This document shows, piece by piece, positions 1 through 64,000 of a stretch of 64,000 nucleotides of DNA. Positions within the stretch are counted from its first letter, which is position 1. Every line of letters starts with the position of its first letter. Origin of the DNA: Takakia lepidozioides (taxonomy: Eukaryota > Plantae > Bryophyta); NCBI GenBank assembly GCA_030704615.1, contig CM060731.1:69130001-69194000 (forward strand), written 5' to 3'. Under the pieces are notes generated by a model, which had not been told where the DNA came from, ran no database searches, and saw nothing but the letters and a program-made list of their open reading frames with translations. A program made the position numbers and the translations under genes.

Positions 1-589
1 TGTATAGACTGTATTAGCTGGCACGCGTGCATTTTTAGTTGGCTCCCGCGTTGCTTTTTTCAAGTTAACTTCCCGCTTGATTTCTGTTATCTGCTTCGTA
101 TTCAATGAGTGAGAATGCTCTAATGACGTTGATGCGCTTGTCTACTACAATACAGTTTCTCATAATCCTTGGCAATTAGCTGATAGGAGCAATACTGTGG
201 CAAATGTTGGAAATCTGAAGATGTTAAATGCTGATGTTGACGATAATCAATTCATCAGTTGCATACTAGACTTTGCAACTATTGAGCAGTCCGACACTCA
301 TATTGTTGAGTCTGGTGTTGTTACTGAGTCCACTCCATCTGAGATCAATGTGCAATATGCAGATCCATCTGAGATCAAGAAATTGAAGAGATTGAGGACA
401 ATGAAACTGATGCACAAACTGGCGGTGATCCCTCCATCGCTTGAGGATTTTGGTCAGTTGATCCAGATGAAGAAAACATTGTCAATTCTGGAGATCACAG
501 GAAGTCCTCTGATGTTGATCGGTGGTCTAGGCGCCGCTTTGATGATTGGAGGAAACACATGAATATTCCTCAGGAAGAGTCGATAGAGG

Positions 590-1190
590 ATATGTACGAG
601 CGTGACGTGAAGAGCTTGTGAAACTACTTAGCGAGTTCTTCATGATGGTACAAAAGCAGGATGGCACATTATATCCCCCGGAGACGTAAGTATCCTTGTT
701 TCTTGTTTCTGTAATTTCTTATTGCAGTTTGTGTAATATTCTAATCCTAGTCAATGTGAATTGTGTAGGTTTGGAGGTTTATTTGGGGGATCGGTCGATT
801 GATTCGAGCGCGACTTGAGGCGCGAGCAATGGAGACTGGAGAGCCCGACTCCAGTTCAACATTCTTCGTGATTCTCGATTCAAACAAGTTCGAGTGTCAA
901 TTGACACTGCTATAAAGCGTTCAGGCAATCAGGGAATTGGACGCAAGCGCAAAGAATGCAAGGGCCTGTCTCGCAATGAAGAGCAGAATATTTTGAACTT
1001 ACCGATTACCTCTAGAGTTGATCCTAGAGGCTGTGTATACAGAATGTGCTTCTATTGTTCGAAGAACTTCTACATCAGGGCTCAGACCGAGATGTATAAC
1101 ATTGTTGACTCTGATTTCACTTTCGATTTTGACGCATTCGAAAATTTATCCGCTACGATGAACAGCAGAGCAAGAATCATAAAATAGACA
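590..1190 (+). pseudogene. Crypton-like / DUF3504-type tyrosine recombinase remnant with one intron (686-768)
   Basis: Spliced, frameshift-corrected translation reads LLSEFFMMVQKQDGTLYPPET|..IGRLIRARL..FNILRDSRFKQVRVSIDTAIKRSGNQGIGRKRK..LSRNEEQNIL..DPRG..FYIRAQTE. This follows the FF..V.K.DG..Y / GIG / P.G / F.IR..E pattern of Crypton/DUF3504 recombinases. Intron is GTAAG...TGTAG. The C-terminal half is missing. Confidence 0.55.
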
Positions 1191-4100
1191 TCGTACACTG
1201 TCAACCTGAAAAACTGAGGCGACCTGTAATGTCTCATATTCCAGACCTTGTCCTTACATTTGAAACTTTTTTTGACCACCGTCCAAAATGGCGTGAAGAT
1301 GATTAACCTGCACCTCATCCATTGTGTTTGAGGCCTTTGGAAGGGTAGTCGAAGGAGCCAGGAGTGGTGAGTAATTTTTTATGTTTTGGTCCCTGGAGTT
1401 TCTGCACTCTATTAATGTCAAGTGGGGCTCTCAAGTGGGGCTCTCGACTTCCTCTTTGACTTTGATGGTGTTTTCTCTTCAACTTCCTCATCATCGTCTT
1501 CAATTGATGCTTCAGTGGTAGACCTTTTTTTTTGAGTGGCTTTTTTTCCTTTTGAGTTTGCTCGGGCTCCTGCTCATCTCTTTTCCTAGAATAATGAGGC
1601 GTCCCTGAAATCTGGACCACTCCAAAGTGAAAATAGACTCACCCGGAACTGATCCATCGCGTGGGAACACAAATCCACTTTCCAACAACCCATCCTTGAG
1701 GTTCTTGTCCATATTGTCGTCTTTTACGCATACCCAATCGTCCGTCCTTTCTGCATCTTGAAGAAATACCACAACATACAGATCATCTACATCAAGCTAG
1801 ATCTTCATATCCAAAACATGTGCGCATTCCATCTCCAAAGCCCCAGGCTCATCTTCTTCCGTATACATGAATCGAAAAATATGGGCCGGAGGATTTTATC
1901 GCATATTGATTCCCCAAGAGGACACTCTATCTTACAAACGGAATATTGAGTTATGATCTGTTTCATATGCTGGAGACCGTTCAGAAATAAACTCCTTGGC
2001 GATGTCATAAGTCATGATAGGTTTGCATGCATCCGGACATTTCTTCTTGCACCATATCAAATAATTCTCTATCAGTAAGCCATCAAGATTGAGCTTAAGG
2101 ACTTTGAAACAGGGTCCGAAGTTGTTTCCATGTAGTACATATGGTGTACATGAAAGTCCAACTAACAAAAGAAGAGTGAAACACATAATTGACACACTAG
2201 GTAGAGGAGATTAAAATTGTTATTCCATGAGATATGGAGCATTTATTTCAATTATAGCTTCACATAATACATTGACATGTTGAGTAAACCCTATGCAAAT
2301 GTAAGAAAGTCTGTATCACTATCGATGTACAGTAGGTGGAGCCATATTGGGAAATTCTCGTGGTCCAATAGAGTTCTCATCAGTGGGAAGAACACAAGTT
2401 CCTTGGGATAGAGATTTCCTGAGTCTATGACCTGTGCTCCCTGGGCGCCCTAAAGTGAAATGAAGGTCTGTTAATCACGATCTCTGTGGGCGAGGGGCTT
2501 GACGCTCCCACGTCGTAATTCCCAAATGGATTTGGGAGTATTGACACTGAACTCAAAACATATCCAGGTGATTCGGGATAGTAACTACTTTGAGGCTCAA
2601 TTTTGGAACGGGGTGTAGAGAATCTTCCCACGGGTTACATCCTGAGTAATTCACTGAAGGGCTCCTTGAGATATTGTAGACTAGATGTGGAGGAGTTTTT
2701 GTTTGACCAGTGCATTTGTTTACATTGAAAGTCAAATCAGTGAATGACAACATGTTCTCTGTCGATGAGCTCTTTGGATTTATCAGCCCCTTAAAAATTA
2801 GGAAAGCAAGAGATTTGGGTTACAGGTGGGTGATTAGAGGGGATACTATGGGAGTTCTCGTCTTCAGCCTCTTCACATATAGTGGTTGGAAATCTGACAT
2901 TGAACTATGATGTACACCACCCATGAAGCAAATCTTCTCGATATTCTTTGGTTTGGACTCAGCTGTGGATGAGATCGGTGATATCGACAACTTTAATTGA
3001 TGTGCCTCCAATATCATTAAGGGACATACTCTTGGACATTTGGTTGCAATCTCCGCACTGTGCATGTTAGATAATCCTTATTGCAATTACTTCCAAAACT
3101 AATTTCAGGATTGTACGAAAAACAAAGCCAAATTTTGCATATGGCCCTTACAGAAATGTCGGCCTCCATAAATTAAACTTTTGGGTCTTGAGTCTCTAAA
3201 TAAATGTAAGCATATTATTTAAGAGTAAACAAAGATATTTGGATGCATTATCTGCTACCTCTATACCTCAATAGTTGGACTTCGTAACAAGGTTCGAAAT
3301 CTAACAAAAAAAAAAGACAAATTTGGGATCTCCAAACCTCCCTATATAAATATGTATGAATATCTAATATGATAAGAACAAGGAAATTGGAATAGATGTA
3401 TCCTTTGGAGATGGACTTCAGTAAAAATCTTAAAATTAAAGTTATTGCAGGTATATACCCATAAATAAATATATACGAATATCTAACACTACAAGAGATG
3501 AGCGTTTTTATGACTACGGATTTGGCGGAGTCATAAAAACGGCACTAGGTATACGACTATAGAGCGCTGAAATTCGTTGCAGTCATAGTTTTATCACTTT
3601 ATAGTAATGGATATCACCACATGACTCCGGAAAATGAGGGAGCATTGGTCAAACATTGTTGACCATGATGACAAGGATGGTTTTATGACTAGTGTGATAT
3701 GTTTGACTACACGTGGACGACGTTTCATGGAATCTGGTGACTCCATGACTGAAGATGGTTTTACAGCTCTATTTATACGACTACATCCCTACACGTGTCA
3801 TTTTGAAAGCACATACATGAATGTATTCATCCATTGGATGAGTTTATCCATCGATGACATGGCATGTAAACTTATGAGTCCCTTACTGCAAATTGTAACT
3901 CTATATATATGACTACATCACTACACATGTCATTTAAAAAGCATATACATTAATGAATTCATTCAATGGATGGGTTCATCCATCCGCCTATACGGTGTGT
4001 CGATTTGATATCTGTTCAATAAATTGGATCTGGATGGACGTGGCTTAACAAGGATCGCAAGATATATGAGATTAAAATACGTGGTTGTACAAGGTTAGAT

Positions 4101-4248
4101 CAAGTGATGGAAATTATTTTGAATCATTAGATTTTACAGGATCTAACGGTCTAGATTGTTTAAGATCTAACGGTTTAAGATTACACCGCCGAACTTTACA
4201 CCGGGCTGGGACTTGGGCTTTTTTGTCTCCTGTGTTTCACCATCTATT

Positions 4249-4911
4249 TGATGTTGTGTCATGGAACGCGATGATCGCAGGATATGCAAGAGCGTGGGAT
4301 GGAGGCTTTGCAGACCTTCCTACTCTTGAGCAAATGATGCAGGAAGGAGAAGGGGAGGAGGAGAGGAGACGAGGAGAAGATCCCAACATTCTTGTGAGCT
4401 CGCTGTTTTTGGGAGAGAGACGAAACGAGGAGACGCTCGCCATTCTTGGGAGAGTCAGCTTGGTCTTAGCATGCCGTGTTTCAATCTCTGCCTGCACATG
4501 TATGTCAAATGTGGGTGCATCGAGGATGCAAAGGGAGTGTTCAACACTGTGGCTGAACGAGATGTGGTGTCATGGAGTGCGATGTTTGCAGGGTATGCAC
4601 AACAGGGGCGTGGGATGGAGGCTTTGGAGACCTATGAGCAAATTATGAGGGAAGGGATACTGAAGCCCGACCACATAACGTGTATATGTGTTTGCAATGG
4701 GTGTGCAAGCCTGGCAGCCCTGGAAAAGGGCAAAAGGTCCATGGTTGCATCGTCAAAGCTGCAAATGTACCAGATGTCATTTTGAACACTCCCCTGGTGG
4801 ACAATATGTATGCCAAATGTAGGTGTAGCAAGGATGCAAAGGGAGTGTTCAACAACATGGCTGAACAAGATGTGGTGTCTTGGAGTACCATGATGACCAC
4901 CTTCCCCGGTG

Positions 4912-4968
<57 letters not shown>

Positions 4969-5945
4969 CTCTGATGCCCTCACACTGTCCAGTGGAAATA
5001 CAGTTAGGCATTAAACCTCCCTAAATTTGTTATGAATATGTGACATGGGCAAGGACCTTAAGGACTATCTCAATGACCTACCTGCCCTCGTCACTAGACT
5101 GAAATTTAAACTCGGGGTGGGACAACTACAAGTGCATCCACGAGCTACCACATTTAACATACATGTTGACAAGGGTGTTGTGTAGAAAAGCATTTAATGC
5201 CTTCAATCCACTTAATATAATGTGAGCATATGCACCTGATTTTCAGTTTGCAGGCCTTTCAGCTTGATGCTCTTATGCTTGAGACAGGGGACTTAGGTAT
5301 CTGAATATGCTGAAATTATGCCTAACTGGTTGAAGTTTGTAGAGCCTCTTTCAGTTGCAGGATGGAGAAGGCAGGGGGCAAGGAGGCAGGGGAAAAATAG
5401 AATACTGTTCAGTATGACTCTTGGAGCCATTCCAGCTTAAAATGTGATGATGTCTCCATTGGGGCATGGACCTCTTGGTCGTTTACAAGGGACTTGGTAG
5501 GGTCATCATGATCATAGGAGTGTATGAAGGCTGATAGTCCTGGAATTTTATAACCAGATGTCATTCTGAACATCCCCTAATTCTGGACATATATGCCAAT
5601 GTCAACGGAGTGTTCAACACTATGGCTAAACGAGATGTGGTGTCGTGGAGTGCGATGCTTGCAGGGTATGCACAGTAGGGGTGCGGGATGGAGGCTTTGG
5701 ATACCTATAAGCCAATGATGGGGGAAGGGGTGAAGCTCGACCACATCATTTTAGTGTGTGTTTGCAGTGCGTGTACAAGCCTGGCAGCCCTGGAAAAGGG
5801 CAAAGAGGTGCATGGTTGCATCACCAAAGCTGGAATTGTACCATATGTGATTCTGAACAATACCTCGTGGACATGTATGCCAAATGTGGGAGCATTGAGG
5901 ATGCGGAGGGAGCCTTCAACACTATGGCTGAACGAAATCGTGTGA
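4249..5945 (+). pseudogene. Captured PLS-class PPR gene fragments (4249-4350, 4495-4900, 5557-5945)
   Basis: Repeats such as DVVSWNAMIAGYA, MYVKCGCIEDAKGVFNTVAERDVVSWSAMFAGYAQQGRGMEAL..KPDHIT..CASLAALEKGK..VHGCI and LVDMYAKCGSIEDA. Broken by frameshifts and stops. Confidence 0.88.
4914..4965 (+). repeat. (CT)n microsatellite
   Basis: About 26 consecutive TC units directly after a GTGAG donor-like site. Confidence 0.95.
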
Positions 5946-6078
5946 TAAGTTGAGTTGGTTGTTTCCTAGAACAAATATAGGTTGTCATTGTCAGCTGCTA
6001 GCAGCAAGGTAAGGATTTATGCATGATTTGTGCAGAGGCATGGATAGGTGAAGGAGCAGGGATAGAGTGTGGGTCCAG

Positions 6079-6900
6079 ATTCATGTAAGAGGGCCAGATT
6101 TCAAGCTCCAGATTACCTATGATTCCCTGTGTCGAAGGATAGCTACAAGAAACCTGCATGGGTAGATGGTCAACTGGAATTTGCCGTAGCAGCGGCTCAA
6201 TTGATAAATCAGGCACTGGTAACGAAGACACCTTCTTCAATAGCACATCGGCTACAAGTGGGTAGATGGTCTACTAGAAACAGCGGCAGCAACACAATTG
6301 ATAGAATAAGACACTACTAATGAAGGTACCTTCTTCAACATATTCCACCCTGTTTTCCCCTGCTATCAGAGTCGTCCCTATATTTTCATGTTGAATTCTG
6401 CAAGTTAGCTCCGCGTTGGTGGATCTCTAGTGGTTTTGGAATGATTTTGATATGTTATTGCCAATGTGGTCGACAGGAAAGTATTGAAAAAACAGATAAC
6501 AGAGACGAGGAGAAGCTCTGTTCCAAAGAATACGTTTCCGACCCCAGTCAATGGTGGAACAATCGAGGCAAAAAAGTGAATGCTTGTTGGAAGTAGACGC
6601 AAGTCAGCAAGTATGGTAAGTAGGGTTGGGGTGTTTGCTAGAACAATTCTAGGCTGTCATTGTCAGCTACTAGGAGCAAGGCAATGATATATACATGATT
6701 TGTGCAGAAGCATGGATAGCTGAAGGAGCAGGGATATAGTGCATGGGTCCAGATTCATCCAAGAGGGCCGGATTTCAATCTCCAGATTACCTATGATTCC
6801 TTGTGGAAGGATAGCTACAAGAAACCTGCATGGATAGACGATCAATTGGTTGGTCTTGAGCTGAAGAGCACGACCCCTACAGGGATGTCTCTCCATCTGT
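6079..6900 (+). pseudogene. OSB-type PDF-motif coding fragments captured in CACTA copy 1
   Basis: 6483-6575 reads EKLCSKEYVSDPSQWWNNRGKK, then a GT..AG intron (6576-6752), then IHPRGPDFNLQITYDSLWKDSYKKPAWIDDQL. A second half-motif at 6079-6180 reads IHVRGPDFKLQITYDSL..KPAWVDGQL. These match the WWDNR..K.NP..PDF...LW...P.WV pattern. Confidence 0.6.
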
Positions 6901-8233
6901 AGATATTTTAGGAAGTGGAAGGCTAGGGCCCAGCTTTCTTATGACATTGTTAGCTGATTTTCAGTTCTTCTCCTTAGCTCGGTGTCTTTCTGTTTCCAAA
7001 TTATGGCAGTAGTTTCTGGTTGCAGTCTCTTTTCCTGCTAGACTCTTTAGCTCTATGCAGACCCCCTTCTTTGCTTGCCTTCTTTCTTACTACTCTGTCT
7101 TGTCTTGGTACGCGAAGCTGTGTCTTCCTCTTTCAGCCTCTATGGCACTCTATCCAGAGGTTATTTTTTCCTCTTTGTATCCAAGGACATTTTATGTCCA
7201 TTACCTATAAAGTTATGGAGGCCACTGTCCCCCACTATCCCTCTTTGTTAACAAAAATAATAATAATAATAATAAAAGACAACAATGGCTTCCATTCTAT
7301 TTTCCTAGAAACCTAATGAGAATTTAAATCAATTAATAATCTAAATATTATAATTGTATGATTTAATTTATTAAAATAAAATATTATTAAAAAACCTCTT
7401 TAGTCATGAAGTTATATACTCATGACTACATCATGGCAACGTGGCATTATATGATACGATATTCTTTCCCACGTGTAAGTCATATATGTTGTCCATGTGG
7501 ACACGTGTCACATCCGGAGTGCTACATGTGTCTCTCTGGCGCCTCTCCAACGGAGTCATACTTTGTAGACATGTAATCATATAGTTAGTCATATATAAAT
7601 CATATAGTTGTGACTACATCCTCTCTACAGCATGACTCTAGGTGCCACACACGCAGTCACGGCTATGACTTGCAAAACGCAGTCCTAAAGACTAGTCGCT
7701 ATGACAGGGCTTTTTTCACTGCAGAGTGATGTAGTCATGAACGCATATAGGACTGAAAAAATAGTCATATGTGTAGTCATAAAAACGCTCATCTGTTGTA
7801 GTGTAATATGAATAAGAACAAGGATTCAGTAGATGTATCCACTGGAGATGGACTTCATAATAGGGTCCAAAGGCCATGCCATAGACAGATAAGTCAATTA
7901 ACGATTGCAAGACTTCTACATTGAAATATACAATAACATTGGAATGCAATCTCTGTAATATCTATAGATAGACGTTGTAATAGGGTTCGAAATCCATCTC
8001 AAAAAGAGAGAGAGATAAACTTAGGATCTCAAGACCTCCATAAATAAATATCCATGAATATCTAATCTGACCAAGAACAAAAAGAATTGGAGAACTTATA
8101 TATGAGTTTGCATTAAGACATGGCAGTTATTTAGTGATGGCAAGGTAGGTGGTGGCCTTGAGAATGGACTTCGTAATAGAGTCCGAAGTCCACAGAGTCA
8201 AAGACCTAACTTGAAAATTTACTTTATTTCTAA

Positions 8234-8358
8234 TATATATATATATATATATATATCACATACTAGTTTTAAATATAATATATTATAATATATTCATTAA
8301 TTTATTATAAATAAACTATTACCTTATATATTATATTATATTATATTATATTATATTA
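8234..8358. repeat. (TA)n and (TTATA)n low-complexity tract
   Basis: Direct inspection. Confidence 0.9.
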
Positions 8359-11300
8359 TACATAACAGATAATAATAAAATATATGTATATTGATATATA
8401 TACAATCTGTGTTATGGATCTTGGGAGCCATCTGAAGTCGACGACTGAAGGATCAAATGACAAATTCATAAATATATAGTTAACATTACATTTAAAACTA
8501 GTATGTGAGATCCCACTCCGAATGTTGAATGACATGCTCCAAGAGCGATTTGATTGAATCAATGGAAATATCATTTGAAGCCGAATATTGGTAACAGTTG
8601 CGAAGCAGGAGCTCAAACCTTGTAACAAAGTTGAAGTACACATAAAATGAAGCTGTAATAACTATCACTATTCTCACATGTATAAAGGGCTATGACCTCT
8701 AAAGACTACCATAGAGGGCCTAAATATCTGATCATATATGCCCTAAGAATATCATGAATCGATCTATTAAATATATGTAATTGAATATGCCATATGAGCA
8801 TCATGAATCGATTGTACTAAATTGATTATGGATTTTATGTTAGATTGATTCTGGGTTTGATAGTAAATCGATTTTATGTTTGCTTGTGAGTTTGGGCCGG
8901 TATCAGACCCAAATTCGATATCTATATTTGTCCATGAATTTAGGGTTTCAGGGTTTCATACATATGAAACAGTGACCGTGTGTTAAATGTCACACCGTTT
9001 CAGACCGTGTTATGATGGAGAAAGAATTAAAAACATGAATCATGTATTTGTTCTTCATGAGAGGCTGTATTTGTTTAGACCATCGGCACTGTGTTCACAA
9101 ACGTAGATATCTATGAATATTAAGTAATCGTCCGAAACAGGAAGAGTCATCTTTAGTCCGCCGTTGGCTTGCATCTTGCCGTTGTTCGATGGCTGGTTGT
9201 AACTCGTCTCAATAACATAATGAACACTCAAACTTACACTAGTTAATAATCTTTAACAAATCTAAAGTGCATCTGGATCATGACCTGAAACAAAATTTCT
9301 CTCTAACACTAATTCTCCATCCTACAAATCTCTTTAACACTAATACTCCAGATTTGTCTTGCAAATCTAAGGTATTCTCCTTACTCACAAAGATTATACG
9401 CTCACATTTCGCTCGTTCCACGCTCTCACTGTTTCTTTCACACAAGCCGATCGAGTAGTTTGGCTTCTTCGTGGAAAACAAAAACTAAAAGAGAGAGATA
9501 GCTCTTTCCTTCACGATATAGACTTTGCAAATCGCTCATCTTCCCCACTGTTGCATCTGAGTCCGATCCGACGGTTGTGGCGATTGCTGCAGAAGTTTAA
9601 CAACCTCATTGTAACCCATTCTTGGAGGGGAATTGAGCTCCAATAAGAGGCCGTAGCTGTTCAAAGGTGAAGTAATATCTGTTTGTGCCGATTTTGGCTG
9701 AAGGTTGTTTTCTTTTCTTTTTTTTTTAATGTTTTTTTATTTGCAATAGAGTCGTTGACGCACCTGTTTTGCAGCCCTCTCAACCCTATATATATATTTT
9801 ATTTTTATTTTTTTCTCTTCCGAGGGCTACAAACTTCATGGTTGACTATCACGTGCAACAAGCGAATGTCATGGCAGCCCACCAGCAATTTCTGTCTATG
9901 ATGCTTCTCAAGTGCATGAAAATGCACAAGTGGAGGTATTCAAGAAGGCGGCCATTGGATGGGTAGAAGGGGTGAATTCTCCACCACAATTTCATGTGCT
10001 ACTATTTCATGAATTTGGATTTGCATAGTTAGTTGCAAAAGTCTATAGAACACGTTGCAGCATTATCAAAGTATGAACCAAAAAGAGTGGTCCAGCTCTA
10101 AGTCAATGGAGGGGTTCAGGTGTTCGCAGGGATCAACAACAAAGATAGGATAATAAAATGCAAGATGAAGCAAGGGAGAACAAAGTACGAGAGACTTGTT
10201 GTGGAAGCTTATATTGAATGTCTTGGGTTTTGAGAGACGTCCATTCTTTATCCAATGCACGTCATTTGCAATCCAATGTACTGTTAGTGCATGGGAAGCT
10301 CAAGCTCCTACTTCCTCCTTTATTGCAGGACGTACCAAAAAATATTGGGCAGAACACATGCAGGATTCAGAATAGTGCACTCGGAGAAATCCCAATGGGG
10401 ATGAATGTGCAGGTCACAGACTAGCTAGTCAAAGGCCAATGATTCTTGTGCGGCCACCTCATCCTAATTCTTACAAACAGAAGCCACTGACTCGAGATGA
10501 CATATACTCAAGAGCTCTAGAAACAACAAAGACATTCATTTTGGAGGGAGAGATCGATGCTCTTGGTGAACCACCAAAGATGGTTGCCCCTACAGGCTTG
10601 TTCATTTTGTTGTCACAAACCGCAGATATCATGGACCCAAGTATCATCAAGGATTTTGTTGCATGCCTCAAACTCTTGAGGGACATGAAGTGCAATAACC
10701 CTGGCAATCGAGCTGAAGCCTGATGTAAGAACCTCTTATCTAAGTCCATTAATCTATCTTTGTTACAAGTGCATTTCCTACCTGCTTAAATTTTTGGGAA
10801 TTGCAAGACACATTGGCATAGATAACCATGTTCATTTGTTATAAGCATTATTAACTTAGAAGCAAAGATAAGATGGTCATGCAACTTTGCTATTTCTGTA
10901 GGGTCCAAGAGGACAACCACACCTTGGACTTGTGTAGGCCATTTTGGATAATTTTAGACGTCTATGAAATGGGGAACCTAAGGTAGATCAGGCACGAACT
11001 GTCACGGACTTAGCCCAAAGGAACTTACCAGGAATAAATACCAAAAGTTACTATATTACCATAAAGGTGGACACCGAAAAGTGTCACCCCGGTCCTCCTC
11101 AGAAAATGGTTCTGCATCAATACACAAGGGTTGCGAACAGAGGGCCAAAGTGTAAGTTATCAATCTATTGCATTCACCTCATATTGTGGTGTATCTAAAC
11201 AAGATCCCGGAGTTGATCCCTCTTTTGTTGGATGTGCAGACATTGGTGTTTGAGGCATATTGCTTTGTGAAGAGAGGGCCTACGTTCATTAGCTATCAAG

Positions 11301-11569
11301 TTACCGAAAGTTTACCAAATTACCGATAATAACTTGGGAAACTGCTTAGGAAGCTTCATTTGGAGGAAACTTCTCCATCAAAAAACTTTGTTTAACCTTG
11401 GACAGTTTGGCGAGACTAAAGTTTGTTCCTTAGTTAGTTAAGATGGAAGACACATTTGCAGAGTCTTCAACTCCAGATGCAAGAACTTTGTACCTCTACC
11501 GCCCAATTACAAGCTGATCAATCTCAAGATCTTGGCAACGCTCTCCACAATTTGCAACAATAAATTTCA

Positions 11570-12463
11570 AAATTAAATGAGTCGAACAATGGATCTTCAA
11601 CCATACAAGTCCCTACTGCAACAGCTCCTACTCCAACGGTTCCTCTTCAACAGATCACGAGAGAACCAAAGATCAGCATGCCCGAGAAATTTGATGGGAC
11701 GAGATCAAGATTTCGCGGTTTTGTTCAACAAGTACGACTATTGCTACGACTACATCCACAACACTACCCCGATGAAGATTTGCAAGTGGGATTCGTGGGC
11801 ACCCTTCTATCAAGCAATACCCTATCTTGGTTTGCACCGCTATTAGAAAAAAATTCGCATTTACTGTACAATTTTGAAGCATTCATGTCCGAGTTCACTG
11901 CAACGTTTGGAGAGAATGATAGAGAGAGAGTTGCAGAGACAAAGATGCGAAATCTTCGACAAAGAGCACGTCCTGCTTCCGTTTATGTTGCCGAATCTAG
12001 ACAACTTGCGTGCGACCTCGACTGGAATGATAAGAGCCTCATTAGTCAGTTTCGATGTTGGCTAAAAGAGGATGTAAAAAATTTGTTGTTGACAATGCTA
12101 AATGTGAGCACACTGAACGAATTCATCACCCAAATCATTGCATGCGATAATCGTTTGTTCGAAAGACGTCAAGAGAAACGATTTGGATGGTCGACAACAC
12201 ATCATGCCGCTGCTACTACGACACCAAACACAACGATCCATCAGACATCCGGTAGTGATCCTATGTAGATTGATGTTGTCCGATTCAAGCCATTGACGCC
12301 ACAAGAAAAACAAAGACGGCGCTTGAATGGATTATGCCTCTATTGCGGAGAAGAAGATCACATAGCATTAAACTGCCCCCACAAGAGAAGATTCAAAGCT
12401 CGGGGCGCAACTCAAGTGTTCGATACAAGGAGGTTAGAAAACGAAGATGTCCAGTCACAGTAG
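11570..12463 (+). pseudogene. gag: Chromovirus gag
   Basis: PEKFDGTRSRFRGFVQQVRL..LRQ..ASVY.., PM*IDVVR and zinc knuckle CLYCGEEDHIALNC. Internal stop present. Confidence 0.85.
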
Positions 12464-15400
12464 GGACCATGCGGCTGGACACCACAAATTCCTCACCGAA
12501 AAAATGTCTCTTTCTACCTCCAGACCTTGCACCTTGCTTCACAGTTCCAGTAAAAATCAGAGTGCAAAATCGAGATAGTTTTGTAGAAGCATTTTTGGAC
12601 TCAGAGGCTTCAGCTTGTTTTATGGACAAAAATTTTGCGAAGCAACACAATTTAATGCTCGTAAAGAAGAAATTTTTGGCCCCCGTTGAAGTCATCGATG
12701 GACGACCGATAGCATCAGGAAATGTGGACCATGAAACTCGACCACTTGAAGTAAAGCTTAAAGATCAAGCATCACATATTGTTTTCAACGTCATCCAGTC
12801 TCCAACGAATCCTGTGATCCTTGGACTTCCCTGGTTCGTACTTCACAATCCTGACATCGACTAGCGAAGGCGAAAAATTTCTACAAGACAAAAATGTAGA
12901 AATATCAAAGGTATTCAACCTTTGTTCCTTGGAGCTAGAGCTTTCATGAGAGATACCAAAAAGGATGCGGCATTTGCACTTTATGCGACTCCGATCAAGA
13001 CCACACAAGGGTACTTCAACATTATCCGCTCAATATCAAGATTTCGATGATGTCTTCGAGAAAAAAAATGCAGACAAATTGCCAGAACATCGATCTTATG
13101 ATTGTGCAATTGAGTTACAAGAAGGAGCCCAACCACCATTCGACCCAATCTATAACTTATCCCAGACGGAGTTGGCTGCATTACGTGAATACATTGATGA
13201 AAATTTGTCGAAGCACTTCATCCGACATTCAAAATCACCTGCGGGGGCGCCTATCTTGTTTGTGAAAAAGAATGACGGATCATTACGCATGTGTGTAGAC
13301 TATCGCGGTCTCAACAAAGTCACAATTAAGAATCGTTACCCATTGTCACTGATTTCTGGGCTTCTCGACCAGCTGGGACGAGCAAAGATTTTCACCAAAA
13401 TTGACTTGAGATGAGCTTATAACCTTGTACGGATAAAAGAATGAGATGATTTCTATCAATCTGAGGTCGAATTTCTGGGCTACATTATTTTCAACAAAGT
13501 CGTCTTTATGGATCAGAAGAAAATACAAACCATCATCGAGTGGATTAAACCAACTTCGGTCCGAGATGTACAATATTTTCTGGGATTTGTAAATTTATAT
13601 AGAATCTTCATCAAAGACTACTCCAAAATTGCTGCACCATTGACACGACTCACAGGAAAAGACAAATTTGTATGGGACGAGAAGGCTGACCAGACATTTG
13701 AAAGGCTGAAGCAAACATTTACAACGGCTCCAATACTGGTACATACAGACCCATCTAAACCATTCTTCTTGGAAGCAGATGCATCGGACTTTGCACTTGG
13801 CGCTATACTCTCTTAATACGGTACAGTGGCCGACTTCACCCTGTTGGTTTTCGTTCTCGCAAATTTTCCGCTACAGAGATCAATTATGAAATCCATGACA
13901 AAGAACTTCTAGCGATCATCGATGTTTTTGAGGAGTGGCGTCATCTACTGGAGGGAGCTAATTAAACATCAGGTCACTGTCTACACCGATCACAAAAATC
14001 TCGAATATTTTATGAGTGCTTGTATTTTGAATCGACATTAAGCCAGATGAGGTATGTCACTAGCAAGGTTTAATTTTGTTATTACCTATTGCCCCGGACA
14101 TCTTCAAGGGAAACCCGATGCTCTTTCTCGACGATCGTATCTTGCGCCGAAAAAATGGGAGGCAACTTTCGACCAACATAAATCCATCATCTTGAAACCA
14201 GCAAATCTCTAATTGAATATGTTATCCATGTCCACCTATGACAATGCAGAGATCATAAATGAGATTTAGAAAGCACTGAAGAACGACTAATTTGCTACGA
14301 CACTACGAAGTCAACTAAATCAACCTAAAGACAACCCATATGTTATAAACGACTTCGAATTCAAAGATGACTTACTTTATTTCAAGGGACTCTCTATGTA
14401 CCTCCAGGACCTACACGACTTCGAGTTCTTCAAACATGTCATGATCTTCCGGCTACGGGACATTTTGGCTTCAACAAAACAATGGAATTGATATCCAGAG
14501 ACTATTGATGGCCGCAGATGTGGAAACTCGTGAAAGAATTTATAAAATCTTGTGACACGTGTGCTAGAGCGAAGGGTCCACGATATCGACCTTATGGCCT
14601 TCTTCAACCATTACCAATTCCCAAGGGTCCATGGTCGTCCGTGTCTATGGACTTTATTACGGACGTCCTTCCAATTTTCAAGACCACCGATTCAATCCTT
14701 GTTATTGTAGATCGTTTTATGAAGATGACACATTTCATTCCATGTAATAAGACGGTTACCGGCAAGGAAACTGCAAGACTCTTCCTCAATTATCTACCGC
14801 ATTCATGGACTCCCGAAAGACATCGTATCTGATCGAGGACCACAGTTCATATCAAATTTCTGGAGGGGATTATTTCACATATTGGATACTAAGATCAACC
14901 TCTCTACAACTAATCATCCACAGACTGATGGTCAAACCAAACGTGTAAACCAGATTTTGGAACAGTATCTTCGATGTACGATAAATTATCACCAAGATAA
15001 TTGGACGGACCTTCTGTCATTGGCTGAGTTTGCCTATAGCAACACTATACATTCTTCAACCAAACAAACTCCATTTTTCTCCAATTATGGTCATCGTCCT
15101 CAAGCAAACCATTTCCAAATGAAGACTGTTGGAAGCCCTGCTGCAGAAAACCTTGCTACTCATCTTGCTACGATTCACAAGGAGCTTACATTCCACCTCG
15201 CAGAAGCTCAAAAACAATACAAGGAGTATGCAAATCAACATTGCCAACTCCAATCCCAGTTCAAGGTCGGAGATCGTGTGTGGCTTCTTCGACGGGACAT
15301 ACAAACCTCGCGTTCATGAAGGAAGTTGGATTATCAACGCCTGGGACCATTCAAAATTATTCGACAAATAAATCCGGTCAGTTTTCGACTTGAACTCCCA

Positions 15401-15702
15401 CGAAGTATGCGCATCCATCCAGTCTTTCATGTTTCATTATTGGAGTTGTATCATCGAATATTCCAGGGAGAGTCTCCGTACCACCTCCATCAATTGAAAT
15501 CAATCAGAAAATTGAGTATGAAGTCGACGAAGTCATAGACTCTCGCATCAAGTATAAACGTCTTGAGTGTTTCGTACATTGGAAAGGCTACGACATCAGC
15601 GAACGAAAGTGGGAACCTTCATCCAACCTCGCCAATGCATCTGACAAAGTCCAAGAGTTTCATCAAAGATATCCAGGTAAGCCCCGAGCTACACGTCAAT
15701 AA
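12440..15702 (+). pseudogene. pol: Chromovirus pol (PR-RT-RH-IN-chromodomain), disrupted; RT core deleted
   Basis: PR AFLDSEAS; [32 protein letters not shown]; [13 protein letters not shown]; IN SMDFITD, SDRGPQF, HPQTDGQ, GPF. Chromodomain [26 protein letters not shown] at about 15513-15690. The YxDD region is missing near 13450. Confidence 0.88.
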
Positions 15703-16301
15703 GACATCACAACGATAATGTCAGCCAAGTTAGCTTCAAGGTGAAGACTCCACATTCAATGTACCTGATACGCGCTAAGGAGGGAGGAGCACCACACATT
15801 AGTATATAAAGCTACACTTCCAGCATTCTTGCATCTTGTATTGGCAGCATAGAGTCACAAGAACCAGATACATTGGAGTTGTCGCTTACACAACTACCAG
15901 ATCAGCCGTTCCGACTCTCACGACCTTCAACATCACGCTGACGCTCTCGAGATGATGGGCCACCAATGCGACGCGTACTTCCTCGTCTGGACCCCGTATG
16001 ATGGCAAGTGGAGCCTACTCGAAGTCGGATAATTCTATTGGAGGTTGAGGCTTCGGACCTAGAGGGCAAGGAAATCCTGTTTGAAGGCAGCTTTGAAAAT
16101 CAGAATGCTCAAATCACTACGTCGTCCCAAGTTCAAGGTATTGGACACTATCGATGGTTGCAGGGACCTATAAATCATTTGAGTCAAGAACGAAGAGCCG
16201 AATACTTGGCAAGTACCATTCGCCGGATTTTGGATTTTCTCCAACTCCAAGCAAGTCCAAGATTTTATTGCTGGACTCGAGGAACTCGGAGAATGGGGTG
16301 A

Positions 16302-16884
16302 TGTCACGGACATAGCCCAGACAAACTTATCTGGAGTAAATACCAGAAGTTATCAAGTTACCATGACGTGCTGTGATTTACCATGATTTACCATTACCGG
16401 GAGTTTACCAAATTACCAAGAGTAACTTGGGAAACTGCTCATGAAGCTTCATTTGGAGGAAACTTCTCCATCAAGATACCTCCTTTATTTAAGGAAGTTT
16501 CTCCATCAAGAAACCTTTGTTTAATCTTGGAAAGTTCTTCATCAAGAAACCTCTATAGGGGAAGCTTCTTAGGGAATCTCTTAGTAGCGAGTATATATAG
16601 GAGGCGAGACTAGACACTCTTCAGTCTCGCCAACACAAGTTCAAGCTACTCTTGTTCCCAGTCCCAGTACTCCAGTCCAGCTTCCAATACTCTAGTCCAG
16701 TTTCCAGCATTCCAGTATTCGAGTCGAGTTCCAGTATCTTGTACTCTTGTCCATTGTTATAAAGATCATCTTGATTCATGTTTACCCACCATGCATTCGG
16801 CCACGCCGACCTTGACTTCTTGTCTAGTCTTGTACCTCCAGTTTGATCTCTTGTTTGTATTCAGTCATGTTCTCGTCCTTGACA
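16302..16884 (+). repeat. 3' LTR of chromovirus
   Basis: TG...CA boundaries, preceded by a purine tract. Partly homologous to 11000-11420. Confidence 0.75.
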
Positions 16885-17030
16885 ACCACTAGCATGGGGG
16901 TGGTCGTAGCAGTTTTTTTTTTTTTTTTTTCAATAGGTGCGACCACCAGCATGGGGTGGTCGCAGCATTTGTTAATTAATTTAAATAACATGCAACTTCC
17001 TCGTGCGACCTAGGGCGGTCGCAGCATTGG
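16885..17030. repeat. Short TGCGACC(N)GGTCGCA inverted motifs, probable hAT subterminal region
   Basis: Three copies (e.g. TGCGACCACCAGCATGGGGTGGTCGCA, TGCGACCTAGGGCGGTCGCA) lie upstream of the hAT ORF. Confidence 0.5.
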
Positions 17031-17429
17031 ATTTTGATTCGTCGAGCGTGTGAGGCTTAAAGGCTGGAGGTATATAAGGTGGTCACAATGCCCCTCACTT
17101 CTTTTGTGGCAAACACTTTTATGACGAGTGAATGTTCTCTATTCCTTGAGCAAGAATGTAGCCCAAGAGGAGGGTGCGGACCATTTGCTGTTGTGGCTTC
17201 TACCAGAACTACTGCAGCAAATTGTCGAAAAGCACAATACTATATGGTGCATTGATCCACTTGGATTGATGCCGTAGTGTTGGGCCATTGCATTCTGTTC
17301 TACCTTTTATTGCTCTTGACAAATCTACCAAGTATACTAGTATTCTTCGTTCAACTTTAAGTTTGTGATTAGGGTTCTGGGTGTGAGGATGAGGGAGGAA
17401 TGAATGACTTGGTTCACCGTAGACCCGCA

Positions 17430-20400
17430 CAAAAAAAGACGGTGTTCAATGCAATCTCTGTGCATTGAAGCTGGTGGGTCGCAAAGATCGCATATTATAT
17501 CACATCGGCTATAGAGATGGGAAGAATGCAGGGGTTAGTTTGTGCCCAAAAGCCTCCATGCAAGTAAAAGCCCACTTTGCCCAATATAGAGGCAATATCC
17601 CACCGTCTCTTGATGTGGCCGCGGCTTCTGAGCCACACACTCCATGTTCGAATCAAAATGTCCCTCAGAGTTGTACCAAGGGGGATTCTTGCAAGGCGTC
17701 TGCTGTTCATGGAGAAGCCGGTGGGTCAGGAACAACACCCAATTATACGCCAGCACTTGTACGGACCACACCATTGAGGCAACAATCAATGCAAAAAGAC
17801 TTAAATTTGTCGCACAGAAGGACTCTAGATAAGAAGTGGGCCCAATTTTTCTACGAGGCCAATATTTCGTTCAATGTCTCGAGGCTTCCTGCCTTTCTGG
17901 GTGATTCTCTCCAGAAATATGGAAGCACTATATGTGCAGACGGTTGGAGTTCTAATACTAATCAATCATTGTTCAATGTCATGTTGGTCTGTCCTGCGGA
18001 GGAACAATTTTTGGGATCCGGGGAGAGAAAAGATGCACGTTATCAAGCACGGTTGTTGACGAGTTTCATCGATACAATTGGAGCTGATAAAATTGTCCAA
18101 GTGTGCACGGACAATGCATCTAACATGGTTAATATGGCCGATATTTTGATGGTACGATATCCCCATCTATATTACCAAGGGTGTATTGCTCATGTCTTTG
18201 ATCTCTTTTTGGAGGATTGGGAAAAAGAATCATGGATGAAACAGCTAGTGAAAAGGGCAAAGTCGGTTGTGACGTTCATCCGTACACATCACATCCCTCT
18301 GGCATTGTTTAGAAATCATGAACCCAAATACAGCCTTAGGAACCCGGGTGAAACCCGCTTTGCCACAAATTTTTTGATGGTGAATCGACTGATGACTGTG
18401 AGGGCGGGTCTGGAGCAGGTGATCATCGACCCTCAATGCACTACAACAGATGAGCGTTTTTATGACTGCACATATGACTATTTTTTCAGTCCTATATGCG
18501 TTCATGACTATATCACTCTGCAGTGAAAAAAACCCTGTCATAGCGACTAATCTTTAGGACTACGTTTTGCAAGTCATAGCCGTGACTGCGTGCGTGGCAC
18601 CTGGAGTCATGCTGTAGAGAGGATGTAGTCACAACTATATGATTTATATATGACTAACTATATGACTACATGTCTACAAAGTATAACTCCATTGGAGAGG
18701 CGTTAGAGAGACATATGTAGCACTCCGGATGTGACACGTGTCCACATGGACAACATATATATGACCCACACGTGGGAAAGAATATCGTATCATATAATGC
18801 CACGTTGCCATGATGTAGTCATGAGTATATAACTTCATGACTAAAGAGGTTTTTTAATAATATTTTAATTTAATAAATTAAATCATACATAATATTTAGA
18901 TTATTAATTGATTTAAATTCTCATTAGGTATCTAGGAAAATAGAATGGAATCCATTGTTGTCTTTTATTATTATTTTTATTTTTGTTAACAAAGAGGGAC
19001 AGTGGGGGACAGTGGCCTCTAGAACTTTATAGGTAATGGACATAAAATGTCCTTGGATACAAAGAGGAAAAATAACCTCTGGATAGAGTGCCATAGAGGC
19101 TGAAAGAGGAAGACACAGCTTCGCGTACCAAGACAAGAAAGAGTAGTAAGAAGGAAGGCAAGCAAAGAAGGGGGTCTGCATAGAGCTAAAGAGTCTAGCA
19201 GGAAAAGAGACTGCAGCCAGAAACTACTGCCATAACTTGGAAACAGAAAGGCACCAAGCTAAGGAGAAGAACTGAAAATCAGCTAACAATGTCATAAGAA
19301 AGTTGGGCCCTAGGCCTAGCCTTCCACTTCCCAAAAGATCTACAGATGGAGAGACATCCCTGCACGGGTCGTGCTCTTCAGCTCAAGACCAACCAATTGA
19401 TCATCTATCCATGCAGGGTTCTTGTAGCTATCCTTCCACAGGGAATCATATGTAATCTGGAGATTGAAATCCGGCCCTCTTGGATGAATCTGGACCCATG
19501 CACTCTATCCCTGCTCCTTCAACTATCCATGCCTCTGCACAAATCATGTATACATGTATCATGTATCAGAGGAGGAGAGAGAGAGAGAGAGAGAGAGAGT
19601 CATTACCATGTCACATTCCCAATCTTTGGGGGGAGCTTAAGAATATAGTTCGTAATCAAAAAAGCCCTTTAAAAATAGTGGCTTGGTAATTCTTGGGTTC
19701 AAATAGCTTAAACAAGTATGTTGTAAGCTCAACAGGTCTTTGAGAAAACCATTAGAGCAGGCCTAAGAGTGAGAGCTTTGATGAAAACAATTCCCTATTA
19801 CAGCTTTAAAGGACTTGTATGTTCCTAAAAGCACAAGCTGAACTGATTGTACTTCCATAAGTAGATGCAGGGCTATGGTATGTATCCTAGGGCCTTATCC
19901 AGTCACTCTGCCAAGTTTTAGAGAGATCCTCAAAAATACCAGTCTGTAATCAGGTTATAATCTCCATGGGGGAGCCTAAAAGAATGTATGTGTTCTTAAA
20001 AAGGCTTACCCAATGCCTTACTTAATACATTCTAAAATGGTGAGGCATAAACAGCACTGTCTGACTCTCCAAAAGGCCAGAAAACAGGTCTGGAAAAATG
20101 CATCCAATGTCACACTTGCATCACCAAACCCTTGTCATCACAACCAGCCCGAACCTTCACAATAAGGTCTGATTTCTAGGAGGCCCAGCCCATTTACTTC
20201 CCTGACTTAACAGATTTGGTTATCAAGAACCAGAAATCAAAGTAAAGGTTTAAGGCATATCCCCCTTGAAGCAGCTTTGAAGCAGAAAATTGCAACAACG
20301 GCAGCTTGCAGCATATCTTATCCCTCCTGCAATAACCAGATCATCTGCAAGCCAAAGAGTTCATGCCAAGTGAAATCCCTCACCTGCGCCCGTCCCAAAA

Positions 20401-22960
20401 ACAAACACAAAAAATGTTTTGTGCGTTAGTGAGGATGCGCGAGGTGAATTACAAGATTTCACAGTTGCTATCCATGTCAGGTATGAGCCATAAAGCATGC
20501 GAAGATCACAGAACCAGCAGAAGAAAGCATAGATGTGACACCACAAAGAACCTCAATCTTTTGTGGAGTAGGACGCTGCAGTGTTCATCATCTGAATTTG
20601 AACGAGCACAACAGAATGCAACGGGAGGAGAGTTGAGGACAGGTTGTATCTTGTAATACAGGCCGCTTCCCCACCTCCATAACCGCTGCTGCTTCATCAA
20701 TGAGGAAAAAACGTAGGCAAACATAACAGTATGTCATTTGCCATCGCGGGAGATGAAAGTGTCTGTTGCCATCGCGCGTTCAAAAAACAAGAACACACAT
20801 GTTCGGATCTTGTTGCTCGGGCATTCAGCCGCCATCGAGCATTCATCCGCCATCGCCCTCTTCCAGAGAAAAAAAACACGCACGATATCGTGTTGTGTCT
20901 AGGGCAGAGAGACACTTAAAGGAAAACCACCCGCGATTTCATCCACCATCCGGTATGGATGGTATCAGACCAGGATGAAAAATGGGCATTCAATAGGTTT
21001 AAATCAAAGGAGCATAAACCTAAAATGCATTGAAATGCATATCTGCCTGTAAGTCATCCAGTTATGGTTATAACAGAAATTTCATTCAATATGGATGAAA
21101 CCTTAAAAACCCTCTTGGATGAACCTGGACCTCTATCCCTGGTCCTTTAGCTACCCCTGTCTGTGTACAAATCATGAATACTTGCTGCTAGCAGCTGACA
21201 CTGACGGCGTGAAGTTCTTCCAGCAAACCCCAACCCTAATTATTACAGTAGTTCTAATTCTAAATTGCATCTACTTCTCTGTAGTGTAGTCCAACATGCA
21301 TTCACCTTTTTGTCTCCATTGTCTCGCCATTGACTGGGGTCGGAAAAGTGTTCATTCCAAAGCTTCTCCTCATCTCTATTACCTGTTTTTGGATACTTTC
21401 ATGCTGCCAAACAGAGCAAAACAGGCTGAAATAGGTCAAAGAAGAAGGTATCCTCACCACATTGTCCTTTACCTTGTATCATGACCCATAGAGGATTTGA
21501 CCGACCATCAGCCCAAAAGGACCCCTTGTGTGTGCTGCTTGTATCTGTAGTCAGATAATGTTGGATTGGTATGTGAGATCGATCCACCACGGTGCAGCTG
21601 AGCAGGCAGAGATTGAAACACGGCCTGCTAAGACCAAGCTGACTCTCCCAAGAACGGCGAGCGTCTCCTCGTCTCGTCTCTCTCCCAAAAACGGCGAGCT
21701 CACAAGAATGTTGGGATCTTCTCCTCATCTCCTCTCCTCCTCCTCTTCTCCTTCCTGCATCATTTGCTCAAGAGTAGGAAGGTCTGCAAAGCCTCCATCC
21801 CACGCCCCTGCATATCCTACAATCATCGCGTTCCATGACACAACATCAAATAGATGGTAAAACGCAGGAGACAAAAAAGCCTAAGTCCCAGCCCGGTGTA
21901 AAGTTCGGCGGTGTAATCTTAAACTGTTAGATCTTAAATAATCTAGACCGTTAGATCCTGTAAAATCTAACGATTCAAAATAATTTCCATCACATGATCT
22001 AATCTTGTACAACCACGTATTTTAATCTCATATATCTTGCGATCCTTGTTAAGCCACGTCCATCCAGGTCCAATTTATTGAACAAATATCAAATCAACAC
22101 ACCGTATAGGCGGATGGATGAACCCATCCATTGAATGAATTCATTAATGTATATGCCTTTTAAATGACATGTGTAGTGATGTAGTCATATATATAGAGTT
22201 ATGAAACAATTTGCAGTAAGGGACTCATAAGTTTACATGCCATGTCATCGATGGATAAACTCATCCAACGGATCAATACATTCATGTATGTGCTTTCAAA
22301 ATGACACGTGTAGGGATGTAGTCGTATAAATAGAGCTGTAAAACCATCTTCAGTCATGGAGTCACAAGATTCCATGAAACGTCGTCCACGTCTAGTCAAA
22401 CATATCACACTAGTCATAAAACCATCCTTGTCATCATGGTCAACAATGTTTGACCAATGCTCCCTAATTTTCCGGAGTCATGTAGTGATATCCATTACTA
22501 TAAAGTGATAAAACTATGACTGCAACGCATTTCAGCGCTCTGTAGTCGTGTACCTAGTGTCGTTTTTATGACTCCGCCAAATCCGTAGTCCTAAAAACGC
22601 TCATCTCTTGTAGTGATGGGATACGTATGTGGGCACCTTAATTACGCGACTCTCGTAATAAGTCTTTGAGCAAAAGTCGGAGGGTCCGCGCAATCATTCG
22701 CTCCGACGATTTCTAGGCGAAATGTGCAAATTTTGTGTACATGGTGGAACCGGTGTTGATTGCTTTGCGGGAGTTTGATGGAAAACAACCAATAATGGGT
22801 AAAGCATGGTTGATATTGGAAAATCTTCAGAAGCACGTGCAATCCTTGAGGTGTCCTCTATTCTTTGTGGACGATGATTTGGCGGCAAAGACCGAGGATG
22901 CATTTTACGACCGCAAACGGATGGTTTGCACAGACTTGCATTATGCGGGGGCCTTACTGA
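17430..22960 (+). pseudogene. hAT transposase (BED-like finger + DUF659), split by CACTA copy 2 and truncated at about 22960
   Basis: VQCNLC..RILYHIG, TICADGWS, VQVCTDNASNM, GCIAHVFDLFLED and PGETRFATNF in 17430-18438. Continues after 22618 with EPVLIALREFDG..MGKAW..TDLHYAGALL. Confidence 0.85.
18439..22615 (-). mobile_element. Non-autonomous CACTA element, copy 2 (inverted relative to copy 1)
   Basis: CACTACAACAGATGAGCG...CGCTCATCTCTTGTAGTG with TSD ATG (18436-18438, 22616-22618). About 1.1 kb and 1.0 kb of the ends are reverse-complement matches to copy 1. Confidence 0.92.
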
Positions 22961-23058
22961 AATGGCAATTTCAGCCCCTGAAATTGGCTATGGGTGAACC
23001 AATCATTCCCCTGCCAAATGATTTTGGATTGATTTGAAACTTTGCGAGTGTCTTGTAC

Positions 23059-23081
23059 GGGGGATGCTATTGTGTGAGCAG
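23059..23081 (+). repeat. Left TIR of MULE
   Basis: Imperfect inverted match to 49140-49162, followed by GAGCAG and GATGAATG subterminal motifs mirrored at the right end. Confidence 0.75.
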
Positions 23082-25006
23082 ATCCCACGAGCAGAAAATT
23101 GCATGAGCAGAAATCTGCTCACGCTTGAGGACCTGCCTACCTATAACCGCAGACGTCCAGTCGACTTAGAAGACCTATTACTGCGCAGAGTGGCCAGTAT
23201 CAGAAGGTCGGATATGGATGTTGCTTGGATGAATGAGGGATGAATGTCGGATGAATGTCTGTGTAACAAATGAGAGGTGGATGAATGACATAAATGAAAG
23301 ATTAGATAGTTGTTTGTAGTGGTAGCTCCCAAAAGCTCGGAGATGCATGAAACCATACTTGTCTTGCTTGAAAATCAATTATGTCGGGTGCAATGTATAT
23401 TGCAAACTTTGAGTCCACATTGCTTTGTTGATTGAGAAGGACCACATGTCATTTTCCCAGTTATACAACATTAATAGAGAGGATCACATCCAATCATGAA
23501 GAGGCAAACATGTGAACTCTTGGTTTTTAAACAAACCCTTCAAAAGAATCGATTCATTCGGACAAAGAAGATCCACTGCTACAGGACGCACTGTTCAGGA
23601 CGAAGGCAGACTGTCCACAAAGACACTAGCCCTGCTCTGCTGAAAACCATGTCTTTCGTGTAGCAGAGAAGGTGGAGATGTCAGTAGACTATACTCCTTA
23701 GCCGCAACCTCCGCATAAGCTGGCAAATGAAATTGTGCTGGAGGACTTGGAAAAAAATCCGGGTTGGCAAATAAGGGCAGAAACCATGGCATCATAGGAC
23801 TCCGTCAACCACACAGTAATGAGTAAAATTGGTAAATACTTTGGAAGCCAAACTGCAGCCAAACAAAGGAGCACCAAAAGGATCCGTCATGGGGTCTATG
23901 AGTTGCCACAAAAGAACATGCACTTACTCACATGAAAAATCCGAATCCACATCCAGAGCATCCGGCTCTTGCAGATCCTCCTCCTCAACAATCTTCTCAG
24001 TCTGGGTCGAATGCGAGGATCCCTCAGAGAGTGGAGCGATGACTCGAGAGTAAAGCTCCTCGTCCCCCTCAAACCCAAAAAGATGTCTTCCTGCACACTT
24101 GCAGGCATGGAACGAAGCCCCTATAGGATAGCGAATGAAAGCACGAAACCATGTCAGAAGCCAAAACAGGAGAGGAACATGTGCAACGAAGAATGAAGAA
24201 GAGTTTCGGCATGCACCTGTGCCCATGGAGAGGTCAACGACTTTGCCACCATGCCGGCTGCATGTCTCAATGAAGGTCTGCATGAACACGGGCGACTTCT
24301 CCCAGGCACCTCTCCATGGAATTCCTCCAGTCTTTTTCAGAGTCTAGGACGCATCCACATAGTTGTGAACAACATCAGATTCGACTGGGTCGCAATCTGG
24401 GTCTATGTGCAGACCTCCTCCCCAAATGTCGAAATGCCCAACATAAGCAGGAATGTTGGCAGGCCGAATTCATGACAGGCAAATGGCCTTGAACACATGG
24501 GTCTGCACCAGCAACAATGGAAATATGTCAGCAAGTATGGGTATTCAACGACAACACGGACGAAGACAAATGAAAGTTACAAGAAATACCTTTTGCCCTG
24601 GAAACTCCCCCTTCGACAGAGGCAGTGTATTAACACATGTCCATATTTTGTTGATTTGGAACCCAGAGGACTTCATGTAGCTATGAAGAATCCGGCGGGA
24701 TGCCATGTCGTCAGATTGAAATATCAGAAGGCCCCCTGCGTCAGAGAGGAACTTGTTGCAGAAAGAGAATGCCCACTGCCAATACAGAGGATTTTGAGCA
24801 TTCCACTGTGGAGTCACAGCAGGGGAAATGATATCAAGCATAGGCTGCCCATCCGGGATGTCAAGGATTACAAGGTCAGCGGCGTAAGGCTGCTGGACAC
24901 CGTTCACCCAGCATGGATTCTACGTCACCTGCCAAAAGCAAATGCAAGCGAATGAAATTGGGTAGTTGGTATACATTTAGGGAACTGGTAGTACAAAGCA
25001 CTGGTG

Positions 25007-26390
25007 GATTAAGATGTCGTTGACGACATCTTAATCGAGCAAATCCAAAACCCCACAATGTCATGAAATGGGAATCAAAGTTGAAAGATGCATGGGCATT
25101 ACCAGGGTGAGGAAAGAGCAGAGGTGGTCCCATGCAGGAGATTTGACCCCTGTGAATGTGGACTTCCTGGACTCCATCATACGTAGGAAGCTAACGTTTG
25201 CCGTTTCCGTTGGAACTGCGGACCCACTACTCTGGAGACGCAAAGTCGGGCTTCGTAAGGTCGTTTCCCTGCCCTGTGGTTAGTCCTTTCATCAGCTATC
25301 ACGGAAATCTGCTGGACCTCTGTACGCACAATGCGATAATCTGCCTATGGGTGATCAAGAACTGCCCCACCAGTCCCTGCAGGCCCTGACCCAGAATCAA
25401 CGGCAGCCATAGCACCGGCAGACCCACCTGCCTCCGCAGTCTGTTTCCCTTTGTTTTTCTTCTTCCCACCCGCGGGGGTGGACGTCTTTGCTGGCTCCTT
25501 CTTACTCAGCTGCGCAAGGAACCTAGCCTGCAACTCCTCATCTGTCCAGGGTGCCAAGGCATCTGCATTCTCATTCTGATTCCTCAAGACGTTCTCCTCC
25601 CACGGAGTGGACTGCCGAGGGCAATCGAGGTACCACCCGCAGTCGCTGTAATGTGCCCGACCCCAGTCCTTCACAATTCCCGCTGTGAACATGGTGGTGT
25701 CGTCGTCTGGGTTTGCCCATCCACGAATAAAGTCCGGATCATCACTGAGAGCCTTATCTGGAATAAGAACGAAGTGAAAGTACCTGCATCCACACCAGTG
25801 TTCTTACTCAAAGCATATATCCCCACAGACCACAAGAACTCACCTGTTCACTGCATATTTGCATACTACACCTTAAGATGTCATTGACGACATCTTAAAA
25901 TCCAGGAACTTGAAGAGAAATTGAAGAGATACAGAACAACAGAAAACAGACATGCTCAACTGAACTATTTCCGAGAGCCCAAAGAACAGCCATTTAAGAT
26001 GTCGTCAACGCCATCTTAAATCAACCACTAACACCATGCGGGCGAGCCCGAATCCTTTCTTCCAAAAGTCCTCGGAGTACCTGTTCCAACGCACATGGTA
26101 TTTTTTCGTTGTCTGACGAAAAATGACTTGCTGGACTACAAAAGGATGCCTATTACGACCTCTTAAATTGCAGGAAGCACAACAAAAGAATGAAGACCTG
26201 CAGATGAACAAGAAACAGATGTGCAACTGTACAGTTTTGAAGAGCCCAAAGGGCACCGATTTAAGGTGTCGTCAACGCCACCTTAAATCGACCTAGTTCA
26301 TACATCGAATTCTTTGTGTTAGTACCGAAAAATTGCTATTTGCACTACAAACAATGCCTGTTTTAAGATGTCGTCAACGACATCGTAATG
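25007..26390. repeat. Five dispersed copies of the same 30-bp palindrome (two more at 29818 and 29932)
   Basis: Copies at about 25007, 25871, 25992, 26259 and 26361, all lying between inferred exons of the accessory gene. Confidence 0.9.
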
Positions 26391-28188
26391 TAGTGCCATC
26401 AACATAAAAGGCAGTACATGTACAGAACTCGTTTCATTGCCTGCTCCCTGTTATACTGATGGTCAAAGTCCTGCGAGCGCAGTATCCCCCCTTCCTTCTC
26501 GAACTCACGGAAAAATGCATACTTCCACAGCTCTCTTCTCCATTTCTGAACGTATGACTGGAACTTGATGCTCGGAGTGGTCATTGTGATCTTGTAGTCC
26601 AGTAGTGATTTCTCAAAAGTATCTATTGCCCGCTTCTCCAGCTGCACAACCATCCGCCACATTTTGAGTTAATCAACATAAGAAACCATGTACTCATTGC
26701 TGGAATAGTCACAATGTTTTTATAGTCTCACCTAGCTCTAGAAGGTCGCTTTGTGCAACCAAGTGTCGAATGCGCAGTCGCTGACAGGTGTCACCACCCC
26801 AGTCTCAGGGTCCTTCATTGGTTTTGGGAAATTGTTTGTATCCCGGATGATTGGATCCGAGTTCCAGATTTCCAGCCACCTCACTTTTTGAGCAGGGTCA
26901 ACCATGGAAATTGAAAGGCGGTGGAGCTTTTCCTGTGTCATCTCTGGCTTAGTGGGCTTGTTCCAGTGGATCCAAACCTGCTCCAGAAACCCCTTTCCCA
27001 ATCCGGGGTCAGCGATTCGGATGTGTTTGTCGAACCCGCTCTTCAGGTTCTTCCTGCACGTATCCATGTCCGCCTTCATTTTTGCCTCCACCCCGTTTGT
27101 CGTTCTCTCATCCTCATCTGTAGTGGCGTAATACTCCAGCTTGGCTCGTTCTCCCACTTCTGCTATTTCTTGCTGTGACACACCCATGTAACCCTCGTGT
27201 CAACAAAACCAAAGCAAAAACATGACATATCCATAATTCAAGAAGAATGGCAGTCCGCACATAAACTCACCGCGTACAAGTAGTCGAGAAACACCTCCCT
27301 TGTCAGGTTGTACCAAGTCTCATTCTTCTTGATCGTTTGGCACTTTTTCAGTGTGTCCGGGGACGAGACACTGGCAAATGCTTCCAATGGCATCACTCCT
27401 ATGCTTTGCATACAAAACAAGGAATGGACTATGTTGGTGGTGACATGGGATGTCTCCGTCCCCCTGCAATGCGAACAGGTCAGTTCACAAAGTTTAAAGA
27501 TTGACAGAACAATGAAATTGGAGACAAGAAGTGGGCAAGACTCTTACTTGTTGATATCGTGCATTGCAGTTAGAAGCTGCGTGAACTTCCCCTCCGGATC
27601 GAGGACCATTGACTGAACCCGATAGTGCCACTCTTTGTTCTCCGCATACATCCTGCTGATGTACTCCATCCAGGCCACCAAATGGTGGTTGCCATCCCAG
27701 ACAAAGAGCATTTTGTTCATGTACTGGATGTGTGCTGGGTTCTGTGAAAGCTCAATCTCAAACTCCGTATTCACTTCTTTCCAAAGCGGGTCCCAACTGT
27801 CCATTACATCGAGGTCAATCAATTTCTCAGATCCCTGGAGATCAGTCAGTGACACGTAAAACACAGTCGAACCCTTCAATTACCCATGGATAAAATCCCC
27901 CTGTAGCTTCTTGATGTCGTGGTGAAGGGCAGGCCGAACTGCTGGCATAGAAATCATCCGGCACAGAGGAATGAAAAGAGTGCCGTCTTTCACTTCCATG
28001 GAGTTGATACTTTCCTCGAGTTCACCTTGGTGGTGTACATAAGAGAGTGCACCTTGGCTTCATAGTTGGCATCCACAACAACGTCCCTGTCTTCAAGAAC
28101 AACTGTTTCCTCTGCAGGCTGGCTTCCCCCGGCTTTCTTTCTCTTTTTCTGCAAAATGCAATGTGTTAGGACACACAAATCATGGCAC

Positions 28189-29385
28189 GATTAAGATGTC
28201 ATCAACGACAGCTTAATTTGCTGTTATTCCAGGGTGATTTCCCAATGTTTGAGGGTCAATGCAGTTGTAGATTAAGGTGTCGTTGACGACATCTTAATTT
28301 GTTGTAGTTCTAGAGTGTTTCAGAGTGCTTCAGTGTTTCAGAGTGATTTTCTCATGTTTTGGGTTCAATTCATTGGAGATTAAGATGTCGTCAACGACAT
28401 CTTAATCTGCTATAGTTGTAGGGTGATTTTCTCATGTTTTGAACTGAATGCAGGAGCAGATTAAGATGTCGTCAACGCCACCTTAATCTGCTGTAGTTGT
28501 AGGGTGTTTTTTGGATGTTTTATGTTGAATTCATTGGCAGATTAAGATGTCGTCAACGACAGCTTAATCGGCTGTTTTTCAAGGGTGATTTCCCCATGTT
28601 TGAGGTTCAATGCAGTGGCAGATTAAGGTCTCGTTGACGACATCTTAATCTGCTATAGTTCTAGTATGCTCCAGAGTGATTTTCTGATGTTTTGGGTTCA
28701 CATAATTGGAGATTAAGATGTCGTTAACGACATCTTAATGTGCTACAGTTGTAGGGTGTTTTTCTCATATATTGGACTGAATGCAGAAGCAGATTAAGAT
28801 GTCGTCAACGCCACCTTAATCTGCTGTAGTTGTAGGGTGTTTTTTGGATGTTGTAAGATCAATTCATTGGCAAATTAAGATGTCGTCAACGACAGCTTAA
28901 TCGGCTGTTTTCCTAGAATGATTTCCCCATGTTTGAGGTTGACTGCAGTGGCAGATTAAGCTGTTGTTGACGACAGCTTAATCTGCTGTAGTTGTAGACT
29001 GTTTCTCCCATGTTTGTTTTGATTGCAGAGGCAGATTAAGGTGTCGTTGACGACACCTTAATCTGCTGTAGTACTAGACTGTTTTGCCCATGTTTTGGGT
29101 TCAACTCATTGGTAGATTAAAATGTCGTCAACAACACCTTAATCTGCTATAGTTCTAGGGTGTTTTGCCAATATTTTGGTTCAATGGGGAGGCAGATTAA
29201 GATGTCGTCAACGACATCTTAATTTGCTATTTTTCAAGGTGATTTCCCCATTTTCGAAGTTGAATGCAGTGGCAGATTAAGCTATCGTCAACGACAGCTT
29301 AATCTGTTGTAATTCTTGGGTGTTTTCTCCATGTTTTTGATAGAACATAGGGGTAGATTAAGGTGTCGTCAACGACACCTTAATC
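28189..29385. repeat. Array of 15 x 30-bp palindromes in an about 81-bp period, inside an inferred intron
   Basis: GATTAAGVTGTCGT(CA/TG)ACGACABCTTAATC starting at 28189, 28270, 28378, 28459, 28540, 28621, 28711, 28792, 28873, 28954, 29034, 29115, 29195, 29275 and 29356. Confidence 0.95.
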
Positions 29386-31069
29386 TTCCTTCACTTTAAT
29401 CTTCCTAAGTAAACCTTTACCCGCAAAGGTGACCTTTTAGGTAGCATTATCGACACCTCAATCTAACTCCTTTATGTTGCAAAGACCATGGATTCGAATG
29501 TATGAACTAATCTTCTCTGGCTTCGTTCCTCCGCTGGAAGACCCGCCCCCCACTGCACGCCTTCTGCCTTGCACCTGACTCTTCTCCTTCACGGATTGCG
29601 GAGGCACTTGTGTGTTTTTCTCCTGCCCCTCAATGCCTGTGACCTGTCGTGGACACTGCATTATTTGCACCTCCTCCTCCTGAGCGACATGACCCTGCTC
29701 TGGCAGGGTCTGCTCTTGAACTGCAGGATCCACAGATGAGATCGGACGCTGACTCTCCCAAGCCTTCTTCCACTTTCTCTACCAAAAAACATAATGAAGG
29801 TAAGCATTGCAGGCCCAGATTAAGGTGTCGTCAACGCCATCTTAATCCTATACATATTGCAGGCTGTTGCACTCATACAGAGACAACATTGGGCTCGCTA
29901 GAACTAAGAGCTCTGCCTCTCGGAGATGGCAGATTAAGCTGTCGTCAACGACAGCTTAATCACCTTGCTCTGGACTTGTTCGAATCCCTTCCGAATGCAA
30001 TGGTGGACATGATGCGATGCCGTTTTAAGCAATCGTCAAAGTCATCTTCAACTCAAATGTATGTTTCTTACTGCTCTTCTTATCGCTTCGAGTCAGGGAA
30101 CAAAGTCATGTAAAGCCAATGTGCTGCTGAACTCACCTGGATCAAACTCTGTCCACCGCTGGAAGTGTCCTCCTCTCCCAGCCCGACGTTGCTTTCCGCT
30201 TGAGCCTTCTCCTTCAACGGGCGCAAAGACAGTTGCATGGAGGAGGGCCGCCCCCTTGTCGGCAGGCCCCTCTGCGGACTTTGCTGCGTTGCCTCCTCCT
30301 CCGCAGGATCACCGCTCTCCCTTCCGACTTCCTCCTCCTGTATCGGTTGCAATAGAGGCAGCTCCAACCGATCCTCGAGTTGCTTGTCCAGAATGGGCTC
30401 CTTCCCTGCCAGACTCTCCATCCCTTCGCCCACAGAACCCTCCCCCTCACGATCGCTCCCTCCCTCTGACAAATTCAAAGCCCTCCCAGCTTTCTTCATC
30501 CTCTCTCTCGCTCTCAATCTCTGCCTAGCAGACGTGAAGTACAGAGACTGCCTTCTCGCTCTCTTCTTTCTGGAAACGCTCTCGTTCTTGGGATGCTCCA
30601 ATGTGGCGAGTCTGAAATGATGAACGCCAGAATGTAACCTCCAAAGACATCCCTCGGGCAAATGACAAAAATCGATGGCGGTTAGGTTTTCATCCCTCCC
30701 TCTCAAGGAATGACTAATCATCCAAAAACGTAACGGCTCATAATTGGGGTTTTCATTTTTCGGCGGGATGCTTGCGGGCTGTCTCGTAGAGAACTCGACA
30801 CCTGTTGCCCTTGCAAGACACTTAAATATAGGCATGTCACGTATCCATGTTAGACATAAGGGGTTCGACCCACACCGCAGTCACTGAGGATGTGGCATCT
30901 GCAAGTCGGCCGCAATTCTTGCATGTCAGAATCATGTGTCCGGCGGTCTATGATATGACATTCATGGGATAAAATTCAGCAGTATCTGTCAGAGTCAAAG
31001 CCGACTACTAAACAACATGCAAAGAAATAATTTGCCTCAGCACCTTCACTCGGTGGATCCACTGAGACA

Positions 31070-34000
31070 TTGTCAGGAAATGGTTCCACGAATTCGGCCT
31101 TCCTGGTGTACTCTTGTCACCTGCTCTCCATTGCCCACACTCCCGTGCTCGTTCATGCAATGTCTCTCAACTCCGACGTCGCTGTTTTCTACTCCAACGC
31201 GCAAGCGGAGTACCTGAGTGCAGTAGCCGACGTGAATGGGCTCGCCGTAGTTCAAGAAGACTTGCTTTGCGTGACCTTTTGCTTTGAGGCAGGGACTATA
31301 CATGTAGTGAGAGAGGTGTATGACAAAGTGGGTAAGGTCAAGGGCACATGCGTTCAGAAACCACATTTGTCTGGCAGTCGGCGAGAGTGGAGAGTTCCAC
31401 CAGCAAAGTATCGCGTTCATGGGGATCAAAGACGTCTGTCGGGAGGTTCCATAGTCACGTCCAGAACAGCAGCTTCGGTGGCTCAGGTGCCCAAAACTCT
31501 GCCCATCAAAAGAGAAGAGACAACCTCCACCACATTTGTTGATATCTCCTATAGCTCAGAAGAGGACGTGTCGGAGCTCCCACCTCCTCCGAATCAACGT
31601 CTGTTGGGGGACCCCGATGTGCAAGAAATTGCAAGTGCCATACCGAAGTTGCAGTCCTTGAGGGGGTTGCCAGGATACAAGAGTGATGTGAGAGGCATTG
31701 ACTGGGATACACAGCGAATCGTTAGAGCAAAATACCTACCCAATGAATTTAACGGTGATATCATTTTTGAGCTGCCACCAGCGACATCCTCTGGGGGATT
31801 GGCAGGACGAATGGCGGGCATGGACAAGAAGCACGATGGACATCCATGGTGTCGGACAAAAACTTCCAATATATGCAATCCGCATGGCTTGAAGTTCCGT
31901 AGGTCGATTTGCGTTGGACACATTCGTTGTCCAAATGCATTTTGCCAGCAATTCCAAATGGACGGTTCGGCAAACGAGACAGAATGGGAAGGTGTCAACG
32001 ACAACCCTTTCAAAGTAGGTTGTGCTCCTGCAAGCAGTAGTACTCTTGTTTGCAATATCTGTAAATTGGTCCCACGGTGCATCGCAGATTGCAATGCACG
32101 TATGTACTACGTGCTTCACAATTGCAGTTACCTCACAAAGGCATGTATCCATATCGGCATTCATGCACATCCGGTGTCCCGAGGACAGTGCAGAGAGACA
32201 ATTGATACAGTCCGTTCACTGCTTCAACACGAAATTCATAGTGCTCCTGGTGCATCGCCATCAGCCATTGCTCTGGCAACAAGCAAAGGATTCCTACAAA
32301 AGTATTTGTTTGGGGAATCGCCGGAGTCCACCACTAAATTTGACACTGCCTCCCTTGACGATGTTCTGGACCATTTCTCAACATTCAGTTCTCCGAATGT
32401 GCGAAATCAAATCAACGTCCTAAGGGGGGGTGCTGCCAACACAGGCTTTATGGATAGCATCCTGGAGTTAAAACGTATAAGCCGATATGAATTCATCAGG
32501 ACAGTGTTTTCCCGGGGCAAGGTGCCAGGAAAGTGTACTTATTCAAGATGTCCACAGTTGGTGAGGGATCGGGAGTTAGTCTTGTGCGAAGAATGCAGCC
32601 TGGTGGTGATCTTCACAAATCCTGGGTTATGTTTGATCACGTGAAACGTGTGAAGGAATGGATGACCATGGCCTATCATGTATACGATCCTGCATACCTG
32701 AGAGTGATGACTGTTGCTATTTGTGACATGCAATCAGATGACACAGAGTCACAAATTCTTATGTGGAAGTCCCTTGTTAACGTCGTGACAGCTCATGGTG
32801 TCCCAGATCCAAACTTCACTGGGTTCATGGCTGACAGTGCTCAAGCGAATTGGAATGCTGTCCGTACAGTTTTTGGTTCAAGCGACCCCGAAGTACCAAT
32901 GGAAGGCCGGGAACGCACTTGCCTCTTTCATTGGAGCCAGTCCCTACAACGCCACACAAAAAGTTCCATAAAACTGGAGTTGCGGGAGGAGCATATGAGA
33001 CTATGCCGTTTGTATAAAGATGCCACCTCCCGAACAGGAAGCCAACTCTATGTTCCAGACTATTCGAGAATGGTGGTACACATCTGAGGCAGCCAGTCTG
33101 GATGGAATCAAAGAACTGGAAGGCTGGTTGGGGTTCTGGCACTTCAAATATAGATAGTGGGGTGCCTTCATGACAACTGTAAGTTATTAGCGAATTAGCA
33201 TGATTTTCCTTTATTCCTTCTCGTCGGAAGATATATCATGGAACGAACAGGCCCTCCAATCCAGTTCTTATGTTGCTGTACGTAATCATGCTTGTGTTGA
33301 ATTGCATGCAGAACATGTCACTGGAGGACATTGCCGATATGCCCTCCTGCAATCTAGCGGAGACTGTGCATAGTCAGTGGATAGCACAATCCGGCAAAAA
33401 AGGGAGGAACCTCTACGTTGCGACTGCAGATGACATGCCGGGCTGTTTCGCAACAAACAAGGTACCGAGACTTCCTGAGGGGAGGGGGAGCTGGCAAAGG
33501 TCCAGACAGGGAAGAGTTGCTACTCAGGGCTGCAAAATGGCGCGTGCTGTGAATGAGTTCACAAATGGAACACCTTTGCAGTCCAGGCTCCCACATCTGG
33601 AAGGGGAGGAAAGATTCGGTTCATGCAAGCGCAAACTTGACACCCCCACCGGATCCGCTGGTGGCTCCCATCGGCATGACAGGATAATTACTCAATTCCT
33701 TGTGTGCCTGTGCGGCCTCCGACATTCGAATCTGGCAATCCCTCTGTCGGCGCCTGTTCTTCTGCTGTATAGAATGCTTCATATCCCTCTGCTCCAGTGC
33801 GGGGAGAGGGAGAGATGATGCTGGCGGTGGAAGAGTCCGATTGTGTGGATGCAATATGGCACATTGAACGGACAGCCCAAGGATCAAAAGTTGGGTGTTC
33901 TGCACTTAGGGCATTGTCCTTTGTGAAATTCACCAGCAAGATTTCTAGGGGCGGAGGTGGGACTCTTGCCCCGTCTTTCACTGGTTTATTCAGACATTAC

Positions 34001-34414
34001 GGTGCGCGAGAGTCCAGGCCTCACAAGTTCTGGTTTTGCCCTGATGACATTCAGCGTTGTGTGATGGGGACTTGCAGGGATTCAGTCCTCAGCAAGCCTC
34101 AAATTCCAGCCGTGTGGCCAGTGAAGTTGGGAACATGTCTGTCGAAGCAAGAAATTGAGATGTTGGAGGATGCCAAGTTTCGTCTTCCAAGAGGCCCAGT
34201 AGTCATAACACCAGTTTCATGTCGGGGTTCGCAATCCGCATTCCCCCCACATCCACCATATGGGAACGACTGGCCTACAAAACGAAATGGAAACCGGTCC
34301 GTCGTGTTGAGGCAGGTCCCAAAAATGATTGCAAAATTGAGTCAGCAAGAAACCTGCAGTGTCGGAGGACCCAAGTTGTTAATGTCCCCCCTCCAGGCTA
34401 TGGGCGGGTGTACA
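31070..34414 (+). pseudogene. MULE transposase, 5' part (GCM/WRKY-like Zn domain + DDE core); frameshifted, intron 33179-33311
   Basis: HPWCRTKTSN..RRSICVGHIRCPNAFC..CNIC..CNARMYY..IHIGIHAHP; WVMFDHVKR (D1); FMADSAQANWNAVRTVF (D2); RTCLFHWSQSL (CxxH); SCNLAETVHSQW (E). Confidence 0.8.
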
Positions 34415-35330
34415 TGTTAGAGGGCTGCTTGGGACTTAGACGCTTTTATGGGTTCTGTGGGGTACCCTTAATTTTGCGCAGACTGAGACAACAGGAGCCT
34501 TAGGGGTGGCAGCAGGCAGGCTTTAGGGGGTATACAGCCTGACACAGCCCGACACAGCTTTACACAGCCAGTCATAGCCAGTCACAGACCGCCACAGCTT
34601 CGCACAGCCCGACACAGCCCGAAATAGCTTTACACAGCCAGTCATAGCCAGTCACAGCCAGTCATAGCCAGTCACAGCCAGTCACAGCTCGGCACAGCTT
34701 GACACAGCCTGTCACAGTACATGGGGAACAGTTATCATTGACAGGGAATGACTGTGAGGGAACGACATCTGAAGAGGGAACGTGTTACTCAGGGATGACG
34801 GTTAGTTAGTTAGGTGGTTAGAACAGTTTGCGGGCAGATAAGGAGAGCGGCAACGGAAAGAGGATGACTTCACGGGGAGCGCTTTTGGGTCATGGGAAGA
34901 GGAGATCAGGCGGAGGGCAAGAACGAGAGCACAGAGAAGGAGGAAAGATGAACAGTAGATGCTTATTACATGCAGAGCTGTAGTGATACTGTAGGGCGGA
35001 TTAGAGTCACCATGGCATTGGCCTGATACCTGATAAATCATAATCTGATATTTATTCGATACAATCACACTGTGTAGAGAGACATGAGTGAAGCTGTGAA
35101 ATGAATGCATGATAACTGGAACTAAGTAGATACTGAAGCGTATCAAAAAGGTTAAATTGATAACATGAAGGCAAGAAGGAATACAAATGGGAAGCACAAC
35201 CATGATTCACTAGCTGCAGGTATGACTCTGATAGTACTGGCGGGCTGAGTGCTTAGAGATATCCAACTCTTCATCTTGGAGTTTCCACCTCGGATTAGCG
35301 AAGGGATGGGTGAGTAAAAGCCGTTCGACA
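34415..35330 (+). repeat. 5' LTR copy A, containing 10-bp CACAGCC-type tandem repeats
   Basis: TG..CA boundaries; homologous to 46446-47389 and 55023-55975. Confidence 0.95.
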
Positions 35331-35350
35331 TTGGCGAACCATACTGGGAC
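35331..35350 (+). promoter_or_regulatory. Primer binding site (tRNA-Arg-like)
   Basis: TTGGCGAACCATACTGGGAC directly after the LTR; copy B has TGGCGACCATACTGGGGA at 55978-55995. Confidence 0.65.
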
Positions 35351-35938
35351 CTGGGTCATGAACAACCAGATGTGACAGGCATCTGGTAGGATCATGGTGG
35401 TTGGAGAATTAAAGAATATTATGTGAATCAAATTCCCTGTGAAACTGAGAAGGAAAGATTGTCCAAACAATTCTTTCAGGGGTTTCTGAATTGCCAGACG
35501 GTTGTAAGGAAAACATTCTTAAGAGAGTGCATGATGCTGACCCTGAGTGCGGTCTGGAGAAAGGAGTGATAAGATTTATCAAGTGGCCAGTAGAGGAAGA
35601 GCACGTTGGTTACCAACACTGGTTTATGTGATAGCGTTGCTATCCATTAAGCGAGTAGAGTAGAGTTGATGAGGCTGGGAGGAAAGGAAGGTGAATGTTT
35701 ATACTCATATGCATTGAAGAGCTTGTACTGGTAAAGAATTGGATTCCACAAGGATATTCTGTGGATCAAACCACACCAAGAACAGCTTTCCAGACTGTTT
35801 GCCATATGGTTATATGGTAACGGAGATTCTAGTATAGCCAAGGTGCATTGAAGCTTGAAAGAAACCCAGGCACATACACGAGAGATACTACAAAAGAGAG
35901 TTTTGTTATTGCCATTAAAGAAATGAAAGACATGGGAC

Positions 35939-38900
35939 ATGAGTGATGAAAGGAAGCTAGACCCCAGAGATATTCAGCAAAAAGAGAAAGTTATCTGAAA
36001 GCTAATTATCCATATCTTTGGGAGAGAGGAATAGACATAGGGGAATCATCTGGACCTCTCACACATTAAGATCAAAGAGTACATCACCATACCGAAAGAA
36101 CTAGAGTTGGATGCCACTCCTTCTTTTTCTTTGCAAGAAAGATTAAGGGAATTGGTACTGGAAGACAAATCAACCACAAGTTGAAAGATCTGAGGTACTC
36201 CTTGGATAAAAGATTTGACAAAAATCTTTGATAAGAGTTGGCATGGAAACACCAAAAGCAGGAAACTCCAGTTTCTGAGACGGAAGATGAAGAAGGAGGA
36301 GGAGAGGATGTGCAAAGCCAACGGAGAGTTCAGACTCTCCAACACCATTGCAGTTGAGTTACATGAGTGAAGAGAAGCCAAAGGGCAGAACTTGAGGATG
36401 AAAAACAGAGAGAAGAAATTGGAAGAGGAAGAGTCTGAAGAAGTAGACCCAACAGCTGAGGTTGAGACTACAACCAGGACATTTCAACCCGTTGGACCTG
36501 AATCAAGTGGAGCACTTGGATCACAGGCCAACGAAGGTGTCGGCTCAGGCGGGCAGCCTGGATCTGGCTTTGGGAGGACAGGGAAGTGTGGGAAGTAGTA
36601 GTGCAAATGGAGTGGGAATACTGTGGAATATCGTGGGGCCAGTAGCAGGGAGTGCTCAGGGGCCACAACTTGGTGGAAGTCACCCAACTACAACAGGTCC
36701 TCAAGGACCAGCACCAACAAGGGGGCCAGAATCTGTCAGTGGGCAGAAGAGAATGGTAGCCACAGATGGCGTTACAACCAACACGGGCAAAACCACCTTT
36801 TCCAATATATTCAGGAAAAGGGATCCTGATGTACACATTAGCCAATTTGAGCACATGTGTATTGTGAACAATGAGAATGGCGATGATGCCAAGATGAGAC
36901 TGTTTCCTTGTTCACTTATCAAGAAAGCAAGTGAATGGTATGCAAGATTCCCTGATAATCATTTCCTAACCTGGAATGGCTTGAATACAACATTCCAAAT
37001 AGGTTCAGGACAAGTAAAACTGAGGATGAAGTGTATGGAAGTTTACAACAGTTAAAGCAAAAGAAGCATGAAACTGTTGAGGAGTATATGGAAAAGATGG
37101 AATTGATGATGAAAAAGCTGGCTGCTGTACCAGCACCAGGTTTACAGAAGACTTGGTTTGTGAGTGGACTAAGACCAGAGTTGCAAAAGAAAGTGGATAT
37201 GTTACCCCATAATACAGTGGAGGAGGCATTTGAAACAGCGAACAGAATTGAGCAATTGGAATGCTCAGGAGAGAGAAAAGGGATGATGAGGACTCTGAGG
37301 ATGAGTCAGATGAGGAAGAAGAGCAAGAGCTGAAAAAGAAGAGTAAGAGGAAGGAGAAGTTGAAGAGGGATAACTATGAGAAAAGATTAGAAGAAATCTT
37401 GAAGAAGTATGCCACAGAGGCTGCAACACATTGGAGGAAGGGTGTTTGGTGTGCAAAGTGCCAGAATGAAGGCCATACCACCACTGAATGCCACATGAAG
37501 GAGAAACACTGTACTATCTGTAAAATGGATAACCATTCTACTGAGAATTGTTACTACAACAGAAGGACAGCAGCTAGAGAACCTAGGCAAGTAAGGGTGC
37601 ATCAAGTGCAGCCCCAGCCAAGAAGAAACAGTGATCAGGACCACTATGGTAGGCCTGGTGGTTATAACAATGGCATGGAAGGGAGAGGTAATCAAGAGGG
37701 AATTACCAAGGAAATTCCAGAGGCAACTATCAGGGTAATCCAAGGGGGAATTACCAGCCAGGGAATCAGGATTACAGAAACAATTCCAGAACAGACCAAG
37801 GGCGAGGACCTAATGAAGAACTGTGTTACTATTGTAATCAGGCAGGCCATCGCAAGGCAGCCTGTCCATTTTGGATCAGACACCAGAATGAGATGAGAGC
37901 TCCTGTGAATGAGGGGCCAGTGGTGGCAGCTCACATGGTTAGGCCATGTGTTGTACCAGAAGTAAGTACAATGATAGTAACGAGAAGCAAAGCCAAACTA
38001 ATACCTCCAGTAGATGAGGAAGATGATGATAATGAAGATGGCAGTGATGTGCCTGAAGATGATGAGGCTTGGAGAGATGAGAAGGAACTGCACAAGGAAG
38101 TGGCAGATACCATAAGGGAAATGCAGAAGAGTACTGATATTCCTATGGCAGATTCCTCTGATTCTGAAAGAGAAGAGGAAGTGAGTGAGGATGAAGGGAA
38201 GAAAGAAGCTGCAGACATGCAGAGTAATGAAGGGACTTTGGCTGAAGTAATATGCCAGTCCAAAGCGGAGATTACCATTGGACAGCTATTGGCTGTGGCA
38301 CCTTATTGTAGACACAGGCTGTATCAAGCAATCAATCGAATTGCCCATGTGACAGGGAACACAGACCTGAACAGCAAGGTGACCAGTTATAATGTGAAGC
38401 CGGAAGGGCGAGAAACAGTCATGGACTTTGATGATTCTATGCCAGTAATCCAATTGAGAATTGGAAGCACAGAACTAACTGATGTACTGATAGATGGAGG
38501 CTCTGGAGTGAATATCATGACAGACCAATTAAGGCAGAAGCTTGGTCTAAGTAACATGAAACCAGCCCCATTTACAGTAACAATGGCAGATCAAAGAAGT
38601 GTACAGCCATTGGGATTGATAAGAGGAGTTAAGATACAGATTCAAAAGATGATCTTTATGATCACAGTAACTGTGTTGAAAATGGATGAAGTCATGGAAG
38701 CTTACTCCTTATTGTTGGGACGTCCGTGGCTGAAACAGGCCAGGGTATTCCATGACTGGAATTCCCAGTTACTAACTGTGCATGATGGGATGCACAAGAT
38801 ACAAATTACCACTAAGAAATCTAGTAGATTACCTGCTACGAGAAGACCTCGAGGGGTCAGGGAGTATGACTGGAGGGGAGGACTTGATGAGGAGCAGGAA

Positions 38901-41900
38901 GCTACCCTGTTCGCTGCACACCCAGAGTGGGAGCAGGTTGCAGAGATGCAGCTGGAAGGCCTAAGTTGTTTAAAAGGTATCTGTTGTGGTGTAGTGACAC
39001 AACACCAATTGAAGGTGAAACAAGCAGTTACCCACCACATTTCTATGAAGAAAGAGAGGGAGAAATGGAAATCCTAGAGGAACCAGCCACTGTGAGTTTA
39101 CAGGATGAAGTGGTGACTGGTTGGACAATCACAGCTGAGCAGGTGAGAGAAGTGAATGTGGGAACTGAAGAGGAACCGAGGATGGTGAAGGTAGGGGCTG
39201 ATTTGGAGCCAGAATTCTTTGAGGAAGCTAAGAGTTTGTTCATCAAATACAGAGATGTATTTGCTTGGAGCTACGAGGATCTAAAAGGGATACCACCTGA
39301 GATCTGTCAGCATAAGATTGAACTGGAACCAGGGTCAGTACCAATCAAACAGGCAAGGTACAGAATGAATCCCAACTATGCACAGAAGGTTGGAGAAGAG
39401 ATCAAGAAGTTGGCTGAGGCTAAGTTTATATACCCGATAGAGTATACAACTTGGTTGTCACCCATTGTGATAGTTCCCAAGAAGAATGGTAAACTGAGAG
39501 TGACACTATAAGAAGTTGAATGCTTGCACGAAGAAAGATCATTTCCCCTTGCCATTCACAGAAGCGGTATTGGACACTGTGGCAGGCCATGAGATGTACT
39601 CATTCATGGATGGCTTCAGTGGTTATAATCAAGTGCAAGTGGCAGAAGAAGACCAGGGAAAGACAGCTTTCATCACAGACTGGGGTGCTTATGCATACAA
39701 AGTCATGCCTTTTGGACTTTGTAATGCACCAGCAACCTTTCAGAGAGTGATAAGTGAATCTTTTCATGAGTATCTGGATGATTTCATGCAGGTGTTCTTG
39801 GATGATTTCAGTGTGTACAGCTCTAAGAATGAGCACTTGCATAAATTGGAGTTATGTTTGGCCAGATGCAGGATGAGAGGTCTGGGCCTGAATCCAGAGA
39901 AGTGTACTTTTGTGTGAACTCAGGGGTGCTTTTGGGACACATTGTGTGTAAGAGGGGACTTCTTGTGGATCCCAGGAAGACAGAGGCCATTAAAGCCTCT
40001 CCACCACTAGTAAATGTTAAGAGTCTAAGGAGATTCCTTGGACAAACCAGTTATTACAGAAGATTTGTCAAAAGGTATGCACAGATAGCAGCACCATTGA
40101 GCAAGCTTCTGAAGAAAGATGCAGTGTTTGCATGGACAGCTGAATGTCAACAGGCTTTTGAGGAACTTACATTGTCAGTAACAACTACACCTGTGCTGAT
40201 TAACCCTCACTGGCATGTAGTATTTCATGTTCACTGTGATGCCTCAGGGGAAGCGTTGGGAGCGGTGTTAGCCCAAAATGTTACAGGAAATATAGATTCA
40301 CCTGTGTACTATGCTAGCAGGTTGATGAACAGTGCTGAAAGGAACTATAGCACAACTGAAAGAGAAGCACTGGCAATGATTTATGCAGTCAAGAAATTCA
40401 GGCATTACCTATTGGGAAGAAAGTTTATGTTTTATGTGGATCACCAGGCTCTGATATATCTGGTGAACAAACCTTTGATAAGTGGAAGGATAGCAAGGTG
40501 GTTAATAATCTTGCACGAGTTTGAGTTCGAAGTTGTTTACAAGCCTGGCCGTTTGCATCTTGTGGCAGATCATTTGTCACGCCTAACAACAGGAGAGCCC
40601 GCCACAGGAGTAGACGACCAATTACCTGATGCGAGTTTATTTGCAATGGAGGTGCAGGGAAGTGCAGATGAATGGTTAGATTGGCAGTGGCCAATCAGAT
40701 ACTACCTTACTCATGGTCAGTGCCCACCTAGTTATGGTAAGGAGCAGAGGAAGAGAATCGCTATCAAGGCTTTACCTTATACTATGGTAGGGGGCAGAAT
40801 GTATAAGCTAGGACCTGATGGAGTACTTAAACGATGCTTGTACCACCATGAAGTAAATAAAGTTTTGGAGGAAGTTCATAAAGGAGTGGCTGGAGGTCAT
40901 TTTGGAGAAGAGACTACCAGTAGGAAGATACTACTTGCAGGTTACTGGTGGCCTACTTTGTTCAAAGATGTACACAAGTATTGTCAGAGTTGTGATGAAT
41001 GTCAGAGGCTAGGACCTTTGCAGAGATCTGGGAAGATGGCTTTGCATCCTACGATGCCTACTGAACCAAGTTACTGATTATACTACGAAGTGGGTGGAAG
41101 CTAAAGCTCTGAGGGACAACACAGCCAAGTCCACAGCAAGGTTCCTGTATGAGAACATACTTACACGATTTGGCTGTCCCCTGGAATTTATCAGTGACCA
41201 GGGAAGTCACTTCATTAATGAGACCATTGAACTATTGACTAAAGAGTTCATGATTGTGCATAGGAAGAGTACAACATATTACCCACAGGGTAATGGGCAG
41301 GCAGAGGCTACCAACAAAATACTATGTACTATCTTGGCTAAGATAGTCAATGCAAACAGAACGGATTGGGATACAAAGCTGCTGACAGCTTTGTGGTCAT
41401 ACATGACTTCATATAAAGTCACCACTAAGTATACACCATTCCAATTAGTTTATGGTATGGAAGCTTTACTTCCAGTGGAATTCTTGTTACCTACCATGAG
41501 AACTGAATGGGGAAAGAGAATGGAATTGAAGATTCAATTAAGGTCAGGAAACATGAATTATACCATGTGGAAGAAGTACGTGCTGATGCAGCTGATAACA
41601 TGACCAGAATTCAGATGAAGAGGAAGGAACAGTTTGATGAAGGCAAATTAAAGACTTTTAAGACGAGAGATTTGGTTCTCTGGTTGCAGAAGAAGGGGAA
41701 GATTAAAGCTTCTAAGCTTAAATCACCATGGAAAGGACCTTATGTCATACAGAAGATGTATGATAACAACACCGCCATGTTACAAACCATTAACAAAGAG
41801 ATGCTGGGAAGAGTCAATGCCAATAAGTTGAAGGGGTACAGTGGTATCCATGACAAACCATTGCAGCACGATTTGCATGTTGAAACGCAAAAGCAGTCAC

Positions 41901-42055
41901 GGGCTGCGCCAGTGATACCAACGGAGTATGGAGCACTTGTCGTTAAGCCGAGCGTGTATGACCAAGGCGGGAAGTACAAGTGTCACACAACCTATCACAA
42001 CCCATCACATTGTCACACAGCCTATCACAGCCCATCACAGCCCATCACAGCGTGA
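35939..42055 (+). pseudogene. gag-pol: gag-pol of copy A (frameshifted)
   Basis: Three CCHC knuckles; PR LIDGGSG; RT FMDGFSGYNQ, MPFGLCNAPATFQR, FLDDF; RH CDAS..YSTTEREAL; IN GGHFG..CDECQR, SDQGSHF, YPQGNGQAE, WKGPY. Confidence 0.93.
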
Positions 42056-42657
42056 CACAGCCTATCACAGCCCACCACAGTGCCACACAGCCTGTCACAG
42101 CCCAACACACCCATACAGATTACACAGTCCATAGGGTCAGTGACAGGTGGACGCGAATTAACGTTAGAAAAGTGGCCATCAAGTGAAGAGGAAGTTTGGA
42201 AGTCAAACTTGGAGAATATGCACGCGGAGAGGGGAAGTCGGGGCATGTTTTGAAACAGACACGTGGCCACTAAGGCGTGGCACACCGCACTGCATCAATT
42301 GCAAAAAAAGGTCTCATCATGCAAACGGACAAATCGGGCCGTCAAAGTACCTACCCGGTACAGCAGCTAATACTAATTGTGGGCCCATTAATGCATTCAG
42401 TGTAAGGGTAACGGAACCAACCTATGCCACATGTGCTGTCCTACTGGACATTCCAGGTGGGAATGTCCATGGAGGGGGGTGGAATTAAGAAATTACCTAA
42501 GCAGTCCACAGCCAATCAGGAGTGCGAATTACATGCAGGTGGTTCCCTCCAAGAAACAAGAACAAGAAATAGGAAGTGTTATGAGCGGAAGAGTCGGGGT
42601 GGCTCTGAATAGCCAAGGTCTCGACGGAAGGGGCAATCAAAGCACTAGTTTGTAGCT

Positions 42658-45600
42658 ATGGCAGATGTAACGGATTACACACTCGCTTTACTTCTCACGC
42701 AGTGGCGCAAGGACGGAAGCATTGAGAGTACATTTTCTCTCACTCGATACTTGCAAGCCCCACAGGCTTACACGCACTTACCTGTTCCATTCTGTGCCAA
42801 CCATACCTTCATGCTCTGTGCCCTGCAAGCTTTCCTTCAGCTGTTTCAAACAAAGCCTTTTTGTTTGTCTAGAATGAAGAGAGTGAGGGGAATGGAGGAT
42901 ATCAGGGTGAAGAGCACCACGATTCTGCAGAAGCAAACAATTGCAGCACCGCAGGCAGTACAGCTGCTAAGGGAGTTGCGATTGGAGGGGCTGCTACGCA
43001 AGGACTGGTCCTTGCATCATCGGCAGTATATGATTCAATTTCTTCAGAACTTTGAGCCTCGGACGGGAGTTACTCAGGTGAGGGGAGTAGATATAGAAAT
43101 TACTCCCCAGTACCTGCAGCAATTGTTTGATTTGCCATCAGGTCATGTGGATGTGGATGAGCACAGGGCAAGATTGCAGATAGGGAATTTGTTCCAAGAA
43201 GGGAGTTTCTTTAAAACTCAAGGTTACGCTTGTACCAAAGCCGAGTACCCAGGGCTTAGGGAAGTTGGCCAAATATTGAACGTTCTGTTTGCCATGAAAC
43301 AGAACCAACAGTATTTGAGCAGGTCATTCACAGAGGAGATCCTGAAAGCTTTGAGGGGAGAGGATGTCGCTTGGGCGGAGTTAATGTACAATGGACTGGT
43401 GGACGAGATGAAGAGGTTACAGGGCACTGCTGCTAAGTCTCCGATCATTGTGTCTGGTCCAGTCATTGCCCAAATAATTCTTGATTCTTGCATACTTGAT
43501 ACTCGGGAACGTAAGGAGATGGGAGTGTTTGAGGCAGAAACCACTGCAATTGAAGAGCAGGGCTCTTCACACAGTGAGGGTGGACTGGCAGGGCAACACC
43601 AGTCTAAGAGACAGAGGCGGGGTATGACTGTAGTGGCGGATCCACTGGCTTCACGGAAACCGCACGATGATGTTTCCCAAGCTCTTGTGCAGGATGGGGC
43701 ACAGCAGCACAGAAGGCTGTTATTATTGGAAGCACGGCCTTCGGAGAGGGAAGAGGAAGTCAATTTGATACCACAGCCACCACAACCAATTGACTCAGTT
43801 GTTTTAGAGGTTCCACAGTTAGTACATGCTGTGACATCACCCCCAATTGCTCTGGAAGGAGAAAGGTTGGACATTCCCACTACAGAGCAGGTCGTGGCCG
43901 AAATTGAGAAGGGTGACCTTCTCTATGAAAACTCTGGCTTGGTAAGGGAATCAGTGGTTCCAGAGGTGCAGCGGTTGTCCAGGGAAAACCCTGCTGTGCA
44001 TGTAATACCCACACCTGTGATGGAGGTACCAGGGGTAGAATATCAAGACACTGCAGCACCTGTGGAGGATGAGGTGGTTCAGGAAGAGAATCTGGTGGGG
44101 CAATGGCCTGAATGGTTGGTGAGGCATCACACTGTGGAGGATCAGGGAGAACAGCAGCAAGTTCACCATGATGACCCTCAGCAGGCCATGCTTATGAGTT
44201 CCATAAGCAGAACACTTAATTTGTTGGGCACTTATGTGAAATCCCATGTTCCATCTACCCAATTGGCAGCTTTGAGGGAGGAACTCAGAAGGAGTTTGAG
44301 GCTCGAATTGCCACTGATGTGCTAACAAGGTAGATGAGGAGGTCAATCTCAAGTTACAGCAAGAGTTGGAGGACACAAAGGCTGCTTTGCAGTTGGCCAA
44401 GGGACATTTGATTGAAGCAGGCCTCGAGCAGGACCAGTTGCATGAAGCACATAAGCAACAGTTATACCAAATGCAGGTGAAGCATGAGGACAAGTTGCAA
44501 GAAGTGAATGTACTACATACAGAGTTGCAGGCAGTACATGAGAAGATGACCATACAATGTGCTACACTCACAACTACTCTTGAGCAAACTGCATTAGAAG
44601 TTAACAGACAAGGGGAGAGATGTATGAAGGCAGAAGCAGAGATAATAGAGCAAGCGAAACTCATTGTTGATATGAAGAATACAATCTGTCGCAATGAGAA
44701 TACTTTCAAACAATACAGACAGGTTGAGGCTGACCAGGAGAGGTACATCCTGGAGTTGCAACAAACAGTCATGGTCAATAGAAATGAACTCTCTGTGGCT
44801 AACAAGGCTTGGAAGGAAGCCAATAATCTGGCTGCTGCCTATGCGAGTCTGGTTGAACCTCATGCAAAACGCATGGAGGCTTTACAGCAGCAGTTAGATG
44901 TGTACAGACTCACGGAGGAGCAGACTCTCAGGGGTGCCACACACGACTTGGTGGATAACCACCTTATGCAGGTCTGGTTAGCACAAGGGCCGGTGGAAGG
45001 CAAAGCACCACGGAAGCTCACCCAGGGCGAGATGAATGAGCTCAGACTGCAGGTGCAGAACATTGCCACAACTACTATAGACAATGTCTATAGTAGGATA
45101 GCGGAGCTACAGGAGGATGTAGAAGGCCTGCAGACTCAGGTGGATGACCTGAGTTCAAATATTGACAAGAGAGTCTTTGTACCTGAGGAGCAGCTGATGG
45201 CTACTTATTTACATGCCAGGACTCTAATTTTTCAGTCTTCTTCGCAAGGGGTGTAGGCGATGCCAGTGGTAGAAGGGCCAGTGGTACCAATACCACAGCA
45301 AGTGATTGTGCAGGTAGCTGACCCTGTTGTTACTACAGCCACACCACAGCCTGAGGTATGGGGGGATGCTGCTTTTAACCCACCTAAGACTCCTGCTGCA
45401 CGGGAGTACAGTCGGACTATGATTATGCCCTTCAACCAAATTCCCATTGTGTTGGATTTGGCTTGGAAGGAATTTAGTCCTCCGCAATCGTTGGCACATT
45501 ACTACCAGATCATGCGCATTTGGCTGCCAGTGGCAACTAGGACTAAGGTTCTTCCGAACAATCGACCCATTGAGGATCATCACTTTGCGAGGTACTGGTC

Positions 45601-46406
45601 TGAAGCAGCTACCATGTTGAAGGAATTAATTGCCTTCCAAGTTGTACATGGGTACATTTATACCAAGACCAAGGAGGTATCAAGTATTGTCATGGGATGT
45701 GGATTATACTATGCTGCTTGTTTTCTGGCACGTTATCACATTGAGCAGCAGAGGATGCAATCCCGATTTCTGAGTTATTCCAGTGGGGATCATTGGGTCT
45801 TACCTTCAGTGCCACCTCATATGTACCTATATGATGCAGAAGGATTCCCAACTTCGTTCATGGTTTCATTCGGCTTGGAACAATTTGACAACACAGAAAT
45901 TCGGCCCTGAGGATATTTTCTTTAAGGGACATGAGGCATGGAAATACTTACACTGTTCCAAAGTCATCGGCACACCTCTTACCTATACAGATAAGGAGTT
46001 GAGGACGTTCACTAATTTTGCTTGTCAGCGCTTACAGCAAGTTGTACAATTTAAACTTCCAGATATGGTCGGACCACATTGTATGCCACACAGGATTCCA
46101 CTTAAAGTTTGGCCGTTAAAACACCTAAGGGGAGACGAGGATTCTCATACTACTGTTTCTTCAGCGGACTCTTTTGACATGGCAGAGGACTATGCACTTC
46201 AGATGGCAGAGAAGAAACGACGGGGATCTCCTATGCCTGAGAGGTTACCTCGTTATCAGCCAAAGGAGGGTCAGACATTTCCAGGTAGTGCTCAATCATC
46301 TCCATCAACCAATGACAGGACTCAGGCTCGCACACGGAGTCCTTCACGAGACTCTCACCGTCAGAAGGGTGCTCGCTCACAAAGGTTTGCTAATCCCAAA
46401 CAGTAA
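42658..46406 (+). CDS. Extra sense ORF(s) between pol and the 3' LTR: Athila-like plant transposon domain, acidic linker, coiled coil
   Basis: ORFs 42658-44325, 44366-45256 and 45260-45910 are in the same frame, separated by single stops; 45783-46406 follows. Motif IQFLQNF..QVRGVDIEITPQYLQQLFDLP..VAWAELMY. Heptad-rich segment at 44270-45170. Confidence 0.6.
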
Positions 46407-46427
46407 ACCGTTAGGACACGGCTTTTT

Positions 46428-46441
46428 GAGAGGGGGAGGGG
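46428..46441 (+). promoter_or_regulatory. Polypurine tract
   Basis: GAGAGGGGGAGGGG, 4 nt before the 3' LTR. Confidence 0.85.
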
Positions 46442-46445
46442 TAAA

Positions 46446-47389
46446 TGTTAGAGGGCTGCTTGGGACTTAGACGCTTTTACGGGTTCTATGGGGTACCCTT
46501 AATTTTTGCGCAGACTGAGACCAATATGAGCCTTAGGGGTGGCAGCAGCAGGCTTTAGGGGGGTTATACAGCCCGACACAGCCTGACACAGCTTTACACA
46601 GCCAGTCACAGCCAGTCACAGCCCGCCACAGCTTCGCACAGCCCGATACAACCCGACACAACCAGTCACAGCCCGATACAGCTTCGCACAGTCAGTCACA
46701 GCCCGACACAGCCTTACACAGCCAGTCACAGCTCGGCACAACTTGACACAGCCTGTCACAGTACATGGGGAACAGTTATCATTGACAGCGAACGACTGTG
46801 AGGGAACGACATCTGCAGAGGGAACGTGTTACTTCAGGGATGACGGTTAGTTAGTTAGGTGGCTAGAACAGCTTGCGGGCAGATAAGGAGAGCGGCAACG
46901 GAAAGAGGATGACTTCACGGGGAGCGCTTCTGGGTCATGGGAAGAGGAGATCAGGCGGGGGCAAGAACAAGAGCACAGGGAAGGAGGAAAGATGAACAGT
47001 AGATGCTTATTACATGCAGAGCTATAGTGATATTGTAGGGCGGATTAGAGTCACCATGGCATTGGCCTGATACCTGATAAATCATAATCTGATACTTATT
47101 CGATACAATTACACTGTGTAGAGAGACATGAGTGAAGCTGTGAAATGAATGCATGATTAACTGGAACTAAGTAGATACTGAAGCAATCTGATGCTTCAGT
47201 ATCAGATAAGGTAAATTGATAACATAAAGGCAAGAAGGAATACAGATGGGAAGCACAACCATGATTCACTAGCTGCAGGTCATGACTGATAGTACTGAGC
47301 GGGCTGAGTGCTTAGAGATATCCAACTCTTCTATCTTGGAGTTTCCACCTCGGATAGCGAAGGGATGGGTGAGTAAAAGCCGTTCGACA
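46446..47389 (+). repeat. 3' LTR copy A
   Basis: TG..CA boundaries, followed by TSD GTACA. Confidence 0.95.
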
Positions 47390-47394
47390 GTACA

Positions 47395-47662
47395 GTATGG
47401 TGACATCGGGTTCTGTTGTTCACGACATGACTTATGAGGTAACTGTTGGCAATTTTCCAAATTGCACATGCCCGGACTTCCAGAACACTTTATCAAGCTC
47501 TATTGGAAAGAAACCCAAATTTGTCCGTGCAAACACCTATACTACATCTACATTCACAGGATGTTTTGTGATCCTCACCGAGACACGTGCATTCACCAGT
47601 GTACAATGGGTCCCACTGACATTCATACACTTCTGCAGCGTGATAGGATTACTGAAATGTGA
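47395..47662 (+). pseudogene. MULE transposase 3' end with SWIM zinc finger
   Basis: YEVTVGNFPNCTCPDF...CPCKHLYYIY. Joins in frame to PPGYGRVY (34414) when the LTR element and one TSD copy are removed. Confidence 0.85.
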
Positions 47663-47792
47663 GGTGTTCAGAAGGAGTTGGATTCTTTGACAATGACTCC
47701 ACTTTGTTCAATGTAATGTTTTTAACATGTTCTATTTCTGTTTTGGCTGAATCTGTTTTCGGTTTGTTTGTTTTGGGGTTGGTGGTTTTTCC

Positions 47793-48491
47793 AATTAAGA
47801 TGTCGTTGACGACACCTTAATCCACCCACCTGCACACGCACTGCCTTCGTACCTTTGTTGGATTCATATATTTTGGGCTATTTGGGTTTTTGGATGAATT
47901 GAAATGTCGCAAAATGTGGTGGGAAATAAGATGTCGTTGACGACACCTTAATTCCTCCAACGTGCACATGCACCGCCGTGAAAGTTTTGTTCAGGTGGTC
48001 GGAATTAAGATGTCGTTGACGACATCTTAATCCCCCCGACCTGCACACGCACCGCCTTCAAAATTCTGTTGAGGTTGTTGGAATTAAGATCTCGTTGACG
48101 ACACCTTAATCCCCCCTGCACACGCACCGCCTACAAAGCTTTTCTGGATTCATTTTTTTCTGGTTTTTTGGGTTTTTCCATGAACTGTCGTATCGCAACA
48201 GGTTGTGGGAATTAAGATGTCGTTGACGACACCTTAATCGCCGTGACCTGCACACGCACCGCCTTCAAAGTTTTGTTGGATTTCTGTTTTTTCTTTTTTT
48301 GGGCCATAATCTGAAAAGACATGTGGCAGCAACTGGTGGGATTTAAGATGTCATTGACGTTGATGTGTTTTGCACAGGTGTTGGCTTTGTAGTTTTGTTG
48401 GATTCAAATTTTCTGGTTTTTTGGGATTTTCCATGAAATGTTTGTGGCAACAGGAGGTGGGAATTAAGATGTCGTTGACGACACCTTAATC
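47793..48491. repeat. Second cluster of 7 copies of the 30-bp palindrome, downstream of the transposase
   Basis: AATTAAGATGTCGTTGACGACAYCTTAATC at about 47793, 47924, 48003, 48082, 48210, 48341 (partial) and 48462. Most copies are followed by CTGCACACGCACCGCC-like sequence. Confidence 0.93.
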
Positions 48492-49139
48492 CCCCCCCCC
48501 CTCCCCCCCACCTAGACACACACCGCCTTCAATGTTTTTTGGACTCAATTTTTTGGGTTCATTGTTTTTGGAGAAATGTTTCTGCGATTTGGTTTTGTTC
48601 TCCACTTCTCATGTTCTATCCTCCTCCCTCCTCTGCAGCCCCACTCCCATCAGAAGAGTCCATAGGTAACTCAAATTTACTCCTGTATGTAATTGCCTTC
48701 TAACTTCAGCAGTTTCCTTCAAGTCCCCTCAAAGTAAGTACTGCCAGGATCAGCCGACAAATCTGAAATTCATGACACACTCGAGATGCAATTGCTCCAC
48801 GTGAAACAAAAACGAGGTCATGGTTCATCCATTTCGCTCATTTCTCATCCAACAGTCATCCACCATTCATCGTTTCCACTTTTCATTCATCCTGAAACCA
48901 TTCATCCGTCGGCTTTTTCATCGCACATTCGTACCATACGGTCGTCATGGAGCTTGGATTGTCCCGTCGGATGGGGTGTGCATGCGTCCGTGCATTGTAG
49001 TTTTTTTCCACGGCAATAGGCCCTCTTTTTCCCTCAGTTGTAGGCTCCCATTCACTAATCTGCTCAAGCTTTGAATCTGCTTACGCTTTAGGGATTCTGC
49101 TCATGTTTTCCACTTTAAGCATGAGCGTGCTCACGTGAG

Positions 49140-49162
49140 CTGCTCACACGGTAGCTGCCCTC
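49140..49162 (-). repeat. Right TIR of MULE
   Basis: CTGCTCACACGGTAGCTGCCCTC, directly followed by the TSD. Confidence 0.75.
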
Positions 49163-49489
49163 TGTCTTGTACATGCCCTCTTAAAGCCTGGGGGGTGCAC
49201 TCTTTATAAACTGTGCGTATCACGTGCTGTCGTCGCCTAATAAAAAAACCCCCTTAATACGGGTCCTTGGATAATTTATACCCCCTCTGTACATACTTTT
49301 TGAAGATTATAAAACCCCCTCCTATAAATATACAAAAATTTACAATTTTTAAAAAGTACCCCCTTCTGTATGTATATTCTCATTTTCCATCATTAAAAAT
49401 AACCCTCCAATATGTATATGTATGTTTTTATATTATATCGAATTTATTCATTTAAAACATAATAAAATCTAACAAATTAATTAAAAAAA

Positions 49490-52400
49490 TTATTTGCCTT
49501 TGATAAAGTTGTCAAAGACTTTTCGGTCATTTGCATCAAGTACATATGTGTTTGACTTGACATTGTACTTTAAACATGCTAACGCGATAATGGAATCCAA
49601 ATCAACCATCATGTTATCCGTCAAATCGTACGTATAGACCCCTCCTCGAATTTTTTGGTACCATGCTAACCCAATCTCCATATGAGAAGGACGCTCCAAT
49701 AAATCAACAGAATCCCTACATTCTACAAACCGCTTATTGATTTTCTTCCGCATTCTTTGAACCCTGCCCAAATACCAAGTGCCTTTGGTTACTCCTCTGC
49801 AGGTTTTCCCTGGTCTGCCTTTCCTGTTTGTAGTTTGAATCGCAGTCTCCTCATCAACAAAAAATACAGCACAATCCGAACCCAATCCCAAGTTCGTGGC
49901 TTTGTTGCTGGTAGTTGGTTTGTTTTCTCGGCAAAACAACATCGATGCACTTCTTACTCGTGTCAATCTATCCTTGGATAGAGTAGGGTTGCCATTGAGT
50001 TGGCTAACCAAAGTACTTTTGAATATGGTCTTCCCGTCTACTTTGACAAATGGAACCACCGCCTTGATCCATCTTTCTCTTGTTCAAACTCATCAATGAC
50101 AGCATCCAGAGTATGTCTCAATTCACTTTGAACAAGTACCTCTTCCGCATGATCATCCAAAGGTTGGCTCAAAACATCCTCCATTGAATTCGAAGGCCCG
50201 CAAACCAATTCATCTTCCACGACCTCATTTTGAATATGTGTGTCTGCATTAAGAGGACAAATAGAATCTATGGCATCGACATCATCACCCTCCTCTTCCA
50301 TGCTTTTGAATAGCTCGGCCTCCATTTGTCTCTCAATTGTCCATGGCTCATTCCACCAATCCAAGTTTGTCGCTTTGTTTGGTTTCATCCCAAGTTTATG
50401 GCATAAAAGTTGCGCTTCTAGAAATCCAATTTTCAAAGCCTCCACAATGCAATCATCCGATTGGACAGTAGAAAAGTCGGACAAATCAGCAAGGGGGATA
50501 CCTGGCTTCTTCTCCAAAGAAAACCAAATGTGTTCTTGTTTCTTGTGAGCTCTTGAGAACTTGGGTCCTTTTGGATTCACCTCGAACTCGGATATGCATG
50601 TTAATGCTCCCGCACTCTCAATCAAATCACACCCGTCATATGTCCTCTCATTCCGTAACATACCTCCCACTTTGCTGAAGAATATTTCACACACATCTGA
50701 ACCAACAAGGCTCAAAGGAACTTGCACATGATTAAACTTATCCTTGAACAATTTGATAAGTAGAACCACGTAGTGGCATGAAATTTGTAAATCCAAGTAT
50801 GTTTCCCTGCTAATGAAGAAGGATTTCAGATTATACACCTCGTGGTGGAATAACCACAACTTCCACAATCTGAAAAAAAACGATACCTTCGCAGCAAATT
50901 GTACCCTCTCACACAATGACGTGTGAGGAGACAAAAAAATGTCGATGTAGCATGAAATGATGTATAGGTAAATTTCAGTACCTTTGGTCCTCTCCCTTCG
51001 ATGATTCACAGTTGATTGTAACTCCCTCAAACAAGCTTGCACCTTCCGAGATGCCAGTCGTTGAGCTGCTGCCCAATTCTGTCGATCTTCTCTTTTGATA
51101 TCACATTCCCGAAGTCCATGCTTGTCCACTGAAAATGAATGGTAGACCAATAACACATGATTCAATATAGCAACCTCATCACCCAACACCAAAGTCCGTG
51201 ATGCACTGTCCAAGGGATTTACCAATTTTTTCCCATTGTGGATGAAGTCCTGATCATGGAGTCCGTATATATCTCCCCCATTGCACACTCGACCTGTAAA
51301 CAACCATCCTTCCCAAGGGATGCAAAATCTACTTCCAGCCCCATTGGCATAATCTTCTAACATCACTTTTCTCCTCCTACTATCTCCGTCTGAAGCATGC
51401 CCAATTATAGGCCCAACCACGTCCCTCACATATTTGTCCCACAACTGTTTCACCACTTCCCATTGTGATCTCACAAAATTGTTGTTAAATCTATTGCAAG
51501 TGAGTTGGATTACCAATACCAATCGAGGTAAACGTACATGTAGAGGATTTGCTATCAACACTCTGGCGTAATGGGCAACCACATTGTTTTTGAATGCCTC
51601 CACAATATGTTCGTACCCTGATTCCCCTTCTCCCACTTGCACCACAAAATTTGAAATACATACATGGTTGTCTTGAAGCCCACAGAACCCGAGAAGGGTG
51701 TCATCCCTAGCAATCCAACGTACCAATCGCTTCACAACAGTTTCATCTTCGGCCACCATCACTGGGATGCTTCCCATTGGGATATTTGCATCTTCCATCA
51801 CATCTCTGTAAATTCCAGCCACATGCTGAAATATATCATCCATTTCTCCCGCTCTATACTTCAAACCTTTCCTCAAAGACCGTCTTGTAGTATCAATAGA
51901 AGGACCCCCCACATTTGAAGCCAAAAAATGATTCAATCTCGGACCCCCCAAAGCTGCACAGTCTCAAACATTGTTTTTGTGCTGGTACCATACCTCTTCC
52001 CTTGTGGAGACCTGTCAATATTCTTGCCCATATCAACAAGAAAATCCCACAAACTTTCTTCAAAATCCCCCCTCCTATGTGCATCAACAATATCACGACA
52101 AAATTTGAGAACATCTCCTCTTTCAATTGCCTCAATCCCAGACTCCTTCAAACTCCCTTGCACAGACAAGGATGCCACTTTGGTCCTGGCCTCCCACAAT
52201 TTGAACCTCAACTGCCTCAACTCCTGTCTGTTTTTGTAAACTTGTTTGACAATCTCCGCATTTCCAAGATATGACAACCTTCTTCCCTTGCCAATATCTC
52301 TCTCCCCTCTATATTCCATGGCACCTCTCTCTCTATATACCCTCATTCTGAAGTCATTTTCCAAGGGAATGGAAGAACATGCTGAACACCTCAAGTTTGG

Positions 52401-53909
52401 AAATGGCTCCCCATCCAATGACACTCTAAAACAATCCGCGTGCCGAAACGTACCAACAACCTTATGCTCTTGATTGTTTAGAGTGATGGTTGCATGTGTC
52501 AACGGCTCGACATACCACTTCTTTCCTCCCTTGCTATCTTGAAGGAATGGTTTCAGACTTATTCTCTTGTGGTTGTACTCCCACCATTCATCCCATAGGC
52601 CCCAACACAAATTGTCTCTTCCTTTGTTGCATTGGGACCTTCGCTGTAATTGTCAATCCTCAATTAGATCTGCCCGTTGGGCAGCGTCAACACAAGTGTA
52701 TGGAGTTTGTGACGAGGATGCTCCCATTGTTGATGCCACAATTGGATTGTCAAGTGGTGGGGACGGCAACACAGGTTGACTGACCAAGAAAGAGCTTAGA
52801 TCCCGTTGCTTTACATCTTTGGCAATCATAGGCTCTGGAGGCCTTCCTCTCTTTTTGCACAGTCCTTCATTACTTCCAACCTTCTGGCAAATCTCTGCAT
52901 CGACATGAGTTTTTCCTTTCACATGCTCTGTCAAAAAAGATTGCAAAGAACCTGTCCTTGGAAACAAGAGTAGCCACTTCGAATCAAGTGCGCACTTAAT
53001 CCTTATGGAACCCAGCTGCGAATAGTCTCCAATTGTGGCTTCCACAATCTCAAATCTGTTTCCAGGATTGTCCTCACAAAACCGAGCGACTTCCTCTAAT
53101 GCCTCCTTCACCCTGTTCTTCTTTGCATCTAATGCTTCATCTGCATTTACAGGGCTGATGACACATTGTGATGAACCCTTCCCATGACGCCTCTCATAGG
53201 CTATGCGATGCCCCTCACTCCTCAAATGAGATCTCATAAAGTTTGCACATGCATCATGTGGTTTGTTTTTCCCAGACCGTGCATAAACATCCTCACACTC
53301 AACACACCATATGTGGAACATTGCTTGTCCTTGTTGATCCTTTGTCATGAGCTCAAACTTGTCACATCGTCCTTCTGCAGAGATTTTCCTTTCAACGGCT
53401 CTAATCTCTTTCTGCCATTTTTGAATATCGCTGGATATAGCCAACGTGCTGCACAATCTACCAGATCTCTGCTGAAGTGCATGCTCATGTGCATGGTCTT
53501 CATTTCCACCATCGCCAGCAAAGGGTGTATCAGGGTCCATCCTCATCTTTTTAGACACTGGTGTCGGGTCCTCGCCTGGTCCGTCCTCATGCAAGATCGT
53601 AGAACCACTGGAAGATAGAGGTCTTTTCAATCCTTGGTCCCCATCATTTTGGTTTGAAATCTTAATGTGTACAGTATCCCTTTTCAGAACCATCATCTCT
53701 TCCTGCTTGGCTGAAAGGACACTACCCCCCATGGAAAGGAAATGAAATTTTCCTGAGACAAGCTCATCACCTAGAATTTCTGCTCGGTGTATGTGACACC
53801 TTGCATAGTGAACACAGAACCAAGCCTGTTTGGTGATGCATTTCCTCCAATGAGCAGGACTTTTACTTCCAACTCTGATGAGTTCACCTGCAAAATGCAA
53901 TGAAAACAT
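49490..53909 (-). pseudogene. Large DDE transposase gene resembling the P-element superfamily, with N-terminal C2H2-like fingers; split by about 3 frameshifts
   Basis: Ordered motifs VMVAEDET, GHASDGDSRRR, DQDFIHNGKKLVNPL (DxxH..K..N), DRQNWAAAQRL, GTEIYLYIISCYIDIF, GSDVCEIFFSKVGG. N-terminal CVEC..HLRSEGH and CALD..HVKGKTH. Confidence 0.55.
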
Positions 53910-54119
53910 TTCAAATCAGACCTTGATAGACCAATAACAAAGCACCCGGGTTGGAAGGTTCCAAAGTCATGTTTTAGACAACCCTATAGGCTGTCCAAGC
54001 AGGGACTACGTTGATAAGAGGATGAAATGTGTACAGAAGCAAGTACCTGATTGATGAGTTTGACGCTGCTAATTCTTGCTGCTGCTATTGACCAAGTGCT
54101 ACTACTTCCACTGCTGGTA

Positions 54120-54516
54120 GCCCTCTTGGGTGATCCTGAACCCACAGTCCATCCTTGCATCAGTGGCTAGCCCTCCCTCCACACTAACATATTTAAATAC
54201 AAAGTTCTGTCAAACTCCCTACGATGTTGCATGAAGAAAGCTCACCTTGTTGACAATATTGTCCCACCGCTGTGGATCATATTTATAGAACTCCTGCCAG
54301 CGCTGTTCCTTGCTCCAAATCTGGCCCTCTTGGTTGATTTTGTACCCACGATCCTCTCCCTGCATCAACAACTACCCCTCCCTCCACACTAACAATGCGT
54401 ACATCATGCCTCTGCAGCTGCTACAGTGGCTTCCAGTTGACCATCTACCCATGCAGGTTTCTTGTAGCTATCCTTTCACATGGAATCATAGGTAATCTGG
54501 AGCTTGGAATCCGGCC
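54120..54516 (-). pseudogene. PDF-motif fragments
   Basis: Minus strand reads PDSKLQITYDSM*KDSYKKPAWVDGQL, INQEG/PRGPD, EQRWQEFYKYDPQRWDNIVNK|GTGAG and CAG|DHPRG. DNA is homologous to 6079-6180 and 6753-6850. Confidence 0.55.
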
Positions 54517-54597
54517 ATCTGGAAATTTAGGGACGACTCTGATAATAGGGGAAAACAGGCTGAAATGTGTTGAAGAAGGTACCTTCATTAGCAAACC

Positions 54598-55022
54598 TTG
54601 AATAACAGGACAAGAGGTGACCAAGTGCAGTGGACTCGTGAGAAATCCCAAACTGGGGAACGTTCCATTGTGGACTATATCATAATGGACAAAAAATTGT
54701 TCCCCCAGTGTGCCAATGTGTTGATCGACAGAACTGATATTGGTACCTCGGACCACTTCCTGGTTTGGACTGAGATCAAAAGGTGTTTTTCCAACACCAG
54801 AGTAGAAGAGATTCTCAAGGACCTGGACCTGGATCCGCAAGTCTTGACCCTGCTGGATAAATCCAACTTAGAGGCTGTAGTGTCCAAAGCCATGTCTGTT
54901 GCCATGAGATTGTCTAATGAAAATGAAGTTAGGCAGAAAACTTCCCTGAACTTGTTTCTAGTCAGTGACATGGGGGAGGACATCTTGGATGACCTCAAGG
55001 GTCCACCCACTCTCGGCACTAG
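54598..55022 (+). mobile_element. LINE (non-LTR) remnant: APE endonuclease C-terminus fused to a short downstream fragment
   Basis: WTR....GERSIVDYIIMD...DIGTSDHFLVWTEI matches the S.IDY...SDH signature. Confidence 0.7.
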
Positions 55023-58000
55023 TGTTAGAGGACTGTCTGGGACTTAGACACTTATACGGGATCTGTAAGGTACCCTTAATTTTTGCACAGACTGAGACCA
55101 ACAGGAGCCTTAGGGGTGACAGCAGCGCACTGTAGAGGGGAGTTACACAGTCCGTCACAGCCAACACAGCCAACACAGCCCGTCACAGTCGTCACAGCCG
55201 ACACAGCCAACACAGCCAGTCACAGCCCGACACAGCCAAACACAGTCGCACAGCCAGTCACAGCCCGTCACAGTTTCACACAGCCAGTCACAGCTTGACA
55301 CAGCTGTCACGACCATAGGGAACGGAGAGCAGGACAGGGAACGACTGTGGGGAACAACACCTGCAAATGGAACATGTTAGTTCACGAACGACGGTTAGTA
55401 AGGGAAACGGTTAGAGCCACGGGTAGGAAGATAAAGGGAGAAGCAAGGATTGAGAGTGGGGGATTATTATTTTCTTGGAAGCACTTCACGGGGGAGGACT
55501 TCTGGGTCATGCATGATAGGGGATCGGGCGGAGAGCAAGAACGGAAGCAAAGATGGAGAGCACGGTGAAGGAGAAAAGATGATTAGTAGATGCTTGTTAT
55601 ATGCAAAGCTGTAGTGATATTGTAGAGCAGATTAGAGACACAATGGCTTCGGCCTGATACCTGATAAATCATAATCTGATACTTATACGATACAATCACA
55701 CTGTGTAGAGAGATCTGAGTGAAGCTGTGGAATGAATGGATGAGTTGATGGAATCCGATAGATTGATGAAGCAAACTGATACTTAATTATCAATGGTAAG
55801 GTAGCTAACATGAATGCCAAAAGGGAAACAAATAGGAAACACCCCCATGATACACTAGCTGTAGGTCATGACTGATTGTTCTGCGTGGGCTGAGTACTTA
55901 GAGATTTCCAACTCTTCTATCTTGGAGTTTCCGCCTCGGATAGCGAAGGGATGGGTGAGTAAAAGCCGCGCGACATTTGGCGACCATACTGGGGAACTGA
56001 GTCATGAACAACCAGATGTGACAGGCATCTGGTGGGATCATGGTGGTTGGACCATTAAAGAATTTGAAGTGAATCAAATTCCCTGTGGAACGAAGGAAGA
56101 AAGATTGTCCAAACAATTCTTTCAAAGGTTCTTGGAATTGCCAGACGGTTGTAAAAAAATATTCTTAAGCGAGTGCATGATGCTGATCCGGAATGGGGTC
56201 TGGAGAAAGGAGTGATAAAGATTTATCAGGTAGCCTGTAGAGGAAGAGCATGTTGGTTACCAACGTTGGTTTATGTGATAGCATTGCTATCCATTAAGCG
56301 AGTAGAGTTTGAAGGCTCGGAAGAAAGAAAGGTGAATGTTTATACTCATATGCATGAAGAGCTTGTACTGGTAAAGAATTGGATTCCAAAGGATATTTTG
56401 TGGATCAAACTCACACCAAGAACAGCTTTCCAGACTTGTTTGCCATATGGTTATATGGTAACGGAGACTTCAAGTATAGCCAAGGGTGCATTGAAGCTTG
56501 AAAGAAACCCAGGCATATACGAGAGATATTACAGAAGAGAGTTTTGGTTATTGCCACATTAAAAGAAATGAAAGACATGGGACATGAGTGATGAAAGAGA
56601 AGCTAGACGCCAGAGATATTCAGCAAAAAGAGAAAGCTATCTGAAAGCTAATTATCCATATCTTTGGGAGAGAGGAATAGACATAGGGGAATCATCTGGA
56701 CCTCTCACACCATTAAGATCAAAGAGCACATCACCCATACCGGAAGAACTAGAGTTGGATGCCACTCCTTCTGTTTCTTTGCAAGAAAGATTAAGGGAAT
56801 TGGTACAGGAAGAAGATCAATCACGAGGTGAAAGATCTGAGGTACATCCCTGGATAAAAGATTTGACAGAAATCTTTGATAAGAGTTGGCATGGAACACC
56901 AAAAGCAGGAACTCCAGTTTCTGAAACGGAAGGTGAAGAAGGTGAAGAGGATGTGGCAGAGCCAACGGAGAGTTCAGACTCTCCAACACCATTACAGTTG
57001 AGTTACATGAGTGAAGAAGAAACCCAAGGACAGAACTTGGAGGATGAAAACAGGGAGAAGAAATTGGAAGAGGAAGAATATGAAGAAGTAGACCCAACAG
57101 CTGAGGTTGAGACTACAACCAGGACATCCCAACCCGTTGGACCTGGATCAAGTGGAGCACTTCGATCACAGGCCAACGAAGTTGTCGGCTCAGGGGGATC
57201 AGGCGGGCTGCCTGGATCTGGCTCTGGGGGGACAGGGAGTGTGGGAAGTAGTGCAACTGAAGCTGGGAATACTGTGAATATCGTGGGGCCAGAAGCAGGG
57301 AGTGCTCAAGGGCCACCACTTGGTGGAAGATCCACCACAAAAACAACAGGTCCAGAAGGACCAGCACCAGCAAGGGTGCCAGCACCTGTCAGTGGGCAGA
57401 AGGTAGGGCCACAGATGGCGTTACAACCAACACGGGCAAAACCACCTTTTCCAATATATTCAGGAAAAATGGATCCGGATGTACACATTAGCCAATTTGA
57501 GCACATGTGTATTGTGAACAATGAGAATGGCGATGATGCCAAGATGAGATTGTTTCCTTGTTCACTTATCAAGAAAACAAGTGAATGGTATACAAGATTC
57601 CCTGATAATCATTTCCTAACCTGGAATGGCTTGAATACAACATTCCAAAATAGGTTCAGGACAAGTAAAACTGAGGATGAAGTGTATGGAAGTTTACAAC
57701 AGTTAAAGCAAAAGAAGCATGAAACTGTTGAGGAGTATATGGAAAAGATAGAATTGATGATGAAAAAGCTGGCTGCTGTACCAGCACCAAGTTTACAGAA
57801 GACTTGGTTTGTGAGTGGACTAAGACCAGAGTTGCAAAAGAAAGTGGATATGTTACCCCATAATACAGTGGAGGAGGCATTTGAAACAGCGAACAGAATT
57901 GAGCAATTGGAAATGCTCAGGAGAGAGAAAAGGGATGATGAGGACTCTGAGGATGAGTCAGATGAGGAAGAAGAGCAAGAGCTGAAAAAGAAGAGTAAGA

Positions 58001-61000
58001 GGAAGGAGAAGTTGAAGAAGGATAACTATGAAAAAAGATTGGAAGAAATCTTGAAGAAGTATGCCACAAAGGCTGCAACACATTGGAGGAAAGGTGTATG
58101 GTGTGCAAAGTGCCAAAATGAAGGCCATACCACCACAGAATGCCACATGAAGGAGAAACATTGTACTATCTGTAAAATGGATAACCATTCTACTGAGAAT
58201 TGTTACTACAACAGAAGGACAGTTTCAAGAGAACCTAGGCAAGTAAGGGTGCATCAGGTGCAGCCCCAGCCAAGAAGAAACAACGATCAGGACCACTATG
58301 GTAGGTCTGGTGGTTATAACAATGGCATGGAAGGGAGAGGTAATTCAAGAGGGAATTACCAAGGAAATTCCACGGCAACTATCAGGGTAATCCAAGGGGG
58401 AATTACCAACCCGGGAATCAGGATTACAGAAATAATCCAAGAACAGACCAAGGGCGAGGACCCAATGGTGAAGAACTATGTTACTATTGTAATCAGCCAG
58501 GACATCGCAGGGCAGCCTGTTCATTCTGGATAAGACACTAGAATGAGATGAGAGCTCCTGTGAATGAGGGCCCAGTGGTGGCAGCTCACATGGTTAGGCC
58601 ATGTGTTGTACCAGAAGTAAGTACAATGATAGTAACAAGAAGCAAAGCCAAACTAATACCTCCAGTAGTAGAGGAAGAAGATGATAATGAAGGTGGCAAT
58701 GATATGCCTGAAGATGAAGAGACTTGGAAAGATGAGAAGGAACTGCACAAGGAAGTGGCAGATACTATAAGGGAAATGCAGAAGAGTACTGATATTCCTG
58801 TGGCAGTTTCCTCTGATTCTGATGGAGAAGAAGAAGGGAGTGAGGAAGAAAGAAAGAAAGAAGATGCAGACATGCAAAGTAATGAAGAGACTTTGGCTGA
58901 AGTAATATGCCAGACCAAAGCAGAAATTACCATTGGACAGCTATTAGCTGTGGCACCTTATTGTAGGCACAGGCTGTATCAAGCAATCAATCGAATTTCC
59001 CAGGAGACAGGAAACACAGACCTGAACAGCAAGGTGACCAGTTATAATGTGAAGCCGGAAGGGCGAGAAACAGTCATGGACTTTGATGATTCTATGCCAG
59101 TAATCCAATTGAGAATTGGAAGCACAGAACTAACTGATGTACTGATAGATGGAGGTTCTAGAGTAAATATCATGACAGACCAATTAAGGAAGAAGCTTGG
59201 TCTAAGTAACATGAAACCAGCCCCATTTACAGTAACAATGGCAGATCAAAGAAGTGTACAGCCATTGGGATTGATAAGAGGAGTTAAGATACATATATAG
59301 AAGATGATCTTTATGATCACAATAACTGTGTTGAAGATGGATGAAGTCATGGAGGCTTACTCCTTATTATTGGGACGTCCGTGGCTGAAACATGCCAGGG
59401 TATTCCATGCTAACCGTGCATAATGGGATACACGAGATACAAATTACCACAAAGAAATCTAGTAGATTACCTGCTACAAGAAGACCTCGAGGAGTCAGAG
59501 AGTATGACTGGAAAGGAGGACTGGATGAGGAGCAGGAAGCTACCCTATTTGCTGCACACCCAGAGTGGGAGCAGGTTGCAGAGATGCGGCTGGAAAGCCT
59601 AAGTTGTTTAAGAGGTATCTGCTGTGGTGTAGTGACAGCAACACCAACTGAAGAGGAAACCAGCAGTTACCCATCACATTTCTATGAGGAAAGAGAAGGA
59701 GAAATGGAAATCCTAGAGGAACCAGCCACTGTGAGCTTACAAGATGAAGTGGTGACTGGTTGGACAATCATAGCTGATGAGCAGGTGAGGGAAGTGAATG
59801 TGGGAACTAAAGAGGAACCGAGGTGAAAGTAGGAGCTGATTTGGAGCCGGAATTCTTTGAAGAAGCTAAAAGCTTGTTCATCAAATACAGAGATGTATTT
59901 GTTTGGAGCTATGAGGATCTAAAAGGGATACCACCTGAAGTCTGTCAGCATAAGATTGAACTGGAACCAGGGTCAGTACCCATCAAGCAGGTGAGGTACA
60001 GAATGAATCCCAACTACGCACAGAAGGTTGGAGAAGAGATAAAGAAGTTGGCTGAGGCTAAGTTTATATACCCAATAGAGTATACAACTTGGTTGTCACC
60101 CATTGTTATAGTTCCCAAGAAGAATGGTAAACTAAGAGTTTGTGTGAACTACAAGAAACTGAATGCTTGTACGAAGAAAGATCATTTCCCTTTGCCATTC
60201 ACAGAAGCAGTATTAGACACTGTGGCAGGCCATGAGATGTACTCATTCATGGATGGCTTCAGTGGTTATAATCAAGTGCAAGTGGCAGAAGAAGACCAAG
60301 GAAAAATAGCTTTCATCACAGACTGGGGGGCTTATGCATACAAAGTCATGCCCTTTGGACTTTGTAATGCACCAGCGACCTTTCAGAGAGTGATAAGTGA
60401 ATCTTTTCATGAGTATCTGGATGATTTCATGCAGGTATTCTTGGATGATTTCAGTGTGTACAGCTCTAAGAATGAGCACTTACATAAATTGGAGTTATGT
60501 CTGGCCAGATGCAGGATGAGAGGTCTGGGCCTGAATCTAGATAAGTGTACTTTCTGTGTGAACTCAGGGGTGCTTCTGGGACACATTGTGTGTAAGAAGG
60601 GACTCCTTGTGGATCCCAGGAAGACAGAGGCCATTAAAGCCTCTCCACCACCAGTGAATGTTAAGAGTCTAAGGAGATTCTTTGGGCAAACCAGTTATTA
60701 CAGAAGATTTGTCAAAAGATATGCACAAATAGCAGCACCATTGAGCAAGCTACTGAAGAAAGATGCAGTGTTTGCCTGGACAGCTGAATGTCAATAGGCA
60801 TTTGAGGAACTTACACTGTCAGTAACAACTACACCTGTGCTGATTAACCCTCACTGGCATGTAGTATTTCATGTTCATTGTGATGCATCAGGAGAAGCGT
60901 TGGGAGCGGTGTTAGCCCAGAATGTTACAAGAAATATAGATTCACCTGTGTACTATGCTAGCAGGTTGATGAACAGTGCTGAAAAGAACTATAGCACAAC

Positions 61001-62235
61001 GGAAAGAGAAGCATTGACAATGATCTATGCAGTGAAGAAATTCAGGCATTACCTGTTGGGCAAGAAGTTTATGTTCTATGTGGATCACCAGGCTCTGATA
61101 TACCTGGTAAACAAACCTCTGATAAGCGGAAGAATAACAAGATGGTTGATAATCTTGCACGAGTTTGAGTTCGAGGTTGTTTACAAGCCTGAGAGACTGC
61201 ATCTTGTGGCGGATCACTTGTCACGGTTATCAACATGAGAACCAGCCACAGGAATAGATGATCAATTACCAGATGCGAGTCTATTTGCAGTGGAGGTGCA
61301 GGGAAGTGCAGATGACTGGTTAGATTGGCAGTGGCAAATCAGATACTACCTTGCTCATGGTAAGTGTCCACCTAGTTATGGTAAGGAGCAGAGGAAGAGA
61401 ATTGCTATCAAAGCTTTACCTTATACTATGGTAGGAAGCAGAATGTATAAGCTAGGACCTGATGGAGTACTAAAACGATGCTTGTACCACCATGAAGTAA
61501 ATAAAATTTTGGAGGAAGTTCATAAAGGAGTGGCTGGAGGTCATTTTGGAGAAGAGACTACCAGTAGGAAGATACTACTCGCAGGTTACTGGTGGCCTAC
61601 TTTGTTCAAAGATGTACACGAGTATTGTCAGAGTTGTGATGAATGTCAGAGGCTAGGACCTTTGCAGAGATCTGGAAGGATGGCCTTGCATCCTACAATG
61701 CCTACGGAACCATTTCAGAAATGGGGACTAGACTTTGTTGGACCAATTAACCAACCAGCCAAGAATACACGGAACATGTACATAATTACAGCCACTGATT
61801 ATACTACGAAGTGGGTGGAAGCTAAAGCTTTGAGGGACAACACAGCCAAGTCCACAGCAAGGTTCCTGTATGAGAACATACTTACACGATTTGGCTGTCC
61901 TTTAGAATTTATCAGTGATCAGGGAAGTCACTTCATGAATGAGACCATTGAGTTGTTGACTAAAGAGTTCATGATTGTACATAGAAAGAGTACAACATAC
62001 TACCCACAGGGTAATGGGCAGGCAGAGGCTACCAACAAAATACTATGTACTATCTTGGCTAAGATAATCAATGCAAACAGAACGGATTGGGATACAAAGC
62101 TGCTGACAGCTTTGTGGTCATACAGGACTTCATATAAAGTCACCAGTAAGTATACACCATTCCAATTAGTTTATGGTATGGAAGCCTTACTTCCAGTGGA
62201 ATTCCTGTTACCTACCATGAGAACGGAGTGGGGAA
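55023..62235 (+). mobile_element. Ty3/Gypsy copy B (same family as A): 5' LTR 55023-55975 plus gag-pol, interrupted in the integrase
   Basis: TGTTAGAGGAC...CGCGACA, then a PBS. gag-pol at 56584-62235 is highly similar to copy A. Homology stops abruptly at about 62235. Confidence 0.93.
56584..62235 (+). pseudogene. gag-pol: gag-pol of copy B
   Basis: Same domains as copy A. It retains the PFQKWGLDFVGP integrase segment that is deleted in A. Several stops and frameshifts. Confidence 0.92.
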
Positions 62236-63227
62236 CTCCGCCGATTTTCCATCCGGGGCCGGTCGGATGCAGTCGGCTCGGGGGGGAGAGGTCGTCATCT
62301 GGCCGTCAGAGAACATCCCCTGGATGGAAATTCGGCGCCGAATTTCCATCCGGGGCCGGTCGGATGAAGTCTGCTAGGGGGAAGAGGCCGGCAGCGGGCC
62401 GACAGAGAACATTCGGCGCCGAATTTCCATCCGAGGCCGCCCTTAGGAAGTCGTCTCGGGGAGAGAGGCCGACAGAGAACATCCCCAGCATGGAAATTCG
62501 GCGCCGGTTTTCCATCTTGCAGGGCACCAGTTTACTTGCAAGATGGAAATTCGGCGCGGAATTTCCATCCTGCGGGTAAGCAATATCGCAGCCCGATGCA
62601 AAACCGGCGCCGAATTCCAACCTTGCAAGTAAACTGCTGCCCTGCAGGATGGAAAACCGGCGCCGAATTTCCATTCGGCATGTAATCGGGAACGCGGCCG
62701 GATGGAAATTCGGCAACAAATTTCCATGTAGGAAGTAAGCGGGACGGAAAAGCGGTAAGGAATTTATCTGTAGCAGACAAGAATTCCTTGAAAAACGTGG
62801 CTAAAAGTGGAGTTCAGCCACAAAACTAGAGGTTTTGTGTCTGATTAGACCCAAAAACACGTAAAACTGCATGCAAGGACAGAAAAATTGTTCCTGAACG
62901 GGCCCCAAACGCAAACATCCGGCCGGCGTCGGATGGAAATTCGGCGCCGAATTTCCATCCGGAGGATGGTCTCCATCCGCCCGGTGCCGGCTTCTCCCCT
63001 TCAGCCGACTTCATCCGGGCGGCACCGCATGGAAATTCGGCGCCGAATTTCCATCCGGTGGCTGATCTTTGTCGGCAACGTGTCCGCCTACGGGGGGCCC
63101 CGGATGGAAATTCGGCGCTGAATTTCCATCCGGGGGATGGTCTCCGTCTGCCCAGTGCCGGCTTCTCCCCTTCAGCCGACTTCATCCGGGCGGCACCGCA
63201 TGGAAATTCGGCGCCGAATTTCGTCCT
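62231..63227. repeat. Terminal region of a further inserted element with about 12 copies of a perfect 30-bp palindrome GGATGGAAATTCGGCGCCGAATTTCCATCC
   Basis: Copies at 62238 (half), 62322, 62411 (partial), 62488, 62541, 62595, 62647, 62700, 62931, 63027, 63102 and 63198. Starts where retroelement homology ends. Confidence 0.88.
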
Positions 63228-64000
63228 TACATTTTCATGTTTATTTCTGCAAGTTATTGGTTGAGTGAACCATTGATAGTTTGCAATGCGTGTGATTGTT
63301 AGGCTGCTTCGGCATGTGATTGTTAGGCATTCATTGGGTTTGTTTTCATTGTTGGTCCACGATTGTTGCGATGGTGGTTTAGGTTGCCATGGTGGTTCTG
63401 ACGATTGTTGGGGATGACAGAGTGAAGACGAGCGCGACACACTGGTGGTATCATCGACAGCTCCAACTGCTCGAGCAGTCACTCCAAAAGCAGCTAGTGG
63501 GCAACAGTCGTCGAAGGTAGTGCTTACTTATATGTGCAATTTGGACGCTGTTCCCAGCTATGCCCGCCCTATGCTTCGCAAGCAGTTATCAGAGAAAAAC
63601 TTCACACGGTTTTTGCTGCAGCCCCCCCCTCTCTTCTCATAATGGGGACTGCCTTCAGCATGTGTACTCCATGATCACTATGCTCCACAATCCACCTTGA
63701 GGTCCAAAGCCTCGGGCAAAACAGAACAAGTCTTACCCAAGAAAAGAAGTTTACCGTCAACAACTACGAGCTAATTTGTCTGCACAACTGCAGCTCCTTC
63801 TTTGTATATACAGAGCCTACGAGGCTGTCCAAACCTCCATCTCGCCTCTTATTTGGCATCCTGTGTGCCTCCCGTGCACAACATCGTACCGGACTACAAA
63901 CGAAATGAGCAACAATGACTTCTATCTTAACCACTCATTATGAGTTGTGCTTTCCCTACTTCAAATATCATCGACATAGTACTAACATAAAAGAAATCTA

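Follow-up and report, generated by a model that had tools for sequence, protein, structure and literature searches.

A decayed Mutator-type transposon of Takakia lepidozioides with a spliced ParB-like/methylase-derived gene and private palindrome arrays as candidate binding sites of its protein

The window analysed, a 64,000-nt stretch of the Takakia lepidozioides genome, contains a large element at positions 23059-49162 which is bounded by an identical 10-bp target site duplication, TGTCTTGTAC, read directly at 23049-23058 and repeated at 49163-49172. Terminal inverted repeats (TIRs) were located by local alignment of the left end with the reverse complement of the right end, the left TIR and its subterminal GAGCAG motifs occupying 23059-23120 (plus strand) and the right TIR with subterminal CTGCTC motifs occupying 49100-49162 (minus strand). 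The TIRs are imperfect, ∼18 of the 23 outermost bases agreeing between the ends, and GAGCAG/CTGCTC occurs four times within the first 60 bp and three times within the last 100 bp, against an expectation of 0.3 per 400 bp. The preliminary description of one element delimited by a 10-bp duplication and short imperfect TIRs is thus upheld, as is its assignment to the Mutator-like elements (MULEs), which is backed by the 10-bp duplication, the SWIM finger of a homologue and the MULE feature neighbours of the transposase. The pairing of duplication and TIRs is that of the window copy alone, no second full copy having reproduced it: the element at a related locus, L014, runs past the edge of the retrieved sequence and is hence an incomplete second copy, and at two others, L005 and L007, the terminal regions gave no match to the GAGCAG end motif and therefore provide no cross-check of the inverted ends. 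Copies are abundant, 1695 DNA contigs of the source organism matching at ≥80%. Without a nested retrotransposon the element is ∼13.1 kb in length. Both of its genes, a transposase and an accessory gene, are disabled, and what remains is an old, inactive representative of a high-copy Mutator-type DNA transposon. The exact window copy was found in no RNA run, and an Rfam scan of the window returned zero RNA families.

The transposase anticipated in the element is present on the plus strand as a pseudogene in two parts. The first part, 31184-34291, was recognized by tblastn with the homologues P0001 (49% identity) and P0002, by tblastx with L001 and by its MULE feature neighbours, and carries frameshifts near 32500, 33032, 33437, 33534 and 33800. 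The last part, 47395-47644, recovered by tblastx with L003 and by translation, retains the CTCPDF of a SWIM zinc finger which is otherwise decayed; in the L003 homologue the finger (PF04434) scores 21.2 bits in Pfam, with a cut-off of 19.6. The nearest protein-feature clusters of the transposase are MULE/ZSWIM families (0.93), and these neighbours are the one line of support for the MULE catalytic domain, the Pfam model for which (PF10551) matched neither the window ORFs nor the intact homologues. The gene is split by a nested Ty3/gypsy-type LTR retrotransposon at 34415-47389 (plus strand), identified by its LTRs (∼34415-35330 and ∼46446-47389, 91% identical, with a TG start and CA end), a flanking 5-bp duplication, GTACA, at 34410-34414 and 47390-47394, and protease, RNase H and integrase domains. 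This insertion is no part of the system considered here. A second, truncated copy of the same retrotransposon lies at 55023-62235.

The accessory gene lies on the minus strand, divergent to the transposase, and contains introns, as the preliminary description had indicated; these have GT-AG borders. Its first coding exon, 27548-28150, encodes an acidic N-terminus and a domain of predicted ParB/Srx fold. Middle exons with no fold assigned extend over 25100-27463 (approximate blocks 27271-27463, 26726-27190, 26408-26650, 25474-25785 and 25100-25207) and were located by tblastx with L003, L004, L005, L006 and L007 and by GT-AG sites; a protein-feature search with the middle part of the protein (P0094 residues 1-235) gave nothing. 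The N-terminal half of a methylase-like domain is encoded at 24590-24919, an exon defined from 101 homologues, hhalign, a motif census and splice sites, in which motif IV reads DIPDG, not DPPY. The next exon, 24217-24343, placed by hhalign against YhdJ, carries PWRG..EK and motif I (GGKVVDLSMGTG), and the last exons, 23673-24120, assigned by alignment with P0094, L006 and L007 and by hhalign against YhdJ, carry the motif II region (GRHLFGFEGD) and an acidic C-terminal tail. Directly after motif I the sequence contains a 96-nt GT-AG intron, 24121-24216, which is bridged by spliced contigs of runs X6 and X7, presumed to be RNA, and which interrupts L007, L006 and P0020 at the same, family-conserved position. 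Exon order is kept in L003-L007 as judged by tblastx, and one gene model, P0097, carries both the ParB-like and the methylase-like part. Together with the GT-AG introns and the spliced form in X6 and X7, these observations indicate, at the level of sequence, that the accessory gene is one spliced gene encoding one protein with ParB-like and N4/N6 methylase-type domains. Three defects affect the ParB exon of the window copy: TAA at 27880-27882 creates a stop, 1 bp is deleted near 28008, and Arg is changed to His in the GxxR motif, which reads DGNHH. The first two are absent from other genomic copies, in which position 27880 is G, so that the codon specifies Tyr, and an additional G is present at 28008. 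Two sequences matched among representative proteins, P0013 and P0101, were discarded as bacterial repeat proteins matched by chance.

The repeat of the window element is a 30-bp palindrome, and a search with its 22-bp core, AAGATGTCGTYRACGACATCTT, detected 28 copies at ≤3 mismatches, with 0 expected from shuffled sequences. All copies lie within 25011-29957 or 47797-48487, none being found outside the element in the window or inside the nested retrotransposon, in good agreement with the ∼29 copies, restricted to the element, that had been reported initially. Five palindromes fall within two accessory-gene introns (at 25011, 25875, 25996, 26263 and 26365, spanning 25011-26386; exons placed via tblastx with L003). 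Fifteen, with an 81-bp period, form the main array at 28193-29381, which adjoins the 5' side of the ParB exon and lies 5' of the coding exons, outside the introns. Two occur between the divergent genes (29822-29957), and six lie 3' of the transposase gene (47797-48487), a place at which L003 carries palindromes of its own.

The divergent transposase/accessory pair recurs at four further loci, L002, L003, L005 and L007, derived from other samples and assemblies, which bears out the linkage of transposase, accessory gene and private repeats. At L003 a private 28-bp palindrome is present in at least 9 copies, distributed over the upstream region, an intron and the 3' side of the transposase. At L007 a 139-bp unit which includes a private 35-bp palindrome is repeated ∼50 times in the upstream region and in introns. 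The window element, L003 and L007 are three lineages, each with a different palindrome in comparable places. Long palindromes do not occur throughout: the intergenic tandem arrays of L005 and L014 are devoid of them, and L002 has only two or three.

We infer that the arrays are the cis sites of the accessory protein. It appears reasonably probable that the family is a MULE with a divergent SWIM transposase and a spliced ParB/methylase-derived gene, the private arrays serving as sites through which the protein alters the state of the element. Much as ParB, KorB and Noc accumulate on their sites, the accessory protein would accumulate on elements of its own subfamily and could then alter the element either by marking, if the methylase still works, or by binding alone. 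The purpose would likely be escape from silencing or regulation of the two promoters of the element.

That the arrays are unrelated to the accessory protein, being subterminal or internal satellites (transposase or host-factor sites, small-RNA hairpins or easily expanding repeats) while the protein acts at other places, for instance by countering host silencing in general, is in our judgement unlikely. Arrays are also found 3' of the transposase, distant from the accessory gene, the tandem arrays of two related lineages lack long palindromes, and Pfam and feature searches of the protein gave no DNA-reading domain, with neither HTH_ParB nor any other such domain matched by Pfam in any exon or homologue, all of which would be compatible with satellites. 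However, transposase sites are better sought in the GAGCAG motifs at the extreme ends, and from lineage to lineage the arrays hold their position by or in the accessory gene but are replaced in sequence. A fixed position combined with a replaced sequence is the pattern expected if protein and site change together. In addition, in the Plavaka elements of red algae an unrelated ParB-containing gene is also accompanied by inverted-repeat arrays (10.1101/2025.02.11.637652).

The methylase-like domain was compared by hhalign with E. coli YhdJ, its motif IV-VI half matching residues 28-88 (probability 69.6%, E 4e-5) and its motif X-I-II half matching residues 196-258 (probability 85.5%, E 6e-6). The two matches are colinear, giving the motif order IV-VIII followed by X, I and II that is characteristic of beta-class N6/N4 methylases, and thereby support the beta-class N4C/N6A layout originally suggested. 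The best score with the Pfam N6_N4_Mtase model (PF01555), that of P0094, is 15.7 bits against a cut-off of 26.7, and the window exons give no match. Sequence and profile searches of the PDB with the methylase exon gave chance-level rows only, and in Pfam scans of the window exons and intact homologues none of the ParB, methylase and MULE catalytic domains was recognized at threshold. In place of the catalytic (D/N/S)-P-P-(Y/F/W), essentially all family members carry D-[ILV]-P-[ED]-[GN], a motif without the second proline and without the aromatic residue. Motif I is glycine-poor, reduced to D-x-x-A-x-T-G versus FxGxG, and the glutamate of motif II is retained (ALE/FE). As judged from these alignments, a beta-class N6/N4 DNA methylase gave rise to the C-terminal domain, the catalytic motif of which is changed family-wide, and methylation by the accessory protein is doubtful, since motif IV is altered in the whole family and motif I is glycine-poor.

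The strong version of the preliminary description, in which an active N6-adenine or N4-cytosine methylase aimed by the ParB-like part puts 6mA or 4mC on the element, accordingly has a low probability in our estimation. The colinearity with YhdJ, which includes motif X, motif I and the acidic motif II residue, would be in keeping with activity, and the altered motif IV is itself conserved, suggesting that the site is under selection. In amino-methylases, however, the aromatic residue of motif IV stacks on the flipped base, and the replacement therefore removes the base-stacking residue in essentially all members, in addition to the Pfam score lying under the cut-off. Proven eukaryotic enzymes of the N4/N6 type retain the motif, for example as TSPPY in Marchantia DN4MT1 (10.1101/2021.02.12.428880). 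The family-wide loss of DPPY is a warning against annotating such genes as active 4mC/6mA methylases.

For the ParB exon, an AlphaFold model of pLDDT 84.8 was obtained from a 98-sequence alignment, a depth which was needed for a usable model, as a 6-sequence alignment gave a pLDDT of 47. VIA-align matched the model to the Caulobacter ParB N-domain 7bm8_A (Z 8.8, rmsd 2.1 Å, 94 residues) and to 55 chains in total at Z ≥5, and the top Foldseek rows, at E 0.09 or worse, were almost all ParB, Noc, sulfiredoxin, PadC, SerK, SbnI or KorB. P[MLV]VRP and DGNHR are near-invariant, the latter, corresponding to the GxxR motif, being present in 115 of 123 family sequences. Pfam matches below threshold were to DUF1015 in 10 of 98 members (best E 0.002), DndB (0.032) and DUF6551 (0.18), which we take to be ParB-clan families. 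No Pfam ParB-superfamily model was reached at threshold by any ParB exon of the window or homologues, and sequence and profile searches of PDB chains with the exon gave chance-level rows only. On the predicted structure the N-terminal domain has a ParB/Srx nucleotide-binding fold, consistent with the ParB/Srx-like motifs noted at the outset. The nearest named family is DUF3723, by protein features (0.96) and by predicted shape (TM 0.53 over 127 residues), and neither the ParB exon nor its homologues gave a sequence-level Pfam match to PF12520 (DUF3723). The link to DUF3723 is a lead.

A more far-reaching form of the proposal, which we regard as speculative and improbable, is that the ParB-fold domain performs nucleotide-dependent clamp loading at the private palindromes and spreads over the copy, constituting a eukaryotic, transposon-owned counterpart of ParB-parS with a site that evolves per subfamily. 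The same module would then underlie DUF3723 of Starships and PAG3 of Plavaka, representing a 'self-recognition' device widespread among large mobile elements of eukaryotes. Least probable, and quite unlikely, is a ParB-fold nuclease or NTPase that aids transposition (cleavage, synapsis or copy choice) next to a methylase-like structural or DNA-clamping module. In its favour, the ParB/Srx fold is also known from nucleases and kinases that are not clamps, the structural matches include SerK, SbnI and sulfiredoxin, and DndB is matched below threshold, DGNHR presumably resembling the DGQHR motif of DndB-type proteins. Against it, the domain is matched best in structure by the CTP-binding N-domains of ParB, Noc and KorB, and to our knowledge Mutator transposition in other families needs no such helper.

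The reading we prefer, self-recognition through private arrays, would be of consequence in that we know of very few transposons with a protein that recognizes the transposon's own DNA, VANDAL/VANC being the tested case. If true, a ParB-fold protein with private, fast-changing palindromes would represent a second, independent solution to self-recognition, and a bacterial partition-type DNA-loading module would have been brought into eukaryotic chromatin. The high copy number, the copies without stop or deletion and the spliced form provide usable material for tests of binding, nucleotide dependence and methylation.

Among known systems, the VANDAL elements of Arabidopsis belong to the Mutator family, and their VANC proteins, which cause methylation loss, are thought to recognize short repeats in the non-coding DNA of the elements themselves in a subfamily-specific manner. 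The resemblance is one of analogy only, consisting of a Mutator-family carrier and an accessory protein with its own repeated motifs, as we know of no ParB or methylase domain in VANC. DUF3723 is a conserved accessory gene of the fungal Starship elements (10.1101/2021.12.13.472469), which are also large mobile elements; they differ in having a tyrosine-recombinase carrier and no known methylase part. In phages, fusions of ParB to PF01555-type N6_N4 methylases are common (PMC12704722). The window family shares with bacterial and phage ParB, KorB and Noc the N-terminal fold, the GxxR motif and clustered palindromic sites (PMC12704722). In contrast, its gene is eukaryotic, spliced and altered in motif IV, its sites are 30 bp in the window element versus 16 bp, and no HTH, no C-terminal dimerisation domain of canonical ParB, no Pfam ParB_N and, in the element, no ParA-like gene was found.

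The closest parallels come from algae. A Sola1 transposon of Ectocarpus carries, opposite to the transposase, a gene in which ParB-like and N4C/N6A-type methylase domains are combined in one protein of predicted function, and the hypothesis of self-binding and self-modification is already in print there (PMC12477816). As likened by description, this is also a large DNA transposon, but the carrier is Sola1 there and Mutator-like here, and repeat arrays are unreported in the portion of that account considered here (PMC12477816). In red-algal Plavaka elements, inverted-repeat arrays lie beside a ParB-containing gene, self-binding was proposed by the authors, and homologues of PAG2 and PAG3 occur in Mutator elements of Chondrus crispus (10.1101/2025.02.11.637652). 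Compared by description, the likeness extends to giant DNA transposons, a ParB-domain protein with adjoining inverted-repeat arrays, a methylase domain among the accessory genes and homologues on Mutator elements. The difference lies in the domain arrangement, ParB being joined to a 2OG oxygenase in PAG3 and an N6A methylase to SET separately in PAG2, whereas the ParB and methylase-like parts are in one protein in the window family. Thus, transposon ParB-methylase genes, and arrays beside ParB genes, have already been published for algae (2025), and the Takakia family is a further member of that kind.

The transposon copy at 23059-49162 lies in eukaryotic, repeat-rich DNA and is flanked by an identical 10-bp target duplication, TGTCTTGTAC, at 23049-23058 and 49163-49172. 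Its ends are imperfect inverted repeats in which ~18 of the 23 outermost bases are paired, which bears out the 10-bp duplication and short imperfect terminal repeats given in the preliminary description. GAGCAG motifs occur four times in the first 60 bp and three times in the last 100 bp of the element, the expectation being 0.3 per 400 bp. An ORF at 22735-23037, by look a hAT-type transposase fragment and not matched by Pfam, stops 12 bp short of the insertion site, and the Mutator element may have landed inside another transposon. Further upstream, two inverted repeat pairs of 95-96% identity (3487-4498/21599-22615 and 6690-7803/18439-19552) enclose ~15 kb and may have arisen by inverted duplication of a large segment, or may be the termini of a further big element.

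Plus-strand ORFs at 31184-34291 are 49% identical to a 698-aa metagenomic protein (P0001), only across frameshifts located near 32500 and 33032, with further ones at 33437, 33534 and ~33800. The match to the transposase of L003, a locus from another sample or assembly, picks up again at 47385-47644, directly past a nested insertion, indicating that a retrotransposon inserted within the transposase gene. This insertion, at 34415-47389, is a complete Ty3/gypsy-type LTR retrotransposon: self-comparison detects direct repeats at ~34415-35330 and 46446-47389 (91% identity), both starting with TG and ending with CA and flanked by a 5-bp duplication, GTACA, and the ORFs between them encode aspartic protease, RT-RNase H and integrase domains. 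Without it the element measures ~13.1 kb. A second, truncated copy of the retrotransposon, ~92% alike, is present at 55023-62235. Arrays of ACAGCCNGNC with a 10-bp period are observed in the LTRs and interior of the nested copy (34534-34717, 41986-42118 and 46568-46761).

The MULE transposase proposed in the preliminary description is retained in part. Pfam recognised no family in the catalytic part of either the window ORFs or their homologues, and the catalytic MULE domain itself is putative. However, the closest protein-feature clusters are MULE/ZSWIM families (0.93), the L003 homologue carries a SWIM zinc finger (21.2 bits against a Pfam cut-off of 19.6), and the corresponding window stretch retains the CTCPDF of the SWIM region. 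Combined with the 10-bp duplication, these features support membership of the Mutator superfamily.

The accessory gene, on the minus strand, begins with a coding exon (~28150-27548) for which 440 homologues were found in public assemblies. The motifs P[MLV]VRP and DGNHR are near-invariant in this family, the latter being present in 115 of 123 sequences. An AlphaFold2 model, built from a 98-sequence alignment, is confident (pLDDT 84.8), and its top Foldseek rows are nearly all ParB, Noc, sulfiredoxin, PadC, SerK, SbnI and KorB, with weak E-values of 0.09 or worse. VIA-align superimposed the model on the CTP-binding N-domain of Caulobacter ParB with Z 8.8 and an rmsd of 2.1 Å over 94 residues, 55 chains scoring Z of at least 5, and an ESM Atlas shape search returned DUF3723, ParB_N, DndB and DUF1015 clusters. 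Pfam matches, all below threshold, were to DUF1015, DndB and DUF6551, which we take to be ParB-clan families. As a structural prediction, assignment of the first exon to the ParB/Srx fold is sound. Membership of the canonical ParB proteins is not, as neither an HTH, a dimerisation domain nor a ParA partner was found in the accessory protein or the element.

A downstream exon at 24919-24590 (minus strand; 101 homologues) encodes a methylase-like part, and longer homologues (P0094, P0020, P0087 and others) extend into the region coded by 24343-24217 and 24120-23927. Both half-profiles match E. coli YhdJ, a beta-class adenine methylase, with order kept: the first aligns DLIIxDIPEG with DLIFADPPYN (residues 28-88, probability 69.6%, E 4e-5), the second PREKD...GDIVVD..TG...GRHLxALE with PTQKP...GDIVLDPFAGS...GRKFIGIE (residues 196-258, probability 85.5%, E 6e-6). 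These colinear alignments, together with a weak N6_N4_Mtase match of P0094, indicate that the domain derives from the beta class. Across the family the catalytic tetrapeptide site reads D-[ILV]-P-[ED]-[GN] and motif I is poor in glycine; the altered form is itself conserved, indicating that the motif IV site matters. Judged from sequence, an ordinary amino-methylase mechanism is doubtful, and it is unlikely that the protein is an active methylase.

The ParB and methylase-like parts belong to one spliced gene. Exon order is identical in five other loci (L003-L007), the junctions read are GT-AG, and the intron at 24216-24121, behind motif I, has an equivalent position in other family members. 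Contigs from two runs of the same organism, guessed to be RNA, bridge precisely this intron. Thus, the ParB/methylase-like gene previously described stands with respect to its fold, YhdJ-like order and splicing, but its catalytic tetrapeptide is altered and it lacks a detectable HTH.

The window copy is a dead relic. Its ParB exon is interrupted by a TAA stop (27882-27880) and has lost 1 bp near 28008, and the DGNHR motif has become DGNHH. A DNA run from this organism yielded 1695 contigs with a match of at least 80% to the stretch. Where such contigs span the two sites they have G at 27880, giving the Tyr codon of the family, and most have an extra G at 28008, indicating a high-copy family in which other copies are free of the stop and the deletion. 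An in-frame TAG at 26738-26740 lies six bases ahead of a good GTGAGA donor ending the 27190-26726 exon block; L003 homology continues beyond it, and the TAG may be one more mutation that inactivates this copy.

Allowing up to three mismatches, 28 copies of the 22-bp palindrome core AAGATGTCGTYRACGACATCTT were counted, the number expected from shuffled sequence being 0. Fifteen of them make up an array of 81-bp period (28193-29381); the others are at 29822-29957 (two), 25011-26386 (five) and 47797-48487 (six). Across the window, none was detected within the nested retrotransposon or outside the transposon, confirming the ~29 private copies reported earlier. A 28-bp palindrome private to L003, ATCAACCTTGCGTYAACGCAAGGTTGAT, is found there ahead of the ParB exon, within the intron that corresponds to the window's 26402-25803 spacer, and on the transposase 3' side. 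In L007 the repeat is a 139-bp unit that includes an imperfect palindrome of 35 bp; ~50 of these units are distributed over two introns and the region 5' of the ParB exon. The two or three palindromes of L002 show the 81-bp period once more. In L005 and L014, tandem arrays between the genes were without a long palindrome. Different repeats thus occupy comparable sites in different lineages, indicating that place is kept while sequence is replaced. Such turnover would fit, circumstantially, a protein and cis site changing together.

A second palindrome family of different sequence, GGATGGAAATTCGGC/GCCGAATTTCCATCC, partly arrayed at 81-bp period, is present at 62301-63060, adjoining the truncated retrotransposon copy; in an HMM scan of all window ORFs, none next to it encoded the ParB, methylase or transposase of the family. 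The 81-bp period is common to three unrelated palindromes (window 28193-29381, L002 6845-6999 and window 62301-62516), and one of 138/139 bp is seen in both L005 and L007. A constraint on repeat spacing, such as protein phasing or nucleosomes would impose, may lie behind these periods.

That the protein and palindromes constitute a true ParB-parS-like loading system appears improbable from these sequences. Our overall reading of the element and its mechanism, in which the anatomy is well supported and the mechanism is one we infer, is reasonably probable.

The divergent transposase and ParB-methylase-like gene pair recurs at four loci from other samples or assemblies (L002, L003, L005 and L007), and related arrangements are published. 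An Ectocarpus Sola1 transposon encodes a protein of 1104 aa on the strand opposite to the transposase; it combines a ParB-like domain with an N4C/N6A-type methylase domain (PMC12477816). Red-algal Plavaka elements encode PAG3, a ParB and 2OG oxygenase protein with tandem inverted-repeat arrays adjoining, and PAG2, an N6A methylase with SET; homologues of these accessory genes are carried by Mutator elements of Chondrus (10.1101/2025.02.11.637652). In phages, fusions of ParB to N6_N4 methylases occur commonly (PMC12704722). The idea of the preliminary description has therefore been published already, as a hypothesis. Among named families, the model of P0003, a homologue of the 27548-28059 region, lies closest to DUF3723 (features 0.96, TM 0.53), which fungal Starship elements carry as a conserved accessory gene; the N-terminal part of DUF3723 may, on these models, adopt the ParB/Srx fold too. 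A sequence-level match between the ParB-exon family and DUF3723 is absent. Thus, this kind of system is already known but uncharacterised, and the Mutator-borne case is a further example, to which we add the fusion and arrays within one Mutator element, lineage-specific palindromes shown by comparison to lie at conserved places, a catalytic motif altered throughout the family, and a putative structural relationship to DUF3723 of Starships.

Follow-up and report, generated by a model that had tools for sequence, protein, structure and literature searches.

The window, that is, the whole 64-kb stretch of Takakia lepidozioides DNA analysed here, contains a Mutator-like transposon (MULE) of ~13 kb that occupies positions 23059-49162 together with a Ty3 retrotransposon nested inside it. 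Within this element, a tandem array of palindromes occupies non-coding sequence flanked by the transposase gene and by an accessory gene in divergent orientation. We first describe the element and its two genes, then the palindromes and those of related elements, and finally the ways in which they may be explained.

The transposon and its two genes

The left end of the element consists of a 10-bp target duplication, TGTCTTGTAC (23049-23058), and a terminal inverted repeat beginning GGGGGATGCTATTGTGTGAGCAG... (together 23049-23090, + strand). At the right end, the terminal inverted repeat (reverse complement GAGGGCAGCTACCGTGTGAGCAG...) is followed by the other copy of the duplication (49163-49172; together 49131-49172, - strand). 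The two copies of TGTCTTGTAC match perfectly, and their length lies within the 8-11 bp by which MULEs are recognized. The terminal inverted repeats are imperfect, ~30 bp long, and begin G(G/A)GGG..GCTA..GTGTGAGCAG.

The MULE-like transposase coding region runs on the + strand from 31187 to 34414, where it is broken by the nested insertion, and its 3' remainder follows at 47395-47649 (+ strand). The insertion itself (34415-47389, + strand) is a Ty3-type LTR retrotransposon with TG..CA ends and a 5-bp target duplication, GTACA; it is no part of the palindrome system. The Pfam MULE family (PF10551) was not detected in the open reading frames of the window or in the orthologous transposase of L003, a related element. 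A language-model search placed that orthologue among PF10551 clusters (all ten best, score 0.95-0.85), and the SWIM domain was found in its C-terminal open reading frame with 21.2 bits against a Pfam cut-off of 19.6. When DNA contigs of the organism were aligned to the locus, the element proved to be highly repeated, the depth per bin being no copy number. The whole array is missing from some genomic copies, with 28166 joined to 29357 in four of four runs.

The accessory gene lies on the - strand. Its first conserved exon (27544-28150) encodes a ParB/Srx-like N-domain with the motif DGNHH, which is DGNHR in the relatives, and the remaining coding blocks span 24167-27465 (27268-27465, 26726-27190, 26408-26650, 25474-25785, 25100-25207, 24545-24907 and 24167-24442). 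The first exon is broken in this copy by a frameshift near 28008 and a stop at 27880-27882, both absent from other genomic copies among the organism's contigs. The gene is thus a pseudogene here, and any function at this locus must act in trans from intact copies. Because the 5' edge of the exon resembles a splice acceptor (ttttgcag/A), a 5' intron of the accessory gene probably contains the array.

The ParB-like exon was recognized by its fold alone: Pfam scans of the exon and its relatives returned no ParB match, nor did profile searches of the N-domain against PDB sequences. An AF2 model of the exon has a pLDDT of 91.7, and by VIA-align it superposes best on Myxococcus ParB (Z 9.1; 89 residues at an rmsd of 2.0 A), with Caulobacter ParB, Noc, KorB, PadC and sulfiredoxin next in order; the ParB entries matched are 7bnk and 7bm8. 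Along with the predicted ParB/Srx fold goes its motif of the Gly-x-x-Arg type, DGNHR being nearly invariant among 52 relatives. The 80 residues after the N-domain are modelled with a pLDDT of 38-70, confidence being low past residue 165, and gave no sequence match to solved ParB chains. The accessory protein also contains SHVxxNxVHxL, which we presume to be comparable to the ParB recognition helix. A protein word-index search with the third exon (26738-27187) found no match.

Toward the C-terminus, methyltransferase-like motifs can be seen in two coding blocks: a motif IV-like DIPD in 24545-24907 and a motif I-like VVDLSMGTG in 24167-24442. Pfam N6_N4_Mtase is matched at 5e-5 with 23.7 bits by P0160, a Riccia homologue of 1207 aa, and the Riccia homologues together score 23.7-26.2, just below the curated cut-off of 26.7 bits. 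Motif IV departs from the canonical form (DIPD here, DLPT in Riccia), and it is doubtful that the domain is catalytically competent. The accessory gene combines a ParB/Srx-like N-domain, predicted from its fold, with a C-terminal domain bearing N6/N4 DNA-methyltransferase-like motifs. No ParA-type ATPase family was found among the long open reading frames of the element that were scanned, a non-exhaustive set.

The palindromes and their variation

The array (28186-29388, no strand assigned) consists of 15 units, each containing a 36-bp palindrome, GCAGATTAAGVTGTCGT-YR-ACGACABCTTAATCTGC. This is longer than the 26-bp core, TTAAGVTGTCGT-YR-ACGACABCTTAA, by the outer ends GCAGA...TCTGC. The 15 copies of the core fall within 28191-29383 and start at 28191, 28272, 28380, 28461, 28542, 28623, 28713, 28794, 28875, 28956, 29036, 29117, 29197, 29277 and 29358; shuffled sequence contains no match to the motif. 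The successive periods are 81, 108, 81, 81, 81, 90, 81, 81, 81, 80, 81, 80, 80 and 81 bp. This recount agrees with the original prediction of 15 repeats at a period of 80-81 bp with one exception of 90 and one of 108. The exceptions had been put down to duplication of a 9-nt unit, and indeed the extra 27 and 9 nt occur at a single linker site, as micro-duplications of a unit of ~9 nt resembling (A)GAGTGNTTC.

The linkers had been called variable in sequence but constrained in length, as in a CRISPR array. They are in fact alignable from end to end, with a mean pairwise identity of 0.685, and the array contains a higher-order repeat of 333 bp (28334-28633 versus 28667-28966, 91%). Nor can the constrained length by itself be taken as a sign of selection on spacing, since unequal crossing-over gives a fixed unit length in any tandem repeat. 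Periods near 80 bp recur: 81 and 79 bp in this element, 81 bp in a second element of the window, 84 bp (2 x 42) in L003 and 81 bp in the related locus L001. A general rule of ~80 bp was rejected, as periods of 127, 66, 53 and 211 bp are also found among the loci.

The window holds 28 palindromes, all of them inside the element and in stretches without conserved coding blocks, where none would be expected by chance. One (25009-25034) is in the inferred intron between coding blocks 25100-25207 and 24545-24907 of the accessory gene, and four dispersed ones (25873, 25994, 26261 and 26363; 25873-26388) are between blocks 26408-26650 and 25474-25785. Two more (29820-29959) are found between the accessory and transposase genes. 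Six others form a second cluster (47795-48489) on the 3' side of the transposase coding region, with spacings of 131, 79, 79, 128 and 252 bp, and three of these are in a 79-bp tandem repeat. The second cluster has the same 26-bp core as the array, with unrelated linkers and with the flanks GGAA/TCCC; overall, three clusters of the element with unrelated linkers or flanks have retained one core. An element at 62.2 kb, the second to bear palindromes, has the half-site CGCCGATTTTCCATCC no more than ~30 bp from what appears to be its end.

When the units are aligned, the best-conserved block of 36 columns is the palindrome itself. Mean pairwise identity is 0.85 in the palindrome versus 0.685 in the linker, and mismatch to the consensus is 9.3% versus 21% (Fisher 7e-8, inflated like all such values here because the array copies share ancestry and are not independent). 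The palindrome is thus better conserved than the linker, as had been claimed. Both CpGs of the arm are retained in 52 of the 56 half-sites, and the observed/expected CpG ratio reaches 1.96 for the palindromes, as compared with 0.13 for the linkers and 0.58 for the remainder of the element.

The retention of CpGs is compatible with anti-silencing of the VANC type, of which it is no test.

Symmetric variation at one position of the arm had also been described. The copies named as A..T, C..G and G..C are located where they were said to be, but such copies are not significantly more frequent than chance allows: the position is symmetric in 14 of the 28 copies in the window (10.5 expected, p = 0.09) and in 7 of the 15 in the array (5.0 expected, p = 0.19). 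Arm covariation, which had been proposed for testing over all genomic copies, was not significant within the array. At the variable position all 56 half-sites have A, G or C and none has T, each half varying independently of the other. Every one of the remaining 15 arm changes is one-sided, and one of these variants, ACGCCA, is present in five copies. Because the halves vary independently, the other changes are one-sided and one-sided variants persist, recognition of half-sites is favoured over base pairing.

Related elements and comparable systems

Collinear relatives of the element were found by tblastx: L003, L001, L004 (Riccia, a liverwort) and L005 (Adiantum, a fern). In all five loci, the window included, the accessory gene is divergent to the transposase gene, and each relative has a recurrent palindrome of its own at the corresponding places. 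That of L003 is ATCAACCTTGCGT-YR-ACGCAAGGTTGAT (29 half-site matches versus 0.5 expected); its sites form an array 3' of the transposase gene, three lie upstream of the ParB exon, and the others are mostly in the same inferred intron as the four dispersed palindromes of the window (26408-26650 / 25474-25785). The palindromes of L005, L004 and L001 are AGAGCCCCTGCGT-TG-ACGCAGGGCTCT, ATTCCGGCGAG-N-CTCGCCGGAAT and CCAAATTAACAAAA...TTTTGTTAATTTGG, respectively, and that of a further locus, L006, is CGTTCN6GAACG. The palindromes are private: the motif of the window has no match in any of nine loci (9/9), and the L003 motif occurs in the window at chance level. The half-sites of the window and L003 are identical at 8 of 13 positions, with the differences symmetric in both arms, and the three closest families have a CGT-YR-ACG centre in common. 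Inverted-repeat clusters adjoin the ParB-like gene in all six loci with enough upstream sequence (the window, L001 and L003-L006); L009 has too little and was left out of this count. Because the transposase and accessory genes co-occur in every relative examined, co-variation cannot decide which protein is the reader.

Among bacterial systems, sites bound by ParB-family proteins include parS, the operators of RK2 KorB, and sopC of the F plasmid, which consists of tandem 43-bp repeats, each with an inverted repeat bound by SopB. As in the window, dyad-symmetric sites recur next to a gene for a ParB-fold protein, with a regular period in the array. The system in the window differs in being eukaryotic and spliced, in having no ParA-type partner that we could see, in its longer half-sites (12-13 bp) and in that its helix-turn-helix is only putative. 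A role in segregation is implausible for a chromosomal transposon.

Another parallel is found in red algae. In the giant Plavaka transposons of Bostrychia moritziana (Petroll et al. 2025, bioRxiv 10.1101/2025.02.11.637652), tandem inverted-repeat arrays adjoin ParB-like accessory genes, and homologous accessory genes are stated to exist in Mutator elements of Chondrus crispus. Across different transposon superfamilies of red algae, such arrays follow the ParB-like gene. The authors propose, as we do, that one of the proteins, PAG3, binds and modifies its own element. PAG3 resembles the product of the window gene in being encoded in a DNA transposon beside inverted-repeat arrays and in having at its N-terminus a ParB-like domain, fused to one that modifies nucleic acids. 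PAG3, however, has a 2OG-dependent oxygenase as its second domain, with the methyltransferase encoded by another gene, PAG2, whereas the window gene has ParB-like and methyltransferase-like motifs together; the hosts differ as well, a red alga and EnSpm/Plavaka elements as opposed to a MULE with relatives in the liverwort Riccia and in Adiantum ferns. Both hallmarks of the red and brown algal systems are thus present here, namely the ParB-like domain joined to a modifying-type domain inside a DNA transposon and the adjoining family-specific inverted repeats.

Likeness by architecture extends to Sola1-1_Ec32 of Ectocarpus, which has an accessory protein with ParB-like and DNA methyltransferase domains opposite the transposase (PMC12477816), and to the ParB-HTH-Dam fusions of chlorophytes and chytrids (Iyer et al. 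2016, PMC4738411); the idea of a ParB-like domain with an N4C/N6A methyltransferase is common to these and the window. Sola1-1_Ec32 is also a large element with the gene on the strand opposite the transposase. In contrast to the window, it belongs to another superfamily (Sola1) and has no cognate palindrome arrays reported, while the non-canonical motif IV is that of the protein described here (DIPD in the window, DLPT in Riccia).

In Arabidopsis, VANC (VANDAL elements) and TnpA (Spm) bring about sequence-specific anti-silencing via clusters of motifs (PMC5735166, PMC10398659, 10.64898/2026.08.24.746577). As in the window, these motifs are short, specific to a family, and repeated in tandem within upstream regions and introns of the element's genes; density gives specificity, motif and family diverge together, and arrays gain or lose units between copies. 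The VANC motifs, however, are 8-9 bp, in one orientation and non-palindromic, and their readers are unrelated to ParB. In those systems the effect, a loss of 5mC, has been demonstrated, whereas any such effect in the window is hypothetical.

A candidate array of binding sites and the alternatives

We favor the view, with a probability of roughly 0.55, that the palindromes are a dyad-symmetric candidate binding-site array of the MULE, read by a protein that the element itself encodes, the ParB-like protein being the prime candidate. Each palindrome would comprise two half-sites of 12-13 bp, (A)TTAAGVTGTCGT, around a YR centre, amplified in tandem into a cluster. The element-encoded protein, with the ParB-like accessory protein the foremost possibility, would bind each palindrome as a dimer, and the dense local sites would allow the element's own copies to be recognized in a family-specific way. 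Once bound, the protein could autoregulate the two divergent genes, or it could modify or protect the chromatin or DNA of the element (self-marking, anti-silencing). On this evidence the array most likely serves as a landing pad, through which a protein of the element recognizes the element's own copies, and we infer that the logic would be like that of the VANC/TnpA motif clusters and of the plasmid ParB-parS, SopB-sopC and KorB-operator systems. The original prediction had offered selection on either a dimeric-protein binding site or a hairpin/cruciform. Its first half is supported, on grounds other than those it gave, as a putative binding site by the core in three clusters, the CpG retention and the family-specific replacement; base pairing is disfavored by the one-sided variants.

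The palindromes might instead be sites of the MULE transposase itself, acting as regulator or anti-silencer of its own element, with some other role for the ParB-like protein. We regard this as unlikely, though as the likeliest of the alternatives. The transposase gene adjoins palindromes in five of five collinear loci, one cluster being always just 3' of it and one in the shared upstream region, and the half-site of the 62.2-kb element is near its apparent end, where transposases bind. Further, according to a 2026 preprint (10.64898/2026.08.24.746577), AtMu1 transposase causes cognate copies to lose methylation in a sequence-specific manner. Against it, neither the terminal inverted repeats nor the terminal or subterminal motifs GAGCAG and GGATGAATG clearly resemble the half-site, the element ends lie 0.7-2 kb or more away from the palindromes, and the red-algal arrays follow the ParB-like gene rather than any one transposon superfamily. 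A factor of the host (a transcription factor, silencing protein or insulator protein) whose sites the element has accumulated would also suit dense clusters in a divergent upstream region. Since each related family has a different palindrome, which a conserved host factor would hardly explain and which fits a co-evolving element-encoded reader, we give this very little weight, slightly less than a purely structural role. In the latter, the palindrome would act as a DNA cruciform or hairpin (in replication, recombination or as a transposition intermediate) or as a small-RNA hairpin. Single strands do form hairpins of 14-16 bp (-8 to -17 kcal/mol, z-scores -4 to -10.5), and an intronic array would probably be transcribed. 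Such stems are short for Dicer substrates, however, and their stability differs two-fold among copies; no Rfam family matches, and compensatory change is confined to the variable position, itself mismatched in 14 of the 28 copies. These points make a structural role quite improbable.

Two explanations remain. A neutral minisatellite could arise by unequal crossing-over, its apparent conservation coming from shared ancestry or from self-correction of the palindrome (intrastrand hairpin repair, gene conversion). The mutual homology of the linkers, the 333-bp repeat, the copies without an array, which indicate a dynamic array length, and the lack of significant symmetry within the array would all suit it. 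It is nevertheless improbable: the same core stands in three clusters with unrelated flanks, the arm CpGs persist (52/56) beside CpG-free linkers, the relatives have different palindromes at conserved positions, and self-correction predicts symmetric variants, whereas one-sided ones persist in several copies. The earlier judgement that this is not a neutral minisatellite is supported by the first three of these observations. A CRISPR array, finally, has practically no standing. The locus resembles one superficially, in that a palindromic repeat is conserved and recurs with regular spacing, but linkers 68.5% identical to one another are not unique spacers, and this refutes it. The locus belongs to a eukaryotic DNA transposon that has introns, is flanked by target duplications and contains nested LTR retrotransposons, and Pfam scans of the open reading frames in the window found nothing cas-like. 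The label 'CRISPR-looking' was accordingly wrong.

Returning to the element-encoded reader, a more specific and rather improbable version, somewhat below the transposase in our estimation, is that land-plant MULEs carry a ParB-parS-like module. A ParB-fold protein, possibly gated by CTP, would load at private arrays, spread, and deliver an activity of the DNA amino-methyltransferase type or block cytosine methylation. If true, each transposon family would have a self-addressed epigenetic mark with co-evolving reader and site, and the centre, always GTYRAC, would be a candidate target of modification.

How transposons recognize themselves and escape silencing is known mechanistically for just a few families in Arabidopsis and maize. 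A second, unrelated type of reader with bacterial ancestry (ParB-like plus methyltransferase-like), associated with long dyad sites in arrays, was proposed in 2025 for algae only. Judged by sequence, the same architecture is present in land-plant MULEs, including those of the liverwort Riccia and Adiantum ferns, and there is clear family-specific replacement of the putative sites among this locus and its relatives. Together they supply defined oligonucleotides and proteins for binding and methylome work.

The palindromes and what is conserved in them

With up to three mismatches allowed, the 64-kb window contains 28 matches to the pattern TTAAGNTGTCGTYRACGACANCTTAA; 100 shuffled versions contain none. 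Fifteen of these matches make up the array (28191-29383), where start-to-start spacings are 81, 108, 81, 81, 81, 90, 81, 81, 81, 80, 81, 80, 80 and 81 bp and Tandem Repeats Finder reports periods of 81, 161 and 333 bp. This geometry agrees with the original prediction, as do the 27-nt and 9-nt extras, which share one point in the linker and are micro-duplications of a ~9-nt unit. Within the array the dyad reaches 36 bp (GCAGATTAAG...CTTAATCTGC). The linkers had been called variable in sequence; when the units are aligned with MAFFT, they prove mutually homologous (consensus TGTAGTTCTAGGGTGATTTTCCCATGTTTT.GGTTCAATGCAGTG; mean pairwise identity 0.685). Given this homology and a setting within a eukaryotic DNA transposon, the analogy to CRISPR was dropped. 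Contigs in each of the four DNA runs go straight from 28166 to 29357 except for 23 other letters, so in some genomic copies of the element one palindrome takes the place of the 15-unit array of the window copy.

As had been proposed, the palindrome is better conserved than the linker: mean pairwise identity over its 36 bp is 0.85, and of all 36-column blocks in the circular unit it is the best conserved. Mismatches to the column consensus amount to 9.3% in the palindrome vs 21% in the linker (Fisher 7e-8, indicative only because the copies share ancestry, with a 333-bp higher-order repeat pairing 28334-28633 and 28667-28966 at 91% identity). The 26-bp core also occurs in three settings outside the array, with unrelated flanks. 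Pattern matching places one palindrome at 25009, four dispersed at 25873-26388, two at 29820-29959 and six at 47795-48489, three of the last within a 79-bp tandem repeat, with linkers entirely different from those of the array. The window holds 60 half-site matches (~0.6 expected by chance), nearly all of them paired; isolated half-sites are rare.

Symmetric arm variants, also part of the original prediction, do exist, but not significantly in excess of chance: the sixth half-site base varies symmetrically in 14 of the window's 28 copies vs 10.5 expected (permutation, p = 0.09), and in 7 of 15 vs 5.0 expected in the array (p = 0.19). The argument from covariation within the array should be dropped. 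All 15 other departures from the arm consensus are one-sided, and one variant, ACGCCA, is kept in five copies. More telling than the symmetric variants are a variable base that is A, G or C in 56 of 56 half-sites, never T, and an invariant YR centre (CA 15, TG 12, TA 1), so that all 28 copies read GTYRAC centrally. GTYRAC is the recognition sequence of HincII/HindII, whose methyltransferase produces 6mA; we offer this as no more than a lead. The two arm CpGs are intact in 52 of 56 half-sites, and the array linkers contain 4 CpGs vs 30 expected (o/e 0.13; rest of the element, 0.58). Such retention in a CpG-depleted repeat points to selection on the CpGs or protection from methylation, and the composition of the founding unit explains part of the contrast.

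The host transposon and its ParB-like gene

Eukaryotic and rich in repeats, the window contains ORFs for Ty3 gag, protease, RNase H and integrase; a single DNA transposon holds all 28 palindromes. Its imperfect terminal inverted repeats start at 23059 (GGGGGATGCTATTGTGTGAGCAG) and 49162 (reverse complement GAGGGCAGCTACCGTGTGAGCAG), with a perfect 10-bp target duplication (TGTCTTGTAC) on their outer sides. The palindrome bears no relation to the subterminal motifs (GAGCAG, GGATGAATG). Without a nested Ty3-type LTR retrotransposon (34415-47389, 5-bp GTACA duplication) the element measures ~13.1 kb. The LTRs of the nested element are 91% alike overall and 97% in blocks, and at ~55.0 kb another copy begins with a related LTR (55010-55975; 56584 onward). 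Micro-arrays of a 10-bp unit, (CACAGCCNNN)n, with 13-19 units each (34534-34717, 41986-42118, 46568-46761 and 55145-55304), sit in LTRs and once in the Ty3 body. Elsewhere, an ORF at 17465-18526 matches Pfam DUF659 (2.7e-26), found in relatives of hAT-type transposases.

Two plus-strand stretches, 31187-34414 and 47395-47649, encode the transposase. Pfam detects no catalytic domain in the window ORFs or in the orthologous ORF of a relative; a language-model search places that orthologue among MULE (PF10551) clusters with scores of 0.95-0.85, and a SWIM finger in the relative's C-terminal ORF passes the Pfam cut-off.

The accessory gene, with several exons, occupies the minus strand from ~28150 to 24167. 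The first conserved exon starts at ttttgcag|A, which resembles a splice acceptor, ~40 bp from the first palindrome, so the array probably lies inside a 5' intron of this gene. The window copy is a pseudogene, with a 1-bp frameshift near 28008 and an in-frame stop at 27880-27882; contigs of other copies from the same organism read intact at both places, with an extra G at ~28008 and G for T at 27880-27882. The exon encodes FVWDGNHH, where relatives have DGNHR, and the His at 27700 replaces the family's conserved Arg. A word-index search followed by a profile search of 1.84 billion representatives returned 1023 relatives of this exon (503 at E <= 1e-10). Most are exon fragments; among the others are annotated proteins from Riccia sorocarpa, a liverwort, and from two ferns, Adiantum nelumboides and A. 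capillus-veneris.

Sequence profiles give no link between the N-domain and ParB. An AlphaFold2 model of this domain from 52 sequences (pLDDT 91.7) has top structural matches that are all ParB/Srx proteins, so a ParB N-domain fold is supported at the level of the model; the best VIA-align match is Myxococcus ParB (Z 9.1, rmsd 2.0 A over 89 residues), followed by Caulobacter ParB, Noc, KorB, PadC and sulfiredoxin. A further model, of low confidence beyond the N-domain, and a comparison with the sequences of solved ParB proteins did not bring out a DNA-reading helix-turn-helix in the stretch that follows. The Riccia homologue (1207 aa) has the same N-domain, and its C-terminus just misses the Pfam N6_N4_Mtase cut-off (5e-5, 23.7 bits; cut-off 26.7 bits), with methyltransferase-like motifs at residues 949-981 and 1112-1162. 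The last exons in the window (24545-24907 and 24167-24442) encode DIPD, which resembles motif IV, and VVDLSMGTG, which resembles motif I. The DxxxGxG of motif I is preserved, and motif IV is DIPD in the window and DLPT in Riccia, not (D/N/S)PP(Y/F/W); the domain may therefore not be an active amino-methyltransferase.

Related elements with other palindromes

Contig L003, which encodes a relative of the accessory gene, is collinear with the window element in tblastx over the transposase (50-70% identity) and six accessory-gene coding blocks. The window motif is absent from L003, and the L003 motif occurs in the window at chance level only. The L003 half-site, ATCAACCTTGCGT, has 29 matches vs 0.5 expected and forms ~13 palindromes with the 13 + 2 + 13 geometry of the window. 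It agrees with the window half-site (ATTAAGATGTCGT) at 8 of 13 positions, with the same differences in both arms; all 16 L003 copies examined for their centre have YR there, hence GTYRAC in each. An array with a 42-bp period directly 3' of the transposase is the counterpart of the window cluster at 47795-48489, and three sites upstream of the ParB exon are the counterpart of the window array. Further sites lie downstream of this exon, mostly between the coding blocks that flank the window sites at 25873-26388.

Contigs from Riccia and Adiantum have the divergent gene pair of the window element. In the Riccia contig, ~eight sites of the form ATTCCGGCGAG-N-CTCGCCGGAAT lie between the two genes, and another array of palindromes follows 3' of the gene; in Adiantum, ~nine sites (AGAGCCCCTGCGT-TG-ACGCAGGGCTCT) fall within the initial 2 kb of the gene range. 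Contig L001, collinear in tblastx over the transposase and the first accessory-gene blocks, has the palindrome CCAAATTAACAAAA...TTTTGTTAATTTGG, and a fifth contig, L006, has CGTTCN6GAACG five times upstream. In L001, the palindrome cluster upstream of the ParB-like exon is interrupted by a foldback (MITE-like) insertion at 7030-8280, whose inverted arms measure 160 nt.

Within the window, recurrent palindromes occur only in two palindrome-bearing elements. The second of these (62225-63230), inserted in the integrase ORF of a Ty3 retrotransposon, has a different, perfect 30-bp palindrome (GGATGGAAATTCGGCGCCGAATTTCCATCC) in arrays with periods of 81 and 53 bp and later ~75-96 bp; the window ends before any gene of this element.

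A candidate reader of the palindrome

Across these elements, symmetry is kept between families, slack within a family is one-sided, the sequences are private and their positions are conserved. A co-evolving dimeric reader would predict this four-part pattern, and the array is most likely a cluster of dyad-symmetric sites for a reader encoded by the element. That it is a neutral repeat is very unlikely: such a repeat does not predict the pattern, and the original rejection of a neutral minisatellite is supported by the family-specific palindromes as well as by the core shared among clusters with unrelated flanks and by the arm CpGs. The array is genuine, and as a cis element of a MULE family it is not neutral. 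A hairpin or cruciform acting by structure alone, which had been offered as an alternative, is also very unlikely. The expected hairpins do form in single-stranded folding, but their stability varies from -8 to -17 kcal/mol between copies, so pairing as such is evidently not maintained; structure alone does not predict the four-part pattern either.

As for which protein would read the sites, the accessory protein is the prime candidate because of its modelled ParB fold, because the element's termini lack the motif and because red-algal inverted-repeat arrays accompany a ParB-like gene through transposon families. The last two points also count against the transposase itself as reader, a less likely assignment, although the transposase is linked to palindromes at every locus and a half-site of the second element lies ~30 bp or less from its apparent end.

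There are precedents for such an arrangement. Experiments on VANC and TnpA show that readers encoded by transposons work through dense motif arrays, specific to each family, that lie in introns and upstream regions (PMC5735166; 10.64898/2026.08.24.746577). ParB-HTH-Dam fusions are described in chlorophytes and chytrids (Iyer et al., PMC4738411), and a survey of Ectocarpus found a 1104-aa ParB-like and DNA-methyltransferase protein opposite a Sola1 transposase, proposing such proteins as a possible new accessory class (PMC12477816). Petroll et al. describe Plavaka accessory genes in red algae, with homologues in Chondrus Mutator elements (bioRxiv 10.1101/2025.02.11.637652). Our literature search found no report of such a system for bryophyte or fern MULEs. 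The red-algal type combines inverted-repeat arrays with a ParB-like gene across transposon families, whereas here the host is a MULE of a land plant; the array would be a member, in a land plant and in a MULE, of the kind proposed for algae in 2025.
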